Assembly (NCBI GenBank): GCA_964356005.1
Contig: CAYHGN010000001.1
Coordinates: 1,091-65,090, forward strand
Direction: 5' to 3'
Source of the DNA: an uncultured Sphingobacterium sp.
GTDB lineage: Bacteria; Bacteroidota; Bacteroidia; Sphingobacteriales; Sphingobacteriaceae
Length of the DNA: 64,000 bases
The notes under the pieces are model-generated. The model saw only the letters and a program-made list of their open reading frames with translations, was not told the DNA's origin and did no database searches. The position numbers and the translations under genes were made by a program. Below, piece after piece: positions 1-64,000 of the stretch; the first letter of the stretch is position 1, and each line of letters opens with the position of its first letter.

Positions 1-407
1 GCCGTATCCTTTTCAGGATTTAATTCCTGCAATTCCTGCATCGCTTTTAAGCCAACTGGAGTTGCCGCATTATCCAAACCAAGCATATTTGCAGAAAAGT
101 TCATGATGATCGAACCATTTGCCGGGTGACTTTTAGGTACTCCGGGAAATAATCTGCTGAAAAAGGGACTCACACCTTTTGCAAAAAGCGAGATCATACC
201 GGCTCTTTCACCGATTTTCATGATGCCAAGCCAGAAAGTCATGACCCCAATTAATCCAATGGAAATTTCTGCACCTGTTTTTGCGCTATCGAACATCCCA
301 TTAACTACATTGTTGAAAATCGCTGTATCTCCAAAAAATATCAGCTTGACTAATGCAACAAGAAATGCAATTACAAAAAAGCCGATCCAGATGTAGTTTA
401 ATGCCAT
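1..407 (-). CDS. Nucleoside-recognition (gate) domain membrane protein, SpmA/SpmB-like; runs off the window edge
   Basis: Not in the ORF track. Manual translation from ATG at 407 gives MALNYIWIGFFVIAFLVALVKLIFFGDTAIFNNVVNGMFDSAKTGAEISIGLIGVMTFWLGIMKIGE...NMLGLDNAATPVGLKAMQELQELNPEKDT, the SpmA-type motif. Confidence 0.85.
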   Translation of the reverse strand, partial: MALNYIWIGFFVIAFLVALVKLIFFGDTAIFNNVVNGMFDSAKTGAEISIGLIGVMTFWLGIMKIGERAGMISLFAKGVSPFFSRLFPGVPKSHPANGSIIMNFSANMLGLDNAATPVGLKAMQELQELNPEKDT

Positions 408-410
408 TTT

Positions 411-447
411 AGTTGTTAGTTGTTGGTTGGTTAGTTGTTGGTTGGTT
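411..447. repeat. 7/8-nt tandem repeat (AGTTGTT / GGTTGGTT)
   Basis: agttgtt agttgtt ggttggtt agttgtt ggttggtt; loosely complementary AAC-rich tract at about 492-511. Confidence 0.8.
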
Positions 448-500
448 AGAAAATTTAAGTTGAACCTGAAATTTATTGTAAAGATGAAGTTCAATAACAA

Positions 501-1706
501 TTAACAACCAATCACCGTTTTCAATACCCCATTCTTAAGTTTAATCAAAATATTCTTATCATGATGAACAATCAAATCTGCGGGTTCATCAATCTTTATT
601 TTTTTTGTTTGGGTTAAAGTAAAGAATTCACAGTTAATTTCATCATAGCCAAAATAATCTGAGAGATCGCCCAACTCAGTTACCATGTAAGTATATTTTA
701 CCGATTTGGCATCCTTGGTGATTTTCTCATCTGCACAAAGTCCAATGTCAAGATTGTAGGGGATGCCATTTTTTTCAAGTTTGCAATTCCTGAGTAAAAT
801 GTGAAAATGTAGTTTTTTATTTTCTGGAATTGAAAAATAATTTTTGTTTTTAGCCTTGAGATAGGATTCTTCAGCGATACTGATCAGGCCTGAAAGGATG
901 GCTTTAAAAAATATTTTTCGGATATATTGTTTCTCTGGGTCATGGTAAAAACCACCTGCTTCGATCAGTATAGTGCTGGTTCCGGCGGCCTGAAAATTAT
1001 CGCCAAATGCCCTGGGTTCATATTCATCATCAAAGCGTCCTACCTGACCAGGTATAGTTTTTTGAATTGCAAAATTCATAATGGAAATCACCTTCATCGC
1101 CTGTTCCCTTGTAGTATTTACACTTAGGGCTTCATCGTACGCGGGAGCCAGCAAAGAGATTGTAGCCGGATTTCCGGTGCTTCCTGCCGACCATAAAGTG
1201 CTCTGATCGTGAAGGTTAAAGCCAAAATGAGGCTTAATTTCATCTCGTAAATGGCGTAAAATTCTACCTTCCGGGCTCTGTTGCCGGTGGAAATCCCGGT
1301 TAATGTCGATATCCATCGCATTCCGGCGATTGAATACTTCTGCACCATCCGGATTTACCATAGGTAAAATATACAAAGTGCATTTTTCAGCAAGTAAACC
1401 ATGAATGTGTTGGAACTGTCCGGGCTTTGATAAAAAATTCAACAGATCAGCAATAGACATTGTAGCTGTTGCTTCATCACCATGCATCTGGCTCCATATA
1501 AATACCCGTTTGGGGCCTTTGCCCCAGGTAATCAGATTGAGGGAGCGTCCATGGGTTGAATAACCTGCTTCTTTCAAACTAAAAGCAGAATTTTTCTTTA
1601 ATTTATTCAAGATTTTCAGGAGCTCAGCCTGCTTGAAAAAACGATTTTTAATTCGCTTTTCTTCAAATGCCTGATAATTTTCCATGAGAATATTGAGCAG
1701 ATCCAT
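501..1706 (-). CDS. M14 family zinc carboxypeptidase
   Basis: HGDE zinc motif, NPDG, NRRN, DINRD and NLHDQ motifs. Confidence 0.85.
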   Translation of the reverse strand: MDLLNILMENYQAFEEKRIKNRFFKQAELLKILNKLKKNSAFSLKEAGYSTHGRSLNLITWGKGPKRVFIWSQMHGDEATATMSIADLLNFLSKPGQFQHIHGLLAEKCTLYILPMVNPDGAEVFNRRNAMDIDINRDFHRQQSPEGRILRHLRDEIKPHFGFNLHDQSTLWSAGSTGNPATISLLAPAYDEALSVNTTREQAMKVISIMNFAIQKTIPGQVGRFDDEYEPRAFGDNFQAAGTSTILIEAGGFYHDPEKQYIRKIFFKAILSGLISIAEESYLKAKNKNYFSIPENKKLHFHILLRNCKLEKNGIPYNLDIGLCADEKITKDAKSVKYTYMVTELGDLSDYFGYDEINCEFFTLTQTKKIKIDEPADLIVHHDKNILIKLKNGVLKTVIGC

Positions 1707-1763
1707 CCGACTAAATTAGTATTTACCACGGGAATATTATTCAATTTTAAATTTCAATTGAAT

Positions 1764-1801
1764 AAAAAAAGCATCCTTTCCGGGATGGAAAGAATGCTTT
1801 T
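1764..1801 (-). terminator. Intrinsic terminator downstream of htpG
   Basis: Stem aaagcatcctttcc / ggaaagaatgcttt followed by a U-tract on the minus strand. Confidence 0.8.
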
Positions 1802-1830
1802 AAATTTATCTGATTGTTTGATTGAAATTA

Positions 1831-3714
1831 TCAGATCAAACTCACACTCCGGTTCACAAATTCGGTTAATTCAGCACCAGTGAGCATACCTTGTGACAAT
1901 AATGCCAGATCAAAAGCTTGTTTTGCCAGTTGAGTTTGTTCTGCCTCATCCTGAGTTAAAAGGATTTTACCGATAAGCTTATGGTTACCATTTATAGCTA
2001 CATTATAATTATCCGGCAGATTGCCATAGAAGCCCATTCCTCCGCCCATTTTAGACATATCCTTCATTCTGCGCATAAATTCATCCATGGTCACGATAAC
2101 AGGAAGTTCTTCGGGATTAAGGCTTTCAATTTCAATCCGCATGTTTGGTTTAACAATAGCCTTTTCAAAGATTGCTTTGACCTTTGCTTTTTCCTCGTCG
2201 TTCAATACATGAACAGTTTGGTCTTCTTTGCTGATAATCTTATCTGCAACATCAGCATCAACTCGCTTCAGAGATGTTTTTTCAAGTTTTTGCTCCAGCT
2301 GACTGATAAAGTGCGGATCAATAGGAGAGTTCAGGTTCAAAACGTCATAGCCCTTTTTGTTTGCCGACTGGATGAAGGTATCCTGCTTATCTGTATCAGT
2401 TGCATAAAGATAAACAAGCATATCATTCTTGTCGGTCTGAGCTTCTTTTACTTTTCCTTTGTATTCTTCAAGGGTAAAATATTCGTTCTTAGTATTGTTT
2501 AAAAGCACGAAATCCTTTCCCTTATCATAGAATTTTTCTTCACTAATCATTCCGTATTTCACGAATAAACCGATATCGCCCCATTTTTCTTCAAAAGCTT
2601 TACGGTCATTTTTAAATAAGGATGCTAGTTTATCGGCCACTTTTTTGGTGATGTAACTGTTGATCTTTTTAACAGCACTATCTGCCTGAAGGAAACTTCT
2701 TGAAACGTTCAAGGGTATATCAGGTGAATCAATTACTCCATGAAGCAGCATTAAAAATTCAGGAACCACGTCTTTTACTTCGTCGGTTATGAATACCTGA
2801 CGAGAGAAGAGTTTGATCTTATTTCTTTGCACTTCAAACTCGTTCTTCACTTTCGGGAAATAGAGAACACCTGTAAGATTGAACGGATAATCCACATTGA
2901 GATGGATCCAGAACAGAGGATCTTCTGAGAAGGGATAAAGTTCTTTATAGAAAGTAAGATAATCTTCGTCTTTTAGCTCAGAAGGAGATTTTGTCCATAT
3001 CGGGCTTGAATTATTGATGATATTATCAACTTCAACAGATTTGAATTTTGGTTTTCCTTCAGTATCTTCTCCATCTGGCTCCTGCTCTGATCGGGTACCA
3101 AATTGTACCGGTATTGGCAGGAATTTGCAATATTTATCAAGAATATCCTTGATTTTTGCTTTGTTTAAAAACTCTTTAGATTCTTTATTTATATGGAGAA
3201 TAATATCTGTTCCTCTGCTGGCGCGTGTCCCGGCACTGATTTCAAATTCTGTGCTTCCGTCGCAGATCCATCGCGCGGGTTCGGCACCATCCTGATATGA
3301 AAGTGTTTGAATTTCAACCTGATCAGCAACCATGAAGGCGGAATAAAACCCAAGTCCGAATTTTCCGATGATCTCATTAGCATCTTTGGCATCCTTGAAT
3401 TTTTCAACAAACTCTGTTGCACCTGAGAATGCAATCTGATTAATATATTTTTTAATTTCTTCTCCAGTCATTCCCAAACCATTGTCGGAAATGGTGATCG
3501 TCTTTTTCTTCTCATCGACCGCTACAGAAACTTTTAACTCACCCAGATCCCCCTTATATTCACCCAAAGAGGAGAGGCGTTTGATTTTTTGAGTGGCATC
3601 TACTGAATTTGCAACCAGCTCTCTCAGGAAGATCTCGTTATCAGAGTATAAAAATTTCTTAATGATTGGAAAAATGTTCTCAGTGTGAATCGAAATGGTT
3701 CCTTTTTCTTGCAT
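1831..3714 (-). CDS. htpG: Molecular chaperone HtpG (Hsp90)
   Basis: LYSDNEIFLRELVANSVDA, DNGLGMT, IGKFGLGFYSAF, IPLNVSRS; start set at MQEKGTISI. Confidence 0.97.
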   Translation of the reverse strand: MQEKGTISIHTENIFPIIKKFLYSDNEIFLRELVANSVDATQKIKRLSSLGEYKGDLGELKVSVAVDEKKKTITISDNGLGMTGEEIKKYINQIAFSGATEFVEKFKDAKDANEIIGKFGLGFYSAFMVADQVEIQTLSYQDGAEPARWICDGSTEFEISAGTRASRGTDIILHINKESKEFLNKAKIKDILDKYCKFLPIPVQFGTRSEQEPDGEDTEGKPKFKSVEVDNIINNSSPIWTKSPSELKDEDYLTFYKELYPFSEDPLFWIHLNVDYPFNLTGVLYFPKVKNEFEVQRNKIKLFSRQVFITDEVKDVVPEFLMLLHGVIDSPDIPLNVSRSFLQADSAVKKINSYITKKVADKLASLFKNDRKAFEEKWGDIGLFVKYGMISEEKFYDKGKDFVLLNNTKNEYFTLEEYKGKVKEAQTDKNDMLVYLYATDTDKQDTFIQSANKKGYDVLNLNSPIDPHFISQLEQKLEKTSLKRVDADVADKIISKEDQTVHVLNDEEKAKVKAIFEKAIVKPNMRIEIESLNPEELPVIVTMDEFMRRMKDMSKMGGGMGFYGNLPDNYNVAINGNHKLIGKILLTQDEAEQTQLAKQAFDLALLSQGMLTGAELTEFVNRSVSLI

Positions 3715-3746
3715 TTTCTTATTTGTTTGAATTACAATGCTCATTC

Positions 3747-3787
3747 ATCAATACTTATTCCAAAAGTAAATTATGTCAAGTTGACAT
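3747..3787 (-). promoter_or_regulatory. Sigma54-like element (TGGAATAAGTATTGAT) plus palindrome ATGTCAAGTTGACAT upstream of htpG
   Basis: GG-N10-GA on the minus strand at 3762-3747; perfect 7-bp inverted repeat at 3773-3787. Confidence 0.4.
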
Positions 3788-3930
3788 TTTTTAGGGCATA
3801 TTTTAATAATAAACTGTCAGTTTTTGAATGAATCCGGGCAATTTTTGGCTAATTAAGTTTCATCACCGGTTTGAGATAATAGACCTAAGCAGAGAATTTT
3901 TATGCAGAGTAAAGAATACCCACATGACTT

Positions 3931-3946
3931 CGGCACATTTGTTGCG
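3931..3946 (+). promoter_or_regulatory. Candidate sigma54 (-24/-12) promoter
   Basis: CGGCACATTTGTTGCG fits TGGCAC-N5-TTGC with exact GG-N10-GC spacing. Confidence 0.45.
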
Positions 3947-4031
3947 ATAATGCCAAACTATAAAATCAATTAAATTTTAAAATTGGTTAAAAACCTGATT
4001 AACAATAATTTAATTTAATATCCGAAGGTGC

Positions 4032-5732
4032 ATGAAGTGTTTAAAATACAAAATCAACATGAATAATAGTACAAAAATTCAAGAAGGAAGTTTATTCAAA
4101 ACCTTCAGAAATCGAGCTGAAAAATTCTTTTTCACTTTATCTGTTCTTTCCCTCGTATTTTTTGCTTCATCCTGTAAAAATTCAAGTACAAGGTTTTCTG
4201 ATGAAGATCAGCAGGTACTTGATAGCACATACTATATAGATTATATTAAAGCAGATACAAAACTTGCAGATCAATTGCAATTGGTGAAATCATTCTACCG
4301 GGTTAGAAAATATGAACTGGCCTGGTTTAAGAAAAATACAATTGTTCCTCAGGCAGAAAAAATGCTTGAGGTGATAACCAAAGCTGCTGATGAAGGACTT
4401 GACCCGGCAGATTACCGTTTAGCCGATTTGGATAAATTGTTTAAAGAACTTAAGGCGTCGAAGCGGGATTTTGACAAATTCACTGAAATTCAAAAGGAGC
4501 TTGATGTAGCATTAACCGGGACGTATTTTTTATGGGCTTCCGACTATTACCGTGGACTTGTAGTGCCTAATGAGAATAAGGAAATTGAATGGGATGTGAA
4601 AAAGAATAAGATCAAACTTGACGGGGCATTGATGACTGTTCTGGGTGAAAGGGAAAGTAAATATCCTTATGCAAGTTTTAGTCCGCTACACGATGAATAT
4701 TCAAGGCTTAAGACATCTTTGGCTGAGTACAGAAAGATACAGGCATCAGGAGGATGGCCTAATGTTGAGGCCTCACCTAAGTTAAAGCACTTACAAAGCT
4801 CAACTATAATCCCTACGATCAGAAAACGCCTGGGATTACCGGAAGTAGAAGGTACTGTTTACACTGATGAAGTTTTTGACGCGGTAAAGCAATTTCAGGC
4901 TATTCAGGGTTTAAAACCTGATGGAGTTCTGGGTGCTGAAACGGTAAAGATTATGAATATTCCCATTAATGATCGAATAAGGCAAATCATATTGAATATG
5001 GAAAGATGGCGTTGGATTCCACGAAGCTTCGAGCCTGATTATCTTTTGGTCAATATTCCTGAATACAAATTGTATGTTTATGAGGAAGGCAAGGAAAAAC
5101 TTTCGATGAATGTGATTGTTGGGAAAGCAATAAACAGCACACCTGTTTTTAGTGATAGAATGGAAAATGTTGTGCTTTCACCCTATTGGAATGTGCCTTT
5201 CAGTATTATTAAAGAAGAATTGGCACCAAAAATCATGTCCAATCCTTCTTATCTCGACCGACTTGATATGGAAGTCGTTACTACTTCAGGAGAGCAAATC
5301 GATCCGGCTTCCATAAATTGGAATGAAATAACTGAAGATAACTGGAAGTATAATTTACGCCGACGTCCGGGGCCCAAAAATGATTTGGGTAATGTAAAGT
5401 TTATATTCCCAAATTCAAATAATATTTATCTTCATGATACACCACATGATGAGTTATTCAGTCAGGCAAAACGTGGTTTTAGTCATGGTTGTGTTCGGGT
5501 CGAAAAGCCGATGGAACTTGCCGAATATTTGCTTAGAAATTCCGGGAACTGGAGTAAGTCGCAGATTTTAGAGACTATTTCCAAGCGGGAGGAGAAACAG
5601 GTGCCTTTAAAAGCATCCCTGCCAGTGTACCTGGTCTATTTTACCGCCTGGACTGATGAGAATGGGCAGGTTCATTTCCGTGATGATATCTATGGACATG
5701 ATAAAACACTGGCGGAACATTATTTTAATTAA
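4032..5732 (+). CDS. L,D-transpeptidase (YcbB/LdtD-like) lipoprotein with peptidoglycan-binding domain
   Basis: Lipobox [22 protein letters not shown]-binding motif, [14 protein letters not shown] and SHGCVR catalytic motif; true start may be 4059. Confidence 0.92.
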
Positions 5733-7321
5733 CTCCTCGCTTTATTAAACTCCGAAGTGTTATGAAATTCAACTTCCGGAAAATCACGTTTTGCAAGATT
5801 TAATGTCCAATCGTTATCAGCAAGAAATACAGGATTTCCATCCTTATCAGTCGCAATATGATGATGTCTGCGTTGGGTTATTTCATTAATATTCTTCTTG
5901 TCTTTTGAAGTCATCCAGCTTGACTTTCTAAAGGTAAGTGGTCTGAATGCACATTTTGCGCCATATTCATGCTGAAGTCTGAACACGATTACCTCATATT
6001 GAAGTTCTCCAACTGTACCGATAATTTTCCGGTTTCCGGGTTGTTGAACAAACAATTGAGCAACACCCTCTTCTGTTAATTGCTGCAAGCCTTTTTCAAG
6101 CTGTTTGGATTTTAAAGGGTCCCGGTTTTCTACCTCCTTGAATATTTCAGGAGAAAAGCTTGGAATACCCTTAAACTGTAATTGTTCACCTTCAGTTAAA
6201 GTATCCCCGATTTTAAAATTTCCACTATCATAAAGCCCTACAACATCACCCGGCCATGCCTCTTCAACCAGACTTTTTTCATTGGCCATGAAATCTACAG
6301 GGTTTGAAAATTTCAATTTTTTATTAAGTCGGGTATGATAAAAGAATTTGTTTCGCTCAAATTTTCCTGAACATATTCTTAAAAACGCAATTCTGTCGCG
6401 ATGGTTCGGATCGAGGTTGGCATGTATTTTAAATACAAATCCTGTAAAATTCTTTTCATTTGCCATAACCATACGCTCATTAGCTTCACGGCTTTTTGGG
6501 CTTGGTGCAATGGCAACGAATGTGTCAAGCAATTCGCGAATTCCGAAATTATTTATGGCACTTCCGAAGAAAACAGGGGCAAGTAGGCCTTCAAGATATA
6601 GGTCTTTATCCAGATTTCCATAAACCCCATCAACAAGTTCAAGGTCATCCTGTAAAGTTTTAAGTTCCTTAGGTTGCAAAAATTGAGTCAGGAGAGGGTC
6701 ATTAAGATCTTTGACCTGTATTACAGGTTCGCTGATTTTAGATTTATCAGGCTTAAAAAGATTCAGTTGCTTATCGAAAATATTATAAACTCCCTTAAAA
6801 TTATAACCTTGACCAATTGGCCATGAGAGTGGGCATACACTGATATTAAGCTTGTTTTCGAGTTCATCAAGCAATTCAAAGGTGTCTTTTCCTTCGCGGT
6901 CAAGCTTATTGACAAATATGATCACCGGAGTATTCCGCATCCGGCAGACATCCATTAGTTTTTGTGTTTGTTCCTCAACACCTTTCACACTGTCGACAAC
7001 CAGAATTACACTATCTACTGCAGATAAAGTACGGTAAGTGTCTTCCGCAAAATCCTTATGCCCGGGTGTATCCAGAATATTGATTCGTTTACCATTATAC
7101 TCAAAGCCCATCACAGAAGTAGCAACAGAAATCCCCCGTTGTTTTTCAATTTCCATGAAATCGGATGTGCTGCTTTGATTTGCTTTGTTTCGTTTTACTG
7201 TACCTGCAGTATTGATTGCCCCTCCAAAAAGAAGAAATTTTTCAGTCAGCGTTGTTTTACCAGCATCAGGGTGGCTAATGATTGCAAATGTTTTTCTTTT
7301 TTCAATTTCAGGATTTAGCAT
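5729..7321 (-). CDS. prfC: Peptide chain release factor 3
   Basis: [45 protein letters not shown]. Confidence 0.97.
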
Positions 7322-7345
7322 ATTTAAAAAAGGAGGGTATTGAGA

Positions 7346-7393
7346 TTAATAGGGTAGGTTTAGAGATACCGGTATGATACCTGGATTATTCAT
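7346..7393 (-). CDS. Putative 15-aa leader ORF upstream of and in frame with prfC (MNNPGIIPVSLNLPY)
   Basis: ATG 7 nt after a TAnnTTTG box; TAA at 7348-7346; eight sense codons to the prfC ATG. Translation unproven. Confidence 0.3.
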   Translation of the reverse strand: MNNPGIIPVSLNLPY

Positions 7394-7400
7394 AATCCTG

Positions 7401-7408
7401 CAAAGATA
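7401..7408 (-). promoter_or_regulatory. Bacteroidota -7 promoter box for prfC
   Basis: TATCTTTG on the minus strand. Confidence 0.6.
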
Positions 7409-7423
7409 ATAATATTTTGTAAG

Positions 7424-7472
7424 CCTGTCAGCCTTTGACAACCCTGTCAGCCTTTAGAAGGCTGACAGGGTT
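7424..7472. repeat. REP-like palindrome cluster (three half-units)
   Basis: cctgtcagcctt (7424-7435), then aaccctgtcagcctt-tag-aaggctgacagggtt (7440-7472); same 15-mer as at 45541 and 54167. Confidence 0.85.
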
Positions 7473-8416
7473 TTGAAGAAGACTTCAGTTGCTCCGTAGC
7501 CGAATTTTTCTTTATAGGCATCCATGAAGGTTTTTACCTGTGGATGTTTGCTGATGATTTTATAGATTTCATTTCTTAAAGTACCATTTCCGGAGCCATG
7601 AATAAAAATGATGGAAGGTATTTTATGGACAATTGCCGCATCGAGTGATTTTCGGAAATGGTTCATCTGGATATCCAGAATTTCTGAATTATTGAGGAAC
7701 TGATAATCATCCCGGATTTTTTCAATGTGCAGGTCGACTTCTTTTTCGGGTCTTTCTATTTGAATTTTTTCTGTAGTAGGTCTGAAAAAACTTTCTTTTA
7801 GTTTTTCGGGATCAATTAGAGGTTCGGGACTGTCAAGTTGTATCAGCCACCCGGCTTGTTCAAGTAGTTCATGTTGTTTTTTCGCTCCGGAAAAATCCTT
7901 GGCCCTGAATTTTTCTGAAAACTCAATTGGCTTTTGCATCTCTTCATTGCCTGGGCTGAATAAAAGTGCTTGAATATGGAATTCAGGCCATAAATCGAGT
8001 TCATTTAATGAGCATGAATAGATATGGACTTTCGACTGTTCGTTTAAAATTCCGGTATATTCGCCTTTATATTGATTCTTTTTACAGGTATAAAGTGTCA
8101 TTAGCAATTGCCAGGAGCTTGAATTAACTAAGTGGAAATGCAGAACTGAGGGACTTCTTTTATCTGGGCTAAGAGCGAGGAATATACCATTTGAGATGAA
8201 TTGTGAGGATTTTAAATCAGAATGATTTTCTAAGGTCTGATCATCAGAAAAATCAGTTTTCCCATGCACACGCGTAACCTGACTTGCCAATACCGGAATT
8301 TCAAACCCATCATCATCTGTTACAGCTAAGGTGCTTTCATCAATTATCCGTGTGATATAACCTTCTCTACGTTCATTAACAAAGCGAACGAACTCACCTA
8401 ATTTATACTTCATCAT
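7454..8416 (-). CDS. DUF2027 / Smr domain protein
   Basis: N-terminal KYKLGEFVRFVNE...DDDGFEIPV; C-terminal Smr motifs EVDLHIE, IFIHGSGNGTLR, YGATEV. Confidence 0.88.
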   Translation of the reverse strand: MMKYKLGEFVRFVNERREGYITRIIDESTLAVTDDDGFEIPVLASQVTRVHGKTDFSDDQTLENHSDLKSSQFISNGIFLALSPDKRSPSVLHFHLVNSSSWQLLMTLYTCKKNQYKGEYTGILNEQSKVHIYSCSLNELDLWPEFHIQALLFSPGNEEMQKPIEFSEKFRAKDFSGAKKQHELLEQAGWLIQLDSPEPLIDPEKLKESFFRPTTEKIQIERPEKEVDLHIEKIRDDYQFLNNSEILDIQMNHFRKSLDAAIVHKIPSIIFIHGSGNGTLRNEIYKIISKHPQVKTFMDAYKEKFGYGATEVFFKTLSAF

Positions 8417-8552
8417 TATGGATTTTGACTGCCTTTGAAAGAGTGTAGCATGAGGCAAATCTATGAAAATAATACGCCGCATATCCTACAATCATGTTTA
8501 TCGGAATAAATCCAATTTGCTTCCTACATTTGTTTTGAATTAAAATTTTTCT

Positions 8553-8774
8553 ATGATTACTGAACAACCTAATAATCCGCTTCATGGTAAATCCCTTGAA
8601 AAGATTCTGGTGTGTCTTGTTGATCATTATGGATGGGATAAACTTGGTGTACTGATCAGGATCAATTGTTTTAACGAAAACCCGGGCATCCCCTCCAGTC
8701 TGAAATTTCTCAGGAAAACAGAATGGGCCCGCAAAAAGGTGGAAGATCTGTATATCAAAACAATCCACAATTGA
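8553..8774 (+). CDS. VF530 family (DUF2132) small DNA-binding protein
   Basis: [23 protein letters not shown]...[27 protein letters not shown]. Confidence 0.9.
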
Positions 8775-8811
8775 GATCGATTTATATCTTTGTAACTTAA
8801 ATTATATTAGA

Positions 8812-9348
8812 ATGAACAGATTTAGATTATTTATTTCACTTTTTGCAATTGTTGCTTTGCTTTCCGCCTGCAACCAGTCTCAGGAAAGCAAAGAGACACC
8901 TCCCAGTGATTCGCTTGCAAAGGCTCCAATAATTGCAGTTGAATTAAGAGACACATTAATCAATCAGGCTTATAAATGTTATGAGGATCTTAAAGATGTA
9001 CTTGTAACATCAAATGCATCCGAAGCCAGAATAGCAGCAGCAGAACTTGGAGCAGCTTTGCGTAAGGTCAAGGGTACTGAAAATACCGCAGTTTTAGCCG
9101 ATAAAATTGCTGCAAGTACTGATCTTGTGGCTCAACGTTCCACTTTTACCACACTAAGTAATGATGTGATTAAACTATTCAAACAATCAGAAATTTCTTC
9201 AGGTAGCATTTATGTTCAATACTGTCCGATGGCTAATGAAGGTAATGGTGGATATTGGCTATCTTCCCAACAGGAAATAATGAATCCGTATTATGGTGAT
9301 GAGATGCTTCATTGTGGTGAAGTGAAAGAAACTCTGGCAAAAAAATAA
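8812..9348 (+). CDS. DUF3347 domain lipoprotein, putative metal binding
   Basis: Lipobox LLSAC; YVQYCPMA...GGYWLS...IMNPYYGDEMLHCG; TATCTTTG box at 8785-8792. Confidence 0.85.
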   Translation: MNRFRLFISLFAIVALLSACNQSQESKETPPSDSLAKAPIIAVELRDTLINQAYKCYEDLKDVLVTSNASEARIAAAELGAALRKVKGTENTAVLADKIAASTDLVAQRSTFTTLSNDVIKLFKQSEISSGSIYVQYCPMANEGNGGYWLSSQQEIMNPYYGDEMLHCGEVKETLAKK

Positions 9349-9507
9349 TTCAGACAAGTTTTTTGGTTTGAATTTTATTTTCTGAATTTTTAATCACTAT
9401 TCAATATATTCAACACTTTCTTTTATTATTTTTAGACTATTTTGATTTTTTAACAAAAATATTGCAAAACCTTTTATCAAAATTAGTTCAAAAGCGTACA
9501 TAATTAT

Positions 9508-9515
9508 TAGTTTTG
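9508..9515 (+). promoter_or_regulatory. -7 promoter box for gltA
   Basis: TAGTTTTG 21 nt before the ATG. Confidence 0.6.
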
Positions 9516-9536
9516 TGAATCAACTATTAGAATTTT

Positions 9537-10823
9537 ATGTCAGAATCAGCATCCTTAAAAATAGGAGAACAAACTTACGTACTGCCAATCATTACTGGTA
9601 CTGAAGGTGAAAAGGCTATTGATATTTCTAAACTTCGGGACGCAAGCGGATATATTACTCTTGATTCTGGATATAAAAATACTGGTGCAACAAAAAGTGC
9701 CATCACATTTTTGGATGGGGAAGATGGAATATTAAAATATAGGGGCTATGGTATTGAAGAATTAGCAGAGAAATCAACTTTTATTGAAGTTGCCTACCTT
9801 TTGATTTATGGTGAACTACCAAATCAAGTGAAACTTGATGCCTTTCAGTCGAGTATTTCAAGGCATACATTGGTTCATGAGGATATGAAGAAGTTTTTCG
9901 ATGGCTTTCCTTCAAAATCTCATCCTATGGGTCAGCTTTCTTCATTGATCTGCTCTCTTTCTTCATTTTACCCGGAATCTTTAAATGCTAAACAAACTCC
10001 CGAAGAACAAAACCTGACAATTATCAAGTTATTTGCAAAAATGACTACTGTAGTTTCCTGGATTTATAAGAAATCACTTGGACATCCGATAATATATCCA
10101 CAAAATAGCCTTGATTATGTTAGTAATTTCTTGAACATGACTTTTGGTCAGCGTACTGAAGTGATCGAAATTGATCCTGTGGTGGTGAAGGCAATGAATG
10201 TTTTATTCATTCTGCATGCTGATCATGAACAAAACTGTTCAACTTCTACTGTTCGTATGGTGGGTTCATCAGACTGTAATTTATACGCTTCCATATCTGC
10301 TGGAATTTCAGCACTCTGGGGTCCGCTTCATGGTGGTGCCAACCAGGCAGTAATTGAGATGCTTGAGCAGATTAAAAATGATGGTGGTGATACCGATAAA
10401 TGGATCAATAAAGCAAAAGATAAGAACGATGGCTTCAGATTGATGGGATTTGGTCATCGTGTTTACAAAAATTTTGATCCGCGTGCTAAAATTATTAAAA
10501 AAGCATGTGATGAGATTCTTGACAAACTGGGTATTGATGATCCGGTTTTGGATATTGCCAAGAAACTTGAAACTGCAGCTTTGAACGATCCTTATTTTGT
10601 TGATCGTAAACTTTATCCAAATGTAGATTTCTATTCAGGTATTATTTACCGTGCATTGGGATTTCCAACTGATATGTTCACTGTTCTTTTTGCTTTAGGA
10701 CGTTTACCTGGATGGATTGCTCAATGGAAGGAAATGCGTGAGAATAAAGAACCAATTGGCAGACCAAGACAAATATATACAGGTGAAACAGTTCGAACTT
10801 ATATAGATTTAAAGAATCGTTAA
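9537..10823 (+). CDS. gltA: Citrate synthase
   Basis: ILHADHEQNCSTS, GPLHGGAN, LMGFGHRVYKNFDPRA, YPNVDFYSG. Confidence 0.97.
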   Translation: MSESASLKIGEQTYVLPIITGTEGEKAIDISKLRDASGYITLDSGYKNTGATKSAITFLDGEDGILKYRGYGIEELAEKSTFIEVAYLLIYGELPNQVKLDAFQSSISRHTLVHEDMKKFFDGFPSKSHPMGQLSSLICSLSSFYPESLNAKQTPEEQNLTIIKLFAKMTTVVSWIYKKSLGHPIIYPQNSLDYVSNFLNMTFGQRTEVIEIDPVVVKAMNVLFILHADHEQNCSTSTVRMVGSSDCNLYASISAGISALWGPLHGGANQAVIEMLEQIKNDGGDTDKWINKAKDKNDGFRLMGFGHRVYKNFDPRAKIIKKACDEILDKLGIDDPVLDIAKKLETAALNDPYFVDRKLYPNVDFYSGIIYRALGFPTDMFTVLFALGRLPGWIAQWKEMRENKEPIGRPRQIYTGETVRTYIDLKNR

Positions 10824-10829
10824 TAAAAA

Positions 10830-10988
10830 CAGCCCCGGGTAAAATAAACCTTGCTGGAGGAGGTATTTTCCGGCTATTCGTAATATGAAATACAATGCGA
10901 TTTCTTGCCGGAAATACTCCGTAGGAAAGGGCTGAACCAGCCTATAACACACAGGTATTGATTTTCAAAATCAAATCATTGTGGTTCA
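10830..10988. other. Structured intergenic element (long imperfect hairpin; candidate MITE-like repeat or ncRNA)
   Basis: cagccc/gggctg and ggaggtattttccggc/gccggaaatactcc nested inverted repeats; second hairpin tgaacca...tggttca. Confidence 0.5.
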
Positions 10989-11061
10989 AGAGCCTTATCT
11001 GACCAAATATAACCGTATTTTTTGCTATTCCTTATATCGTTGAACTCAGGTTAATTTAATC

Positions 11062-12336
11062 CTACATCAATATTCCTGCAATGGTAGCCGATAGATAGGA
11101 GGCAAGTGTACCGCATATTAATGCTCTCATTCCAAGTTTGGCAAGGTCTGTCCTTCTTTCGGGAGATAGCTCACCAATTCCTCCAACCTGAATAGCTATG
11201 GAACTAAAATTTGCAAACCCGCATAAGGCAAAACTGGTAATCAATATTGTTTTCGGATCCAGGGTTTCTTTAATCTTTGCCAGGTCGAGATAAGCTACAA
11301 ATTCATTGATCACCATTTTGGTACCCATTAGCGAACCTGCAATTTGAATATCCTTACCTGGAACGCCCATTGCATAAGCAAATATTGAAAAGAGTGCCCC
11401 GAGTATTTGGTTTAAACTTAAAGTCTGCAAATTGATTCCAATAAAAGAAAGGGTTAAACCGAGACTATGAAGGCCATAGCCGATTTTTCCAAGTACAAAG
11501 TCAACCAATGCAATGATTGCAATAAACCCGATTAGCATGGCCACAACATTTAAACCCACTTTTAACCCATCGCTTGCACCATGGGAGATTGCATCCACCA
11601 GATTTGCGTTCGTTTTTTTAATCTCTAAAGACACCCTTCCTTTGGTCTCAGAGATTTCTGTTTCGGGCCATACAATTTTTGAAATAACCAATGCAGCAGG
11701 TGCGGCCATTAAACTGGCAGCTATAAGATATTCTGCCGGTACACCCAGAGCAATGTAAACAGCCATTACACCACCGGCAATACAGGCCATACTGCCGGTC
11801 ATTGAGGCTAATAATTCTGACATGGTCATACCTTTTAAATAAGGTTTGATCATGATTTGTGCCTCAACTTGTCCAACAAATGCACTGGCGACATTAGAAA
11901 GTGCCTCAGAACCTGAAACACCCATTAATTTATAAACGATATAGGCTATGAATTTTACAATACGTTGCATAATTCCCAAATAATAGGCAACACTAACCAA
12001 TACGGCAACAAAAATGATTGTTGGAATAATATTAAAGAAGAATATAAATTCATTGCCATTTCCAAAAGCCTTACTCATGTTGGCGGTATTGACCAATGGG
12101 CCGAATACAAATGCCGCTCCAGCCTGTGAAAAGTTTAGAATTTTTGTAACTGCATCACCAAGCCACGAGAAAATACTTTTGCCAATCGGGATTTTAAGTA
12201 TGAATACTGCAAGAGAGATTTGTATCGCTAAACCGGAAAAAACCAGTTTGTAATTTATTGCTTTTCTATTATTGGACATCAGAAAGGCAATTGCAAAAAT
12301 CAATACAACGCCAATCAGTCCGGTAAATCTCTCCAT
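11062..12336 (-). CDS. nupC: Concentrative nucleoside transporter (NupC/CNT family)
   Basis: FVGQVEA, KMVINEFVAY, ALCGFANFSSIAIQVGG motifs. Confidence 0.92.
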   Translation of the reverse strand: MERFTGLIGVVLIFAIAFLMSNNRKAINYKLVFSGLAIQISLAVFILKIPIGKSIFSWLGDAVTKILNFSQAGAAFVFGPLVNTANMSKAFGNGNEFIFFFNIIPTIIFVAVLVSVAYYLGIMQRIVKFIAYIVYKLMGVSGSEALSNVASAFVGQVEAQIMIKPYLKGMTMSELLASMTGSMACIAGGVMAVYIALGVPAEYLIAASLMAAPAALVISKIVWPETEISETKGRVSLEIKKTNANLVDAISHGASDGLKVGLNVVAMLIGFIAIIALVDFVLGKIGYGLHSLGLTLSFIGINLQTLSLNQILGALFSIFAYAMGVPGKDIQIAGSLMGTKMVINEFVAYLDLAKIKETLDPKTILITSFALCGFANFSSIAIQVGGIGELSPERRTDLAKLGMRALICGTLASYLSATIAGILM

Positions 12337-12407
12337 AAGAATATTGAATTCTGATTAAAACGTGAAATTTAGAAATAAGAATTAGAAATAATACTTTTTA
12401 AAGAAAA

Positions 12408-13004
12408 TTATGATGATTTTCTTCTTGAAAGTTCATCACGTATTTTTGCAGCTTTCTCATAAGCTTCATCAGCCAGGGCATCCTTTAGCTTAGTTTTAAG
12501 TTCATCTTCTGTAAGAGTGCTGAAATTGATAGTTGCAGAAACTACCTTTTCTTCTGTGGGAGCTTCAATATTCTCAAGAAATACAAATTCATTGCCTTCA
12601 ATTACGATCCCCGCAGTAGCTAAGATAAATTCATAAGTGTAAATCGGACAATCAAAACGAACCGCCAAAGCGATGGCATCAGAAGTTCTGGCATCAATCT
12701 CTGAAGTTTTTTTACCGTCGGAGCAAATTAGTTTAGCAAAAAATATCCCATCCACAAGATTATAAATAATAACTTCCTGTATGTTTATGCTGTATGTACC
12801 AGCGAGGGATTTGAATAGATCGTGTGTTAGTGGACGACTTGGAGTCATCTTTTCAATCTCTATTGCAATAGCCTGGGCCTCAAATGCCCCAATGATGATT
12901 GGAAGTCTTCTACGGCCATTTATTTCACCCAATACAAGTGCATAAGCTCCCGACTGAGTTTGGCTGTAAGAAAGGCCTACAATATCTAATTTTATCTTCT
13001 TCAT
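12408..13004 (-). CDS. Bifunctional nuclease (DUF151) family protein with C-terminal UVR domain
   Basis: LPIIIGAFEAQAIA, RPLTHDL, IDARTSDAIALA; EAYEKAAKIRDEL. Confidence 0.92.
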   Translation of the reverse strand: MKKIKLDIVGLSYSQTQSGAYALVLGEINGRRRLPIIIGAFEAQAIAIEIEKMTPSRPLTHDLFKSLAGTYSINIQEVIIYNLVDGIFFAKLICSDGKKTSEIDARTSDAIALAVRFDCPIYTYEFILATAGIVIEGNEFVFLENIEAPTEEKVVSATINFSTLTEDELKTKLKDALADEAYEKAAKIRDELSRRKSS

Positions 13005-13049
13005 TAAATTTGCTAAAAATCAGTGGAGCTCAATTAATCGTTCCGAAGA

Positions 13050-14027
13050 TTAGGAATTTGATTTATAAGCTTTAATTGCCTCAATTAATTTTGGAACAAC
13101 CTCAAATGCGTCACCAACGATTCCATAATCTGCAACTTTGAAAAAGGGAGCCTCGGGGTCTTTGTTGATTACGACAATGGTTTTGGACGAACTAACCCCT
13201 GCAAGATGTTGTATTGCACCGGAAATACCAATGGCAATATAAAGATTAGGGCTGACGGCAATTCCGGTCTGACCAACATGTTCTTCATGCGGGCGCCAAC
13301 CTGCATCAGAAATAGGCTTGGAACAAGCTGTCGCTGCTCCCAAAACAGTAGCTAATTCCTCTATCATACCCCAGTTTTCAGGTCCTTTCATTCCTCGACC
13401 TGCCGAAACCACAAGTTCCGCATCGGGTAGTGCAATTTTATCACTTGCTCTTACAATCTCAGTGATCATTGTTCTAAAATCAGATTCCCTGAATTCAGGA
13501 GTAAAATCTTCTATCATACCAGCTGAGCCACTTTCCTTGACTTGGTATGAGTTTGGATTTAGAGTGATAACCTTAATTGGAGAAACAAGCTCAACAATAG
13601 CGAATGCTTTTCCCGAAAATGCTGTTTTCTTTATCAAAAACTTATCTTTATCAAATTCTGGAAGTTCAACAGCTGAATCAGCAAGACCAGCTTTTAACTT
13701 CACAGCTACACGAGGGGCAAGGCCTTTTGCACTGAAAGTATTAGAGAAAACAATAACTGTTGAGTCTTCCTTTTTGGCTGCTTCAGCAATGATTGACGCA
13801 TATGCCTGATTGACAAAGGACTTTAATTTATCATTTGATACATTGAGCACTTTTGCAGCGCCATATTTTCCAAGACTGCTCAGCACATCCTGGTTTACAT
13901 TTCCTATCGAAATGGCGATTAATTCTGTTTTTAACTGTTCTGCAATAGCAGCTGAATAGGACACAACCTCAAAGATCGATTTCTTGAATTTTCCTTCTGC
14001 ATTCTCCACATATACTAAAACTGACAT
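13050..14027 (-). CDS. etfA: Electron transfer flavoprotein alpha subunit
   Basis: VVSAGRG, VGQTG, LYIAIGISGAIQHLAG, INKDPEAPFF. Confidence 0.96.
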   Translation of the reverse strand: MSVLVYVENAEGKFKKSIFEVVSYSAAIAEQLKTELIAISIGNVNQDVLSSLGKYGAAKVLNVSNDKLKSFVNQAYASIIAEAAKKEDSTVIVFSNTFSAKGLAPRVAVKLKAGLADSAVELPEFDKDKFLIKKTAFSGKAFAIVELVSPIKVITLNPNSYQVKESGSAGMIEDFTPEFRESDFRTMITEIVRASDKIALPDAELVVSAGRGMKGPENWGMIEELATVLGAATACSKPISDAGWRPHEEHVGQTGIAVSPNLYIAIGISGAIQHLAGVSSSKTIVVINKDPEAPFFKVADYGIVGDAFEVVPKLIEAIKAYKSNS

Positions 14028-14074
14028 ATTCTCTTCTTTATAGCCTTAACGGACTTAATGATTTTATTATAGCT

Positions 14075-14812
14075 TTATATTACTTTAGATTTTGTATGAA
14101 GCAAATCAACTAGTTTCTCTGTTTCATCTGCACCCAGCATTGTAACTGAGCCACGTGCTGCAGGAATGGAATAGGTTTGAAAATCAACCAGCTTTTCAAT
14201 TGATGACGCTTCTATAACTTCTAATGGTTTGGTCCTTGCCGACATGATTCCACGCATATTTGGAATTTTAGCCTCAGCAACACCTTCTGCACAACTTGCA
14301 ACAAAGGGGAATGAGACTTGCAACATTTCTTTACCTCCTTCAATTTCACGGATAAGGCTGGCCTGATTGCCATCAATTTCTAATTTTTTGATTATTGATA
14401 TGGATGGGATATCCATGAATTCGCCAATCATTGAAGCAAGCTGAGATCCATTGTAATCAATTGATTCCCTACCGGTTAGTATCATTTCAAAGCCTTTGTC
14501 TTTAGCATAATCAGCAATTTGGGCCGCTACAAAATAAGCGTCGCGGGGAGCTGCATTTATCCGCACAGCATTATCAGCACCAATTGCAAGAGCTTTTCTA
14601 ATCGTTGGTTCAGAACTAAGCTCTCCAACATGTATAATGGTCACAGTGCCTTTCCCACCTTCAGTCAACTCGATAGCACGGGCTAAAGCAATTTCATCAT
14701 AAGGATTCAAAATATATTGAACACCTGCTGTATTGAATTGGGTATTATCGCCGCTAAAAGTTATTTTTGTTGTGGTATCCGGAACATTACTGACACAAAC
14801 TAATACTTTCAT
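14075..14812 (-). CDS. etfB: Electron transfer flavoprotein beta subunit
   Basis: MKVLVCVSNVPDT, LNPYDE, ALAIGAD, REIEGG; TAGATTTG box at 14837-14830. Confidence 0.96.
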   Translation of the reverse strand: MKVLVCVSNVPDTTTKITFSGDNTQFNTAGVQYILNPYDEIALARAIELTEGGKGTVTIIHVGELSSEPTIRKALAIGADNAVRINAAPRDAYFVAAQIADYAKDKGFEMILTGRESIDYNGSQLASMIGEFMDIPSISIIKKLEIDGNQASLIREIEGGKEMLQVSFPFVASCAEGVAEAKIPNMRGIMSARTKPLEVIEASSIEKLVDFQTYSIPAARGSVTMLGADETEKLVDLLHTKSKVI

Positions 14813-14857
14813 ATAGATTTCTGTTTTTGCAAATCTACTCAAAAAACCTAAATTAAA

Positions 14858-15193
14858 ATGCATCAAATCCGTTTACAAAAGCTTTTGGATTTTCTTAAAA
14901 ATGAACCTGAAGATCCTTTTTTAAAATATGCACTTGCTACAGAGTATTTTAACATCAACGACCATGAAAATGCTTTATCTTATTTTGAAGATCTGATTAA
15001 AAATCATCCTGATTATGTTGGAACTTACTATCATTTAGGTAAATTGTATGAAATCATTGATAGAAAGACGGATGCAATAGATATTTATCAAAAAGGGATG
15101 GAGGTTGCAAGAAGTAAAGGAGACATGCATGCTTTTTCAGAATTGCAGTCGGTATTTAATTCTGCGAATGGTTTAGATTACGAAGACGACTAA
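14858..15193 (+). CDS. Small tetratricopeptide repeat protein
   Basis: PEDPFLKYALATEY, PDYVGTYYHLGKLYE TPR-like helices. Confidence 0.85.
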   Translation: MHQIRLQKLLDFLKNEPEDPFLKYALATEYFNINDHENALSYFEDLIKNHPDYVGTYYHLGKLYEIIDRKTDAIDIYQKGMEVARSKGDMHAFSELQSVFNSANGLDYEDD

Positions 15194-15198
15194 ATTTT

Positions 15199-16401
15199 AT
15201 GCTCAGAAAACGTCAGCTTATATTTCTTACTGATGTAATATGGTTTACACTGACAGCATTTGGTGGGGCACAGGCTCATATCGGCATGATGCTAAAAAAT
15301 TTCGTCAAAAAGCGTCAGTATATTTCTGAAAATGAATTGCTGGAGCTTAATGCTCTGACTCAAATCCTTCCTGGACCTTCTTCCACACAAACACTTATTG
15401 GAATAGCTTACAAGGTTGGGGGTCTTCCAATTGCTGTCATCACTTTCATAATCTGGATATTCCCCTCAGCAGTATTGATGTGTCTTGCAGTAATAAGTTA
15501 TACCATTCTGGGCCAAAAGGAAAAGTTTATTCAGGTACTACATTATATTCAGCCGGTAGCTGTTGGTATTGTGGCTTATGCAGCATATGCATTCGGAGAA
15601 AAAGTTTTAAAATCAAAAACATCATTCTGGTTGGCTGCAGTTTCATTATTTGCCACTTTGTTATTGCGAAACGCCTATGCATTTCCAATCCTTATTTTGA
15701 TTGGAGGAATCGTCTCATCCAGCATAAACAAAGAAGTTGAAGAGAATAATTTGAGAGTCAGACTTTTTTCGAATATAAATCCTCAAAAGATAGCCTATTT
15801 TATAGGTGTTCTGCTTTTGTTTGCCGGACTTGGTGCACTAATTAACCGGACATCACCTTTCAGTTTGCCAATCCGTTTGTTTGAGAATTTCTATCGTAAC
15901 GGGATTATGATTTTCGGAGGTGGGCAGGTATTGGTGCCATTTATGTATACTGAATTTGTGGAAATGAAAAGTTATCTGAGCTCAGATGAATTCCTTTCAG
16001 GATATGCTTTTCAGCAAGCTTTACCCGGGCCTACTTTTTCATTCACCTCTTTTGTAGGGGGTATGACAATGAAAAATTCGGGGGCAAGCATTTATGGACA
16101 GATAATGGGAAGTATAATAGCAGTTTTAGGTATAAATCTCCCGGGTTTAATTCTGATTTTATTTATTGTTCCTTTCTGGGATGATCTCAAAAAAATAACA
16201 AGAATCAAGAATTCATTATCGGGCATAAATGCAGTTTCTGTAGGGTTTATGGGTGCTGCATTTTTGTTGCTGATTCATCCTGTTGGAATAAATTACCTAT
16301 CGGTTAGCTTAATTGTAATCACTTTCCTTCTACTTGCATTTACAAGAATCAAAACACCACTAATCATTCTTTCGGCCGTGTTAGTCGGTTTGATTCTTTA
16401 A
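15199..16401 (+). CDS. chrA: Chromate efflux transporter (CHR family)
   Basis: Two CHR halves: AFGGAQAH..QILPGPSSTQ and FGGGQVL..QALPGP. Confidence 0.9.
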   Translation: MLRKRQLIFLTDVIWFTLTAFGGAQAHIGMMLKNFVKKRQYISENELLELNALTQILPGPSSTQTLIGIAYKVGGLPIAVITFIIWIFPSAVLMCLAVISYTILGQKEKFIQVLHYIQPVAVGIVAYAAYAFGEKVLKSKTSFWLAAVSLFATLLLRNAYAFPILILIGGIVSSSINKEVEENNLRVRLFSNINPQKIAYFIGVLLLFAGLGALINRTSPFSLPIRLFENFYRNGIMIFGGGQVLVPFMYTEFVEMKSYLSSDEFLSGYAFQQALPGPTFSFTSFVGGMTMKNSGASIYGQIMGSIIAVLGINLPGLILILFIVPFWDDLKKITRIKNSLSGINAVSVGFMGAAFLLLIHPVGINYLSVSLIVITFLLLAFTRIKTPLIILSAVLVGLIL

Positions 16402-16424
16402 GAAATCATCTCTCAGGCTTATTC

Positions 16425-17990
16425 TTAGAATGGATGTTCATCATCCATATCATCCATTCTGGATGGCCGGATAATAAAGTTGTTCGGTTTCTCAAAATCC
16501 TGCGATGGACTTATACCTGCAAGTGGATTAGGGTTATTTGGAGAGGCGTTGCTGAAATCTTCCTCCAGATCAACAAACTTTACATATTTACCGACAAATC
16601 GCAAGGGTACTGTGCCTGTTTCACCATTTCTATGCTTAGCCACAATCACTTCCCCAATACCAATTGTAGAACGGCCCTGATCATCTTCAGTTAATCCGTA
16701 ATATTCCGGACGGTACAAGAAGAGAACCATATCTGCATCCTGTTCGATAGATCCAGATTCGCGAAGATCCGATAACATAGGCTTCTTGGCTGCACCTGGC
16801 CGGGTTTCTACTGCCCTGCTCAATTGAGATAAGGCAATCACAGGTACGTTTAGTTCTTTTGCAACTGATTTTAAAGCCCTTGAAATACTGCCAATCTCCT
16901 GTTCACGGTTGCCACCTTTGCCATCACTCTTACCATGCATCAGCTGCAGGTAGTCAATGATGATCATTTGGATATCGTATTGAGCTTTTAATCGTCTGCA
17001 TTTTGCTCTGAATTCAAAAATATTCAGTGCAGGAGTATCATCGATAAATAGAGGTGCTTCAGTGAGTGATCCAATTTTGGAGTGAAGTTTTTGCCATTCC
17101 CATTCTGCCAAATGTCCCTTTTTGATTTTTTCCTGTTCGATCTCAGTCTCGCCTGATATCAAACGGTTTACTAATTGAACTGATGACATTTCGAGTGAGA
17201 AAAAGACCACTGGTTTATTAAACTGTACGGCCGCATTACGAGCACAACTCAATACAAAGGCTGTTTTTCCCATAGCGGGCCTTGCAGCAATAATCACCAG
17301 ATCAGAAGGTTGCCAGCCTGAAGTGATGCGATCAAGAGCAGTAAATCCTGAAGGAACACCTGTTAAACCGTCTACTTTATCTTTGATCTTTTCAAGATTT
17401 TCAAGAGATTCTCTGATGATATCATCCATCTTTCTGGAATCTCTCCTTAAATTGTTCTGTGCAATATCGAACAGGTTTTTCTCAGCATGATCCAGAAGAT
17501 CAAAAATATCTGTGGTGTCCTCGTAAGCATTACTAATTATTTCTGTCGATATCCTGATCAACTCCCGCTGTATAAATTTTTGGGAAATAATTCTGGCATG
17601 ATACTCAATGTTTGCAGATGATGCGACACGATTGGTGAGTTCAGTAATATAGTATGCTCCACCAATCATTTCGAGGTCGCCCTGCAGACGTAATTGAGCT
17701 GTAACAGTCAATATATCAACCGGGGAGGATCTTTGAAATAGGATCTGAATGGCTTCAAATATTTTCTGATGGCTGTCTTTGTAAAAAACATCGGGTTTTA
17801 ATATATCGATAACGGCAGAAAGTGCATCTTTTTCAAGCATCAGGGCGCCTAAAACAGCTTCTTCCAAATCCAGCGCCTGAGGTGGTAATTTCCCTAATCC
17901 GCTGGCAATCGTACTCAATTTGTTACGACGCTCAGTTGAAAATGTGTTCTTGTTACTTTTGTTAAATTCCTGATCCTTTTCTAAACTCAT
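16425..17990 (-). CDS. dnaB: Replicative DNA helicase
   Basis: LPPQALDLEEAVLGALM, AARPAMGKT, FSLEMS, IDYLQLM, SDLRESGSIEQDAD; start 17990 or 18008. Confidence 0.97.
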   Translation of the reverse strand: MSLEKDQEFNKSNKNTFSTERRNKLSTIASGLGKLPPQALDLEEAVLGALMLEKDALSAVIDILKPDVFYKDSHQKIFEAIQILFQRSSPVDILTVTAQLRLQGDLEMIGGAYYITELTNRVASSANIEYHARIISQKFIQRELIRISTEIISNAYEDTTDIFDLLDHAEKNLFDIAQNNLRRDSRKMDDIIRESLENLEKIKDKVDGLTGVPSGFTALDRITSGWQPSDLVIIAARPAMGKTAFVLSCARNAAVQFNKPVVFFSLEMSSVQLVNRLISGETEIEQEKIKKGHLAEWEWQKLHSKIGSLTEAPLFIDDTPALNIFEFRAKCRRLKAQYDIQMIIIDYLQLMHGKSDGKGGNREQEIGSISRALKSVAKELNVPVIALSQLSRAVETRPGAAKKPMLSDLRESGSIEQDADMVLFLYRPEYYGLTEDDQGRSTIGIGEVIVAKHRNGETGTVPLRFVGKYVKFVDLEEDFSNASPNNPNPLAGISPSQDFEKPNNFIIRPSRMDDMDDEHPF

Positions 17991-18031
17991 AACATCAAAA
18001 GTATACAAAAATTTAAGTGAAAATTTTTTAG

Positions 18032-18192
18032 TTTTTCACACCGATATTTTTTAGCAATTCACACTATTTGCTTAATGCAGTAAAAATCACGCTTTTATTA
18101 AAATTAATTGTTTACTATTTATGTTAATAATGATAAATGAGCCCTTAAATCAATATATGACTATTGTTAATAACTTTTTATGATGTTGATAA
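18032..18192. promoter_or_regulatory. Cluster of DnaA-box-like 9-mers in the dnaB-rlmB intergenic region
   Basis: tttttcaca 18032, caattcaca 18055, tgttaataa 18122 and 18165, tgttgataa 18184. Confidence 0.5.
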
Positions 18193-18277
18193 ACTTCAAT
18201 ATATTTCAAAAAAAATCACTCATATATATGAAAATGGAAATAATATCTAACTTCGTTGCTTACTATAATCAATAGAA

Positions 18278-19063
18278 ATGTACACTAACTCTTTTAAAAG
18301 AAGAAGGGATAATGAAGGCCATGAATCTAACCAAATGGTATTTGGAATCCGGGCGATTATTGAGGCAATAAAGAGTGGAAAAGAAATTGAAAGTCTCTAC
18401 CTGCAACGGGGTCTTACAGGAGGTATAATTTTAGAACTTCGTTCATTGATAAATGAACAGGAGATCGGATTTCAGCTGGTACCAATAGATAAGCTGAACC
18501 GTTTGACACCAAAGAACCATCAAGGTGCGGTTGCATTTATTTCTCCCATTAGCTATGATAAAATTGAAAATATCATTCCTTCTATATACGAAAAAGGCGA
18601 GGTACCATTAATTTTAATACTGGATGGTATTACGGATGTAAGAAATTTTGGTGCAATTGCCCGCACAGCAGAATGTGCAGGAGTACATGCCTTAATTGTT
18701 CCGGCAAAAGGTTCTGCACAAATCAATCCTGATGCGATAAAAACCTCTGCAGGAGCATTATACAAGATACCGGTATGTCGTCATGATAGTTTATTTAAAA
18801 CAGCTAAATTTCTACAGGAATCTGGTTTGCAGCTTGTTGCATGTACTGAAAAGACGAATGATTATCTTTATCAGCCTGATTATACTGTTCCTACCGCGAT
18901 CATTATGGGCTCAGAAGAAAATGGTATTTCTACAGAACTAATCAGGATAGCTGATCACCTCGCAAAAATACCAATGTATGGAGAAATTGAGTCATTAAAT
19001 GTTTCAGTTTCTGCTGGTATTTTGCTTTATGAAGCAGTAAGGCAAAAATTAGCTCTTAAATAA
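18278..19063 (+). CDS. rlmB: 23S rRNA (Gm2251) 2'-O-methyltransferase, TrmH/SpoU family
   Basis: NHQGAVA, LDGITDVRNFGAIART, IMGSEENG, IPMYGEIESLNVSVS. Confidence 0.93.
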   Translation: MYTNSFKRRRDNEGHESNQMVFGIRAIIEAIKSGKEIESLYLQRGLTGGIILELRSLINEQEIGFQLVPIDKLNRLTPKNHQGAVAFISPISYDKIENIIPSIYEKGEVPLILILDGITDVRNFGAIARTAECAGVHALIVPAKGSAQINPDAIKTSAGALYKIPVCRHDSLFKTAKFLQESGLQLVACTEKTNDYLYQPDYTVPTAIIMGSEENGISTELIRIADHLAKIPMYGEIESLNVSVSAGILLYEAVRQKLALK

Positions 19064-20138
19064 ACTCCGGTCCAAACCGTTGTTTTACATCACCTACAAT
19101 TTGTTTGATTTCCTGTTCCTCGCTTCTCGGACATATAAGTAGCGTATTCTTGTCTTCAACTACAATAAAGTCGTGCAGACCTTGCATAATGACAAGTTTT
19201 CCTTTTGGGACATTAACCATACAATTAGATGAATCGTACATGATAACCATTTCTGAAGGAATTACTACATTACCTACATAATCTTTTTCTGATAAATCAT
19301 ATACAGATGCCCAGGTGCCTAGATCAGACCAGCCAAAATCAGAAGGTAGTACATAAACGTTTTCAGCTTTTTCCATGATACCGTAATCAATAGAAAGGTT
19401 TGTGCACTGGGAAAATGCAGCAAGAACAAATTCCTGTTCCTGTGGTGTATTGTAGATTGCTTCTCCTTCCTTGAAAATATCATTCATCTCAGGTAGATAT
19501 TTTTTAAAGGCATTAAGGATATTTTTTACAGACCAGACAAATATTCCGGCATTCCATAAAAAATCACCACTTTGGACGAATGTTTTGGCCAATTCTTTAT
19601 TTGGTTTTTCGGTAAATGTTTTAACCTTATAGAAATCATCGCCAATCTTTTTTGTATTGTACTGAATGTAGCCATATCCTGTATCAGGTCGGGAAGGCTT
19701 AATACCCAATGAAATCAAACAATCATGTTTTTTAGCAGTCTCCAAAGATTTCTTTATGCAGCGCGTAAATTCTTCTGGATCCATGATAAGATGGTCGGAA
19801 GGTGCTACAACAATCGAGGCTTCAGGGTTAAGTTTAAGAATTTTATGACTTCCATATGCTATACATGGAGCAGTATTACGCATAATTGGTTCTGCAAGTA
19901 TCTGCGATTCATCCAGATTTGGTAACTGCTCTTTTATCAGCTGAATATAGGATTCATTGGTGAGTATAAAGATATTTTCCCGTGGTACAATTTTTAAAAA
20001 TCGATCGTAGGTTTGCTGAATAAGTGTTTTTCCTGTACCCAGGATATCGATAAATTGCTTTGGATGAGCAGTACGGCTAATTGGCCAAAATCTACTGCCA
20101 ATACCTCCTGCCATTATAAGGGCATAATAATTTTTCAT
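19056..20138 (-). CDS. manC: Mannose-1-phosphate guanylyltransferase
   Basis: IMAGGIGSRFWPISR..PKQF, EPIMRNTAP, FTEKP, WNAGIF, GWSDLGTW. Confidence 0.93.
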   Translation of the reverse strand: MKNYYALIMAGGIGSRFWPISRTAHPKQFIDILGTGKTLIQQTYDRFLKIVPRENIFILTNESYIQLIKEQLPNLDESQILAEPIMRNTAPCIAYGSHKILKLNPEASIVVAPSDHLIMDPEEFTRCIKKSLETAKKHDCLISLGIKPSRPDTGYGYIQYNTKKIGDDFYKVKTFTEKPNKELAKTFVQSGDFLWNAGIFVWSVKNILNAFKKYLPEMNDIFKEGEAIYNTPQEQEFVLAAFSQCTNLSIDYGIMEKAENVYVLPSDFGWSDLGTWASVYDLSEKDYVGNVVIPSEMVIMYDSSNCMVNVPKGKLVIMQGLHDFIVVEDKNTLLICPRSEEQEIKQIVGDVKQRFGPEFI

Positions 20139-20151
20139 ATAGATTTTGCTT

Positions 20152-21117
20152 TTAAATGATGCCTTCTTTCAAAAGGTCATGAAGATGGATGAAGCCTTCA
20201 AATTTTGTGCCTGATCCTACAAGTATCTGAGTAATATTATTTTCCCGTAGTATTTCAAGTGCATTTACAGCAAGTTCGTTCTTATCTATGTATTTCGGGG
20301 AGCTGGTCATAATGTCTGCCGCACTAACTCCCTCAATTGTACTATTTTTATTTAACATTCTGCGTATATCACCATCTGTTATAATGCCTTTTAAAATTCC
20401 ATGATCCACAACTGCAACCGCACCCAAACGATTCTTTGTGATTTCAATAATTACCTCTTTGAGGCTTGCATTTGAAGGCACCAGCGGTTTTTCATTTTGT
20501 GCAGCAAGATCAGCGACTTTTAGATAAAGCCGTTTTCCTAATGAACCTCCCGGATGATATTTAGCGAAATCAGCACTGCTGAATTCACGACATTCAAGCA
20601 GGCTGACTGCCAAGGCGTCACCCATGGCCAATTGGGCGGTAGTACTACTTGTAGGAGCCAGGTTATGTGGGCAAGCTTCCTGTTCAACAGAGGTATCCAA
20701 AATCCAGTCTGATTGTCGGGCCAGGAAAGAATCTAAATCACCTACCATTGCAGCTAACTTATTTCCTCCCTGTTTCAATAGTGGAATCAAAACTTTTATC
20801 TCCGGCGTATTTCCACTTTTCGAAATGCAAATTACCAGATCGTCTTTCTGAATCATTCCCAAATCGCCATGAATGGCATCTGCGGCATGCATGAAAATAG
20901 AGGGAGTTCCGGTAGAATTGAAAGTCGAAACAATTTTTTGAGCTATTATTGCACTTTTTCCAATGCCAGTTACTATGACTCTGGCATTTAGGTACAGAAT
21001 TTGATGTACTAATTCTGAAAAATTATCATTTAATTGAGTTGCAAGGCGTTTTACACTTTCAGCTTCAATTTGAAGCGTTATTCTTGCTATTTCTAATATT
21101 TCAGCATTGCTTTTCAA
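20152..21117 (-). CDS. kdsD: Arabinose-5-phosphate isomerase (KpsF/GutQ; SIS plus CBS domains)
   Basis: TGIGKSA, HGDLG, APTSST, YHPGGSLG, two CBS domains; TTG start. Confidence 0.93.
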   Translation of the reverse strand: MKSNAEILEIARITLQIEAESVKRLATQLNDNFSELVHQILYLNARVIVTGIGKSAIIAQKIVSTFNSTGTPSIFMHAADAIHGDLGMIQKDDLVICISKSGNTPEIKVLIPLLKQGGNKLAAMVGDLDSFLARQSDWILDTSVEQEACPHNLAPTSSTTAQLAMGDALAVSLLECREFSSADFAKYHPGGSLGKRLYLKVADLAAQNEKPLVPSNASLKEVIIEITKNRLGAVAVVDHGILKGIITDGDIRRMLNKNSTIEGVSAADIMTSSPKYIDKNELAVNALEILRENNITQILVGSGTKFEGFIHLHDLLKEGII

Positions 21118-21210
21118 CGATATATTTTTTTAATAAATAGATAATTAATCGCAAAAATATGTTATTTTGAATATTATTATGACCCATTTTCAATTTTTTC
21201 CAACCAGGCA

Positions 21211-23397
21211 ATGGAAATAAACAAATCCCTGTTTGATAATTTACAGAATTTTTTCGGTTTTGATAACTTTAAAGGTGATCAGGAAGCTATAATTACCAGT
21301 ATACTTCAGAAGAAGGATACTTTTGTCATAATGCCAACAGGTGGTGGCAAATCAATTTGTTACCAGTTACCAGCTCTAATGAGCGAAGGCACAGCAATCG
21401 TCATATCACCATTAATTGCACTGATGAAAAATCAGGTTGATCAGTTACGGGCTTTTGGAGGTACCGACAGCATTGCCCATTTTTTAAATTCTTCCTTAAA
21501 TAAATCTGAAATTACCAAAGTTAAGGAGGACGTAACTAATGGGGAAACTAAATTACTTTATGTTGCTCCTGAATCACTTACCAAACCTGAAAATGTTGAT
21601 TTTTTGAGGGGCATATCCATTTCATTTGTGGCGGTTGATGAAGCGCATTGTATTTCTGAATGGGGCCATGATTTCAGGCCTGAGTATCGTAGAATCCGCC
21701 AGGTGATTGACAATATCGGTGAAAATATTCCAATCATTGCCCTTACAGCTACTGCAACTCCCAAAGTTCAGCAGGATATTCAGAAAAACCTGCAGATGAA
21801 TAATGCGGCTCTTTTTAAATCATCCTTTAACCGTCCTAACTTATTTTACGAAGTACGCGCCAAAAGGAATGTAATTAAAGAAATTGTCAGATATGCAAAA
21901 ATGAATTCCGGCAAATCAGGAATTGTTTATTGTCTGAGCCGGAAAAAGGTTGAAGAGGTAGCAGAAGCCTTAAAACTCAATGGAATAAAGGCTCTTCCAT
22001 ACCACGCCGGACTTGATCCGAAAACCAGAGCTGAAACTCAGGATAATTTCCTGATGGAAGATGTGGATGTAATTGTTGCGACTATAGCTTTTGGTATGGG
22101 TATTGACAAACCGGATGTCCGCTATGTCATTCACCACGATATTCCAAAAAGCATGGAAGGTTATTACCAGGAAACCGGTCGCTCCGGCCGGGATGGGGGC
22201 GAGGGTATATGTGTTGCTTTTTACTCACAAAAAGATATTGATAAATTAACTAAGTTTATGAAAGATAAGCCTGTTTCTGAAAGGGAGATAGGTACTCAGA
22301 TACTCAAGGAAGTAATTGATTATGCCGAATCCTCAGTATGCAGGCGTAAACAGATATTACATTATTTTGGTGAGAACTTTAATGAGACTGGTTGCAATTG
22401 TATGTGTGATAATTGCCGTCACACCAAAAAATATTTTGATGCAGAGGTTCCATTACATAATGTTCTGAAATTGATCAGGGAGCTTGGAGAAAAATTTGAT
22501 GATCAGTATTTCATCAATATAATGATGGGTGTAGAAAATTCCCAGATTACTTCGTATGGACATAACAAAAATCCTCTTTATGGCTCAGGCAATGAGCAGG
22601 GTGAAATTCTATGGAAATCCTTAATGAGGCAGGCGGTTCTGAATAATTATGTTCAAAAGGATATTGATAATTATGGTTTATTAAAACTGACAAAATCCGG
22701 GAATTCATTCATTGAAAATCCACATTCTTTAAAGTTTATACTAAACTATTTGATGGATGAAGCGGAAGATGAGATTGAAGAATCCCAAATACAAAGTGGA
22801 GCACTTGATACGCAGCTTTTACAAATGCTTAAAGACTTGCGAAAAAAGATTGCCAAACAGAAAAACCTACCTCCATTTGTTGTATTTCAGGATCCATCTT
22901 TGGATGAAATGTGTATCCACTATCCGGTATCTATTGAGGAGCTTAAACAGATTCATGGTGTTGGATCTGGGAAAGCTTTGAAGTTTGGTCAGCCATTTAT
23001 TGAACTCATTAAAAAGTATGTCGATGATAATGATATCGATCGACCGGTTGATCTTGTGATTAAGAGTGCTGCCAATAAATCTGCTCTCAAAGTATCAATT
23101 ATACAAAACATAGACAGACAAATAGCATTGGAAGATATAGCATCTGCGAAAGGAATTTCCTACGATGATATTTTAAAAGAGCTGGAAACCATTGTTAACT
23201 CCGGAACAAAATTAAACCTCAATTACTATATTGACGAATTGATAGAAGAAGACAGACAAGATGAGGTTTACGATTATTTCAGATCGACAGAAACTGATTC
23301 TATTGATACTGCAATAGTCGAACTTGGAACAGATGATTATACACGCGAAGAGGTACAACTGATGCGTATCAAATTTATATCAGAATTAGGAAATTAA
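21211..23397 (+). CDS. recQ: ATP-dependent DNA helicase RecQ
   Basis: MPTGGGKS, VDEAHCISEWGHDFRPEY, QETGRSGRDG, RQC zinc cysteines, HRDC domain. Confidence 0.96.
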   Translation: MEINKSLFDNLQNFFGFDNFKGDQEAIITSILQKKDTFVIMPTGGGKSICYQLPALMSEGTAIVISPLIALMKNQVDQLRAFGGTDSIAHFLNSSLNKSEITKVKEDVTNGETKLLYVAPESLTKPENVDFLRGISISFVAVDEAHCISEWGHDFRPEYRRIRQVIDNIGENIPIIALTATATPKVQQDIQKNLQMNNAALFKSSFNRPNLFYEVRAKRNVIKEIVRYAKMNSGKSGIVYCLSRKKVEEVAEALKLNGIKALPYHAGLDPKTRAETQDNFLMEDVDVIVATIAFGMGIDKPDVRYVIHHDIPKSMEGYYQETGRSGRDGGEGICVAFYSQKDIDKLTKFMKDKPVSEREIGTQILKEVIDYAESSVCRRKQILHYFGENFNETGCNCMCDNCRHTKKYFDAEVPLHNVLKLIRELGEKFDDQYFINIMMGVENSQITSYGHNKNPLYGSGNEQGEILWKSLMRQAVLNNYVQKDIDNYGLLKLTKSGNSFIENPHSLKFILNYLMDEAEDEIEESQIQSGALDTQLLQMLKDLRKKIAKQKNLPPFVVFQDPSLDEMCIHYPVSIEELKQIHGVGSGKALKFGQPFIELIKKYVDDNDIDRPVDLVIKSAANKSALKVSIIQNIDRQIALEDIASAKGISYDDILKELETIVNSGTKLNLNYYIDELIEEDRQDEVYDYFRSTETDSIDTAIVELGTDDYTREEVQLMRIKFISELGN

Positions 23398-24209
23398 TGA
23401 TCAATACTATCCCGCAGATAAAACATACCCGCTCTGGTAATTTTTTTCTCATGGCCGGTCCATGTGCAATAGAAAGTGAAGAAATGGCTCTCAGAATAGC
23501 TGAAAGGATTGTAAATATTACCAATAAATTGGCTATCCCTCTGATATTCAAGGGTTCATACCGAAAAGCTAACCGTTCTCGTCTTGATTCTTTTACAGGA
23601 ATTGGTGACGAAAAGGCACTTAAAATACTATCTCTGATCAGTCGTGAATTTGCTGTTCCTACAGTAACAGACATTCATGAAAGTCATGAGGCTGCTATGG
23701 CCGCTGAATATGTAGATGTATTGCAAATCCCTGCGTTTTTATGCCGTCAGACAGATCTTTTGATTGCTGCCGCAAACACCGGAAAAACAATTAATGTAAA
23801 AAAGGGCCAGTTTCTTTCTGCAACCGCCATGCGTTTTGCGGTAGATAAGATTCAGGATTCCGGTAATCCGAACGTGATTCTTACCGATCGGGGTAATACT
23901 TTCGGCTATCAGGATATGATAGTAGATTTCAGGGGTATTCCTGAAATGAGGTCCTTTGGTGTTCCAGTTGTGATGGATTGTACACACTCATTGCAACAAC
24001 CCAATCAGGCGAGCGGAGTAACGGGAGGGAAGCCTGCATTGATCGAAACTATCGCGAAGGCTGCGATTGCAGTTGGTTCTGATGGATTATTCATAGAAAC
24101 CCATCCAGACCCTGCAAATGCCAAATCTGATGGTGCAAACATGCTTCACCTGGATAATCTGGAAGATCTTTTAATAAAATTAATCCGGATAAGACAAGCA
24201 ATTTCCTGA
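23397..24209 (+). CDS. kdsA: KDO 8-phosphate synthase
   Basis: AGPCAIE, KANRS, QIPAFLCRQT, KKGQF, DCTHSLQ, ETHPDP..AKSDG. Confidence 0.96.
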   Translation: MINTIPQIKHTRSGNFFLMAGPCAIESEEMALRIAERIVNITNKLAIPLIFKGSYRKANRSRLDSFTGIGDEKALKILSLISREFAVPTVTDIHESHEAAMAAEYVDVLQIPAFLCRQTDLLIAAANTGKTINVKKGQFLSATAMRFAVDKIQDSGNPNVILTDRGNTFGYQDMIVDFRGIPEMRSFGVPVVMDCTHSLQQPNQASGVTGGKPALIETIAKAAIAVGSDGLFIETHPDPANAKSDGANMLHLDNLEDLLIKLIRIRQAIS

Positions 24210-24261
24210 TCCTGGATAAATTGCAGGATGACATAGAGGACCAGACAAGTAAGTATAAAAC

Positions 24262-25161
24262 TTAGGATTTATTATAAATATTAGTTTTAAGCCATTCCAC
24301 ACTTGATGCCGGATCTTCAATTTGTTTTGCACCATCCTGTTCAATAAATGCGTGTTTAACTCCTGAAAACCGGGAGTTTTCAAAAATGTGCTTAAAATCA
24401 ACCTTGCCTTTTCCTACAGGGCAAGGCCTGCCTGTCACTTTATCAAGGTCTTTAACATGCCATAAAGGAAATCGGTCCGGGTATTTTTTGAACAAAGCTA
24501 CCGGGTCCTTACCAGCTGCTGTTGCCCAGGCAAGATCAAGCTCCATAAACACCTTGTTTTTATCGGTGTTGCCTAATACATAGTCGAAAGCTGATGTGCC
24601 TTCAATGGCCGTAAATTCAGACTGATGGTTATGATAAGCAAATTTCATTTTATTTTTTGCTGCAGCATCGCCAGCCTTTATAAAGATTTCAGTAGTTTTT
24701 TTTATTTCATCAAGATTATTGATTGATGAACTCGAACAAATTACCCAGCTACAGCCGCCTTCAGATGCTTCATCTACGATCTGTTGCAAATTATCTCTCA
24801 AATTTCTTGAACCTGTTGCTACCTGTGCATTACGTGGTAAACCTCCCACATGATTTCCTATCCATTTTAACCCCAAATCATTCACCATTGCAGCAAAGTC
24901 CCTTGCAGAATGTCTGTAATACAAACCACCAGACCCTGTGGCTGTTTCAAGTTCCTTGATTCCAAGATCTGCAATTTGTTTAAGAACGATTTTAGTATCC
25001 GCACCGGGTGCATTAATTATACTATTCAATGTGTAAATCTGTAAACCGAATGGCGGATATTTAAGTGCAGGATATCCATTTACTGAATTAGCCCATACAG
25101 GCAAAGCACTACTCAATGCAATAATCCCCGAGGTTTTAAGGAAAGATCTTCTGTTGATCAT
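24262..25161 (-). CDS. Sugar phosphate isomerase/epimerase (xylose isomerase-like TIM barrel) with Tat signal
   Basis: NRRSFLK twin-arginine motif; YHNH, ELDLAW, WHVKD, FIEQD metal ligands. Confidence 0.88.
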   Translation of the reverse strand: MINRRSFLKTSGIIALSSALPVWANSVNGYPALKYPPFGLQIYTLNSIINAPGADTKIVLKQIADLGIKELETATGSGGLYYRHSARDFAAMVNDLGLKWIGNHVGGLPRNAQVATGSRNLRDNLQQIVDEASEGGCSWVICSSSSINNLDEIKKTTEIFIKAGDAAAKNKMKFAYHNHQSEFTAIEGTSAFDYVLGNTDKNKVFMELDLAWATAAGKDPVALFKKYPDRFPLWHVKDLDKVTGRPCPVGKGKVDFKHIFENSRFSGVKHAFIEQDGAKQIEDPASSVEWLKTNIYNKS

Positions 25162-25179
25162 ATATTTATTATTTGAAAA

Positions 25180-26142
25180 CTATTTTTCTGTGGTGTAGAA
25201 CTGATATTTGATAGCCCAGTTAAATTCCTTACCCGGATCTGCATCAACCTTAATAAATGGCTCAGGACTCAATGTGGTTGGAACCGACCAGTACATGAAT
25301 TTAGATAAGGCTCTGTCAGCAGTTATTCTTACACCAGCACCAGTTTTTTTGTTCTCGATTCTGAAATCATAATCTTCAACCTTATCTCCCGAATATCCTG
25401 TCGGATATTCCATGGTACTTTCTCCTTTATTGAGATCCCTTAGATAAGTCATTTTATTTTCAGTGAAATCCATTAGTTTTTTACCTGTCGGTTTATTTTG
25501 AATTTTAAAGGGAAGGGTAACTGTAAAATCTGATCCTGTAGTCTGATTATTTATCACAAAGAAATTATGATTGAAAACACTTGTATTAATTGATTTCTGA
25601 CCTGTATTCTTTAAAGTATGTTCCAATATCAGTTCAGGTTTTCCTTTTAATAATCTTACCGTTTTGGTGTAGGTATAGGAATAACCATTTCTATCACTAA
25701 GTTTATGGATAAAGATGATCCGGTCACTTTTTTTGCGAACTCTCCACATGCCAGTGTCAACTATTTCCATAGGAAGATTAAATCGGTATGGGCCATTATT
25801 TACTTTTTTAACTGTGCCAATGCCGATTTTTATGAATGTTTCACCAGGAGCGACTGAATCGTATTCAATTGGATCAAAAGCTTCTACTGGACCGGTAATT
25901 GCATCGTGTCTGTTAGGATCATGGTTTGCATACCACTCACCGAAATATTCATGGTCCTTATATTTAAGGCTTGCAATTACACCCGCCCAGTCAAACCTTG
26001 TGCCGCGATAAAATCCTGCCTTTATATCAGGTAAGTATAATTTCGCTTCAATTTCCCCATTTGAAATTATGGCGTCAGGATATTGAGCAAATACCTGCAA
26101 GCAGGAGAATAGAAGCCATGCAGTTATAATCTGTTTTAGCAT
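25180..26142 (-). CDS. Secreted hypothetical protein, possibly galactose mutarotase-like fold
   Basis: Sec signal QVFA|Q; FYRGTRFDWAG, FNHNFF and SPEP motifs reminiscent of aldose epimerase-like proteins. Confidence 0.6.
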   Translation of the reverse strand: MLKQIITAWLLFSCLQVFAQYPDAIISNGEIEAKLYLPDIKAGFYRGTRFDWAGVIASLKYKDHEYFGEWYANHDPNRHDAITGPVEAFDPIEYDSVAPGETFIKIGIGTVKKVNNGPYRFNLPMEIVDTGMWRVRKKSDRIIFIHKLSDRNGYSYTYTKTVRLLKGKPELILEHTLKNTGQKSINTSVFNHNFFVINNQTTGSDFTVTLPFKIQNKPTGKKLMDFTENKMTYLRDLNKGESTMEYPTGYSGDKVEDYDFRIENKKTGAGVRITADRALSKFMYWSVPTTLSPEPFIKVDADPGKEFNWAIKYQFYTTEK

Positions 26143-26176
26143 ATCGTTAATAAATTAATTTAATCAGGAATCATCT

Positions 26177-27547
26177 TTATGGCCTTATTAATGTGCCATC
26201 TGCTTTACGTACCTGCCAGTTTGATTTAGTACCAATCGGATATTTGGCTGCTTCTTTTTCATTGATATCCACACCCAGTCCAGGTACTTCATTCACATAC
26301 ATATAGCCATTTTTCATTGTAGGGCATCCTGAAAACACCTCCTTCATTTTATCAGAAAAACGAATTGACTCCTGTATTCCGAAATTCCATACTGCAAGGT
26401 CGATATGTGCATTTGCGGCATGACCTACAGGTGAAACATCACCGGGTCCATGCCAGGCAGTTTTAATATTGAACCATTCCCCAAGCCTCGCCACTTTCAT
26501 AGCTGGTGTTATACCCCCAATCTGAGAGATATGAATCCGGATATAGTCAAACCATTGGTTCACCATTGGCAATTTAAATTCGTTGATATTGTTAAATAGT
26601 TCGCCCATCGCTATCGGTACAGAAGTACTTGTTCTGAGTTGTTTGAACCATTCCATATTTTCAGGAGAAAAAGGATCTTCAATAAAATAAGGGCGGTAAG
26701 GCTCCAGTTGTTTGATCATATTGATTGCATCCATTGGTTGAACGCGCTCATGTATGTCATGCAATAGCTCAACATCATCACCGCATTTTTTTCTTACGGC
26801 TTCAAAAATCTTTGGAACAGATCTCAAATAAGTCCGTTCATCCATAAAGGCATCATTCGCTCCACCAAATCCAGCTTCTTTAAAATCCGGTTTTTTCTGA
26901 GTCACGCCTACAGCACCATAACCTCCCTGTTGTATCCTGACATATTTATATCCCTCGTCCATAAACTTTTGGACATTATCGGTTACTTCCTCAGGTGTAC
27001 TTCCACTAGCATGGGCATAACAGGGTACTGCAAACCTCACCTTGCCGCCAAGTAGCTGATAAACAGGCATATTTGCACGTTTTCCTTTAATATCCCACAA
27101 AGCCTGGTCTAAGCCGCTAAGGGCATTATTCAACACAGGACCATTTCGCCAGTACGAGCTGACATAGACTCCATGCCACATATCCTCAATATTATCTACA
27201 TCCTTCCCAACACAGAAATCATTTAGGTAACTGTTGATTGCTGTGACCACAGCCATGGCTCTTTGCGTAAATGTAGCACAGCCCAATCCATATAAGCCGG
27301 GTTCTGAGGTCTCAACTTTTACAACAATCAGGTTGGAGCCGGCTGGAGCGCAAGAAATGGCCCTGACACTTGTAATTTTTACAGGAGCCAAACCATGCGT
27401 GTAAGAAGGTGCTTCCTTTTCAGCGGCTCTGGCAGAAGATGCTGAGCCAAGCATACCCATGATGCCTGCAGTTGAACCTATACCAAGCATTTTCAATGCT
27501 TCCCGACGGTCAAATAAGTTTTGATCTTTTTTGTTATACATATTCAA
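26177..27547 (-). CDS. Enolase-superfamily acid-sugar dehydratase (ManD/RspA subgroup) with Tat-like leader
   Basis: GLGCATFTQR, YWRNGP, LLHDIHER, IEDP, MGEL, WHGPGDVSP, GIQE; N-terminal DRREALKMLG...ARA. Confidence 0.9.
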   Translation of the reverse strand: MNMYNKKDQNLFDRREALKMLGIGSTAGIMGMLGSASSARAAEKEAPSYTHGLAPVKITSVRAISCAPAGSNLIVVKVETSEPGLYGLGCATFTQRAMAVVTAINSYLNDFCVGKDVDNIEDMWHGVYVSSYWRNGPVLNNALSGLDQALWDIKGKRANMPVYQLLGGKVRFAVPCYAHASGSTPEEVTDNVQKFMDEGYKYVRIQQGGYGAVGVTQKKPDFKEAGFGGANDAFMDERTYLRSVPKIFEAVRKKCGDDVELLHDIHERVQPMDAINMIKQLEPYRPYFIEDPFSPENMEWFKQLRTSTSVPIAMGELFNNINEFKLPMVNQWFDYIRIHISQIGGITPAMKVARLGEWFNIKTAWHGPGDVSPVGHAANAHIDLAVWNFGIQESIRFSDKMKEVFSGCPTMKNGYMYVNEVPGLGVDINEKEAAKYPIGTKSNWQVRKADGTLIRP

Positions 27548-27637
27548 AAAACTGATTAAATATTATTTATTTCATGCTATTAAGGCTTGCCAAAAGATAA
27601 TAAATTTTTTTATTGTTTTTATATCAACACACCCTGT

Positions 27638-28066
27638 TTAAACTCTGTGATAGTCAGGTTTCCAATTTTTGATTAACAATTTAATAGCTTTATTGGACAT
27701 GTTTTCTGAAAGTGCTTTTTGTACAAGTTCCAAAAATTCTTCATCAGAGGCAAAACGAAGGGCCACAATCTGACTTACACGTAATCCTGCTGGTAAAGGT
27801 TTACCGCTCAAAATAAAATGTCTGAAATTTTCTTCTGCTCGTATGGCTCTGTCCTGGGCTTTGAGCGGAAAAATCCGTACGAACCAGAAAAGCATGATAC
27901 TACAAATAAACAATAGCACAAGCAGACTTGCCGAGTAAAGATTGTCTGTTTTAAAGGATTCAATGAGGTTGACAGATGAGCCAATTAATCCTGTTAATAA
28001 AAAAACAGCTAATACTCTGTGATAGCCGGTAACAAATCGTGTGTGATTTTTGAAATTTTGTTCCAT
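27638..28066 (-). CDS. DUF6526-like membrane protein
   Basis: QNFKNH, QDRAIRAEENFRH, QIVALRFASD, WKPDYHRV. Confidence 0.75.
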   Translation of the reverse strand: MEQNFKNHTRFVTGYHRVLAVFLLTGLIGSSVNLIESFKTDNLYSASLLVLLFICSIMLFWFVRIFPLKAQDRAIRAEENFRHFILSGKPLPAGLRVSQIVALRFASDEEFLELVQKALSENMSNKAIKLLIKNWKPDYHRV

Positions 28067-28068
28067 AA

Positions 28069-29976
28069 TTATTTTGTTGTGATTTTAAATTCTGTTCTTC
28101 TGTTATTTTTTCTGTTTTCTTCAGTTAAATTATCATTCAATGGCAGCCTTTCGCCATAACCCTCATAACTAATCTTATTTGCAGAAACCTGATTAGCTAA
28201 CAGATATTCATAAACAGTGCGGGCCCGGTTTTTAGAAAGTTCAAGATTTGCTTTGTCATCACCAATATCATCGGTATGTCCACCAATTTCGATACTTACC
28301 GATGGATTTTCCCTAATAAACCGAATTAAATGTTGCAATTCAGTTTTCGATTCAGGGAGTAGATTAAATCTACCGCTCTCGAAAAAGATATTATTAAGAA
28401 TTACCTGTCCACCAATTTCGATTTTCTGTAAAGGAATTTCCAAAATAAATGGCTTGTTAATTAGATTAAGATCGGGTGTAAAATTTTGGGAATAAAATAA
28501 GTAACCATCTTTAGAAACATTTAATCCAAAAGACTTTCCGGCCATCATGGTCGCTAGAAACTCGCCGGTTTCAGGATTAGCAATGTCATCAAAAATGGCT
28601 TTTCCATCTTTTAGATTAATTATTTCGACTTTTGCGTCTAAAATTTCCTTCGTCATTTTATCAAAAACGAGTCCTTTAACATAGGTTACTATACTGGGTC
28701 TAATGGCTTCAGGTAATTCGAAAGAGTAGATGTCAAGGCCACCAAATCCGCCTTTCTGGTTCGTAGAAAAGAAAGCAAGTTTGCCATTACTACTTATACT
28801 TAATCCGCTTTCCTCACCAAAAGTATTGATAGGATAGCCTAGATTCTGAGGTTTCTTCCAACTTGTTTGACCCCCATCCTTAATAAGTTTTCTGCTCATG
28901 AAAAGATCCTTATTTCCGAGTCCGGGCCAGCCATTGGAAGAAAAATATAGGCTTTCATCATCCGGATGGATAAATGGCGATTGCTCATCATAGTAGGTAT
29001 TTATATCTGAACCCAGATTTACAGGAATACTCCATGACCCACCATTATTAAGTTCAGATTTCCAGATATCATAACCCCCGTATCCTCCATTGCGGGTACT
29101 TACAAAGTATAAGGTTCTACCGTCTGCACTGATGGAAGGCTGAGATTCCCAGCCAGGAGTATTTACAGGCGCACCTATATTAAAGGGTTTACTCCAGCCA
29201 TTTCCTTCCCATCTGGAAATATAGATATCACATCTACCCAAGCCATCAGGGCGGTTACAACCCGTGAAAAATAAATAATTGCCATCGGGCGAGATACATT
29301 GTGCCCCCTCATTGTAATTATAAGTATTAATCTCTTTACTCAAGTATTCAGATGTTGTCCAGAGGCTATCACGTTTAACACTCTTGAAAAAGTCTTCATT
29401 TCTGTTTGTCTGGCGGGTGAATATGATCATTTTTTCATCTGCAGTGATTACAGGCAAATACTCTTCTTCTTTTGTATTAATTCCGGGACCCAGATTGATA
29501 GGTTTGAAACTTACGGGATTTTTTATTGCATCAAGACTAAAACTACAATCTGCGATATATTTGGCTGTTTTTTGTTTGCTTTCGGCACTCAATCCCGGAT
29601 AAGAAAGATATTTATTGAAATGTTCTTTTGCATTTGCATAACTGCCCGTATTTAATTCGCTTTCGGCAAGACCAAAATATGTCAGTGGTAAAAATTCAGG
29701 ATCGAGTTCAAGAACCTTTTTATAACTGAATAGGGCTTTGCTGTAATTTCCTGACTTCCGATAAATATCGCCAAGTTGCTGATAGGCAGCAGTAAAATTT
29801 TTATCCAGGCTAACTGCCTGATTCAATTCAGTAATTGCCTTGTCATATAATCTGTAGCTAAAATATTGATTCGCCAGATTGTATGATTTTTGTGCCTGTT
29901 TAACCGGGGAGGAAGTATGTTTTTGTGCGAAACAAATACAAGGTAAAAGACATAATATAACCAGTAATCTTTTCAT
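28069..29976 (-). CDS. TPR + PD40 + OmpA_C domain protein (PorE-like architecture)
   Basis: N-terminal TPRs, repeated PD40 motifs (PSISADGRTLYF), GHTDDIG...LSKNRA...NRRTEF. Confidence 0.9.
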   Translation of the reverse strand: MKRLLVILCLLPCICFAQKHTSSPVKQAQKSYNLANQYFSYRLYDKAITELNQAVSLDKNFTAAYQQLGDIYRKSGNYSKALFSYKKVLELDPEFLPLTYFGLAESELNTGSYANAKEHFNKYLSYPGLSAESKQKTAKYIADCSFSLDAIKNPVSFKPINLGPGINTKEEEYLPVITADEKMIIFTRQTNRNEDFFKSVKRDSLWTTSEYLSKEINTYNYNEGAQCISPDGNYLFFTGCNRPDGLGRCDIYISRWEGNGWSKPFNIGAPVNTPGWESQPSISADGRTLYFVSTRNGGYGGYDIWKSELNNGGSWSIPVNLGSDINTYYDEQSPFIHPDDESLYFSSNGWPGLGNKDLFMSRKLIKDGGQTSWKKPQNLGYPINTFGEESGLSISSNGKLAFFSTNQKGGFGGLDIYSFELPEAIRPSIVTYVKGLVFDKMTKEILDAKVEIINLKDGKAIFDDIANPETGEFLATMMAGKSFGLNVSKDGYLFYSQNFTPDLNLINKPFILEIPLQKIEIGGQVILNNIFFESGRFNLLPESKTELQHLIRFIRENPSVSIEIGGHTDDIGDDKANLELSKNRARTVYEYLLANQVSANKISYEGYGERLPLNDNLTEENRKNNRRTEFKITTK

Positions 29977-30111
29977 TCTTATAAAGCTTTCCCTTTTTAT
30001 GAAGGTAGAAAATATTCTGTATTAAGACTATGGATAAATTAAGCAGGAATATTAAAAATTCGAAATGGATTGATTCCGAATGAATAGCTATTAATCTGAA
30101 GGAGGGGGGTT

Positions 30112-30735
30112 TTAGGGGATATTAAGATATTTATGAGTCTGTAGTGAGATTTCCCATTTGGGGTTTTCCATAACATAATCAATGATCTGCGGAATTACTT
30201 CTGATGATTTGGACCATTCAGGTTGCAGGTATAGTTTACATCCTTCAGATACCGTAGCGGCATATTCTTCTGCCCATTTAAAATCACTTTTGTTGAATAC
30301 AATCACCTTTAATTCTCCGGCTAATGGAGCGATATCCGGACGGGGGGCTTTGAATTTTTTAGGTGAAAGACAAATCCAGTCCCATGTGCCAGATAGGGGA
30401 TATGCACCTGAAGTTTCAATAAATGTTTTAATTCCTCTTTTCTGTAATTCTGAGGTAAGATAATCCAGATTATAAATCAGTGGTTCTCCACCAGTCACTA
30501 CTACAGCTTTTCCGGGGTATTTTTCGGCATTTTTTACGATTTGGTCGGTATCAGTTAATGGATGCAATTCTGCATCCCAGCTTTCCTTTACATCACACCA
30601 ATGACAACCCACATCACATCCGCCCAGTCGAATAAAATAGGCAGCTTTTCCTGAATGAAATCCTTCACCCTGAATTGTATAAAACTCCTCCATTAATGGT
30701 AATGAGGTGCCGTCGGGTGGAATTTGGTGTGCCAT
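30112..30735 (-). CDS. queE: 7-carboxy-7-deazaguanine synthase (radical SAM)
   Basis: FYTIQGEG, RLGGCDVGCHWCD, TGGEP, SPK, LQP, QTHK; TATATTTG box at 30759-30752. Confidence 0.95.
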   Translation of the reverse strand: MAHQIPPDGTSLPLMEEFYTIQGEGFHSGKAAYFIRLGGCDVGCHWCDVKESWDAELHPLTDTDQIVKNAEKYPGKAVVVTGGEPLIYNLDYLTSELQKRGIKTFIETSGAYPLSGTWDWICLSPKKFKAPRPDIAPLAGELKVIVFNKSDFKWAEEYAATVSEGCKLYLQPEWSKSSEVIPQIIDYVMENPKWEISLQTHKYLNIP

Positions 30736-30825
30736 TTTGTAATTTAGAGCGCAAATATACTTAAGTTTAAGGGATCAGCCTTGTATAAATCAGATAGAGA
30801 CATAACACTGACAATTTATCTAATT

Positions 30826-31155
30826 ATGAACTGGATTAACATACTTCCTCCAAGCATTGCTGCCTCTGAAGATTTTATCAGTACTGTGAAAGTATCGGGT
30901 AGAAAACTGTGTATAGTCAAGACAGGGAATGAATTTTATGCTGTACAGAGCAAATGCCCCCATGCTGGTGCTGAACTTAGTAATGGATGGTGTGTCTCTG
31001 GTAAACTGATATGTTCTTACCACCGGCATGAGTTTGATCTTAAAACTGGCCGCGGTGCTGAAGGACAAGGTAATTATATTGATACCTATCCTGTTGAGTT
31101 GAGAGAGGATGGACTTTATATCGGAATTTCAAAAGCCTGGTGGAAATTCTGGTAA
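30826..31155 (+). CDS. Rieske [2Fe-2S] ferredoxin
   Basis: CPH and CSYH ligand boxes, FDLKTG. Confidence 0.88.
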   Translation: MNWINILPPSIAASEDFISTVKVSGRKLCIVKTGNEFYAVQSKCPHAGAELSNGWCVSGKLICSYHRHEFDLKTGRGAEGQGNYIDTYPVELREDGLYIGISKAWWKFW

Positions 31156-31159
31156 ATTT

Positions 31160-31585
31160 CTAATCTAATTTGAAAAGGTATTTTTTACAGAATTCTTCAC
31201 TGTTCAGTACTTCGATTTCAGAAAAATAGAAATCTGATTTATTTTCAGTAACGATACAGTCACACTTACTTTCAAGGGCAGCATAATATTCAAGTCCATC
31301 TTCAAAATCATGAATGGAAGGATTCAATATACATTTCAGAACAGCTTCACATGAATTTTCTGCTATGCTAATATGCTCTGAAAGTATTTTTATCTTGGAT
31401 TTTGCCACATTGCTCTTATGCTTTTTTTCTGCAAAATAATAGGCAATAGCCAGACATATCGGTGAAGTCAGTAAACAGAATTTTTTGTTTCCGGCCAGAC
31501 TCAATATTCTTGCTGAATTTGTAAAAGTGGGATATTCCTTGTTTAATACAGAAACCAGAATGTTAGCATCCAGAAAAATATTCAT
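31160..31585 (-). CDS. PIN-domain toxin (VapC-like)
   Basis: IFLDANIL, DFEDGLEYYAA, IVTENKSDF. Confidence 0.88.
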   Translation of the reverse strand: MNIFLDANILVSVLNKEYPTFTNSARILSLAGNKKFCLLTSPICLAIAYYFAEKKHKSNVAKSKIKILSEHISIAENSCEAVLKCILNPSIHDFEDGLEYYAALESKCDCIVTENKSDFYFSEIEVLNSEEFCKKYLFKLD

Positions 31586-31836
31586 TTTTTTGAATCGAAA
31601 AACTCCTTTTTAGCTGATTTTCTACTTCGTTTAGTTTGATATTCAGCTTTGCCTTCGGCAATCAGATTTACCCAATCAGCAATAGGGTAATCTTCGAGGG
31701 ATTGGTAATCAGTTGAAGTAACTTTTGTTAAAAGAAATTCTATTAGCCTTGAAAGACTAATGTCGTTTTCTTCTGCATACTTTTTTGCTTTATTGATGAC
31801 CTCTTCATTAAAGCTAAGCGTTAATTTAGCATTCAT
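31582..31836 (-). CDS. DUF6364 family ribbon-helix-helix antitoxin
   Basis: MNAKLTLSFNEEVINKAKKYAEENDISLSRLIEFLL; 4-nt overlap with the PIN gene. Confidence 0.85.
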   Translation of the reverse strand: MNAKLTLSFNEEVINKAKKYAEENDISLSRLIEFLLTKVTSTDYQSLEDYPIADWVNLIAEGKAEYQTKRSRKSAKKEFFDSKK

Positions 31837-31860
31837 AATAAACTCCTCTCTGTTTTTACA

Positions 31861-31906
31861 CAAAATTATTATTTTTTACGTATACTTTTTAATTATTTTA
31901 CGTATA
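31861..31906 (-). promoter_or_regulatory. TA operon promoter (-7 box) with two candidate operator repeats
   Basis: TAATTTTG at 31868-31861; TTTTACGTATA at 31874 and 31896. Confidence 0.6.
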
Positions 31907-31909
31907 AAA

Positions 31910-32788
31910 TTAATAAATTTCTTTTTTTGCAGAGGCTAGGGTATTTTTGAGTAAGCCTACAATGGTCATCAAGCCCACACCTCCAGGAACAGGAGTAATC
32001 CATGAGCATTTAGGTGCTACATTTTCAAAATCTACATCTCCGTAAAGTTTATAACCTGATTTGGTCTCTGAGGAAATTTCGCGATTCATGCCCACATCAA
32101 TCACAATAGCACCTTCTTTTACCATGTCGGCTGTAATGAAATTCTTTTTACCAATTGCAACGATCAGTATATCAGCATCAAGACTGTATTTTTTAATATC
32201 CGGAGTTTTACTATGGCAGATGGTTACTGTGCAATTTCCAGGATTTGTATTCCTTGCCATTAATATACTCATCGGTGAACCCACAATATTACTTCTGCCA
32301 ACAACCACACAATGTTTACCAGCAGTATCGATTCCGTATTCCTGAAGCATCAGTAAAATGCCATAAGGAGTTGCCGGTAAAAAGGAGGGAAGATTACGTT
32401 GCATCCTGCCGAGGTTAACCGGATGGAAGCCATCTACATCTTTTGATGGAGATATTTTTTCAGTAACCTTATCTGCAGAAATATGTTTTGGAAGAGGAAG
32501 CTGTACAAGGATGCCATCTGTTTCAGGATCTCTATTTACTTCCTCGATTTTCCGAAGTAATTCTTCCTCAGTGATTGTATTCTCAAAGCGATACAATGTT
32601 GAATTAAAACCTACCTTTTCACAGTTCTTTATTTTGCTGGCAACATAGGTTTCTGAACCACCATCATGCCCAACAAGTATGGCTACCAGATGGGGTTTAC
32701 GGCCTGTATTTTTTAAAATTTCGGCCGCCTCGATTGCGATTCTTTCTTTTAGTTTCTCTGAAACAAATTTCCCGTCGAGTAACTGCAT
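31910..32788 (-). CDS. folD: Methylenetetrahydrofolate dehydrogenase/cyclohydrolase
   Basis: [37 protein letters not shown]. Confidence 0.97.
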
Positions 32789-32872
32789 TTTTGTTAAAAT
32801 ATGGTATTTATTAACATTTAATGGCTTATTAACATATTGATTTCGCAATTCGCGTAATGCGAAATAGTAAAA

Positions 32873-34660
32873 TTAATCTAATTTTAGGACTGCCATGAAG
32901 GCTGTTTGAGGAATTTCCACATTACCTACCTGTCTCATTCGCTTTTTACCTTTTTTCTGCTTTTCGAGTAACTTACGTTTCCTTGAAATGTCACCACCAT
33001 AGCATTTTGCGGTTACATCTTTACGCAAAGCTTTTACAGTTTCACGAGCAATAATTTTTGCTCCAATGGATGCCTGAATAATAATCTCAAACTGCTGACG
33101 TGGGATAAGTTCCCGAAGTTTTTCACAGATTTTTTTCCCGAAATTATAGGAGTTTGTTCTATGAATCAATGAGGAAAGGGCATCAACAGGTTCACTGTTT
33201 AAGAGAATATCTAAGCGGACCAGATCAGATTGACGGTAACCAATCTGATGATAATCAAATGATGCATATCCTTTTGAAATTGTTTTTAAACGATCATAAA
33301 AATCGAAAACAATTTCACCCATTGGCATTTCAAAAATCAGCTCAACCCGGTCGGAGGTTAGGTAGGATTGATTGACTATTGTGCCACGTTTCTGAATACA
33401 AAGAGACATGATTGAACCTACAAATTCAGATTTAGTGATGATATTTGCCTTAATATAAGGTTCTTCAACATGATCCAATTTACTTGGATCAGGCAGATCG
33501 GATGGGTTATGTACATCGATCTCCAGACCTTTGGAAGTAAATGCCTTATAGGATACGTTTGGAACAGTGGTAATCACGGTCATGTCGAATTCTCTTTCCA
33601 GCCTCTCCTGAATAATCTCCATGTGGAGCATACCCAGGAAACCGCAACGGAAACCAAATCCCAAAGCTGCTGATGATTCTGGTTCGAATACAATAGAAGC
33701 ATCATTAAGCTGCAATTTGTGCATACTCTCACGAAGTTCTTCGTATTCATCCGTGTCAACCGGATAAATACCGGCAAATACCATTGGCTTTACTTCCTCA
33801 AAACCTTTTATCGGTTCTGAACTAGGCTTATCCTTATGTGTAATCGTATCTCCAACTTTAACTTCACGTGCTTCTTTTATCCCCGAAATGATATAACCCA
33901 CATCCCCGGTTTTTATTACATCTTTTGGTTTCTGAGTCAGCTTTAAAGTCCCTACTTCTTCTGCAATATAATCCTTGTCTGTTGCTACAAACTTCACCTT
34001 ATCACCTTTACGGATCTCTCCGTTAAGTACTTTGTAATATGCAATAATTCCCCTGAATGAATTAAAAACAGAGTCAAATATCAAAGCTTGCAATTCGCCA
34101 TCTGGATTTCCCCTTGGAGAAGGAATACGTTCGATAATGGCTCTTAAAATATTATCTACACCTAAGCCTGTTTTGCCGGATGCCGGAATGATTTCTTCAC
34201 GTTTACAGCCTATTAGCTCAATAATCTGGTCTTTCACTTCTTCAGGCATGGCTCCCGGTAGATCCATTTTATTCAGGATCGGAATAATCTCAAGATCATG
34301 TTCAAGTGCCAGGTATAAATTAGAGATGGTTTGAGCTTGAATTCCCTGAGAGGCATCCACGATGAGTAATGCACCCTCACAGGCAGCAATAGAGCGCGAA
34401 ACTTCATAAGAAAAATCCACATGACCAGGTGTATCGATCAGATTGAGAACATAGGGCTGACCGTCTTGAATGTAATCCATTTGGATTGCATGACTCTTAA
34501 TGGTAATTCCCCGCTCACGTTCCAAATCCATATCGTCAAGCAGTTGAGCCTGAGATTCACGCTGAGTGATTGTATTAGTGAACTCTAGAAGACGGTCAGC
34601 CAGAGTGCTTTTACCGTGATCAATATGAGCAATTATGCAAAAGTTACGTATATACTTCAT
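32873..34660 (-). CDS. lepA: Elongation factor 4
   Basis: [49 protein letters not shown]. Confidence 0.98.
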
Positions 34661-34668
34661 TTGAGGCG

Positions 34669-34676
34669 CAAATATA
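34669..34676 (-). promoter_or_regulatory. -7 promoter box for lepA
   Basis: TATATTTG ending 8 nt before the ATG. Confidence 0.6.
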
Positions 34677-34850
34677 GTTTATTAAGCTCAAATTTTATTC
34701 CAATAAATGAATTCTTGATCCCGATTACTTTAGCAGCTTAAGCCTGAAGTACACTTAGAAGTATTTGTAATTTTTTTAATGCAGCTTTCTTTATAGCTAT
34801 TTTTTTTTCTATTTTGGGACATAATCACTTCATAAATATTATAAGAATTC

Positions 34851-35984
34851 ATGACCATTGGTATTTTGCTTGAGCCCAACCCGGAAACACGGGTATCATT
34901 AATTCCCGAACATATTTCAATCCTGAAAAAACAAAATATAAATGTATTGGCCGAAAGCAATTGCGGTTCAAATGCATTTGCTCCTGATATACTTTATACT
35001 GAACAGGGTGCAGAAACTGGTTCAAGAGAGAATGTTTTAAAAAATTCAGACATCTTATTGAGTATTCATCCACTAACTGAGGATGACCTTAAGAAGGCAA
35101 AAAAATCAGCCGTTATATTGGGTGTTTTTTATCCCTTAGCCAATTTCGATTTAATTAAGAAATGGGCCGGGCTTGGATTCACGACATTCAGTATGGATAT
35201 GCTACCCCGTACAACCAGGGCTCAAAGCATGGATATCCTGAGTTCGCAGGCTAATATTGCTGGCTATAAAGCTGTAATTTTAGCTGCTATGCAACTTCCT
35301 AAGTATTTTCCGATGTTTATGACTGCTGCCGGGAGTATCGCTCCGGCAAAGGTGATGATTCTTGGAGCAGGAGTTGCCGGACTTCAGGCTATTGCGACAG
35401 CCAAACGTTTAGGTGCTGTTGTCGAAGTTTTTGATACCCGCCCTGCAGTTAAAGAAGAAGTAATGAGTCTTGGAGCCAAATTTATTGAAGTGGAGGGTGC
35501 CCTTGATGCTTCAAAAGCAGGAGGTTATGCGGTTGACCAGACCGAAGAATATAAACAAAAACAACAGGCCCGAATTGCAGAAGTTGCATCCAAAGCGGAT
35601 GTAATCATTACAACTGCACAGATTCCTGGTAAAAAAGCTCCGATTCTATTGCCCGACAGTATTTTGGATAATATGAAAGCCGGTTCTCTTATAATCGACC
35701 TTGCCTCGATAACGGGAGGAAATACAACCAGAACTAAAGACTGTGAAACTATAGTATATAAAAATGTAACAATTATTGGCAATTCAAACCTGCAGGGAAC
35801 CATGCCATCTGATTCAAGTAAGTTATATGGTAAGAATATTTTAAACTTTCTGCAACTCATCATCGGGAAAGAGGGACAACTCAATTTGAATTTTGAGGAT
35901 GATTTGGTGAAAGGTACTTGCATCACCAATAATGGCGAAGTGTGTAATGACAGGGTGAAGGAATTGACTGGGAGTAAGTTGTAA
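34851..35984 (+). CDS. pntA: NAD(P) transhydrogenase alpha subunit, domain I
   Basis: ETRVSL, PRTTRAQSMDILSSQANIAGY, GAGVAGL, TTAQIPG. Confidence 0.95.
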   Translation: MTIGILLEPNPETRVSLIPEHISILKKQNINVLAESNCGSNAFAPDILYTEQGAETGSRENVLKNSDILLSIHPLTEDDLKKAKKSAVILGVFYPLANFDLIKKWAGLGFTTFSMDMLPRTTRAQSMDILSSQANIAGYKAVILAAMQLPKYFPMFMTAAGSIAPAKVMILGAGVAGLQAIATAKRLGAVVEVFDTRPAVKEEVMSLGAKFIEVEGALDASKAGGYAVDQTEEYKQKQQARIAEVASKADVIITTAQIPGKKAPILLPDSILDNMKAGSLIIDLASITGGNTTRTKDCETIVYKNVTIIGNSNLQGTMPSDSSKLYGKNILNFLQLIIGKEGQLNLNFEDDLVKGTCITNNGEVCNDRVKELTGSKL

Positions 35985-36022
35985 GTTATAAGTTGTAAGT
36001 TATAAGTTATAAGTTATAAGTA
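35974..36022. repeat. 7-nt tandem repeat (RTAAGTT) x7
   Basis: gtaagtt gtaagtt ataagtt gtaagtt ataagtt ataagtt ataagta. Confidence 0.95.
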
Positions 36023-36081
36023 ATAGGTTTTTAAAAAGCAACAAACTGCTAAATCATAATATTTAACAATAGATATAGAAA

Positions 36082-36390
36082 ATGGAGGAGATATTTAACT
36101 GGCTTAGCCAGCATCAGCAAATGATTTACATAGTAATTCTGAGTGTATTTCTTGGAATTGAGGTTATTGGCAGAGTTCCCAGTGTTTTACATACGCCCTT
36201 AATGAGTGGTGCCAATGCGATACACGGGGTAGTTATCATAGGAGCAATTATTGTGATGGGAAAGGCAGAAGGTGATAATCTGCTAGCCCTTATTTTGGGA
36301 TTCCTTGCGGTGATCCTTGGCACCTTGAATGTTGTGGGTGGCTTTGTGGTGACTGATCGTATGCTTGAAATGTTTAAAAAGAAAAAATAA
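36082..36390 (+). CDS. NAD(P) transhydrogenase alpha subunit, membrane part
   Basis: VPSVLHTPLMSGANAIHG, NVVGGFVVTDRMLEMFK. Confidence 0.95.
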   Translation: MEEIFNWLSQHQQMIYIVILSVFLGIEVIGRVPSVLHTPLMSGANAIHGVVIIGAIIVMGKAEGDNLLALILGFLAVILGTLNVVGGFVVTDRMLEMFKKKK

Positions 36391-36453
36391 TAAACCTGAT
36401 CTAAATCAGATCTGATCTAATCCAACCCTTATAAAATTCAGAAATTGAGTATA

Positions 36454-37860
36454 ATGGAATTAAATATCTTAATTATTTGTTACCTGATCGGTTCCGTAAC
36501 TTTCATAATTGGTTTAAAGATGTTAAGTCATCCCGAAAGTGCAAGAAAGGGTAATCTTACTGCCGCCGCCGGTATGGCTGTTTCAATTTTTGGTACAATC
36601 TTTCTTTATGAAGAAGAAGGACTAAAGCTGGGGAATTATGCCTGGATTTTTTCTGCCTTAATCATAGGTACAATTTTAGGTACCATGACCGCCAAGAGGG
36701 TAAAGATGACGGCTATGCCCGAAATGGTGAGTTTATTTAATGGAATGGGAGGGGCCTGTGCAGCTCTGATTTCCATTGTAGAATTTGACCATTTATCCCA
36801 TCAGGTACAGGCTGGAGCTACTGTTGATCGTGGAATATTACTGATAATTTTTGCAGGATTGATCATTGGAACGATTTCGTTTGCAGGCAGTATGGTCGCC
36901 TGGGGTAAATTAAACGGGAAAATCAAAGACATCTCATTCAATGGACAACATATTGTAAACCTGGTTATTTTCGGTGTCATAATTGCACTTTCTGCATATC
37001 TTATCATTTCTCTTGATCCGGCAGCCAGTACATTGTTCTATGTCATATTTGCCTTATCAATTATTTATGGACTCTTATTTGTTTTCCCGATTGGAGGTGC
37101 TGACATGCCTGTTGTTATTTCATTATTGAACTCGTTTACCGGAGTTGCCGCCGCATTTGGAGGTTTTCTTTATGATAATCCGGTGATGTTAACCGGGGGT
37201 ATTCTGGTTGGCTCTGCAGGTACTATTTTGACAATTCTGATGTGTAAAGCTATGAACCGACCACTGAGTAATGTTCTGATAGGTTCATTCGGTGGTTCTT
37301 CTGCAGGATCATCCGGCAAGGAACAGGGTGCTTATAAAGAAATCAGCATCAGTGACTCTGCTGTAGTCATGAGTTATGCCAAACGGGTTATGATTGTCCC
37401 TGGATATGGTCTTGCGGTTGCTCAGGCACAACATGTATGCCATGAACTGGAAAAGTTACTTAGTGACAAAGGAGTTGAGGTTAACTATGCTATTCATCCT
37501 GTTGCAGGACGTATGCCCGGTCATATGAACGTTCTACTTGCTGAAGCAGATGTGGATTATGGCAAATTACTTGAAATGGAACAGGCAAATGAAGAATTTC
37601 CGATGACTGATGTCGTTTTGATTTTAGGTGCAAATGATGTAGTCAATCCCGCAGCAAAAACAGATCCGGCATCTCCAATTTATGGTATGCCTGTTCTGGA
37701 TGTGGAACTCGCTAAGCTTGTGATTATTAACAAAAGAAGCATGAATCCTGGCTATGCAGGGATCGAAAATGAACTTTTCTTTCAGCCTAAATCCTCAATG
37801 CTTTTCGGAGATGCTAAATCAGTGCTTCAGCAGCTGGTTACTGAAATCAAAACACTCTAG
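36454..37860 (+). CDS. pntB: NAD(P) transhydrogenase beta subunit
   Basis: MTAMPEMV, IGGADMPVVISLLNS, AIHPVAGRMPGHMNVLLAEA, GANDVVNP. Confidence 0.96.
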   Translation: MELNILIICYLIGSVTFIIGLKMLSHPESARKGNLTAAAGMAVSIFGTIFLYEEEGLKLGNYAWIFSALIIGTILGTMTAKRVKMTAMPEMVSLFNGMGGACAALISIVEFDHLSHQVQAGATVDRGILLIIFAGLIIGTISFAGSMVAWGKLNGKIKDISFNGQHIVNLVIFGVIIALSAYLIISLDPAASTLFYVIFALSIIYGLLFVFPIGGADMPVVISLLNSFTGVAAAFGGFLYDNPVMLTGGILVGSAGTILTILMCKAMNRPLSNVLIGSFGGSSAGSSGKEQGAYKEISISDSAVVMSYAKRVMIVPGYGLAVAQAQHVCHELEKLLSDKGVEVNYAIHPVAGRMPGHMNVLLAEADVDYGKLLEMEQANEEFPMTDVVLILGANDVVNPAAKTDPASPIYGMPVLDVELAKLVIINKRSMNPGYAGIENELFFQPKSSMLFGDAKSVLQQLVTEIKTL

Positions 37861-37863
37861 CTG

Positions 37864-37969
37864 AGCTTAAAGCCAAAAGCTAAAAGGATAAAGCCGGATT
37901 GGCTCTTAACTTACTTCTTTTCGACTTAAACTATTAACTGTTAGCTTTCTGCTTTTAGCTTTCCGCTTC
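37864..37969. repeat. Inverted pair of 7-nt tandem arrays (AGCnAAA / TAGCTTT)
   Basis: agcttaa agccaaa agctaaa aggataa agccgga ... tagcttt ctgcttt tagcttt ccgcttc. Confidence 0.75.
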
Positions 37970-39348
37970 TATTCGGCTCTTTTCAGGCCATATTTTTCAA
38001 TTTTACTGTACAGATGGCTTCTTTGTATATCTATGTCATCTGCCGTTTTTGATACGTTCCAGTTGTTTTTTTCCAGTTTATATTTGATATAATCCTTTTC
38101 TGCAAAATCTTTATACTCCTGAAAGTTGGTAAACTGATCAAAATTTTGCTGAGGAGCTGCTGCGGTGCTTTCAGTCCCGGTTGAAAAGGAAGATGGATTT
38201 GCATAATTAATTACATCAGCTTCTGTAATTAATCTATCACTCAAAATAATTAACCGCTCAATCATGTTGCGAAGCTCCCTGATATTACCGGTCCAGTTCA
38301 TTCCCTGCAATGCAATCATAGCTGAATCGCTTATTTTTTTAATTGACATTCCATAATCAGTACAGATTTCTTCACAGAAACTTTGTGCAATAAGTGGAAT
38401 ATCATCCGTTCTCTCTGTTAAATGAGGTACATGAATCAAAATCACACTCAAGCGATGGTAAAGATCCATTCTAAAATTTCCTGCTTCAATTTCCTTCAAA
38501 AGGTCCTTATTTGTCGCAGCAATTACCCTGACATCAACATCAATCTCTTTTTCGCCACCAACCCGGGTTACTTTATTCTCCTGAAGGGCACGTAGAACTT
38601 TCGCCTGAGCAGAAAGGCTCATGTCTCCAATTTCATCCAGAAACAAAGTGCCACCACTTGCTTGTTCAAATTTTCCAATTCTTTGCTTGATGGCTGAAGT
38701 GAAGGACCCCTTCTCGTGACCAAAAAGTTCGCTTTCAATCAATTCCGATGGTATTGCAGCACAATTTACCTCAACAAGCACGGAATTGGCGCGATTCGAT
38801 TTTTCATGCAACCAGCGCGCTACCAGCTCTTTACCGCTACCATTTGCACCCGTAATAAGTACTCTGGCATCAGTAGGGGCAACCCTTTCAATGGTAGCTT
38901 TGATTCGTTCAATTGCGGCTGAATTGCCAAGCATCTCTCGAGTTTTGCTAACCTTGCGTTTTAAAACTTTGGTTTCTGTTACGAGAGTTTTACGCTCTAA
39001 TGCATTTCTTACAGTAATCAGTAAACGATTTAGATCAGGTGGTTTCGAAATAAAATCATAAGCTCCCTTTTTACTGGCTTCTACAGCTGTTTCAATGGTA
39101 CCATGACCAGAGATCATAATGAATGGTAGATCCGGTTGAATTTTCAATCCTTCGGTAAGAACCTCCAGACCGTCCATTTTATTCATTTTAATATCGCAGA
39201 GAACCAAATCATACTCATTTTTTCTGATTAGTTCCAATGCATCGATTCCATTATCAATATCCTCAACCTGGTACTCCTCGTACTCAAGTATTTCTCTTAA
39301 TGTATTTCGGATTGCTCTCTCATCATCAATGATTAATATTTTTGCCAT
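37969..39348 (-). CDS. NtrC/NtrX-family response regulator (REC, AAA+, Fis HTH)
   Basis: IIDDE, CDIKM, GANGSGKE, ESELFGHEKGSFTSA, LFLDEIGDM, C-terminal HTH. Confidence 0.93.
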   Translation of the reverse strand: MAKILIIDDERAIRNTLREILEYEEYQVEDIDNGIDALELIRKNEYDLVLCDIKMNKMDGLEVLTEGLKIQPDLPFIMISGHGTIETAVEASKKGAYDFISKPPDLNRLLITVRNALERKTLVTETKVLKRKVSKTREMLGNSAAIERIKATIERVAPTDARVLITGANGSGKELVARWLHEKSNRANSVLVEVNCAAIPSELIESELFGHEKGSFTSAIKQRIGKFEQASGGTLFLDEIGDMSLSAQAKVLRALQENKVTRVGGEKEIDVDVRVIAATNKDLLKEIEAGNFRMDLYHRLSVILIHVPHLTERTDDIPLIAQSFCEEICTDYGMSIKKISDSAMIALQGMNWTGNIRELRNMIERLIILSDRLITEADVINYANPSSFSTGTESTAAAPQQNFDQFTNFQEYKDFAEKDYIKYKLEKNNWNVSKTADDIDIQRSHLYSKIEKYGLKRAE

Positions 39349-39469
39349 AAGTATTGAGTAGATTTTTAATATACAACGGTATAATACCGAATTTCAGAAT
39401 AGTATCTGTTATAACAAACAAGATGCCGAAAACCCTATAATTCAGGACTTTTGAAAAATAAAAAAAAAT

Positions 39470-39853
39470 GCAAGCCTGTAAGCCGGGTTCTGTATCCGCC
39501 AAGGGCGGAATCTATCATTTATCTGGTCGCGCAATTACTCGCGAGATCTAACGACCTACCCATTCCGGATAATCCCGTACGTACGGGATAAGAAGGCGAG
39601 CAGCCTCACTTCCGGAACCTATTTGGTCTTTCAACTCCTGGGGTTTACCGCACTGCATGTCACCATACAATACCGTGAGCTCTTACCTCACGTTTTCACC
39701 TTTTCCCCCAAACAAAAGTTTGAGGGTAGTATATTTTCTGTGGCACTTTCCGTCACCACTTTCGCGATGCCTTCCCGTTAGGAAGCAGGATGCTCTATGT
39801 TGCCCGGACTTTCCTCTTTCCCGCAAATGCGGGAGAGCGATAGATCGGCTTGC
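39470..39853 (-). ncRNA. rnpB: RNase P RNA (bacterial type A)
   Basis: Minus strand has GAGGAAAGTCCGGGC near the 5' end and ACAGAACCCGGCTTA near the 3' end; P1 gcaagcc/ggcttgc; TATCTTTG box at 39865-39858. Confidence 0.97.
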
Positions 39854-39876
39854 TTAACAAAGATAGTAATTTGTTA

Positions 39877-40776
39877 TTAAGGGTATATGCGGCTAAGATT
39901 TTTGTCAAGACTAATGATGCTTTTCAGAATTGCAAGACTCGCTGAATGGAAAAAATCCTGATTTATATTAGTAAAATCATCGCTTGGTTTGTGGTAATCG
40001 TCATGGTCTTCAACTCCAAAATAAACAAAAGGAATATTCTCCTTCGCAAAGGGCCCATGATCGCTTTGCATAGTCCAGTCATCTTTCCCGGTTCCCGGTT
40101 CATCATGTCCGAATTTGATTGTGATACCTGTATTCTTGTCAGCAAGCTTAAGAATATCTTTGATGATAGGGGTTTTAAATGTGCCGGCAGCATATATTTC
40201 AGATTTATCGTTATGCGAAACCATATCCAGATTGATATTTAGTTTTATACTCTCCCTTGATGGTAAAGGGTATTTTAGAAAAGAATAGGCACCCTGTAAA
40301 CCCATTTCCTCGGCGTCAAATGCGATGAATAGAAGCGTGTTTTTTGGCTTATTTACCTTAAAATATTTTGCAATTGACAATATTGCAGCTACACCAGAAG
40401 CGTTATCATCAGCCCCGTTAAAAATCTCAGAATTGTTTATTCCAACATGATCATAATGTGCAGAAATGACAATTACCTCTTCTGATTTGCCTTTAATATA
40501 TCCAATCAGGTTAACCCCATTGATTTCTTCGTTCCTACGGTTTTTAAACATAAAGGGATGCTTAAAATCTCTATTGTAGGATTTCAGGCCAATTTCTTTA
40601 AATCTGTTAATAATGTATTCAGCAGCCAGGGCATTCCCCCGGCTGCCTGTTTTCCTGCCTTCATACTTGTCAGATGAAAGTGTTTCTATATCATTTAGCA
40701 ATATTTGCCGATTAATATTTTGTGCATTAGCACTGTAAATGGAAAATATTAACAGAATTTTTATGAGCTTTTTCAT
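39877..40776 (-). CDS. Secreted M28 family aminopeptidase
   Basis: Signal SANA|Q; SAHYDH, GADDNASG, AEEMG, NLDM, SDH, DYH. Confidence 0.92.
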   Translation of the reverse strand: MKKLIKILLIFSIYSANAQNINRQILLNDIETLSSDKYEGRKTGSRGNALAAEYIINRFKEIGLKSYNRDFKHPFMFKNRRNEEINGVNLIGYIKGKSEEVIVISAHYDHVGINNSEIFNGADDNASGVAAILSIAKYFKVNKPKNTLLFIAFDAEEMGLQGAYSFLKYPLPSRESIKLNINLDMVSHNDKSEIYAAGTFKTPIIKDILKLADKNTGITIKFGHDEPGTGKDDWTMQSDHGPFAKENIPFVYFGVEDHDDYHKPSDDFTNINQDFFHSASLAILKSIISLDKNLSRIYP

Positions 40777-40838
40777 TTTTTAATTTTTAAATCAGGCAAA
40801 AACTTTAACAAACTCCATGTGCTTAATTTGATGAAATT

Positions 40839-43800
40839 TTATGCTACTTCACGAATATCAACAGCCACAACCCTCGAGACACCCTGTTCTGCCATTGTCA
40901 CACCATAAATAATATCTGTACTGGCGATAGTTCGTTTATTATGAGAAACAATAATAAATTGGGACTGATCTGAAAATTCCCTTATAATGTTATTGAACTT
41001 ATCAATGTTCGTGTCGTCCAATGGTGCATCAACTTCATCGAAGATACAGAATGGGGCTGGTTTTAACAGGTATAATGAAAATAGCAATGCCGTTGCTGTC
41101 AGCGTTTTTTCACCTCCTGATAATTGATTGATAGATAGTGGTCTTTTACCTTTGGGGCGGGCAATAATATCAATGTCAGATTCCAAAGGATTTGAAGGAT
41201 CTGCCAATACCAGATCGCAGCTATCTTCTTCATTAAATAGTGAACGGAAAACCTGTATAAAATGAGTCCTTACCTCGCTGAAAGAAGCCATGAACTTTTC
41301 CTTTGCCGTGTCATCAATTTCTTTTATAGTTTGTAATAAAGAATATTTAGCTTCCGTCAGATCCTTTTTCTGAGCTTGAATAAAGTTGTAACGCTCATTC
41401 ATTTCCTGGTAAGCTTCCATAGCCATAGGATTTATTGCGCCAAATTCATCCATTTGCCTTTTTATACGTTCAGTCTTTTCACGGATATCCTGCTCATTGT
41501 TATTATATTGTTCTAATAATTCTTCATCGAGTAAGATAGAAATATCAACATTGAATTCGACAGATAACCGTTCCTTTAAGGCGTTTAATTCTATTTTTAT
41601 TGCTGTTTTCTGATCTTTTAGCTCAGTCGACACAATTTCTGCCTTTTCTTTATTTCGGCGTAATGAGCTTATTTTTTCTTCCATCTCAGTAATCTGCAGT
41701 TTTGAGGCATAATAGCTCTGTTCAGCCTCATTGACTGCGGTCTCAAATTCCTCTTTTTGAACATACATCGCGATCAGGTCTTCGTCAGAATGATCTGCTT
41801 GTTCTAGTGTTTCTTTAATGCCTGCTTGTGTTTTTTCAAGTTCAGCCTGATTTAAACTAATACGCGTTTCCAGATTCTTTTGCTGACTTTCACGATATTC
41901 AAGGTCTTTCTCTATACCTGATACTTTGTTTTGTTGTTGGTGGAAGCGGATATTCTCCTGGTTATAGAGTGCTGACCTTGAATTTAAGCTTTCTGCAAGT
42001 TCATTATAGCTTTGCTGGTTGTTAAGAACCTGCTCTTGTTTGATCTGCTTTCGAACATTTAGCTCAATTAGCAATGGTTCTGATGCTAATAATTCATTTC
42101 CTATACTCGCTATTTTGTGCGTTATATCCTGTTTTCTATTAAGGCTATTTTCAATAAAGGCAAGATATTGTTCTTGTTTGGTTTTTACAGACGTGTAATC
42201 ATTGCTTAAGCTGTTGATTTCAATCTGAGATTGCTGAAGGAGATCTTTTTGTGAAGAATCTCCCAGATCTTTTAATTTGATTTCTTCTTCAGCAATGGAG
42301 TTCTTTAAATTAACAATTAATGTCTCTCCGATATTAATTTCTTTTGAAAGTTTTTCAAGATTTTTAGCCCTCCCGATACGTTTACCCTCAAAAAGTCCGA
42401 CAGATCCACCCGACATTCCGGTTCTTGTTTTTGTAAACATTCCGGTCTTACTTAAGATCACAACCTGTTCTGAAGGTAAGGCAGAGTGAAATTCATTTTC
42501 TTCTCCCGATTGCAGCAGATAAACATTGTAGAGCAGCATTTCACAGAGCGGCCGATATTTGGGATCTGCATCAATAATTTCCAGAGCAGGAATCAGGTCT
42601 TTACGATCAGTATTAATTGAAGGCCGTTTTCCTGCTTTAGTTAAAGCCTCAAGTATAAAAAAATTAGCCCGGCCTCTCGAAGAATCATTGAGTAATTGAA
42701 TTGCCTGAACAGCTTCAGATTGTGTTTCTACGACATAATGGTTCATAACTGGCTCGAGGTAGTTCTCAATGGCTACACGGTATTCTTCCCGGCAAAAAAG
42801 TATGTCCGAGAAAAGTGGTGCCTGTTTCGTCCAACCGGCATTTTTTTTCAGAAAACGGATCGACTCCGGAAATCCTTCCAGGTTATCAACCATCGATTTT
42901 GTTAGGTTATACTCATTCTGTTTGGAATCGAGTTTTCGGCTCTCTTGGTTGAGAATTTCTTTTTGTTCCCTCAGATGCTCAGTACTCCGCCGAATTTGTC
43001 GGTCCAGTTCATCCTCATGCTCTTTATTCTGAATAAATTCTTTTTGTTTACTTTCCAGATTACTTTTTAACTCAGTAATAACTTTGTTAAATTCATTAAG
43101 TTCAGTTTCTTTCGATTCAGTATCAGCCATATTCCGGCTACTTTCCTGATGAAGTGCTTCCTTCTGAATATTCAATATGGCAATCTCTTTTTCAAGCTTA
43201 TACACCTGATTCTGGAGTTCATTGTTTTCAATGCTGATCGTGTCAAGTGCAGCTTTTGATTTTTGCTGTTCTAATCTTAATTCATTAATTCCCTGATGCT
43301 GATTTTCTGTTGAAATACGGGTCTTCTCAAGGATTTCACTTTCCTGTAAATATTCTTCATTTAAGCGCTTCTGATTGTAAAAGACATGGTTAAGCTGATT
43401 TTGATCTTTTTCAAGTTCATCAATTAATCTGTTTTTTTTATCTTCCAGAAAACGCAACTGCTCATTCTTTAATTTCTTATCACTTTCGTAAGTACGAATC
43501 TTGGAAATAAACTCATTGGTAACTTTTTGCTGAATGGAAAGATTCTTTTCCAGATTCAGGTTTTCAAATTTAACTTTCTGCAAAAAAGCTTCCAGATTAC
43601 TGATTTCAGTGTTTATTCCGCTGCTATCAAGAGAATGCTGTTGCTCCTTGTCTTCAAGTTTAGTCAGGGATTCTCTAAATCCAATTATACGATAGGAGGC
43701 AAGGCTCAAACTTAATGTTTTGTATTGTTCCTTAAGACGGTAATACCTTTCCGCTTTTTTAGCCTGATTTTCAAGTGTTTTCAGATTTTTTTCGATCTCG

Positions 43801-44387
43801 AACAAAAGATCATCAACACGGCTAAGGTCAGCCTCTGTATCTTTAAATTTATTGAAGGTTTGTTTTTTCCTCAGCTTGTATTTAGATATGCCCGAAGCCT
43901 CCTCAAATAAAGCCCTTCTCGAATTGTCCTTATTAGCAATGATCTCATCAATCATTTTTAATTCGATAATAGAGTAGGAGTCTGATCCTATTCCTGTATC
44001 AAGAAATAGATCTGTAATGTCTTTCAGTCGACAGTGTACATCATTTAACCGGTACTCACTTTCACCCGAACGATACAGCTTACGGGTAATGGTAACCTTT
44101 GTGAAATCAGTGGGAAGAATGTTTTTGGTATTATCGAAAGTCAGGGATACTTCAGCCAGATTGGAAGGTTTGCGTGTTTTCGTTCCATTGAAAATGATAT
44201 TTTCCATTTTCTCAGAGCGAAGCATCCGGGTACTCTGTTCTCCAAGTACCCAGCGTATTGCATCTACAACATTTGATTTTCCACAGCCATTAGGACCAAT
44301 AATGGCTGTAACACCATCATTGAAATTGATCGTGATCTTATCGCCAAAGCTTTTAAAACCTTTGATTTCCAGTTGGGTAAGCTGCAT
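40839..44387 (-). CDS. smc: Chromosome segregation protein SMC
   Basis: GFKSF, GPNGCGKSN, long coiled coils, LSGGEK, FDEVDAPLD. Confidence 0.97.
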   Translation of the reverse strand: MQLTQLEIKGFKSFGDKITINFNDGVTAIIGPNGCGKSNVVDAIRWVLGEQSTRMLRSEKMENIIFNGTKTRKPSNLAEVSLTFDNTKNILPTDFTKVTITRKLYRSGESEYRLNDVHCRLKDITDLFLDTGIGSDSYSIIELKMIDEIIANKDNSRRALFEEASGISKYKLRKKQTFNKFKDTEADLSRVDDLLFEIEKNLKTLENQAKKAERYYRLKEQYKTLSLSLASYRIIGFRESLTKLEDKEQQHSLDSSGINTEISNLEAFLQKVKFENLNLEKNLSIQQKVTNEFISKIRTYESDKKLKNEQLRFLEDKKNRLIDELEKDQNQLNHVFYNQKRLNEEYLQESEILEKTRISTENQHQGINELRLEQQKSKAALDTISIENNELQNQVYKLEKEIAILNIQKEALHQESSRNMADTESKETELNEFNKVITELKSNLESKQKEFIQNKEHEDELDRQIRRSTEHLREQKEILNQESRKLDSKQNEYNLTKSMVDNLEGFPESIRFLKKNAGWTKQAPLFSDILFCREEYRVAIENYLEPVMNHYVVETQSEAVQAIQLLNDSSRGRANFFILEALTKAGKRPSINTDRKDLIPALEIIDADPKYRPLCEMLLYNVYLLQSGEENEFHSALPSEQVVILSKTGMFTKTRTGMSGGSVGLFEGKRIGRAKNLEKLSKEINIGETLIVNLKNSIAEEEIKLKDLGDSSQKDLLQQSQIEINSLSNDYTSVKTKQEQYLAFIENSLNRKQDITHKIASIGNELLASEPLLIELNVRKQIKQEQVLNNQQSYNELAESLNSRSALYNQENIRFHQQQNKVSGIEKDLEYRESQQKNLETRISLNQAELEKTQAGIKETLEQADHSDEDLIAMYVQKEEFETAVNEAEQSYYASKLQITEMEEKISSLRRNKEKAEIVSTELKDQKTAIKIELNALKERLSVEFNVDISILLDEELLEQYNNNEQDIREKTERIKRQMDEFGAINPMAMEAYQEMNERYNFIQAQKKDLTEAKYSLLQTIKEIDDTAKEKFMASFSEVRTHFIQVFRSLFNEEDSCDLVLADPSNPLESDIDIIARPKGKRPLSINQLSGGEKTLTATALLFSLYLLKPAPFCIFDEVDAPLDDTNIDKFNNIIREFSDQSQFIIVSHNKRTIASTDIIYGVTMAEQGVSRVVAVDIREVA

Positions 44388-44553
44388 TTTCTTCTTTCCG
44401 CATCAAGCGGTTCATGATTAGTTTTAAGGCTTCAATTTATAAAATTCTTCAATGGTATTAATCATTTAAAACCATGAAATCATAAAATTTTTTACAATTA
44501 CAAAGCGTATTTTTATCCGGGAAATGAACATTCAAATTTAATTATATAAAACT

Positions 44554-45537
44554 ATGGAATACAGACGTTTAGGTAAATCTGGTTTAAAAGTAAGTGCCCT
44601 TTCATTAGGAAGCTGGTTAACTTTTGGGCAACAGATTGAAGATAAGGTAGCTGAAGAATTAATGGACATCGCTTACGAGGGAGGAATAAATTTCTTTGAT
44701 AACGCTGAAGGTTATGCCGGAGGTAAGTCGGAAATTGTGATGGGGAACATTTTAAAAAAGAAAAAATGGGATCGCAGTTCATACATTGTTTCAAGTAAGA
44801 TCTTTTTTGGTGCAGAGGAGAAAAAACCGAATATGATCGGACTTTCTAAAAAACATTTATTTGAAGGGACTCATAATGCCCTTAAACGTTTACAGCTTGA
44901 TTATGTCGATCTGATTTATTGTCATAGACCTGATAAGGAAACACCGATAGAAGAAACTGTTTGGGCAATGCATCAGCTTATTCAACAGGGAAAAGCATTG
45001 TATTGGGGAACATCTGAATGGAGTGCTCTGGAAATTATGCAGGCTCATTATTTTGCAGAAAAAAACCATTTGGTTCCACCAGTGATGGAACAACCTCAGT
45101 ACAACATGCTTTGGCGCGATAAAATGGAAATGGAGTTTTTATTATTGTTCAGGGATTTTGGAATGGGCACCACAATCTGGAGCCCAATGGCCTCCGGATT
45201 ACTTTCCGGGAAATACAATAATGCAGATCCAAAAGATGCACGTTTCAGTATGGATAATCTTGAATGGTTAAGAAACAGGTTACTGATAGAATCAAACATA
45301 CATAAGGTTAAACTATTGCAGGCAGTTGCAGAGAGACTGAATACGTCTTTGGCTAAACTTGCTATTGCCTGGTGTTTAAAAAATCCTCATGTTAGCACCG
45401 TTATTTTAGGTGCTTCAAAAGCCTCACAGCTCAAGGAGAACCTTACTTCCCTGGAAGTTGTACCTTTACTGACCAATGAAATTATGTTGGAAATTGATGA
45501 GATTACAGGAACAAAACCACAAGTTATAATTCCTTAG
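44554..45537 (+). CDS. Aldo/keto reductase (Kv-beta-like)
   Basis: LGSWLTFG, FDNAEGY, SSK, HRPD, YWGTSEW, QPQYN, IWSPMASG. Confidence 0.92.
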   Translation: MEYRRLGKSGLKVSALSLGSWLTFGQQIEDKVAEELMDIAYEGGINFFDNAEGYAGGKSEIVMGNILKKKKWDRSSYIVSSKIFFGAEEKKPNMIGLSKKHLFEGTHNALKRLQLDYVDLIYCHRPDKETPIEETVWAMHQLIQQGKALYWGTSEWSALEIMQAHYFAEKNHLVPPVMEQPQYNMLWRDKMEMEFLLLFRDFGMGTTIWSPMASGLLSGKYNNADPKDARFSMDNLEWLRNRLLIESNIHKVKLLQAVAERLNTSLAKLAIAWCLKNPHVSTVILGASKASQLKENLTSLEVVPLLTNEIMLEIDEITGTKPQVIIP

Positions 45538-45540
45538 AAC

Positions 45541-45573
45541 AAGGCTGACAGGGTTCCAAACCCTGTCAGCCTT
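45541..45573. repeat. REP-like 33-bp palindrome
   Basis: aaggctgacagggtt-cca-aaccctgtcagcctt, identical to 54167-54199. Confidence 0.92.
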
Positions 45574-46417
45574 ACACAATATCAGTTAATTTAAAGGTAT
45601 CCTTTACTCGGATGCCTTTTTCTGTTTCCTGAAGGGTACAGCATTCATTTATAGGGTCGTGTTCCAGATATAGGATGTATTCATTCTCAAGGGCCTCAGT
45701 TAGAAACTTTTTCTTTTCATTCAGGGTTTTGAGCGGAAACATATCGTATGACATGACATAAGGCATTGGAATATGTCCAATTGATGGGAGCATATCGGCC
45801 ATATAAAGTATTGTTTTCCCTTTGTAGCTGATTTGAGGGAGCATCATTGCATCAGTATGCCCGAATGCAAAGCGTATTTTGATATGATCCGTAAAGGCTA
45901 TTCCATCGGTGTTGTCAATGAATTTAAGTTTACCACTTTCCTGAATCGGCAGAATATTTTCTTTTAAAAAGGATGCTTTTTCTCTGTCATTTGGATGGAC
46001 AGCCCACTCCCAGTGTGCTTTATTACTCCAATAAATGGCGTTTTTAAACGCAGGAACAAGTCTTCCATCTTCAAGTTTTTCTATTGAGCCTCCGCAGTGG
46101 TCGAAATGAAGATGGGTTAGAAATACATCTGTGATCTCATCTTTGGTAAAACCGTGATTTTTCAGGGACTTTTCAAGAGAATCTTCACCATGAAGGTAAT
46201 AGTGCTTTAAAAAGCGCTCATCCTGTTTGTATCCGATTCCATTATCAATCAGAATTTTACGATCTCCATCAATAATCAGAAGGCAGCGCATAGCCCAATT
46301 GCAAAGGTTATTCTCGTCTGCCGGGTTGGTCTTCTGCCAGATAGATTTGGGAACTACACCAAACATAGCCCCACCGTCCAGCTTAAAAAATCCTGCGTTT
46401 ATAGTAAATAATTTCAT
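45572..46417 (-). CDS. MBL-fold metallo-hydrolase (YtnP-like)
   Basis: LDGGAMFGVVPK, THLHFDHCGG, GHT, EHD. Confidence 0.92.
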   Translation of the reverse strand: MKLFTINAGFFKLDGGAMFGVVPKSIWQKTNPADENNLCNWAMRCLLIIDGDRKILIDNGIGYKQDERFLKHYYLHGEDSLEKSLKNHGFTKDEITDVFLTHLHFDHCGGSIEKLEDGRLVPAFKNAIYWSNKAHWEWAVHPNDREKASFLKENILPIQESGKLKFIDNTDGIAFTDHIKIRFAFGHTDAMMLPQISYKGKTILYMADMLPSIGHIPMPYVMSYDMFPLKTLNEKKKFLTEALENEYILYLEHDPINECCTLQETEKGIRVKDTFKLTDIV

Positions 46418-46418
46418 A

Positions 46419-46748
46419 TCAAACTTTGCTTGAGAGTTTTAATCCAATGATTGAAGATAATAAAAGAAAGAGGAAAAACATCCGCCAGAATTCGGTTGGG
46501 TCTTTAAATAGAATTATTCCTGCAATCACCGATCCTGCGGCACCAATTCCAGCCCAAACAGCATAAGAAGTGCCCATCGGTATGGTTTTAGATGCAAGGT
46601 ATAATAAATACATACTGATTGAAACACTAATCAGAAAACCCGTTATCCATAAAATGAATTCAATACCTGAAGTTTCTTTAGCTTTAGCGAGACAGCTTGT
46701 AAAGGCTACTTCAAATAAGCCACCAATAATAAGGTAAATCCAGGCCAT
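46419..46748 (-). CDS. Small multidrug resistance (SMR; SugE/Gdx-like) transporter
   Basis: MAWIYLIIGGLFEV with conserved Glu, IPMGTSYAVWAGIG, four TM helices. Confidence 0.9.
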   Translation of the reverse strand: MAWIYLIIGGLFEVAFTSCLAKAKETSGIEFILWITGFLISVSISMYLLYLASKTIPMGTSYAVWAGIGAAGSVIAGIILFKDPTEFWRMFFLFLLLSSIIGLKLSSKV

Positions 46749-46755
46749 AGAATTT

Positions 46756-46822
46756 AATTGAGAGTTGAGAATTGAGAATGAATAGTCGGTAATTTTCAAC
46801 TCTCCATTCTCCATTCTCAATT
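46756..46822. repeat. Inverted pair of 7-nt tandem arrays (AATTGAG / CTCMATT)
   Basis: aattgag agttgag aattgag aatgaat ... ttcaact ctccatt ctccatt ctcaatt. Confidence 0.9.
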
Positions 46823-46823
46823 A

Positions 46824-48212
46824 TTAAAGGTGTATCACTTCCCCGTAAGCATCAGCAGCAGCTTCCATAATTGCTTCACTCATAGTAGGGTGTGGGTGGA
46901 CAGTTTTTACAATATCCATACCGGTAGTTTCCAGTTTTCTGGCGACTACAACTTCTGCAATCATTTCTGTCACGTTGGCACCGATCATGTGTGCGCCCAG
47001 AAACTCCCCATACTTAGCATCGAAGATTACTTTTACAAAACCATCTTTAGCACCGGCCGCACTTGCCTTCCCTGAGGCAGAAAATGGAAATTTGCCAACT
47101 TTTATTTCGTATCCGGCTTCTTTGGCTGCTTTTTCCGTATAACCTACAGATGCAATCTCAGGGGAGCAATAGGTACATCCCGGTATGTTGTTATAATTTA
47201 AAGGCTCTGGATGATGTCCTGCAATCTTTTCAACGCATATAATGCCTTCAGCAGAGGCAACGTGTGCCAGAGCCTGTCCTTTTACGATATCACCAATCGC
47301 ATAAACACCTTCAATATTTGTTTTGTAAAAATCATCAACCTTTATACGACCCTTGTCGATCGTAACTCCAAGTTCTTCAAGTCCGATATTTTCAAGGTTA
47401 GGACTTACCCCAATAGCAGAAAGAACTATATCACACTCAATTGTTTCTGTACCCACTGCCGTTTTTACCAGTACTTTACATCCGCTGCCGGAGGTGTCCA
47501 CTGATTCAACATTGGTTCCGGTCATTACGTTGATGCCAGCTTTTTTAAAGCTTCTCAATAATTGCTTTGATATATCTTCATCCTCTACAGGAACTATATT
47601 TTCGAGATATTCAACAATAGTAACTTTGGTTCCTATAGCATTGTAGAAATATGCAAATTCCACTCCTATTGCTCCTGATCCAACAATAACCATAGATTTA
47701 GGCTGCTGCTGTAAAACCATTGCCTGACGGTATCCAATTACTTTTTTTCCATCTTGCTTTAGGTTTGGTAATTCCCTTGATCTTCCACCTGTTGCCAGAA
47801 TTATATGTTTGGCTGTGAATTCTTTATCTGTGCCATCCGGACCCTTAACTTCAACTTTTCCACCTTTTTTTACCTTTCCTGTTCCTGTGATCACATCAAT
47901 CTTATTTTTCTTCATCAGGAACTGAACCCCTTTGCTCATTCCATCAGCAACACCGCGGCTTCGCTTAATTATGGCACCAAAATCAGCACTTGCATCCTTC
48001 ACCTTGATTCCATAATCTGAAGCATGGCTTATATATTCAAAAACATTTGCACTTTTCAGAAGGGCTTTTGTGGGAATACACCCCCAGTTTAAACAGATTC
48101 CTCCGAGGGATTCACGTTCAACCACAGCAACTTTTAAGCCTAATTGAGATGCGCGAATAGCTGCCACGTAACCGCCTGGTCCGCTACCTATAACTATGAT
48201 GTCGTAGTTCAT
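46824..48212 (-). CDS. lpdA: Dihydrolipoamide dehydrogenase
   Basis: GSGPGGYVAA, GGICLNWGCIPTK, HPHPTMSE; TAGATTTG box at 48253-48246. Confidence 0.97.
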   Translation of the reverse strand: MNYDIIVIGSGPGGYVAAIRASQLGLKVAVVERESLGGICLNWGCIPTKALLKSANVFEYISHASDYGIKVKDASADFGAIIKRSRGVADGMSKGVQFLMKKNKIDVITGTGKVKKGGKVEVKGPDGTDKEFTAKHIILATGGRSRELPNLKQDGKKVIGYRQAMVLQQQPKSMVIVGSGAIGVEFAYFYNAIGTKVTIVEYLENIVPVEDEDISKQLLRSFKKAGINVMTGTNVESVDTSGSGCKVLVKTAVGTETIECDIVLSAIGVSPNLENIGLEELGVTIDKGRIKVDDFYKTNIEGVYAIGDIVKGQALAHVASAEGIICVEKIAGHHPEPLNYNNIPGCTYCSPEIASVGYTEKAAKEAGYEIKVGKFPFSASGKASAAGAKDGFVKVIFDAKYGEFLGAHMIGANVTEMIAEVVVARKLETTGMDIVKTVHPHPTMSEAIMEAAADAYGEVIHL

Positions 48213-48457
48213 ATATTTATATAATGATACAATAGAGATTGAGCGCAAATCTAACAAAATACTTATCGGGTTGAAAATATTTGATTAGACTATCGGTGCA
48301 GATTAAATCTCAAAATGTTGAAAAGTGTGAATTGTCGAAAAAATTCCTTAAAATTAACATTAAGTTCACACTGGAACTGCCTAATATTCAGATTGGGTAT
48401 ATATCTTTGTACAGATTATTAAAAACCAATTAATCAGTCTCACTTAAAATATAATTT

Positions 48458-51400
48458 ATGAAGAAGTTTTTACTCTCAACACTTGTTGTTTTACTACTTG
48501 CATTTAATTTGAGTGCACAGGTTACAACCAGTAGTTTGTCGGGTACTATCCGCGATTCCAAAGAATCGCTTATTGGTGCTACGATAAAAGCCACACATCA
48601 ACCAACAGGTACCATTTATGGTTCATCTTCGGGCGTTGATGGCAGGTTTAATATTCCAAACATGCGTGTAGGAGGACCATACCTTATTGTGGTATCTTAT
48701 GTAGGTTACCAATCCGAGTCATTCAGTGAAGTAATGCTGAAATTGGGTGAGCCCTTTGTTTTAAATGTTTTACTGGCCGCCTCCGGCAGAGAACTGCAGG
48801 AAGTTGTAATTACAGCTCAGGATCCAAATTCAGTATTGAATGCAAACCGTACCGGCTCTACCACTAACCTTGGCCGTGCTCAGATTCAGAGTGTTCCAAC
48901 GATAACCCGGAGTGTAAACGATCTGACAAAATTTACTCCTCAAGCAAACGGGGCATCTATTGGTGGTGGAAATTATCGTCAGAACAACTTTACGGTTGAT
49001 GGTTCTGATTTTAATAACCAATTCGGTATTGGAAGTAATTTACCTGCAGGTGGATCACCTATCTCAATTGATGCAATAGAGGAAATTTCGGTAAATGTAA
49101 CACCTTATGACGTCAGAATGTCCGGTTTTGTAGGTAGTGCAATTAATGCAGTAACCCGCTCAGGAAGAAATGATTTTTTTGGAAATGCCTTTTTTGGATT
49201 TAGAAATGAAAGCAATCAGGGTAATAAAGTTGGTGCTAACAACATTGTGTTACAACCGCTTGATGAAACTCAGTTTGCCTTCAGTTTAGGTGGACCAATC
49301 ATCAAAGATAAACTCTTTTTCTTTGCAAATATCGACCGGACTGCTCAGGTTAGACCTGGTCAAAACAGACTTGCGGCTACGCCTTCTGCACCATTTGGAT
49401 CAAATCCAAACATTGCTCGCCCAACCTCTACAGAGCTTGATAATATTCGTAGTTATTTGATGAAAACCTACAATTATGATCCGGGTATTTATCAGGGGTA
49501 TGCCAATGAAACCTATAATAATAAAATACTAGCCCGCTTAGACTGGAATATCAATAAGGATCACCGTTTCAATATCCGTTATAATCAGGTCGAAAGTGCT
49601 TCACCTTCTTTCATCAGTACTTCAACTAGTGGAACAGGATTTAATTTCCCTAATAATGGAGGTAGAAACAATCCGGGACACCTGCATTTCAGCAATTCAA
49701 ATTATACTCAGGAAGCTAATCAGTACTCATTGGCAGCTGAATTAAACTCTACATTAGGTTCGAAACTATCAAATACTCTGAGAGGAAGTTTTACACACCA
49801 GAATGACCCAAGGGGTTCAGCAAGTGATGTTTTTCCTTTGGTTGATATCATGAAAGATGGTACGGCTTTTACAACTTTCGGATATGAGCCTTTTACATAT
49901 GGAAACTTAAGAGATGTACAAACCTATAGTTTCACAGATAACCTAACCATGAGTTTAGGAAATCATGAACTAACGCTTGGTTTACAGATGGATTTCAGTA
50001 CTACCAAGAATGGTTTTCAGCGTTTCGGAACTGGTGCATACCGTTTCAATTCATGGGATGATTTTGTGAATGGAGTAAAACCAAATGATTATGCTATCAC
50101 TTATTCACTATCACCTGGTTATGCTCAGGCTTTCCCAACATTTAAATTTCAACAGTATTCAGCCTATTTTCAGGATAATTTTCGCGTAGGAGAGAAACTT
50201 AATATTACTGCTGGTTTACGATTTGAACTACCTACTTATCCGGATGTACCTGAGATCAAGACTCATCCTTTAATCGCTCCTCTTACTTTTTCTGAAGGCA
50301 GAAAACTGGATACCGGAGTATTACCAAAGGAAAGAATCATGTTGTCTCCAAGAATTGGCTTCAATTATGATATTAAAGGTGATCGTTCTTTACAGTTGAG
50401 AGGTGGAACCGGTATTTTTACAACTAAAGTGCCTTTTGTTTGGATCGTTGCTCAATCGGGTGATGCTGGTCTGATTCAATTTACTCAAAACTGGAATGGT
50501 ACTGCAAATACTCCAGGACCATTTAGTCAGGATATCCGGAAATATCTTCCTGCAACACCTCCAACTGCAGGAACTTCTATCCCAGCAACAATCAGTGCCA
50601 TTGACCCTGATTTTAAATTCCCTCAAACATGGAAAAGCAGTTTAGCACTGGATGCTAAATTGCCATGGGGAATTGTAGGTACTTTAGAAGGTATTTATAA
50701 CAAGGATTTGAATATTGCAAAAGGATATAATGTGAATCTTGTTGATCCTGCTGCTTTAAACGTTTCAGGATATCCAGATAACCGTCCAATGTATCCTGCA
50801 GCAAATGTAAGTAAGTTCATTAATAAACTTACAAACGGTCAGGCAAGTGCAACTGGAACAGGTGCGTTAAACCCTGTTGTTTTGGATAATGCTCAGGATG
50901 GTCATTCCTGGTTCCTAACTGCATCTTTAAACAAATCTTTCAGTAGAGGCTTATCAGCGCAGGTATCGTATACAAAAAGCCAGCAGAAAGTCCTTTTTGA
51001 TGGAAATGGTGACCAGTTATTTAATACCTGGTCATTGACTCAAACATCTATTACCGGTAATAATCCCGGTTTGAGTTATTCAAACTTTAACATCCCTGAT
51101 CGTGTAATTGCTGGTCTTTCATACCGTCAGGAGTACATTAAAAATCTTGCTACTACTGTTTCGATGTTTTTTGAAGCTTCACATCAGGGAAGATTCTCTT
51201 ATACTTATTCTACAGATTTTAACCGTGACGGTCAGACTAATGACCTGATCTACATACCAAGGAATGCAAGTGAAATAACTTTTACTGATCGTCCTGCTTC
51301 TTCTGCAACAAGTAACGTAGCTTATACTGCTCAGCAGCAAAGTGATTTATTCTTTGCTTATATCGAGCAGGATGATTACCTGAAGAAAAATAAAGGAAAA

Positions 51401-51751
51401 TATGCTGAGCGTAACGGCGGAAAGCAGCCCTGGAGAAATCAGGTAGACATCAGATTAACTCAGGAAATTTTCAAGAACTTCGGTAAGAGCAGAAACAATT
51501 TTCAGTTCACAATGGATATTATGAACTTTGGAAATATGTTAAACAGCAGCTGGGGTAATGTTGATTTTGTTAAGTCCGCTGGTTTACTTGTACCACAGAA
51601 CGTAGCCGCTCTAACACCAGGTGGAACCGTTAAGCCTACATTCTGGTTAAATACGTTTAATAACAAGCCTGTAGATTCAACTTTTGGAACCACTCAGACG
51701 TTTGCTTCAACATATTATATGCAATTTGGATTCCGTTACAATTTCCAATAA
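48458..51751 (+). CDS. TonB-dependent outer membrane receptor (Oar-like, N-terminal carboxypeptidase-regulatory-like domain)
   Basis: Signal NLSA|Q, NMRVGGPY, ISIDAIEEI, INAVTRSG, terminal QFGFRYNF; TATCTTTG box at 48402-48409. Confidence 0.92.
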   Translation: MKKFLLSTLVVLLLAFNLSAQVTTSSLSGTIRDSKESLIGATIKATHQPTGTIYGSSSGVDGRFNIPNMRVGGPYLIVVSYVGYQSESFSEVMLKLGEPFVLNVLLAASGRELQEVVITAQDPNSVLNANRTGSTTNLGRAQIQSVPTITRSVNDLTKFTPQANGASIGGGNYRQNNFTVDGSDFNNQFGIGSNLPAGGSPISIDAIEEISVNVTPYDVRMSGFVGSAINAVTRSGRNDFFGNAFFGFRNESNQGNKVGANNIVLQPLDETQFAFSLGGPIIKDKLFFFANIDRTAQVRPGQNRLAATPSAPFGSNPNIARPTSTELDNIRSYLMKTYNYDPGIYQGYANETYNNKILARLDWNINKDHRFNIRYNQVESASPSFISTSTSGTGFNFPNNGGRNNPGHLHFSNSNYTQEANQYSLAAELNSTLGSKLSNTLRGSFTHQNDPRGSASDVFPLVDIMKDGTAFTTFGYEPFTYGNLRDVQTYSFTDNLTMSLGNHELTLGLQMDFSTTKNGFQRFGTGAYRFNSWDDFVNGVKPNDYAITYSLSPGYAQAFPTFKFQQYSAYFQDNFRVGEKLNITAGLRFELPTYPDVPEIKTHPLIAPLTFSEGRKLDTGVLPKERIMLSPRIGFNYDIKGDRSLQLRGGTGIFTTKVPFVWIVAQSGDAGLIQFTQNWNGTANTPGPFSQDIRKYLPATPPTAGTSIPATISAIDPDFKFPQTWKSSLALDAKLPWGIVGTLEGIYNKDLNIAKGYNVNLVDPAALNVSGYPDNRPMYPAANVSKFINKLTNGQASATGTGALNPVVLDNAQDGHSWFLTASLNKSFSRGLSAQVSYTKSQQKVLFDGNGDQLFNTWSLTQTSITGNNPGLSYSNFNIPDRVIAGLSYRQEYIKNLATTVSMFFEASHQGRFSYTYSTDFNRDGQTNDLIYIPRNASEITFTDRPASSATSNVAYTAQQQSDLFFAYIEQDDYLKKNKGKYAERNGGKQPWRNQVDIRLTQEIFKNFGKSRNNFQFTMDIMNFGNMLNSSWGNVDFVKSAGLLVPQNVAALTPGGTVKPTFWLNTFNNKPVDSTFGTTQTFASTYYMQFGFRYNFQ

Positions 51752-51761
51752 CAGTTTTAAA

Positions 51762-51805
51762 TTCAAAAAAAAGCTTCGGATTCCATCCGGAGCTTTTTTT
51801 TTGAA
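51762..51805 (+). terminator. Intrinsic terminator (bidirectional type)
   Basis: A-tract, gcttcgga-ttcca-tccggagc, T-tract. Confidence 0.88.
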
Positions 51806-51880
51806 AAAACAATTGTGTTGTCTGGTTTTATTTCTTTTGGCTGTATATTTGAGTTGACCAATTAATTAAAATTCCATTTT

Positions 51881-54094
51881 ATGAAAAAAGTGAATTATGT
51901 CATAGCACTGCTGATGGCATTTGTACTGGGTTTTGGAAATCCGGTGAAAGCCGACGAAGGGATGTGGTTGCCAATGCTTATTGGCAAGAACTACGATCAA
52001 ATGAAAAAGCAGGGCTTCAAATTAACCCCTGAAGATCTTTATAGTGTAAACAAAGCTAGTATTAAAGATGCGATTGTATCATTTGGGGGCTTCTGCACTG
52101 GAGAAATAGTATCTAAAAATGGTTTGATTTTAACGAATCATCATTGCGGATATGATGCTGCTGCATCTAACTCGACCTTAGAGAACAATATTCTGGATAA
52201 TGGTTTTTATGCAAAGACTTATCAGGAAGAGAAACCCATTCAGGGATTGTTTGTACGTTTCCTTGTACGTATGGAAGATGTTACTCCGAAAGTAATGGCT
52301 GCATTAAATGGAGTTGAGGATAAAGATAAAGCTGCAAAAATTGCTGAAATCATTAAAACCATCACTACTGATGCAACTTCGGGTAATACATTTGAAGCTG
52401 ATGTTAGAGATATCTATAAAGCCAATCAATACTTGCTTTTTGTTTATGAACGGTTTAATGATATCCGTTTGGTAGGTACTCCACCACAATCAATTGGTAA
52501 GTTCGGGGGAGATACTGATAATTGGGAATGGCCACGCCACACCGGTGATTTTTCCGTATTCCGCGTCTATGCAGATCAGAATAATAAATCTGCAACTTAT
52601 TCTGCGAATAATAAGCCATATACCCCTAAAAAATCACTTCCCATTTCTATTAAAGGTGTAAAGAATGGTGATTTTTCAATGGTTTATGGTTTTCCTGGCC
52701 GTACAGATCGTTACTTAACCTCCAATGGCGTTCAAATGGCTGTCGAAAAATCAAATCCAACAATTGTTAAACTACGCGACATACGTTTGAAAGCATGGAA
52801 AGAGGAAATGGATAAAAGTGATGCTACGAGGCTTGCCCTTTCATCAAACTATGCCAATATTGCTAATTACTGGAAGTATTTTATTGGTCAGACTGAACAA
52901 CTAAAAAGATTGAAAATATTAGAAGAAAAGCAAAAGCAGGAAAATGATTTCACCCAATGGGCAATGTCATCACCTGATTATGCAAATTTGATGGTGCAAT
53001 ATAAAAATGCATATTCTGCTTTCGAACCTTATGCTGTTCATTTCACCTATCTTAATGAGGGACTACTTGCTTCTCCATGGGTTAGAAATGTCTCCCAGCT
53101 TGGAAATACTTTAAAAACAATGAATGCCCGTAAGGATGATGCTGCATATATTTCACAGCTCAATCAAAGTTTAAATGCTATGGTGAATGCTTATCAGAAG
53201 ACTTATAATGAGACTGCTGATAAGAAGATCTTTGCCCAAATATTGAGCTCTTTTTACAATGATGTTCCCAAATCACAACATCCAAAGTTCATTACATTAA
53301 TTGTAGAGGATTTTTGGAAAGGTTCTGCAGAGGCTACATTTCAAAATTATGCAGATAATTTATGGAAAAACAGCAAGTTGATTGAACCGGAAAACCTAAG
53401 GAAATTTCTGGGTAATCCCTCAATGGAAGAACTTCAAAACGACCCGGCTTATAAATATGCCCTTAATTTAATTCCTATGGATTATATGAAGAACAATTTT
53501 GGTACTGTTTACAGTCAGTTTCAGGCAGAGAAAAATCGTTTGGATAATCTCTACCTTAAGGCTTTACTGGCAAAAAATAAAGGTGCCTTAATCTATCCTG
53601 ATGCTAATTCAACTATGCGTATCAGTTACGGACAAATTCAGAACTACAGTCCGAAGGATGGAATTACTTATAACATCACAACCACAATTGATGGAATGAT
53701 GGCTAAGTACCAGTCTGGTGATGATGAGTTTGATCTTCCTCAATCTTTAATAGATGCTTATGCTAAACGTGATTTCGGTCAATATGCTGAGAATGGAACT
53801 CTGAATGTAGGTTTTATCAGCAATAATGATATTACTGGAGGTAATTCCGGATCACCGGTATTGAATGGGAGCGGAGAACTGATTGGTATTGCCTTTGATG
53901 GTAACTGGGAAGCGATGAGCGGTGATATTGCCTTCGATAAGCAATACAAGCGTACAATTTCTGTAGATATTCGTTTCGTACTATGGTGTATTGACGTTCT
54001 CGGTGGTGCAAAGAATATCATCAATGAAATGGATATCAGAACTAATAAGTTGCCTGTTCCAAAGGATAAATTGATAATGAAGAAAACGGAATAG
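51881..54094 (+). CDS. S46 family dipeptidyl peptidase, DPP7-like
   Basis: ADEGMW, TNHHC, DNWEWPRHTGDF, TGGNSGSPV; FDGN (Gly) rather than the FDRN of DPP11; TATATTTG box at 51844. Confidence 0.93.
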   Translation: MKKVNYVIALLMAFVLGFGNPVKADEGMWLPMLIGKNYDQMKKQGFKLTPEDLYSVNKASIKDAIVSFGGFCTGEIVSKNGLILTNHHCGYDAAASNSTLENNILDNGFYAKTYQEEKPIQGLFVRFLVRMEDVTPKVMAALNGVEDKDKAAKIAEIIKTITTDATSGNTFEADVRDIYKANQYLLFVYERFNDIRLVGTPPQSIGKFGGDTDNWEWPRHTGDFSVFRVYADQNNKSATYSANNKPYTPKKSLPISIKGVKNGDFSMVYGFPGRTDRYLTSNGVQMAVEKSNPTIVKLRDIRLKAWKEEMDKSDATRLALSSNYANIANYWKYFIGQTEQLKRLKILEEKQKQENDFTQWAMSSPDYANLMVQYKNAYSAFEPYAVHFTYLNEGLLASPWVRNVSQLGNTLKTMNARKDDAAYISQLNQSLNAMVNAYQKTYNETADKKIFAQILSSFYNDVPKSQHPKFITLIVEDFWKGSAEATFQNYADNLWKNSKLIEPENLRKFLGNPSMEELQNDPAYKYALNLIPMDYMKNNFGTVYSQFQAEKNRLDNLYLKALLAKNKGALIYPDANSTMRISYGQIQNYSPKDGITYNITTTIDGMMAKYQSGDDEFDLPQSLIDAYAKRDFGQYAENGTLNVGFISNNDITGGNSGSPVLNGSGELIGIAFDGNWEAMSGDIAFDKQYKRTISVDIRFVLWCIDVLGGAKNIINEMDIRTNKLPVPKDKLIMKKTE

Positions 54095-54096
54095 GT

Positions 54097-54155
54097 GTTG
54101 TCAGTTACCAGTTGTCGGTTACCAGCCTGGCAACTGACAACCGGTAACAGGCAAC
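54097..54155. repeat. Inverted pair of 7-nt tandem arrays (GTTRYCR x4 / complement x4)
   Basis: gttgtca gttacca gttgtcg gttacca gcc tggcaac tgacaac cggtaac aggcaac. Confidence 0.92.
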
Positions 54156-54163
54156 TATTTAGA

Positions 54164-54202
54164 AAGAAGGCTGACAGGGTTCCAAACCCTGTCAGCCTTC
54201 TT
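54164..54202. repeat. REP-like palindrome (33-bp core, stem extends to 18 bp)
   Basis: aag-aaggctgacagggtt-cca-aaccctgtcagcctt-ctt. Confidence 0.92.
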
Positions 54203-54260
54203 ATAATCCTATAATCCTATAATCCTATAATCCTATAATCCTATAATCCTATAATCCTAT
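54203..54260. repeat. Perfect 8-nt tandem repeat (ATAATCCT) x7
   Basis: Seven exact copies plus AT, abutting the purM stop codon. Confidence 0.97.
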
Positions 54261-55454
54261 TCAGTTATAGGTAAATTCCCCATAATCCGAGCGAATAGTC
54301 ACCTGCTTCATTTCTGATTCCTCCACACGACCGATAATCTGTGCATCTACATTAAATTCCTTTGAAATCCGGATGATATCATCTGCAATTTCTGAAGGAA
54401 CATAGAATTCCATCCGGTGACCCATATTGAAAACCTTATACATTTCTTTCCATTCTGTTCCTGATTGTTCCTGAATTAAGTTGAATAGTGGTGGCACTGC
54501 AAACAGGTTATCTTTTATGATATGTAAATTATCAATGAAGTGAAGTATTTTGGTTTGAGCGCCTCCGCTGCAGTGTACCATACCATGAATCTGAGACCTG
54601 TATCCATCAAGAATTTTTTTTATGATAGGAGCATAGGTGCGGGTTGGAGAAAGAACCAATTTACCAGCGCTGATGCTTAAACTTTCGTTAAAATCAGTCG
54701 CAGGAATATCAATAGAATCAGTCAATTTTTTATTTCCTGAGAAGAGCAGTTCATAGGGAACTGCAGGATCATAACTTTCAGGATATTTCTCTGCAATGTA
54801 TTTATGGAAAACGTCATGTCTGGCAGAAGTCAAACCATTGGATCCCATTCCGCCATTGTATTCGGTTTCATAACTAGCTTTACCATAAGAGGATAGCCCA
54901 ACAATTACATCACCTTTTCGGATTTTATGATTCGATATAATATCCGACCTTTTCATTCTGCAGGTTACTGTAGAATCAACAATGATCGTTCTGACAATAT
55001 CGCCAACATCGGCGGTTTCACCTCCGGTTGAATAGATTCCAATACCTAAATTGCGTAATTCGCTGAGTATGTCTTCTGTTCCATTAATCAGTTCGGCAAT
55101 GACCTCACCTGAGATAAGATTTTTATTCCGGCCAATAGTTGATGATAATAAAATATTATCTGTTGCACCAACACATAGCAGATCGTCAAGATTCATAATG
55201 ATCGCATCCTGGGCAATCCCTCTCCATACTGATATATCACCCGTCTCTTTCCAGTAAACATAAGCAAGAGATGATTTTGTACCGGCACCATCTGCATGCA
55301 TGATATTGCAATAATCATCATCAGATCCCAGAATATCCGGAATAATCTTGCAAAAGGCCTTTGGAAAAATACCTTTGTCTATATTTTTGATGGCATTATG
55401 CACATCTTCTTTATCGGCAGAAACGCCACGTTGGTTGTATTTTAGATCTGACAT
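54261..55454 (-). CDS. purM: Phosphoribosylformylglycinamidine cyclo-ligase (AIR synthetase, Bacteroidota type)
   Basis: YNQRGVSADKEDVH, HADGAGTK, GGETADVG, SNGLTSARH, VFNMGHR. Confidence 0.93.
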   Translation of the reverse strand: MSDLKYNQRGVSADKEDVHNAIKNIDKGIFPKAFCKIIPDILGSDDDYCNIMHADGAGTKSSLAYVYWKETGDISVWRGIAQDAIIMNLDDLLCVGATDNILLSSTIGRNKNLISGEVIAELINGTEDILSELRNLGIGIYSTGGETADVGDIVRTIIVDSTVTCRMKRSDIISNHKIRKGDVIVGLSSYGKASYETEYNGGMGSNGLTSARHDVFHKYIAEKYPESYDPAVPYELLFSGNKKLTDSIDIPATDFNESLSISAGKLVLSPTRTYAPIIKKILDGYRSQIHGMVHCSGGAQTKILHFIDNLHIIKDNLFAVPPLFNLIQEQSGTEWKEMYKVFNMGHRMEFYVPSEIADDIIRISKEFNVDAQIIGRVEESEMKQVTIRSDYGEFTYN

Positions 55455-55459
55455 TTATG

Positions 55460-55467
55460 CAAAAATA
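55460..55467 (-). promoter_or_regulatory. -7 promoter box for purM
   Basis: TATTTTTG ending 5 nt before the ATG. Confidence 0.55.
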
Positions 55468-55520
55468 GTACTTAGTATTGAGTATTGAGTACTGAGTATT
55501 TAGTATTTAGTACTCAATAC
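55467..55520. repeat. 7-nt tandem repeat (AGTAYTN) x7
   Basis: agtactt agtattg agtattg agtactg agtattt agtattt agtactc aatac. Confidence 0.93.
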
Positions 55521-55604
55521 AAGAAATTTTGTTTGTGATTATGAATAATAAACTTTTAATCCAAATGTATAAGATTGTACCAGATTGGATTAATTTGTTG
55601 TAAA

Positions 55605-55638
55605 CAAAAAGAGTCCCCCATTAGGAAGACTCTTTTTG
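55605..55638 (-). terminator. Intrinsic terminator downstream of the GSIII gene
   Basis: caaaaagagtc ... gactctttttg inverted repeat with flanking A/T tracts. Confidence 0.8.
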
Positions 55639-55654
55639 AACTTAGTTCAGAATT

Positions 55655-55689
55655 TTCAAATCTCGATACTCTGTACTCAAATCTCAATA
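55655..55689. repeat. 7-nt tandem array, inverted relative to 55467-55520
   Basis: ttcaaat ctcgata ctctgta ctcaaat ctcaata, abutting the GSIII stop codon. Confidence 0.8.
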
Positions 55690-57864
55690 CTACTTTATAA
55701 ACAACAACTCCCTAAACTTTGGAAGAGGCCACTTTGTATCATCAACCAGTTGTTCCAATTTATCAACATGATAGCGGATTGGTTCAAAATATGATTTTAC
55801 TTTTTCATCATAAGCGATAGACTTATCTCTGATATCTTCAATGTTATTAGCTTTTTTACGCTCATTAACCATTTCCAGATTAGCTGTTCTGATAAAGTTT
55901 ACATGCATTGAAATTTTCTTGATAATATCAAGCTGAGCACTATAGGTATCTTCTCCAAGTCCGATCTCTTTCAAGCCTTTTACGTTCTCAATCAGTGTAG
56001 TTTGATAACTGATTGCCGTAGGTATAATCACATTATCAATCAAATCACCCATAACGCGGGCTTCAATCTGAAGCTTTTTGAAATAGCTTTCAAGTAAAAT
56101 TTCATGACGTGCATGAGATTCACGCTTGCTGAATACTCCTGTATCCTCAAACAACTTATCAGTTTTAGGGTCTAATAAAACATCCAGTGCTTTTGGGGTA
56201 GTTTTAATATTTGACAAACCTCTTTTTTCAGCCTCCTTTGCCCACTCATCACTATATCCGTTGCCTTCAAATCGGATGTTTTTAGATTCTTTAATGTAGC
56301 GTTTAATAATGGTCATAATCGCAACATCTTTCTTTTCGCCTTTTTTTATTAGTTTATCCACTTCTGCTTTAAACTTATTCAATTGATCAGCAACAATAAC
56401 GTTTAATACTGTCATCGGATTTGCTGAATTCGCTGAAGAACCAACTGCACGAAGCTCGAACTTATTACCGGTAAATGCCATTGGCGAAGTACGGTTACGG
56501 TCAGTATTATCAAGAAGGATAGAAGGGATTTTTGGAATATTAGTCCACAAGGCTGAATCCTGCTTCATTTTTGAAGTTACCCTTGAGGTTTCGATCTCAT
56601 CCAATACATCACTCAACTGACTTCCAAGAAAGGTTGAGATAATAGCCGGAGGAGCTTCATTCGCTCCCAAGCGGTGGTCATTATTCACTGAAGCAATCGA
56701 TGCTCTTAATAAATCTGAATACTCAAACACAGCCCTTATAGTGTTTACAAAGAATGTAAGGAACATCAAATTATTTTTCGGGGTTTTACCAGGAGAAAGC
56801 AGATTCTTGCCAGTATTTGTAATAAGCGACCAGTTATTGTGTTTACCTGAACCATTGATGCCTGCATATGGCTTTTCATGTAATAAAACCTTGAAATTAT
56901 GTCTCCTGGCTACTTTATCCATCAAATCCATCAATAATGAATTGTGGTCAATAGCAAGGTTCATTTCTTCATACAATGGAGCACATTCAAACTGAGATGG
57001 CGCTACCTCATTGTGACGTGTCTTTAATGGAATACCTAGTTTAATCGCTTCAATTTCCAGATCTTCCATAAATGCAAGAACGCGTTCCGGAATTGATCCG
57101 AAATAATGGTCATCTAACTGCTGGTTTTTGGCTGACATGTGACCGAATAAAGTCCGGCCTGTCAGATACATATCCGGTCTGGCATTAAACAAAGCTATGT
57201 CAACAAGAAAATATTCCTGCTCAATTCCAAGTGAACTGTTAACCTTTTCAATTCCTTTATCAAAATATTGAGCAACGGCAACTGCAGCTTTATCCATCAG
57301 GCCAATTGCCTTTAATAGGGGAGCTTTGTAATCCAGAGCTTCACCGGTGTAGGAAATGAATACAGTAGGTATACATAAGGTAGACCCGATAATAAATGCA
57401 GGTGAAGATGGATCCCATGCTGTATATCCACGTGCTTCAAAAGTACTTCTTATACCACCATTGGGGAAGCTGGATGCATCCGGCTCTTGTTGCGATAAAG
57501 CTTCACCTGAAAATTTTTCCATTCCATGACCGTCAGATCCGGGTTCAAAAAAAGAATCATGTTTTTCAGCTGTGCTTCCTGTCAGAGGCTGGAACCAGTG
57601 CGTATAATGTGTTGCTCCTTTTGACATTGCCCATGATTTCATTGCTGAAGCCACTTGTTCTGAAATACTTCTGTCAATTGGAGTGCCCGAGTTAACAGAC
57701 TCGATAATACCGTTGTAAGCTTCCTTGGATAAAGTATCCTTCATTTTTTTCTGATCGAAGACGTTTACACAATATAAATCAGAAAGTTTTGATGATGGAG
57801 TTTTTGCTTCAGGAATTGCCCTGGTAAGTACCGCGTTTAATGCTTGGAATCTTAAAGATGACAT
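55690..57864 (-). CDS. glnA: Glutamine synthetase type III
   Basis: HYTHWFQPLTG, EPDASSFP, TFEARGYTAWD, HNEVAP, NGSGKHNNWS, DRNRTSP. Confidence 0.96.
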   Translation of the reverse strand: MSSLRFQALNAVLTRAIPEAKTPSSKLSDLYCVNVFDQKKMKDTLSKEAYNGIIESVNSGTPIDRSISEQVASAMKSWAMSKGATHYTHWFQPLTGSTAEKHDSFFEPGSDGHGMEKFSGEALSQQEPDASSFPNGGIRSTFEARGYTAWDPSSPAFIIGSTLCIPTVFISYTGEALDYKAPLLKAIGLMDKAAVAVAQYFDKGIEKVNSSLGIEQEYFLVDIALFNARPDMYLTGRTLFGHMSAKNQQLDDHYFGSIPERVLAFMEDLEIEAIKLGIPLKTRHNEVAPSQFECAPLYEEMNLAIDHNSLLMDLMDKVARRHNFKVLLHEKPYAGINGSGKHNNWSLITNTGKNLLSPGKTPKNNLMFLTFFVNTIRAVFEYSDLLRASIASVNNDHRLGANEAPPAIISTFLGSQLSDVLDEIETSRVTSKMKQDSALWTNIPKIPSILLDNTDRNRTSPMAFTGNKFELRAVGSSANSANPMTVLNVIVADQLNKFKAEVDKLIKKGEKKDVAIMTIIKRYIKESKNIRFEGNGYSDEWAKEAEKRGLSNIKTTPKALDVLLDPKTDKLFEDTGVFSKRESHARHEILLESYFKKLQIEARVMGDLIDNVIIPTAISYQTTLIENVKGLKEIGLGEDTYSAQLDIIKKISMHVNFIRTANLEMVNERKKANNIEDIRDKSIAYDEKVKSYFEPIRYHVDKLEQLVDDTKWPLPKFRELLFIK

Positions 57865-58207
57865 CGTTTTGCTTGGTTTTGATTAAAATTTTGATAAAAA
57901 TAAATGTTTTGATGCATAATATTCTAAAAAATGTCAAAAAAATTATAAAAAAATAAAAAATATGAGACAAAAATCAAAAATTTATGAAAATATTCTCTTT
58001 TTAGACTGCAACTCCTTAAAAAACATTCATTCTATTAAAATATACAATTCACTTTGTATTCAATTTAACTATTTAAAAGGTAATATTAAAATTGCGCTGC
58101 TGTATATAGATTATTTTGTCGTAAACCTTATTTTAAAATCATTCAATTGAATTAAAGCTTTTTTCCTATATTAAGATTGCTTTTATCTTTTTTCGTTTAG
58201 AATAACC

Positions 58208-58597
58208 ATGCTTAAATTAAATTCCATACATCATCTGGCAATTATTTGTTCAGATTATCAGGTTTCGAAACATTTTTATACCGAAATATTAGGTATGAAA
58301 ATTATGTATGAAGTTTACCGGGCTGATCGGAATTCCTATAAACTAGATCTTTTAGTTAATGGAAAGTACCAGATTGAATTGTTCTCTTTTCCTGATCCTC
58401 CGGTTCGGGTTTCAGACCCTGAGGCCAGGGGTTTGAGGCATATTGCTTTTGAAGTAGAAAACTTGACTGGATCTGTAAATGAATTAAATAAACAGGGAGT
58501 GATAACCGGGGCAATAAGGGTTGATGCGGTCACAGGAAAGAAATTTGTTTTTTTTTTCGATCCCGATGGATTACCTATTGAATTGTACGAGAACTGA
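58208..58597 (+). CDS. VOC family / glyoxalase-like protein (YaeR-like)
   Basis: IHHLAIICSDY..SKHFY, IELFSFP, GLRHIAF, DPDGLPIELYE. Confidence 0.9.
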   Translation: MLKLNSIHHLAIICSDYQVSKHFYTEILGMKIMYEVYRADRNSYKLDLLVNGKYQIELFSFPDPPVRVSDPEARGLRHIAFEVENLTGSVNELNKQGVITGAIRVDAVTGKKFVFFFDPDGLPIELYEN

Positions 58598-59310
58598 TGT
58601 CATCAATATTTCATTTTAAGCAGTTTATGATTGATCAGGCAAATTGTGCAATGAAAGTGAATACCGATGGGGTATTGCTTGCTTCATTAGCCGATTTCAT
58701 GAACCCTGCTAAAATACTCGATGTGGGAACAGGTACCGGATTGATTGCTTTAATGCTTGCGCAGAAATATAAATCTGCAATAATTCATGCCGTAGAAATT
58801 GATCAGAATGCCGCTAATACTGCCAGGGATAATTTTTCAAACTCTTCATTTTCGAATAGGGTAAAATTATTCCATAGTTCAATTAAAGATCATTTTGCAA
58901 ATACGAATGAACATTATGATTTAATTATTTCTAATCCGCCTTTTTTTATTGATTCATTGAGTTCACAAAACCCAAGGAAAGGGCTTGCCAGGCATACAGA
59001 TCTCTCTTTTTTTGATTTATTGCTTACAGAATCAGTGAAACATTTAAATCAATCAGGTCACCTTTGTATTATTCTACCCCTAAAAACTGCTGCCTTAATA
59101 AAAAATATGCTTCCCGGCTCAGGAATTCTAAAAATCCAAAAGGAAATTTTGATTTATTCATTCCCTGGGTCAAAACCACATCGTACAATTATAGTCATGG
59201 GTTTTGATACACTTGTTCCGTTAGAGCAGCAGCTGGTCATTTATGAAAGTAGGGGCGTTTATTCAGCAGCTTACAGTAATCTGTTAAAGGAGTATCTCAC
59301 CATTTTTTAA
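58597..59310 (+). CDS. tRNA1(Val) A37 N6-methyltransferase (TrmN6/YfiC-like)
   Basis: FHFKQF, MKVNTDGVLL, LDVGTGTG, ISNPPFF, ARH. Confidence 0.9.
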   Translation: MSSIFHFKQFMIDQANCAMKVNTDGVLLASLADFMNPAKILDVGTGTGLIALMLAQKYKSAIIHAVEIDQNAANTARDNFSNSSFSNRVKLFHSSIKDHFANTNEHYDLIISNPPFFIDSLSSQNPRKGLARHTDLSFFDLLLTESVKHLNQSGHLCIILPLKTAALIKNMLPGSGILKIQKEILIYSFPGSKPHRTIIVMGFDTLVPLEQQLVIYESRGVYSAAYSNLLKEYLTIF

Positions 59311-59323
59311 TGCATATTCATTA

Positions 59324-59818
59324 ATGAAAACAATCGGACTAATTTCAGATACTCATGGGTTCCTTGATAATGCTGTATTCAAGCATTTTGAAAATTGCGA
59401 TGAGATCTGGCATGCCGGCGATTTTGGCACCATTGAAATTGCAGATCAATTGAATGCATTTAAACCACTCAAAGGAGTTTATGGGAATATTGATGGGCAG
59501 GATATTAGAACACAATATCCTGAACATTTGCGATTCAATTGTGAAGAATTAAAGGTTTGGATTACCCATATTGGGGGATATCCGGGAAGGTATTCTCACG
59601 GTATCAGAGAAGAAATAATCCGTAATCCTCCTGGACTTTTTATCACTGGTCATTCTCATATTCTTAAGGTTATTTATGATAAAAAAATAAGTTGTTTACA
59701 CTTAAATCCTGGAGCTGCCGGAAAACAAGGATGGCATAAAGTTCGCACATTGCTTCGATTTTGCATTTCAGGAGAAAAAATTCATAACTTAGACGTTATA
59801 GAATTAGCAAATAGATAA
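59324..59818 (+). CDS. Metallophosphoesterase (YfcE family)
   Basis: SDTH, HAGD, GNID, GHSH, NPG. Confidence 0.9.
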   Translation: MKTIGLISDTHGFLDNAVFKHFENCDEIWHAGDFGTIEIADQLNAFKPLKGVYGNIDGQDIRTQYPEHLRFNCEELKVWITHIGGYPGRYSHGIREEIIRNPPGLFITGHSHILKVIYDKKISCLHLNPGAAGKQGWHKVRTLLRFCISGEKIHNLDVIELANR

Positions 59819-59839
59819 CGTAAAAAGTACACTAAGTAT

Positions 59840-60910
59840 ATGAAAGGCATTTTAACATTAGGACAATTCATAATTGAAAAGCAAAGCGATTTTCCATATG
59901 CCAAAGGCGAGCTGTCACGACTTCTGAGAGATATAGGCATTGCTGCAAAAATTGTTAACCGTGAAGTAAATAAGGCGGGTCTGATGGATATTCTTGGAGA
60001 TGTTGGTACGATTAACATTCAGGGTGAATCACAAAAAAAATTAGATGTTTTTGCAAATGAACAATTTATTGCTGCATTGAGGAGTGGTGGAGAATGTTGT
60101 ATCGTTGCTTCTGAAGAAAATGATGATTTTGTCTACATAGATGGCGAAGTTTCAAAAAATGCGAAGTACATAGTAGCTATGGATCCATTGGACGGATCTT
60201 CTAATATTGATGTAAATGTAGCAGTTGGTACCATTTTTTCAATTTACAGAAGGGTATCAACTGCTGGTAAAGCCACGCTTAAAGATGTGCTTCAAAAAGG
60301 GACTAAGCAAGTGGCTGCTGGGTATATAATTTACGGATCCTCAACCATGCTGGTTTATACAACAGGCAAAGGAGTAAATGGATTTACTCTAGACCCTTCG
60401 ATTGGAGAATTTTGCCTTTCACATCCCAAAATGAAAGTTCCTGAGGATGGTGTCATTTATTCAATTAATGAAGGGAATTACGTTCATTTTCCGGAAGGAG
60501 TGAAGAAATATTTGAAATATTGTCAGGTTGAGCACGAACAAACATCGCGTCCTTATACCTCCAGATATATCGGTTCTATGGTAGCGGATGTGCATCGTAA
60601 CATGATAAAGGGTGGAATTTTTATTTATCCCACCACTTCAGGAGCACCCAATGGTAAGCTTCGATTGGTTTATGAATGTAATCCTATGGCTTATATAATT
60701 GAACAGGCCGGAGGTCGGGCAACAGACGGTTTTAATAGAATACTCGATAAAGATGTCACCTCCCTGCATCAGAGATCTGCGATTTTTATAGGTTCAAAAA
60801 ATATGGTTCTGAAGATTGAGGAATTGATGCATACTTTTTCATCAAAAACGCCTGATGAAAAAGCAGAGGCAAAGATGGAGAAATTGGGAATAGTAGGAGG
60901 GATAGATTAA
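59840..60910 (+). CDS. fbp: Fructose-1,6-bisphosphatase class 1
   Basis: [43 protein letters not shown]. Confidence 0.96.
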
Positions 60911-61374
60911 AGATTCAATTTTAGTTCCTCTTTCTCAAAATAAGTATCAATATGAAGGTTTTTTTGTTTAGAAGCCTCAACAGCCAGTACATCACATCGT
61001 TCATTCTCAGGGTGCCCGCTATGCCCTTTTACCCAGGTAAAACGAATTTGATGCAATTTATAGACTGATAGAAATCGAAGCCAGAGATCTTTGTTTTTCT
61101 TATCCTTAAAATTAGTTCTGACCCAGTTAAATACCCATTTTTTCTCTACAGAGTCAATAATATATTTAGAATCTGAATAAATCATGATCTCCTGGCCGGG
61201 ATTTTTAATACTTTCCAGACCGGTGATTACTGCGAGCAATTCCATACGATTATTGGTTGTCTTTCGAAAACCCTCCGAAATTTCTTTATAATACTTGCCC
61301 GAATGAAGAATTACTCCAAATCCTCCAGGACCAGGATTACCACTTGATGCACCGTCAGTATAGATATTGATCAT
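60907..61374 (-). CDS. rnhA: Ribonuclease HI
   Basis: [42 protein letters not shown]. Confidence 0.96.
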
Positions 61375-61396
61375 TAAAAATGCTTTTAAAGCGCAA

Positions 61397-63496
61397 TTAT
61401 AGTGATTTAGTTTTTAAGCGGATTGAGTTACCAATTACAATAACATCAGAAAATGCCATTGTTAAGGCTCCAACCATTGGGTTAAGAAAACCAAAGGCTG
61501 CTATTGGTATTGCTACAATATTGTAGAAAAACGCCCAGAAGAGGTTTTGTTTAATCGTTAACAGTGTATGCTTCCCGATTCGTAACATATGATCTATAAT
61601 TCCAAGTTCATTCTTTAAAAGCACTACTTCAGCAGATTGGATTGCAATCTGACTTGCATTACTCATTGAAATTCCTACATCTGAAGTAGTTAAAGCGGGA
61701 GCATCATTTATTCCATCACCTACCATTGCCGTTTTACCTCTTTTTTTTATTAACTCAATGATCTCAAGCTTTTGATATGGCTGTGTTTCGGCATATACTT
61801 CCTCTATTCCCAGGATGGCAGCCAAATCATCACATTTCTTTTTCAGATCACCACTCAGTAAAACCGGTTTAATTCCCATATTTTTTAGAGTATTAATCAG
61901 TTTTGATGCATCGGGTTTAATATCATCTTCAATCGCAATCCGGGCTATGAGGCTTCCATTCATATTAAGAAAAAGGCTATAATCTCCCTGCTCTTCTTTG
62001 GGATTTAAAATTTGCCTGGATCCAAATTGATAGGTGTTACCATCAGAATCAGTTCCGTTCATTCCCAGACCTTTTTCCTCAGATACTTTTGTGAATATTA
62101 TTTTTTCAGTGAAACCTGTACTAAGCTCCTCGACCAGAGAACGTGCAATTGGATGATTTGAATAGGCTTCTATACCATAAATGATTGATTCCACTTTCTG
62201 CTGTGAAATCTCCCTGCAATCGATTTTTTTGATTTTGAATTTTCCGGTTGTAAGTGTTCCGGTTTTATCGAAGACCATATATTTTAACTTCGCTATCTCC
62301 TCAAGGGTATTTCCTCCTTTGATCAGTATCCCATTTTTTGCAGCCCTGCCCAAACCAACCATAACCGCAGTAGGTGTAGCTAAGCCCATAGCGCAGGGGC
62401 AGGAAATGACTAAAACAGCTATTGCATTAAGCATAGCTTTTTGAAAGCTAAGGTCGAAGGAATAATAAGCCAGAACGAAGGTGAGTACAGCAATACCAAT
62501 AACTACCGGCACAAATATCGCAGCCACCTGATCTCCAAGCTTTTGAATCGGAGGCTTTGCCGATTGTGCTCTTTTCATCAGATCAATAATCTGGGATAAA
62601 ATAGTGTTTTTTCCTGTTTTGGTTACGAGAATATGAATGCTACCCTTTTCGATGAGTGTGCCGCCAATTACCTGATCATATTTCGACTTCTCTACCGGCA
62701 GACTTTCTCCTGTTAGCATGGATTCATTAACAGAGGCTTCTCCCCAGATAATTTCGCCATCAACAGGAATTTTATCACCTGAATTGATGACTAAGGTATC
62801 CCCTGGAACTACTTCTTGTGAGTTTATTGATGTTATTTCACCGTTCAATAGTTTATTTGCCTTTGCTTCCTGAAATTTCATCAGTTCTTTTACTGCAGAG
62901 GTGGTTTGTGAAACTGACCTCTTTTCGAGGACATTTCCTAAAAGCACCAATGAGATAATTGTAGCGGCAGTTTCATAGAAAAGAAAATCCGGACCTAAAT
63001 TCTGAATGGTTCCGTACAAACTGTATACAAATGCAGCGCTAGATCCTATGAAGATAAGAACATCCATATTTGGAATCCCATTTTTTAATGAGTTGAAAGC
63101 ACTTTTTCCGAAATGAATACATCCTAAAATATAAACCGGAATACATAAGCCCAACTGAACCATAGGATTGTGCAGCCAATGGAAAGGCAGGAACATGTGC
63201 GAAAAAAGTGGGATTGTAAAAATAAGACTGAAGTAAAATTTGTTCTCTAATTTTTCGTAATATTTTTCCTGAATAGGAATACTTTCCTCACTTACCTTAT
63301 AACCCAGTCCTTCGATATCCTTGATGATTTGGGGTGTTTTTGAGGGATTATTTGTTTTAAATTTAACTTCATCATTCGCAAAATCTACGTAGACATCCTG
63401 CAAGCCTTTTTTTTCCAATAATTTATGGACTGATAGCGCACAATTATTGCAATGCATTCCGCTTACCTGAAGTTCAATCAATTCTTCTTTTTCCAT
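61397..63496 (-). CDS. Heavy-metal translocating P1B-type ATPase (CopA-like)
   Basis: HMA GMHCNNC, TGES, CPC, DKTGT, HP, GDGINDAP, YN; TAAATTTG box at 63529-63522. Confidence 0.93.
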   Translation of the reverse strand: MEKEELIELQVSGMHCNNCALSVHKLLEKKGLQDVYVDFANDEVKFKTNNPSKTPQIIKDIEGLGYKVSEESIPIQEKYYEKLENKFYFSLIFTIPLFSHMFLPFHWLHNPMVQLGLCIPVYILGCIHFGKSAFNSLKNGIPNMDVLIFIGSSAAFVYSLYGTIQNLGPDFLFYETAATIISLVLLGNVLEKRSVSQTTSAVKELMKFQEAKANKLLNGEITSINSQEVVPGDTLVINSGDKIPVDGEIIWGEASVNESMLTGESLPVEKSKYDQVIGGTLIEKGSIHILVTKTGKNTILSQIIDLMKRAQSAKPPIQKLGDQVAAIFVPVVIGIAVLTFVLAYYSFDLSFQKAMLNAIAVLVISCPCAMGLATPTAVMVGLGRAAKNGILIKGGNTLEEIAKLKYMVFDKTGTLTTGKFKIKKIDCREISQQKVESIIYGIEAYSNHPIARSLVEELSTGFTEKIIFTKVSEEKGLGMNGTDSDGNTYQFGSRQILNPKEEQGDYSLFLNMNGSLIARIAIEDDIKPDASKLINTLKNMGIKPVLLSGDLKKKCDDLAAILGIEEVYAETQPYQKLEIIELIKKRGKTAMVGDGINDAPALTTSDVGISMSNASQIAIQSAEVVLLKNELGIIDHMLRIGKHTLLTIKQNLFWAFFYNIVAIPIAAFGFLNPMVGALTMAFSDVIVIGNSIRLKTKSL

Positions 63497-63700
63497 GGCA
63501 TAATATATAAGAGATTTTTGCCAAATTTAAAACTTATGATGGCTAAAATAATAGAGACAAAATATAATGTTCTAATTATGACAAGGTTTTTAGAATCATA
63601 GAAGGAGTTAAATGAGCTTAAAGCTATTCTGGAACGGCATCATGCTGATTATCAGCATCGAAATTTAATATAAAAAATTTGCAATATCTGTCGAAATGCT

Positions 63701-63708
63701 TAGTTTTG
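63701..63708 (+). promoter_or_regulatory. -7 promoter box for tRNA-His
   Basis: TAGTTTTG, with TTTG (-33-like) at 63678-63681. Confidence 0.65.
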
Positions 63709-63720
63709 CAGAAATAAAAC

Positions 63721-63795
63721 GGTGGCTGTAGCTCAGCTGGTTAGAGTATTGGTTTGTGGTGCCGAGGGTCGTGGGTTCGAGCCCCATCAGCCACC
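63721..63795 (+). tRNA. tRNA-His (GTG)
   Basis: Encoded G-1, acceptor GTGGCTG/CAGCCAC, anticodon loop TTGTGGT, T-arm GTGGG-TTCGAGC-CCCAT, discriminator C; CCA not encoded. Confidence 0.96.
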
Positions 63796-63799
63796 CTTG

Positions 63800-63841
63800 A
63801 CGGGGCAAAAGCTTTTCAAAAGGGTTTTGCCCCGTTTTTTT
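63800..63841 (+). terminator. Intrinsic terminator after tRNA-His
   Basis: acggggcaaaa ... ttttgccccgt followed by a T-tract. Confidence 0.85.
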
Positions 63842-63844
63842 GAA

Positions 63845-64000
63845 TCTAATCTCCACAACTTTTGAACCTGATCCATTAAGTCCCTTTGATGCGCTTGCGC
63901 ATAATGTTCGGGTGCATTTAGAGCAATCTATGAATCCCTTCAGAGAAAGCTGGTCGTTTGCTATAATTTTTGTCATTAAAGCCCTTTTCTTACCATCTAA
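63845..64000 (-). pseudogene. Fragment of a large serine recombinase (start of zinc-ribbon domain), open to the window edge
   Basis: LDGKKRALMTKIIANDQLSLKGFIDCSKCTRTLCASASKG resembles the L.G...C..C...L..S.SKG motif; the expected downstream Tyr/Cys pair is missing. Confidence 0.6.

Follow-up and report, generated by a model that had tools for sequence, protein, structure and literature searches.

Six gene borders in the window analysed here, a 64,000-nucleotide stretch of genomic DNA from an uncultured Sphingobacterium sp., carry short intergenic arrays of a seven-nucleotide repeat, each built from a different unit, and this raises the question of what writes and maintains them. The literature cited here offers no accepted origin for the excess of intergenic heptamers among bacteria. 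In our estimate there is an even chance that the arrays are dispersed repeats of a putative protein-plus-repeat system with four-helix-bundle (4HB) proteins, spread by polar recombination.

Repeat arrays in the window and across the genome

All six arrays were found at the predicted positions (Table 1), with 3-8 heptamer copies per locus where 4-7 had been claimed. A complementary arm accompanies five of them, as predicted (scores 11-19.5; 99th-percentile cut of the null 10.5); at 35974 no complementary arm above this cut was detected (score 6). RNA folding revealed strong hairpins at 46750-46826 (z -6.5) and 54090-54162 (z -6.9), and z values of only -1.2 to -2.3 for the other three short loci. 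A seventh array, an octamer run at 54202-54260, had been overlooked; in relatives (L509, L510), arms of this unit family stand on both sides of GxxExxY nuclease-fold genes. Relatives carry different units in the gap of 409-513 and, in two cases (L191, L192), at the lpdA site, and the unit family of the pntA array is also present in three close relatives. The two arms of 55467-55689 enclose a terminator-like hairpin as well as a promoter-like motif. Rfam matches in the window were restricted to RNase P and a tRNA, and a profile search confirmed that it contains no PF05635 gene.

Table 1. Repeat arms and associated features of the window (strand in the third column; 4HB genes named are those of the same genome)
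Feature	Position	Strand	Context
Heptamer arm AGTTGTT/GGTTGTT (+ strand) with GTTGGTTA octamers	409..449	-	C/A-rich on mRNA, ends immediately 5' of ATG 407-405; unit family common to arm of 4HB gene C194
Partner arm	492..513	-	Overlaps stop codon (501-503) of 401-aa gene
G-skewed pntA tail	35935..35973	+	G-ending codons 7/12 before stop, 3-4 of these 7 within the array; gene body 0.17
Single G-rich arm TAAGTTA x7.9, no partner	35974..36029	+	Provides pntA stop codon (35982-35984)
AGCTAAA-type arm	37861..37886	+	Directly 3' of pntB stop; unit family of 4HB gene C29
Complementary arm	37941..37968	-	Directly 3' of stop of convergent sigma-54 response regulator gene
C-rich arm (mRNA)	46752..46779	-	Just 5' of SMR-transporter ATG at 46748; unit family of 4HB gene C8
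G-rich arm	46801..46823	-	Directly 3' of lpdA stop; forms a hairpin with 46752-46779 (z -6.5)
Arm pair, 3-nt loop (heptamer array at 54095-54125)	54095..54156	+	Directly 3' of dpp7 stop; hairpin z -6.9
Terminator-like inverted repeat, as read from the sequence	54165..54201	.	Separates convergent dpp7 and purM arms
Octamer arm AGGATTAT x7.4 (mRNA strand)	54202..54260	-	Directly 3' of purM stop
G-skewed purM tail	54264..54308	-	G at 5/11 aligned synonymous sites vs 1/11 in the array-poor relative G132
Promoter-like element TAnnTTTG	55460..55467	-	Between arm and purM ATG
C-rich arm (mRNA strand)	55467..55514	-	Abuts purM promoter-like element; in gap allele A; unit family of 4HB gene C20:8378
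G-rich arm	55647..55689	-	Begins at stop of 724-aa gene (GSIII in the original prediction)

A genome-wide tandem-repeat scan (3.66 Mb; G000, 89% complete) yielded 1, 5, 226, 44, 7 and 2 mostly intergenic arrays at periods 5, 6, 7, 8, 9 and 10, and two order-3 Markov control sequences gave 0-2 arrays per period, so that the period-7 excess proposed as a genome-wide check is present. The arrays are polar: on the mRNA strand G exceeds C in 122 of the 151 arrays within 30 nt past a stop codon, C exceeds G in 45 of the 55 preceding a start codon, and 142/204 G-rich arrays start at -25 to +10 relative to the stop. This combination of a period-7 excess, a G-rich strand after stops and a C-rich strand before starts is that of known heptamer repeats. 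GGG occurs in only 1 of 57 distinct post-stop units, which does not point to G-quadruplexes. Copy numbers that vary freely among close relatives would agree with slippage that acts independently at each AT-rich gene end and needs no dedicated system. As the sole cause, which the original prediction doubted too, slippage is refuted by 226 period-7 arrays against 0-2 in the controls and 1-7 at periods 5, 6, 9 and 10; the fixed polarity and the protein-unit match described below also speak against it, and we give it next to no probability.

The AG proposed as common to the units held in part. It is enriched: 117/140 post-stop units contain it, compared with 86.3 after letter shuffling (p<0.001), as do 40/57 distinct units (30.3 after shuffling), but it is not universal and does not amount to a rule. 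Stop codons in all frames were rejected as its cause (units with stops 101/140, shuffle 95), and palindromic 6-mer cores showed no enrichment. Scored by alignment only, a complementary arm pair is present in 44/211 array-bearing gaps, where weak partners may escape detection, two non-complementary arms in 38 and a single detected arm in 129; the arms per unit family are approximate counts. The mismatched arms are not confined to convergent gene pairs (22/38 lie in co-directional gaps), and recombinant and stacked arms occur. Array density is 104/Mb here and 5-10/Mb in G132, a relative without 4HB genes.

Four-helix-bundle genes and their repeat units

The suggested association of such arrays with 4HB genes held true in this genome: arms were found at all eight 4HB genes, on both sides in seven, the eighth being cut by the contig end. 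Across the genus, an array lies on at least one side of 76 of the 79 4HB homologs with full flanks. All eight own proteins exceed the PF05635 cut-off, and the two that were scanned reached 128.5 and 99.7 bits with TIGR02436 (cut-off 24). These two match TIGR02436/Avd-like families and PDB 2GSC and 2RLD only, structures with five chains each, and neither matched a GIY-YIG or HUH nuclease; with the Avd model NF033474 the score of 31.5 bits (E 1.7e-7) was below the family cut-off of 80. The own 4HB genes lie between protein-coding ORFs and not in 23S rRNA, 8-12 paralogs with different units coexist, and codon differences (2099 synonymous vs 729 non-synonymous) indicate purifying selection. We know of no function for the PF05635 family and of no catalytic activity in 4HB proteins. 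A literature search returned no paper for four helix bundle plus heptamer plus Bacteroidetes, for TIGR02436, or for S23 ribosomal protein plus tandem repeat, and a single review of diversity-generating retroelements for PF05635 with repeats; 4HB genes may be among the repeat-adjacent genes tabulated in the supplements of PMC4679880, PMC4692102 and PMC11893778.

Comparison of 108 4HB proteins of the genus showed units at most one change apart in 84-88% of the pairs with at least 80% identity and in 0-2% of those below 50%. ACGTT arms flank all ten proteins whose identity to the L373 protein is 80% or more, AAGT/AGGT arms all ten that are 69-77% identical, and ACGTT arms again two of the three most distant matches (57-68%). 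One genus holds paralogs with units one base apart (ACGTT vs AAGTT). The ACGTT array pattern was found in 9/10 genomes with the L373-type clade and in 6/45 without; four genomes have 19-74 ACGTT matches without a detected protein clade, and G153 has the clade without a match. Dispersed arrays resemble the cassettes of their own genome as well: 158 of 277 match an own cassette arm (shuffle 15; arms of other genomes 38, 128 and 107), and 119 match none in this 89% complete genome. The corresponding values are 30/51 in G063 and 12/18 in G153, and G166 is the exception (12/48 with its own arms vs 18 with those of G153), which leaves own cassettes as the best match in three of four genomes. Numbers of 4HB genes and arrays correlate with rho 0.63 over 55 genomes, kin being non-independent in this as in the protein-unit, ACGTT and dispersed-array tests. 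At the cassette the protein-unit match is explained by linkage alone, and copying from cassette ends could be the source of the genome-wide match. The named pairing of paralog and unit makes both the origin of heptamers and the function of PF05635 testable. The prediction of a single system behind the arrays is supported.

The further suggestion that the window arrays are empty or collapsed cassette sites was not supported in that form. Counting the window itself, 4HB cargo was found in 0/26 matching gaps at site 411, 0/63 at pntA-pntA2, 0/78 at pntB, 0/81 at lpdA, 0/28 at GSIII-purM and 0/19 at purM-dpp7. As 4HB clades are mostly confined to one junction across the genus and matched arm pairs are few, simple collapse fits poorly. 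A variant of the idea takes the arrays for gene-less miniature 4HB cassettes, moved by a trans-acting transposase (MITE or mobile insertion cassette) and later eroded. Inverted arms do flank a small gene, units do match resident cassettes, three 4HB clades retain their unit at 2-3 different junctions, and the C20 cassette is missing in a related organism (one metagenome contig, depth 2). At six junctions where relatives have a cassette there is none here; four of these junctions carry arrays, whose units differ from the relatives' cassette units. We nevertheless consider this origin unlikely: besides the mostly fixed junctions, the scarce matched pairs (44/211), where two complementary termini would be expected in most copies, and the cargo-free window sites, direct repeats at the approximate outer arm edges of seven own cassettes appear no longer than chance (3-6 nt shared, against a random mode of 4-5), and the G-skewed coding tails described below are left unexplained. 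Short-sided joints on contigs of four runs over two own cassettes are probably other arrays and do not show excision; the contigs of the RNA run span only a small part of the locus.

Gap alleles and a G-enriched codon zone

At orthologous sites different units follow near-identical gene tails, with the swap at the stop codon. GSIII-purM, the one junction at which gap alleles were compared with the gene tree, has alleles A and B that each need five changes on a 26-row tree; two starred sister pairs carry opposite alleles, and an AU test rejected monophyly (p 2e-43 for A, 7e-6 for B). Ordinary homologous transfer could cause this scatter.

Arrays also adjoin a zone of altered codon choice. Third-codon G in the 12 codons preceding an array is 0.40 (n=1284) vs 0.21 (n=23736; per-gene p 7e-26); it returns to baseline by codon ~20, the G-enriched zone in the adjoining coding sequence measures about 45-60 nt, and a mirror rise of C is seen at gene starts. 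The zone recurs in G063 (0.50), G153 (0.39) and G166 (0.39). It remains where the array lies more than 40 nt from the stop (0.32-0.34, 27 genes) and in six G063 orthologs without a detected array (0.49), and is equal beside unpaired arms. Single-gene checks in distant relatives were weak (pntA 4.6 vs 2.7, pntB 5.0 vs 4.3 and lpdA 2.0 vs 2.0 G of 12). In 15 orthologs synonymous G is 0.34 here vs 0.18 in G132, and A>G outnumbers G>A by 27 to 7 and C>T outnumbers T>C by 12 to 3; the absence of the zone from G132 argues against a pre-existing target, although loss and decay in G132 may account for it. The G gained at four-fold sites came from each of the other three bases, a pattern not expected of conversion limited to transitions, and the effect is compositional, not motif-like. 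A decayed extension of the array was rejected as the cause (no in-phase upstream similarity; rho 0.05 with arm G content, 150 genes), as was ongoing hypermutation: over 20 ortholog pairs in which both genomes have the array, the tails show a synonymous difference of 0.19 and control tails one of 0.225. Ortholog pairs that differ in detected array state have more A/G differences (0.29-0.33 vs 0.15; 18 pairs, few sites). An intergenic element can thus set synonymous codon choice in 5-6% of the genome's genes, which matters for interpreting codon bias close to stop codons, and as a footprint of the proposed mechanism the zone can be measured.

Selection on expression could maintain arrays and G-rich tails alike if 4HB paralogs served the host as regulators, either by binding repeats within untranslated RNA or by looping out the cassette so that RNase III can cut it, as happens with intervening sequences of 23S rRNA. 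The tight coupling to stop and start codons, tails that are not hypermutable, as weak selection would have it, and the strong hairpins at two of five folded loci are in line with this. So are, within the searched excerpts of these sources, the binding of flipped-out RNA bases between Avd protomers with one pocket per interface (bioRxiv 2023.10.23.563531), the RNase III-cut Coxiella intervening sequence (IVS) with heptamers before its S23p ORF (PMC4990558) and the translational control proposed by MacGregor (PMC4679880). The arms before starts and after stops are, however, complementary to each other on the mRNA, and one RNA-binding site cannot serve both. A promoter-like motif separates arm and ATG in 7/70 cases, where the skew of the gene head seems to persist (56 sites), and units are freely replaced at a given junction. 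Avoidance of arm pairing was rejected, since tails pair with the arm no less than controls (-8.57 vs -8.55 kcal/mol), and the zone is the same beside unpaired arms. We regard such regulation as improbable.

Very unlikely, in our judgement, is a low-fidelity polymerase or end-healing activity that leaves slippage repeats and G-biased errors behind wherever breaks recur near gene ends, with the 4HB genes as passengers. In its favour, the strand skew is symmetric about the gap and its surplus of A>G and C>T changes is reminiscent of single-strand damage or wobble errors, the period does not vary, and many arms are unpaired or mixed; yet divergence in the zone is not raised between close relatives, and the units form a small genome-specific set that matches resident cassettes and not local sequence. 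PF00078 reverse transcriptase was not found in G000 (89% complete) or G160, DinB is absent from G000 at the same completeness and present in the array-poor G132, and neither enzyme co-occurs with arrays in five genomes.

Units that match 4HB arms, gaps swapped between species and G-rich tails together make it likely that 4HB proteins recognise the repeats, whose spread would come about by one-sided recombination. In the protein-plus-repeat system that we favour, each 4HB gene keeps for the most part to one junction, where it is enclosed by inverted arms of a 7- or 8-base unit of its own, and cassette units recur at about 200 other junctions. The protein is predicted to bind its own unit, probably as a pentamer like its solved relatives with roughly one unit read per subunit, and binding would bias homologous recombination such that gap alleles with arms displace each other across related species. 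It may act on single-stranded donor DNA arriving by transformation, although array-rich and array-poor genomes both have ComEC, which counts against this reading. Crossovers would fall within ~50 nt of the arm's outer edge, and polar conversion, if it recurs and favours G on the strand that runs from gene to gap, would yield the codon skew and let new arms stack at the gene edge. If true, 4HB-driven spread provides a testable origin for bacterial heptamer repeats. A wider proposal is only tentative: 4HB (S23p/Avd-like) pentamers might be programmable readers, one heptamer per paralog, whose polar arms at hundreds of gene borders act as interspecies exchange points for intergenic alleles and whose strand-biased recombination rewrites synonymous codons, a nuclease-free selfish drive and a general source of the bacterial heptamer excess.

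Comparison with known repeat systems

DNA uptake sequences accumulate via biased recombination (molecular drive) and shape coding sequence, with one fixed motif per species that often lies within genes; here, in contrast, tandem arms stand at gene edges and the codon effect is compositional. Avd of diversity-generating retroelements is a pentameric barrel homologous to the 4HB proteins (NF033474, E 1.7e-7), which differ from it in a score of 31.5 bits, below the family cut-off of 80, and in that PF00078 was not found in G000.

The following comparisons refer to the searched excerpts of the papers cited. Heptamers of Xanthomonas (GGGAATC) and Nostoc (GGGGA(C/T)T), studied as one unit per genome and read as G-quadruplexes (Rehm 2015, PMC4692102), share with ours the period, the intergenic position, the frequent inverted pairs, a length of about four units and a G-rich strand less than 50 nt past stops, antisense before starts. 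Here, unlike there, over a dozen unit families without G-tracts are tied to 4HB paralogs; the word 'helix' is absent from the searched text of PMC4692102. TAACTGA repeats of Beggiatoaceae, cyanobacteria and Bacteroidetes, with S1, Csp and CsrA as binding candidates (MacGregor 2015, PMC4679880), likewise end a few bases 5' of start codons, and TAACTGA is the pre-start form of one unit family here. The searched text of that paper contains neither 'four helix' nor 'S23', and, unlike our account, no inverted-arm model. The Coxiella 23S rRNA IVS resembles the 4HB cassettes in its PF05635 protein, an ORF within an inverted-repeat stem preceded by heptamer repeats, and its sporadic distribution (PMC4990558), whereas the genes here lie between protein-coding genes and the repeats at about 200 junctions.

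The proposed protein-plus-repeat system, to which we give about even odds, would be like REP/RAYT or NTS/SsnA. As in SsnA-NTS/SRM and RAYT-REP/REPIN (Chenal 2025, PMC11893778), a small single-domain gene is flanked by its own homolog-specific inverted repeat, dispersed in hundreds of copies; a role in transformation or genome dynamics is described for those systems. SsnA and RAYT belong to the GIY-YIG or HUH nucleases and have as their substrate a hairpin of 20-50 nt. The 4HB proteins are Avd-like helical bundles with tandem-heptamer arms and 8-12 coexisting paralogs of different units.

For a Rho-based reading of the codon zone, a 400-kb Nostoc replicon was searched, and only four genes with arrays were found; to our knowledge, cyanobacteria lack Rho. 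The Nostoc heptamer motif is also carried by 18 loci on viral contigs.

Number, polarity and setting of the arrays

All six heptamer arrays named in the original prediction were found in the window sequence, and the complementary arm (run of tandem units) that it claimed for five loci was significant for five of the six. The period-7 excess was also borne out genome-wide: 226 intergenic arrays had period 7 and 44 had period 8, whereas the number was 1-7 for periods 5, 6, 9 and 10, and Markov controls gave 0-2. With so few arrays in these controls, plain slippage is an extremely improbable origin of the 226. The AG register stood as an enrichment (117 of 140 units; 86 after shuffling), but some families lack AG. 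Stop codons and palindromes were not enriched in the array units tested. Array polarity is fixed: on the mRNA, 122 of the 151 arrays that follow stops are rich in G and 45 of the 55 that precede starts are rich in C, and in paired gaps 63 of 75 arms conform to a G-rich left and a C-rich right arm. We regard a host regulon or an mRNA intervening sequence as an unlikely account of the arrays. Heptamer excess, stop/start orientation and inverted pairs are already on record from Xanthomonas, Nostoc, Beggiatoaceae and some Bacteroidetes (PMC4692102, PMC4679880).

The source genome comprises 3.66 Mb in 229 contigs (89% complete), the window belonging to contig C1. NCBIfam matches beside arrays were pntA, pntA2, pntB, a sigma-54 response regulator, an SMR transporter, lpdA, dpp7 and purM, of which only lpdA exceeds its cut-off; its best named match is from Daejeonella sp. 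(89%), which places the genome in the Sphingobacteriaceae. Array-neighbouring genes of 724 and 401 aa gave no NCBIfam match; the former is the one labelled GSIII in the original prediction. One relative (L194) misses the SMR-family gene at the lpdA/lactonase-like junction.

Further features of the window
Feature	Position	Strand	Remark
RNase P class A RNA	39463-39856	-	ordinary
tRNA	63722-63795	+	ordinary
SMR-family efflux gene, SugE-like, below cut-off	46419-46748	-	between lpdA and lactonase-like gene
Low-complexity AT-rich tandem repeats, period 10-22	31862-31920 and 57921-57987		unrelated to heptamer families
Seventh array, octamer run	54202-54260		after purM stop; octamer family flanks GxxExxY (PF13366) genes in relatives G160 and G063

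Array-type junctions seem to be shared by a whole community of intergenic mini-elements. A short perfect palindrome of about 16 nt has been inserted into AGAGTTG-type arms at several sites of the relatives G153 and G166, and likewise at other Bacteroidota loci (L151, L171). Other small palindromic elements occupy such junctions in a gap of the source genome (contig C69) and at L014, L018 and L120, one of them resembling the NTS/SRM consensus of PMC11893778. At C145:5900-6460 of the source genome, a unit of about 145 nt holding several different arm types is present in three tandem copies after one stop codon.

Four-helix-bundle cassettes and their units

The proposed association with genes for small four-helix-bundle proteins (4HB, TIGR02436/PF05635) is real: the source genome has eight PF05635 genes, every one of them flanked by arms built from a unit of its own, and, as the original prediction stated, none of the eight lies in the window. 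The family is present in 48 of 55 genus genomes; of the 79 genus homologs whose flanks are complete, 76 are bordered by an array on one side or more, and 55 on either side. 4HB and array counts correlate over the 55 genomes (rho 0.63), and the test pattern was unmatched in five of the seven genomes without 4HB. All three Nostoc plasmid homologs examined have arms, and in Coxiella heptamers next to an S23p ORF had been noted before (PMC4990558). The literature searched revealed no genome-wide link between heptamer repeats and 4HB paralogs.

Judged from these sequences, the array unit evidently follows the 4HB protein. In a tree of 85 4HB proteins most clades keep to one junction, the unit changes jointly in both arms, sub-clades sharing one junction have different units, and three clades retain their unit at 2-3 junctions. 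Protein identity is tracked by unit distance (108 proteins). ACGTT arms accompany all ten proteins at least 80% identical to the L373 protein, AAGT/AGGT arms all ten at 69-77%, and ACGTT arms two of the three remaining distant matches. Of the 10 genomes that have the L373-type clade, 9 show the ACGTT pattern, as do 6 of the 45 that lack it, kin not being independent; four of these six have 19-74 matches and are fragmented. Dispersed arrays match their own genome's cassette arms best in three of four genomes (here 158 of 277; shuffled, 15), G166 being the exception, with about 400 kb scanned in each of the three relatives.

The AGGATTAT octamers flank GxxExxY (PF13366) genes in G160 and G063 (L509, L510, L507, L506), a second cargo family that shares the design. 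All three array-rich genomes tested have PF13366, which is of nuclease fold, and neither of the two array-poor ones does.

The source genome's own GxxExxY gene (L508, C35:20400-21300) is flanked by direct and inverted repeats of about 25 nt, without octamer runs. One of its 4HB genes has an early stop (C45:14275-14514, 81 aa), and several genus copies are also broken. On a Nostoc plasmid (NZ_CP040273.1, L483), the 4HB gene arms belong to the unit family of the source genome's contig C46, in opposite orientation on the gene strand.

Junction contents and exchange of gap alleles

The proposal that the window loci are empty or collapsed cassettes did not hold in its simple form. Among 2657 gaps, 211 have arrays. 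Only 44 of these contain a complementary pair, another 38 contain two arms that do not complement each other, and in 129 a single arm was detected. The window sites hold no 4HB cargo, and 4HB genes are likewise absent from the matching gaps of the relatives. The pntA2-pntB gap, next to pntA-pntA2, has one in 3 of 63. Six junctions that are occupied in relatives stand empty in the source genome, four of them with arrays of a different unit. Many arrays sit at contig ends or adjoin scaffold N gaps; the assembly is thus broken there, and filled cassettes may be under-counted. Movement of miniature cassettes by a transposase is improbable. No target duplication stands out at the seven cassettes of the source genome that were compared, whose arm edges are approximate.

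Sequence comparison indicates exchange of gap alleles. Between GSIII and purM, two whole-gap alleles occur that differ in arms and terminators; in recombinants, the left arm comes from one allele and the right arm from the second. A tree was built from 1300 nt of the upstream gene for the 26 of 30 loci with enough sequence. It requires five changes for each allele and rejects their monophyly (AU 2e-43 and 7e-6), and two of its starred sister pairs carry differing alleles. At site 411 a different unit is found in most close relatives. The closest one is chimeric, and the left arm and gene end of the own type recur in a relative with 68% identity. Compared with G153 and G166, several sites switch unit behind nearly identical gene tails.

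Codon skew and a candidate mechanism

For the 107 genes that carry an array at their stop, third-position G reaches 0.40 in the final 12 codons not covered by the array, versus 0.21 (p 7e-26); at four-fold sites G is 0.42 versus 0.19 and C 0.07 versus 0.15. All G-ending codons are raised (ACG 0.44 versus 0.10), and the skew is gone by about codon 20. The mirror image is seen at gene starts that follow an arm (C3 0.29 versus 0.16, codons 1-5). The skew is repeated in three other array-rich genomes; Nostoc offered only four genes. It is absent from 15 orthologs of the 4HB-less G132 (paired p 0.019; A>G 27 versus 7, C>T 12 versus 3), independent of the arm's G content, phase and partner, and weaker yet still present with the array more than 40 nt away.

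With its strand polarity, short range, symmetry around the gap, stability after being set and occurrence where alleles swap, the bias is a better match to repeated biased conversion than to damage or RNA pairing. Avoidance of arm pairing was rejected, as pairing with the arm is not lowered, and so was hypermutation, as skewed tails are not hypermutable. Error-prone end-healing is very improbable.

We place the 4HB arrays with protein-plus-repeat systems. They resemble NTS/SsnA and REP/RAYT, in which a small gene is accompanied by hundreds of scattered copies of a homolog-specific repeat (PMC11893778). Solved 4HB relatives are five-chain rings (PMC4990558), and Avd recognises flipped bases at the contacts between its protomers (bioRxiv 2023.10.23.563531). 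Together with the conversion-like bias, these parallels suggest a role for 4HB: each paralog would bind its own tandem unit and would bias recombination of arm-bearing gap DNA, a proposal that we consider evenly balanced. That it represents a categorically new drive mechanism is doubtful. ComEC was present in all five genomes tested.
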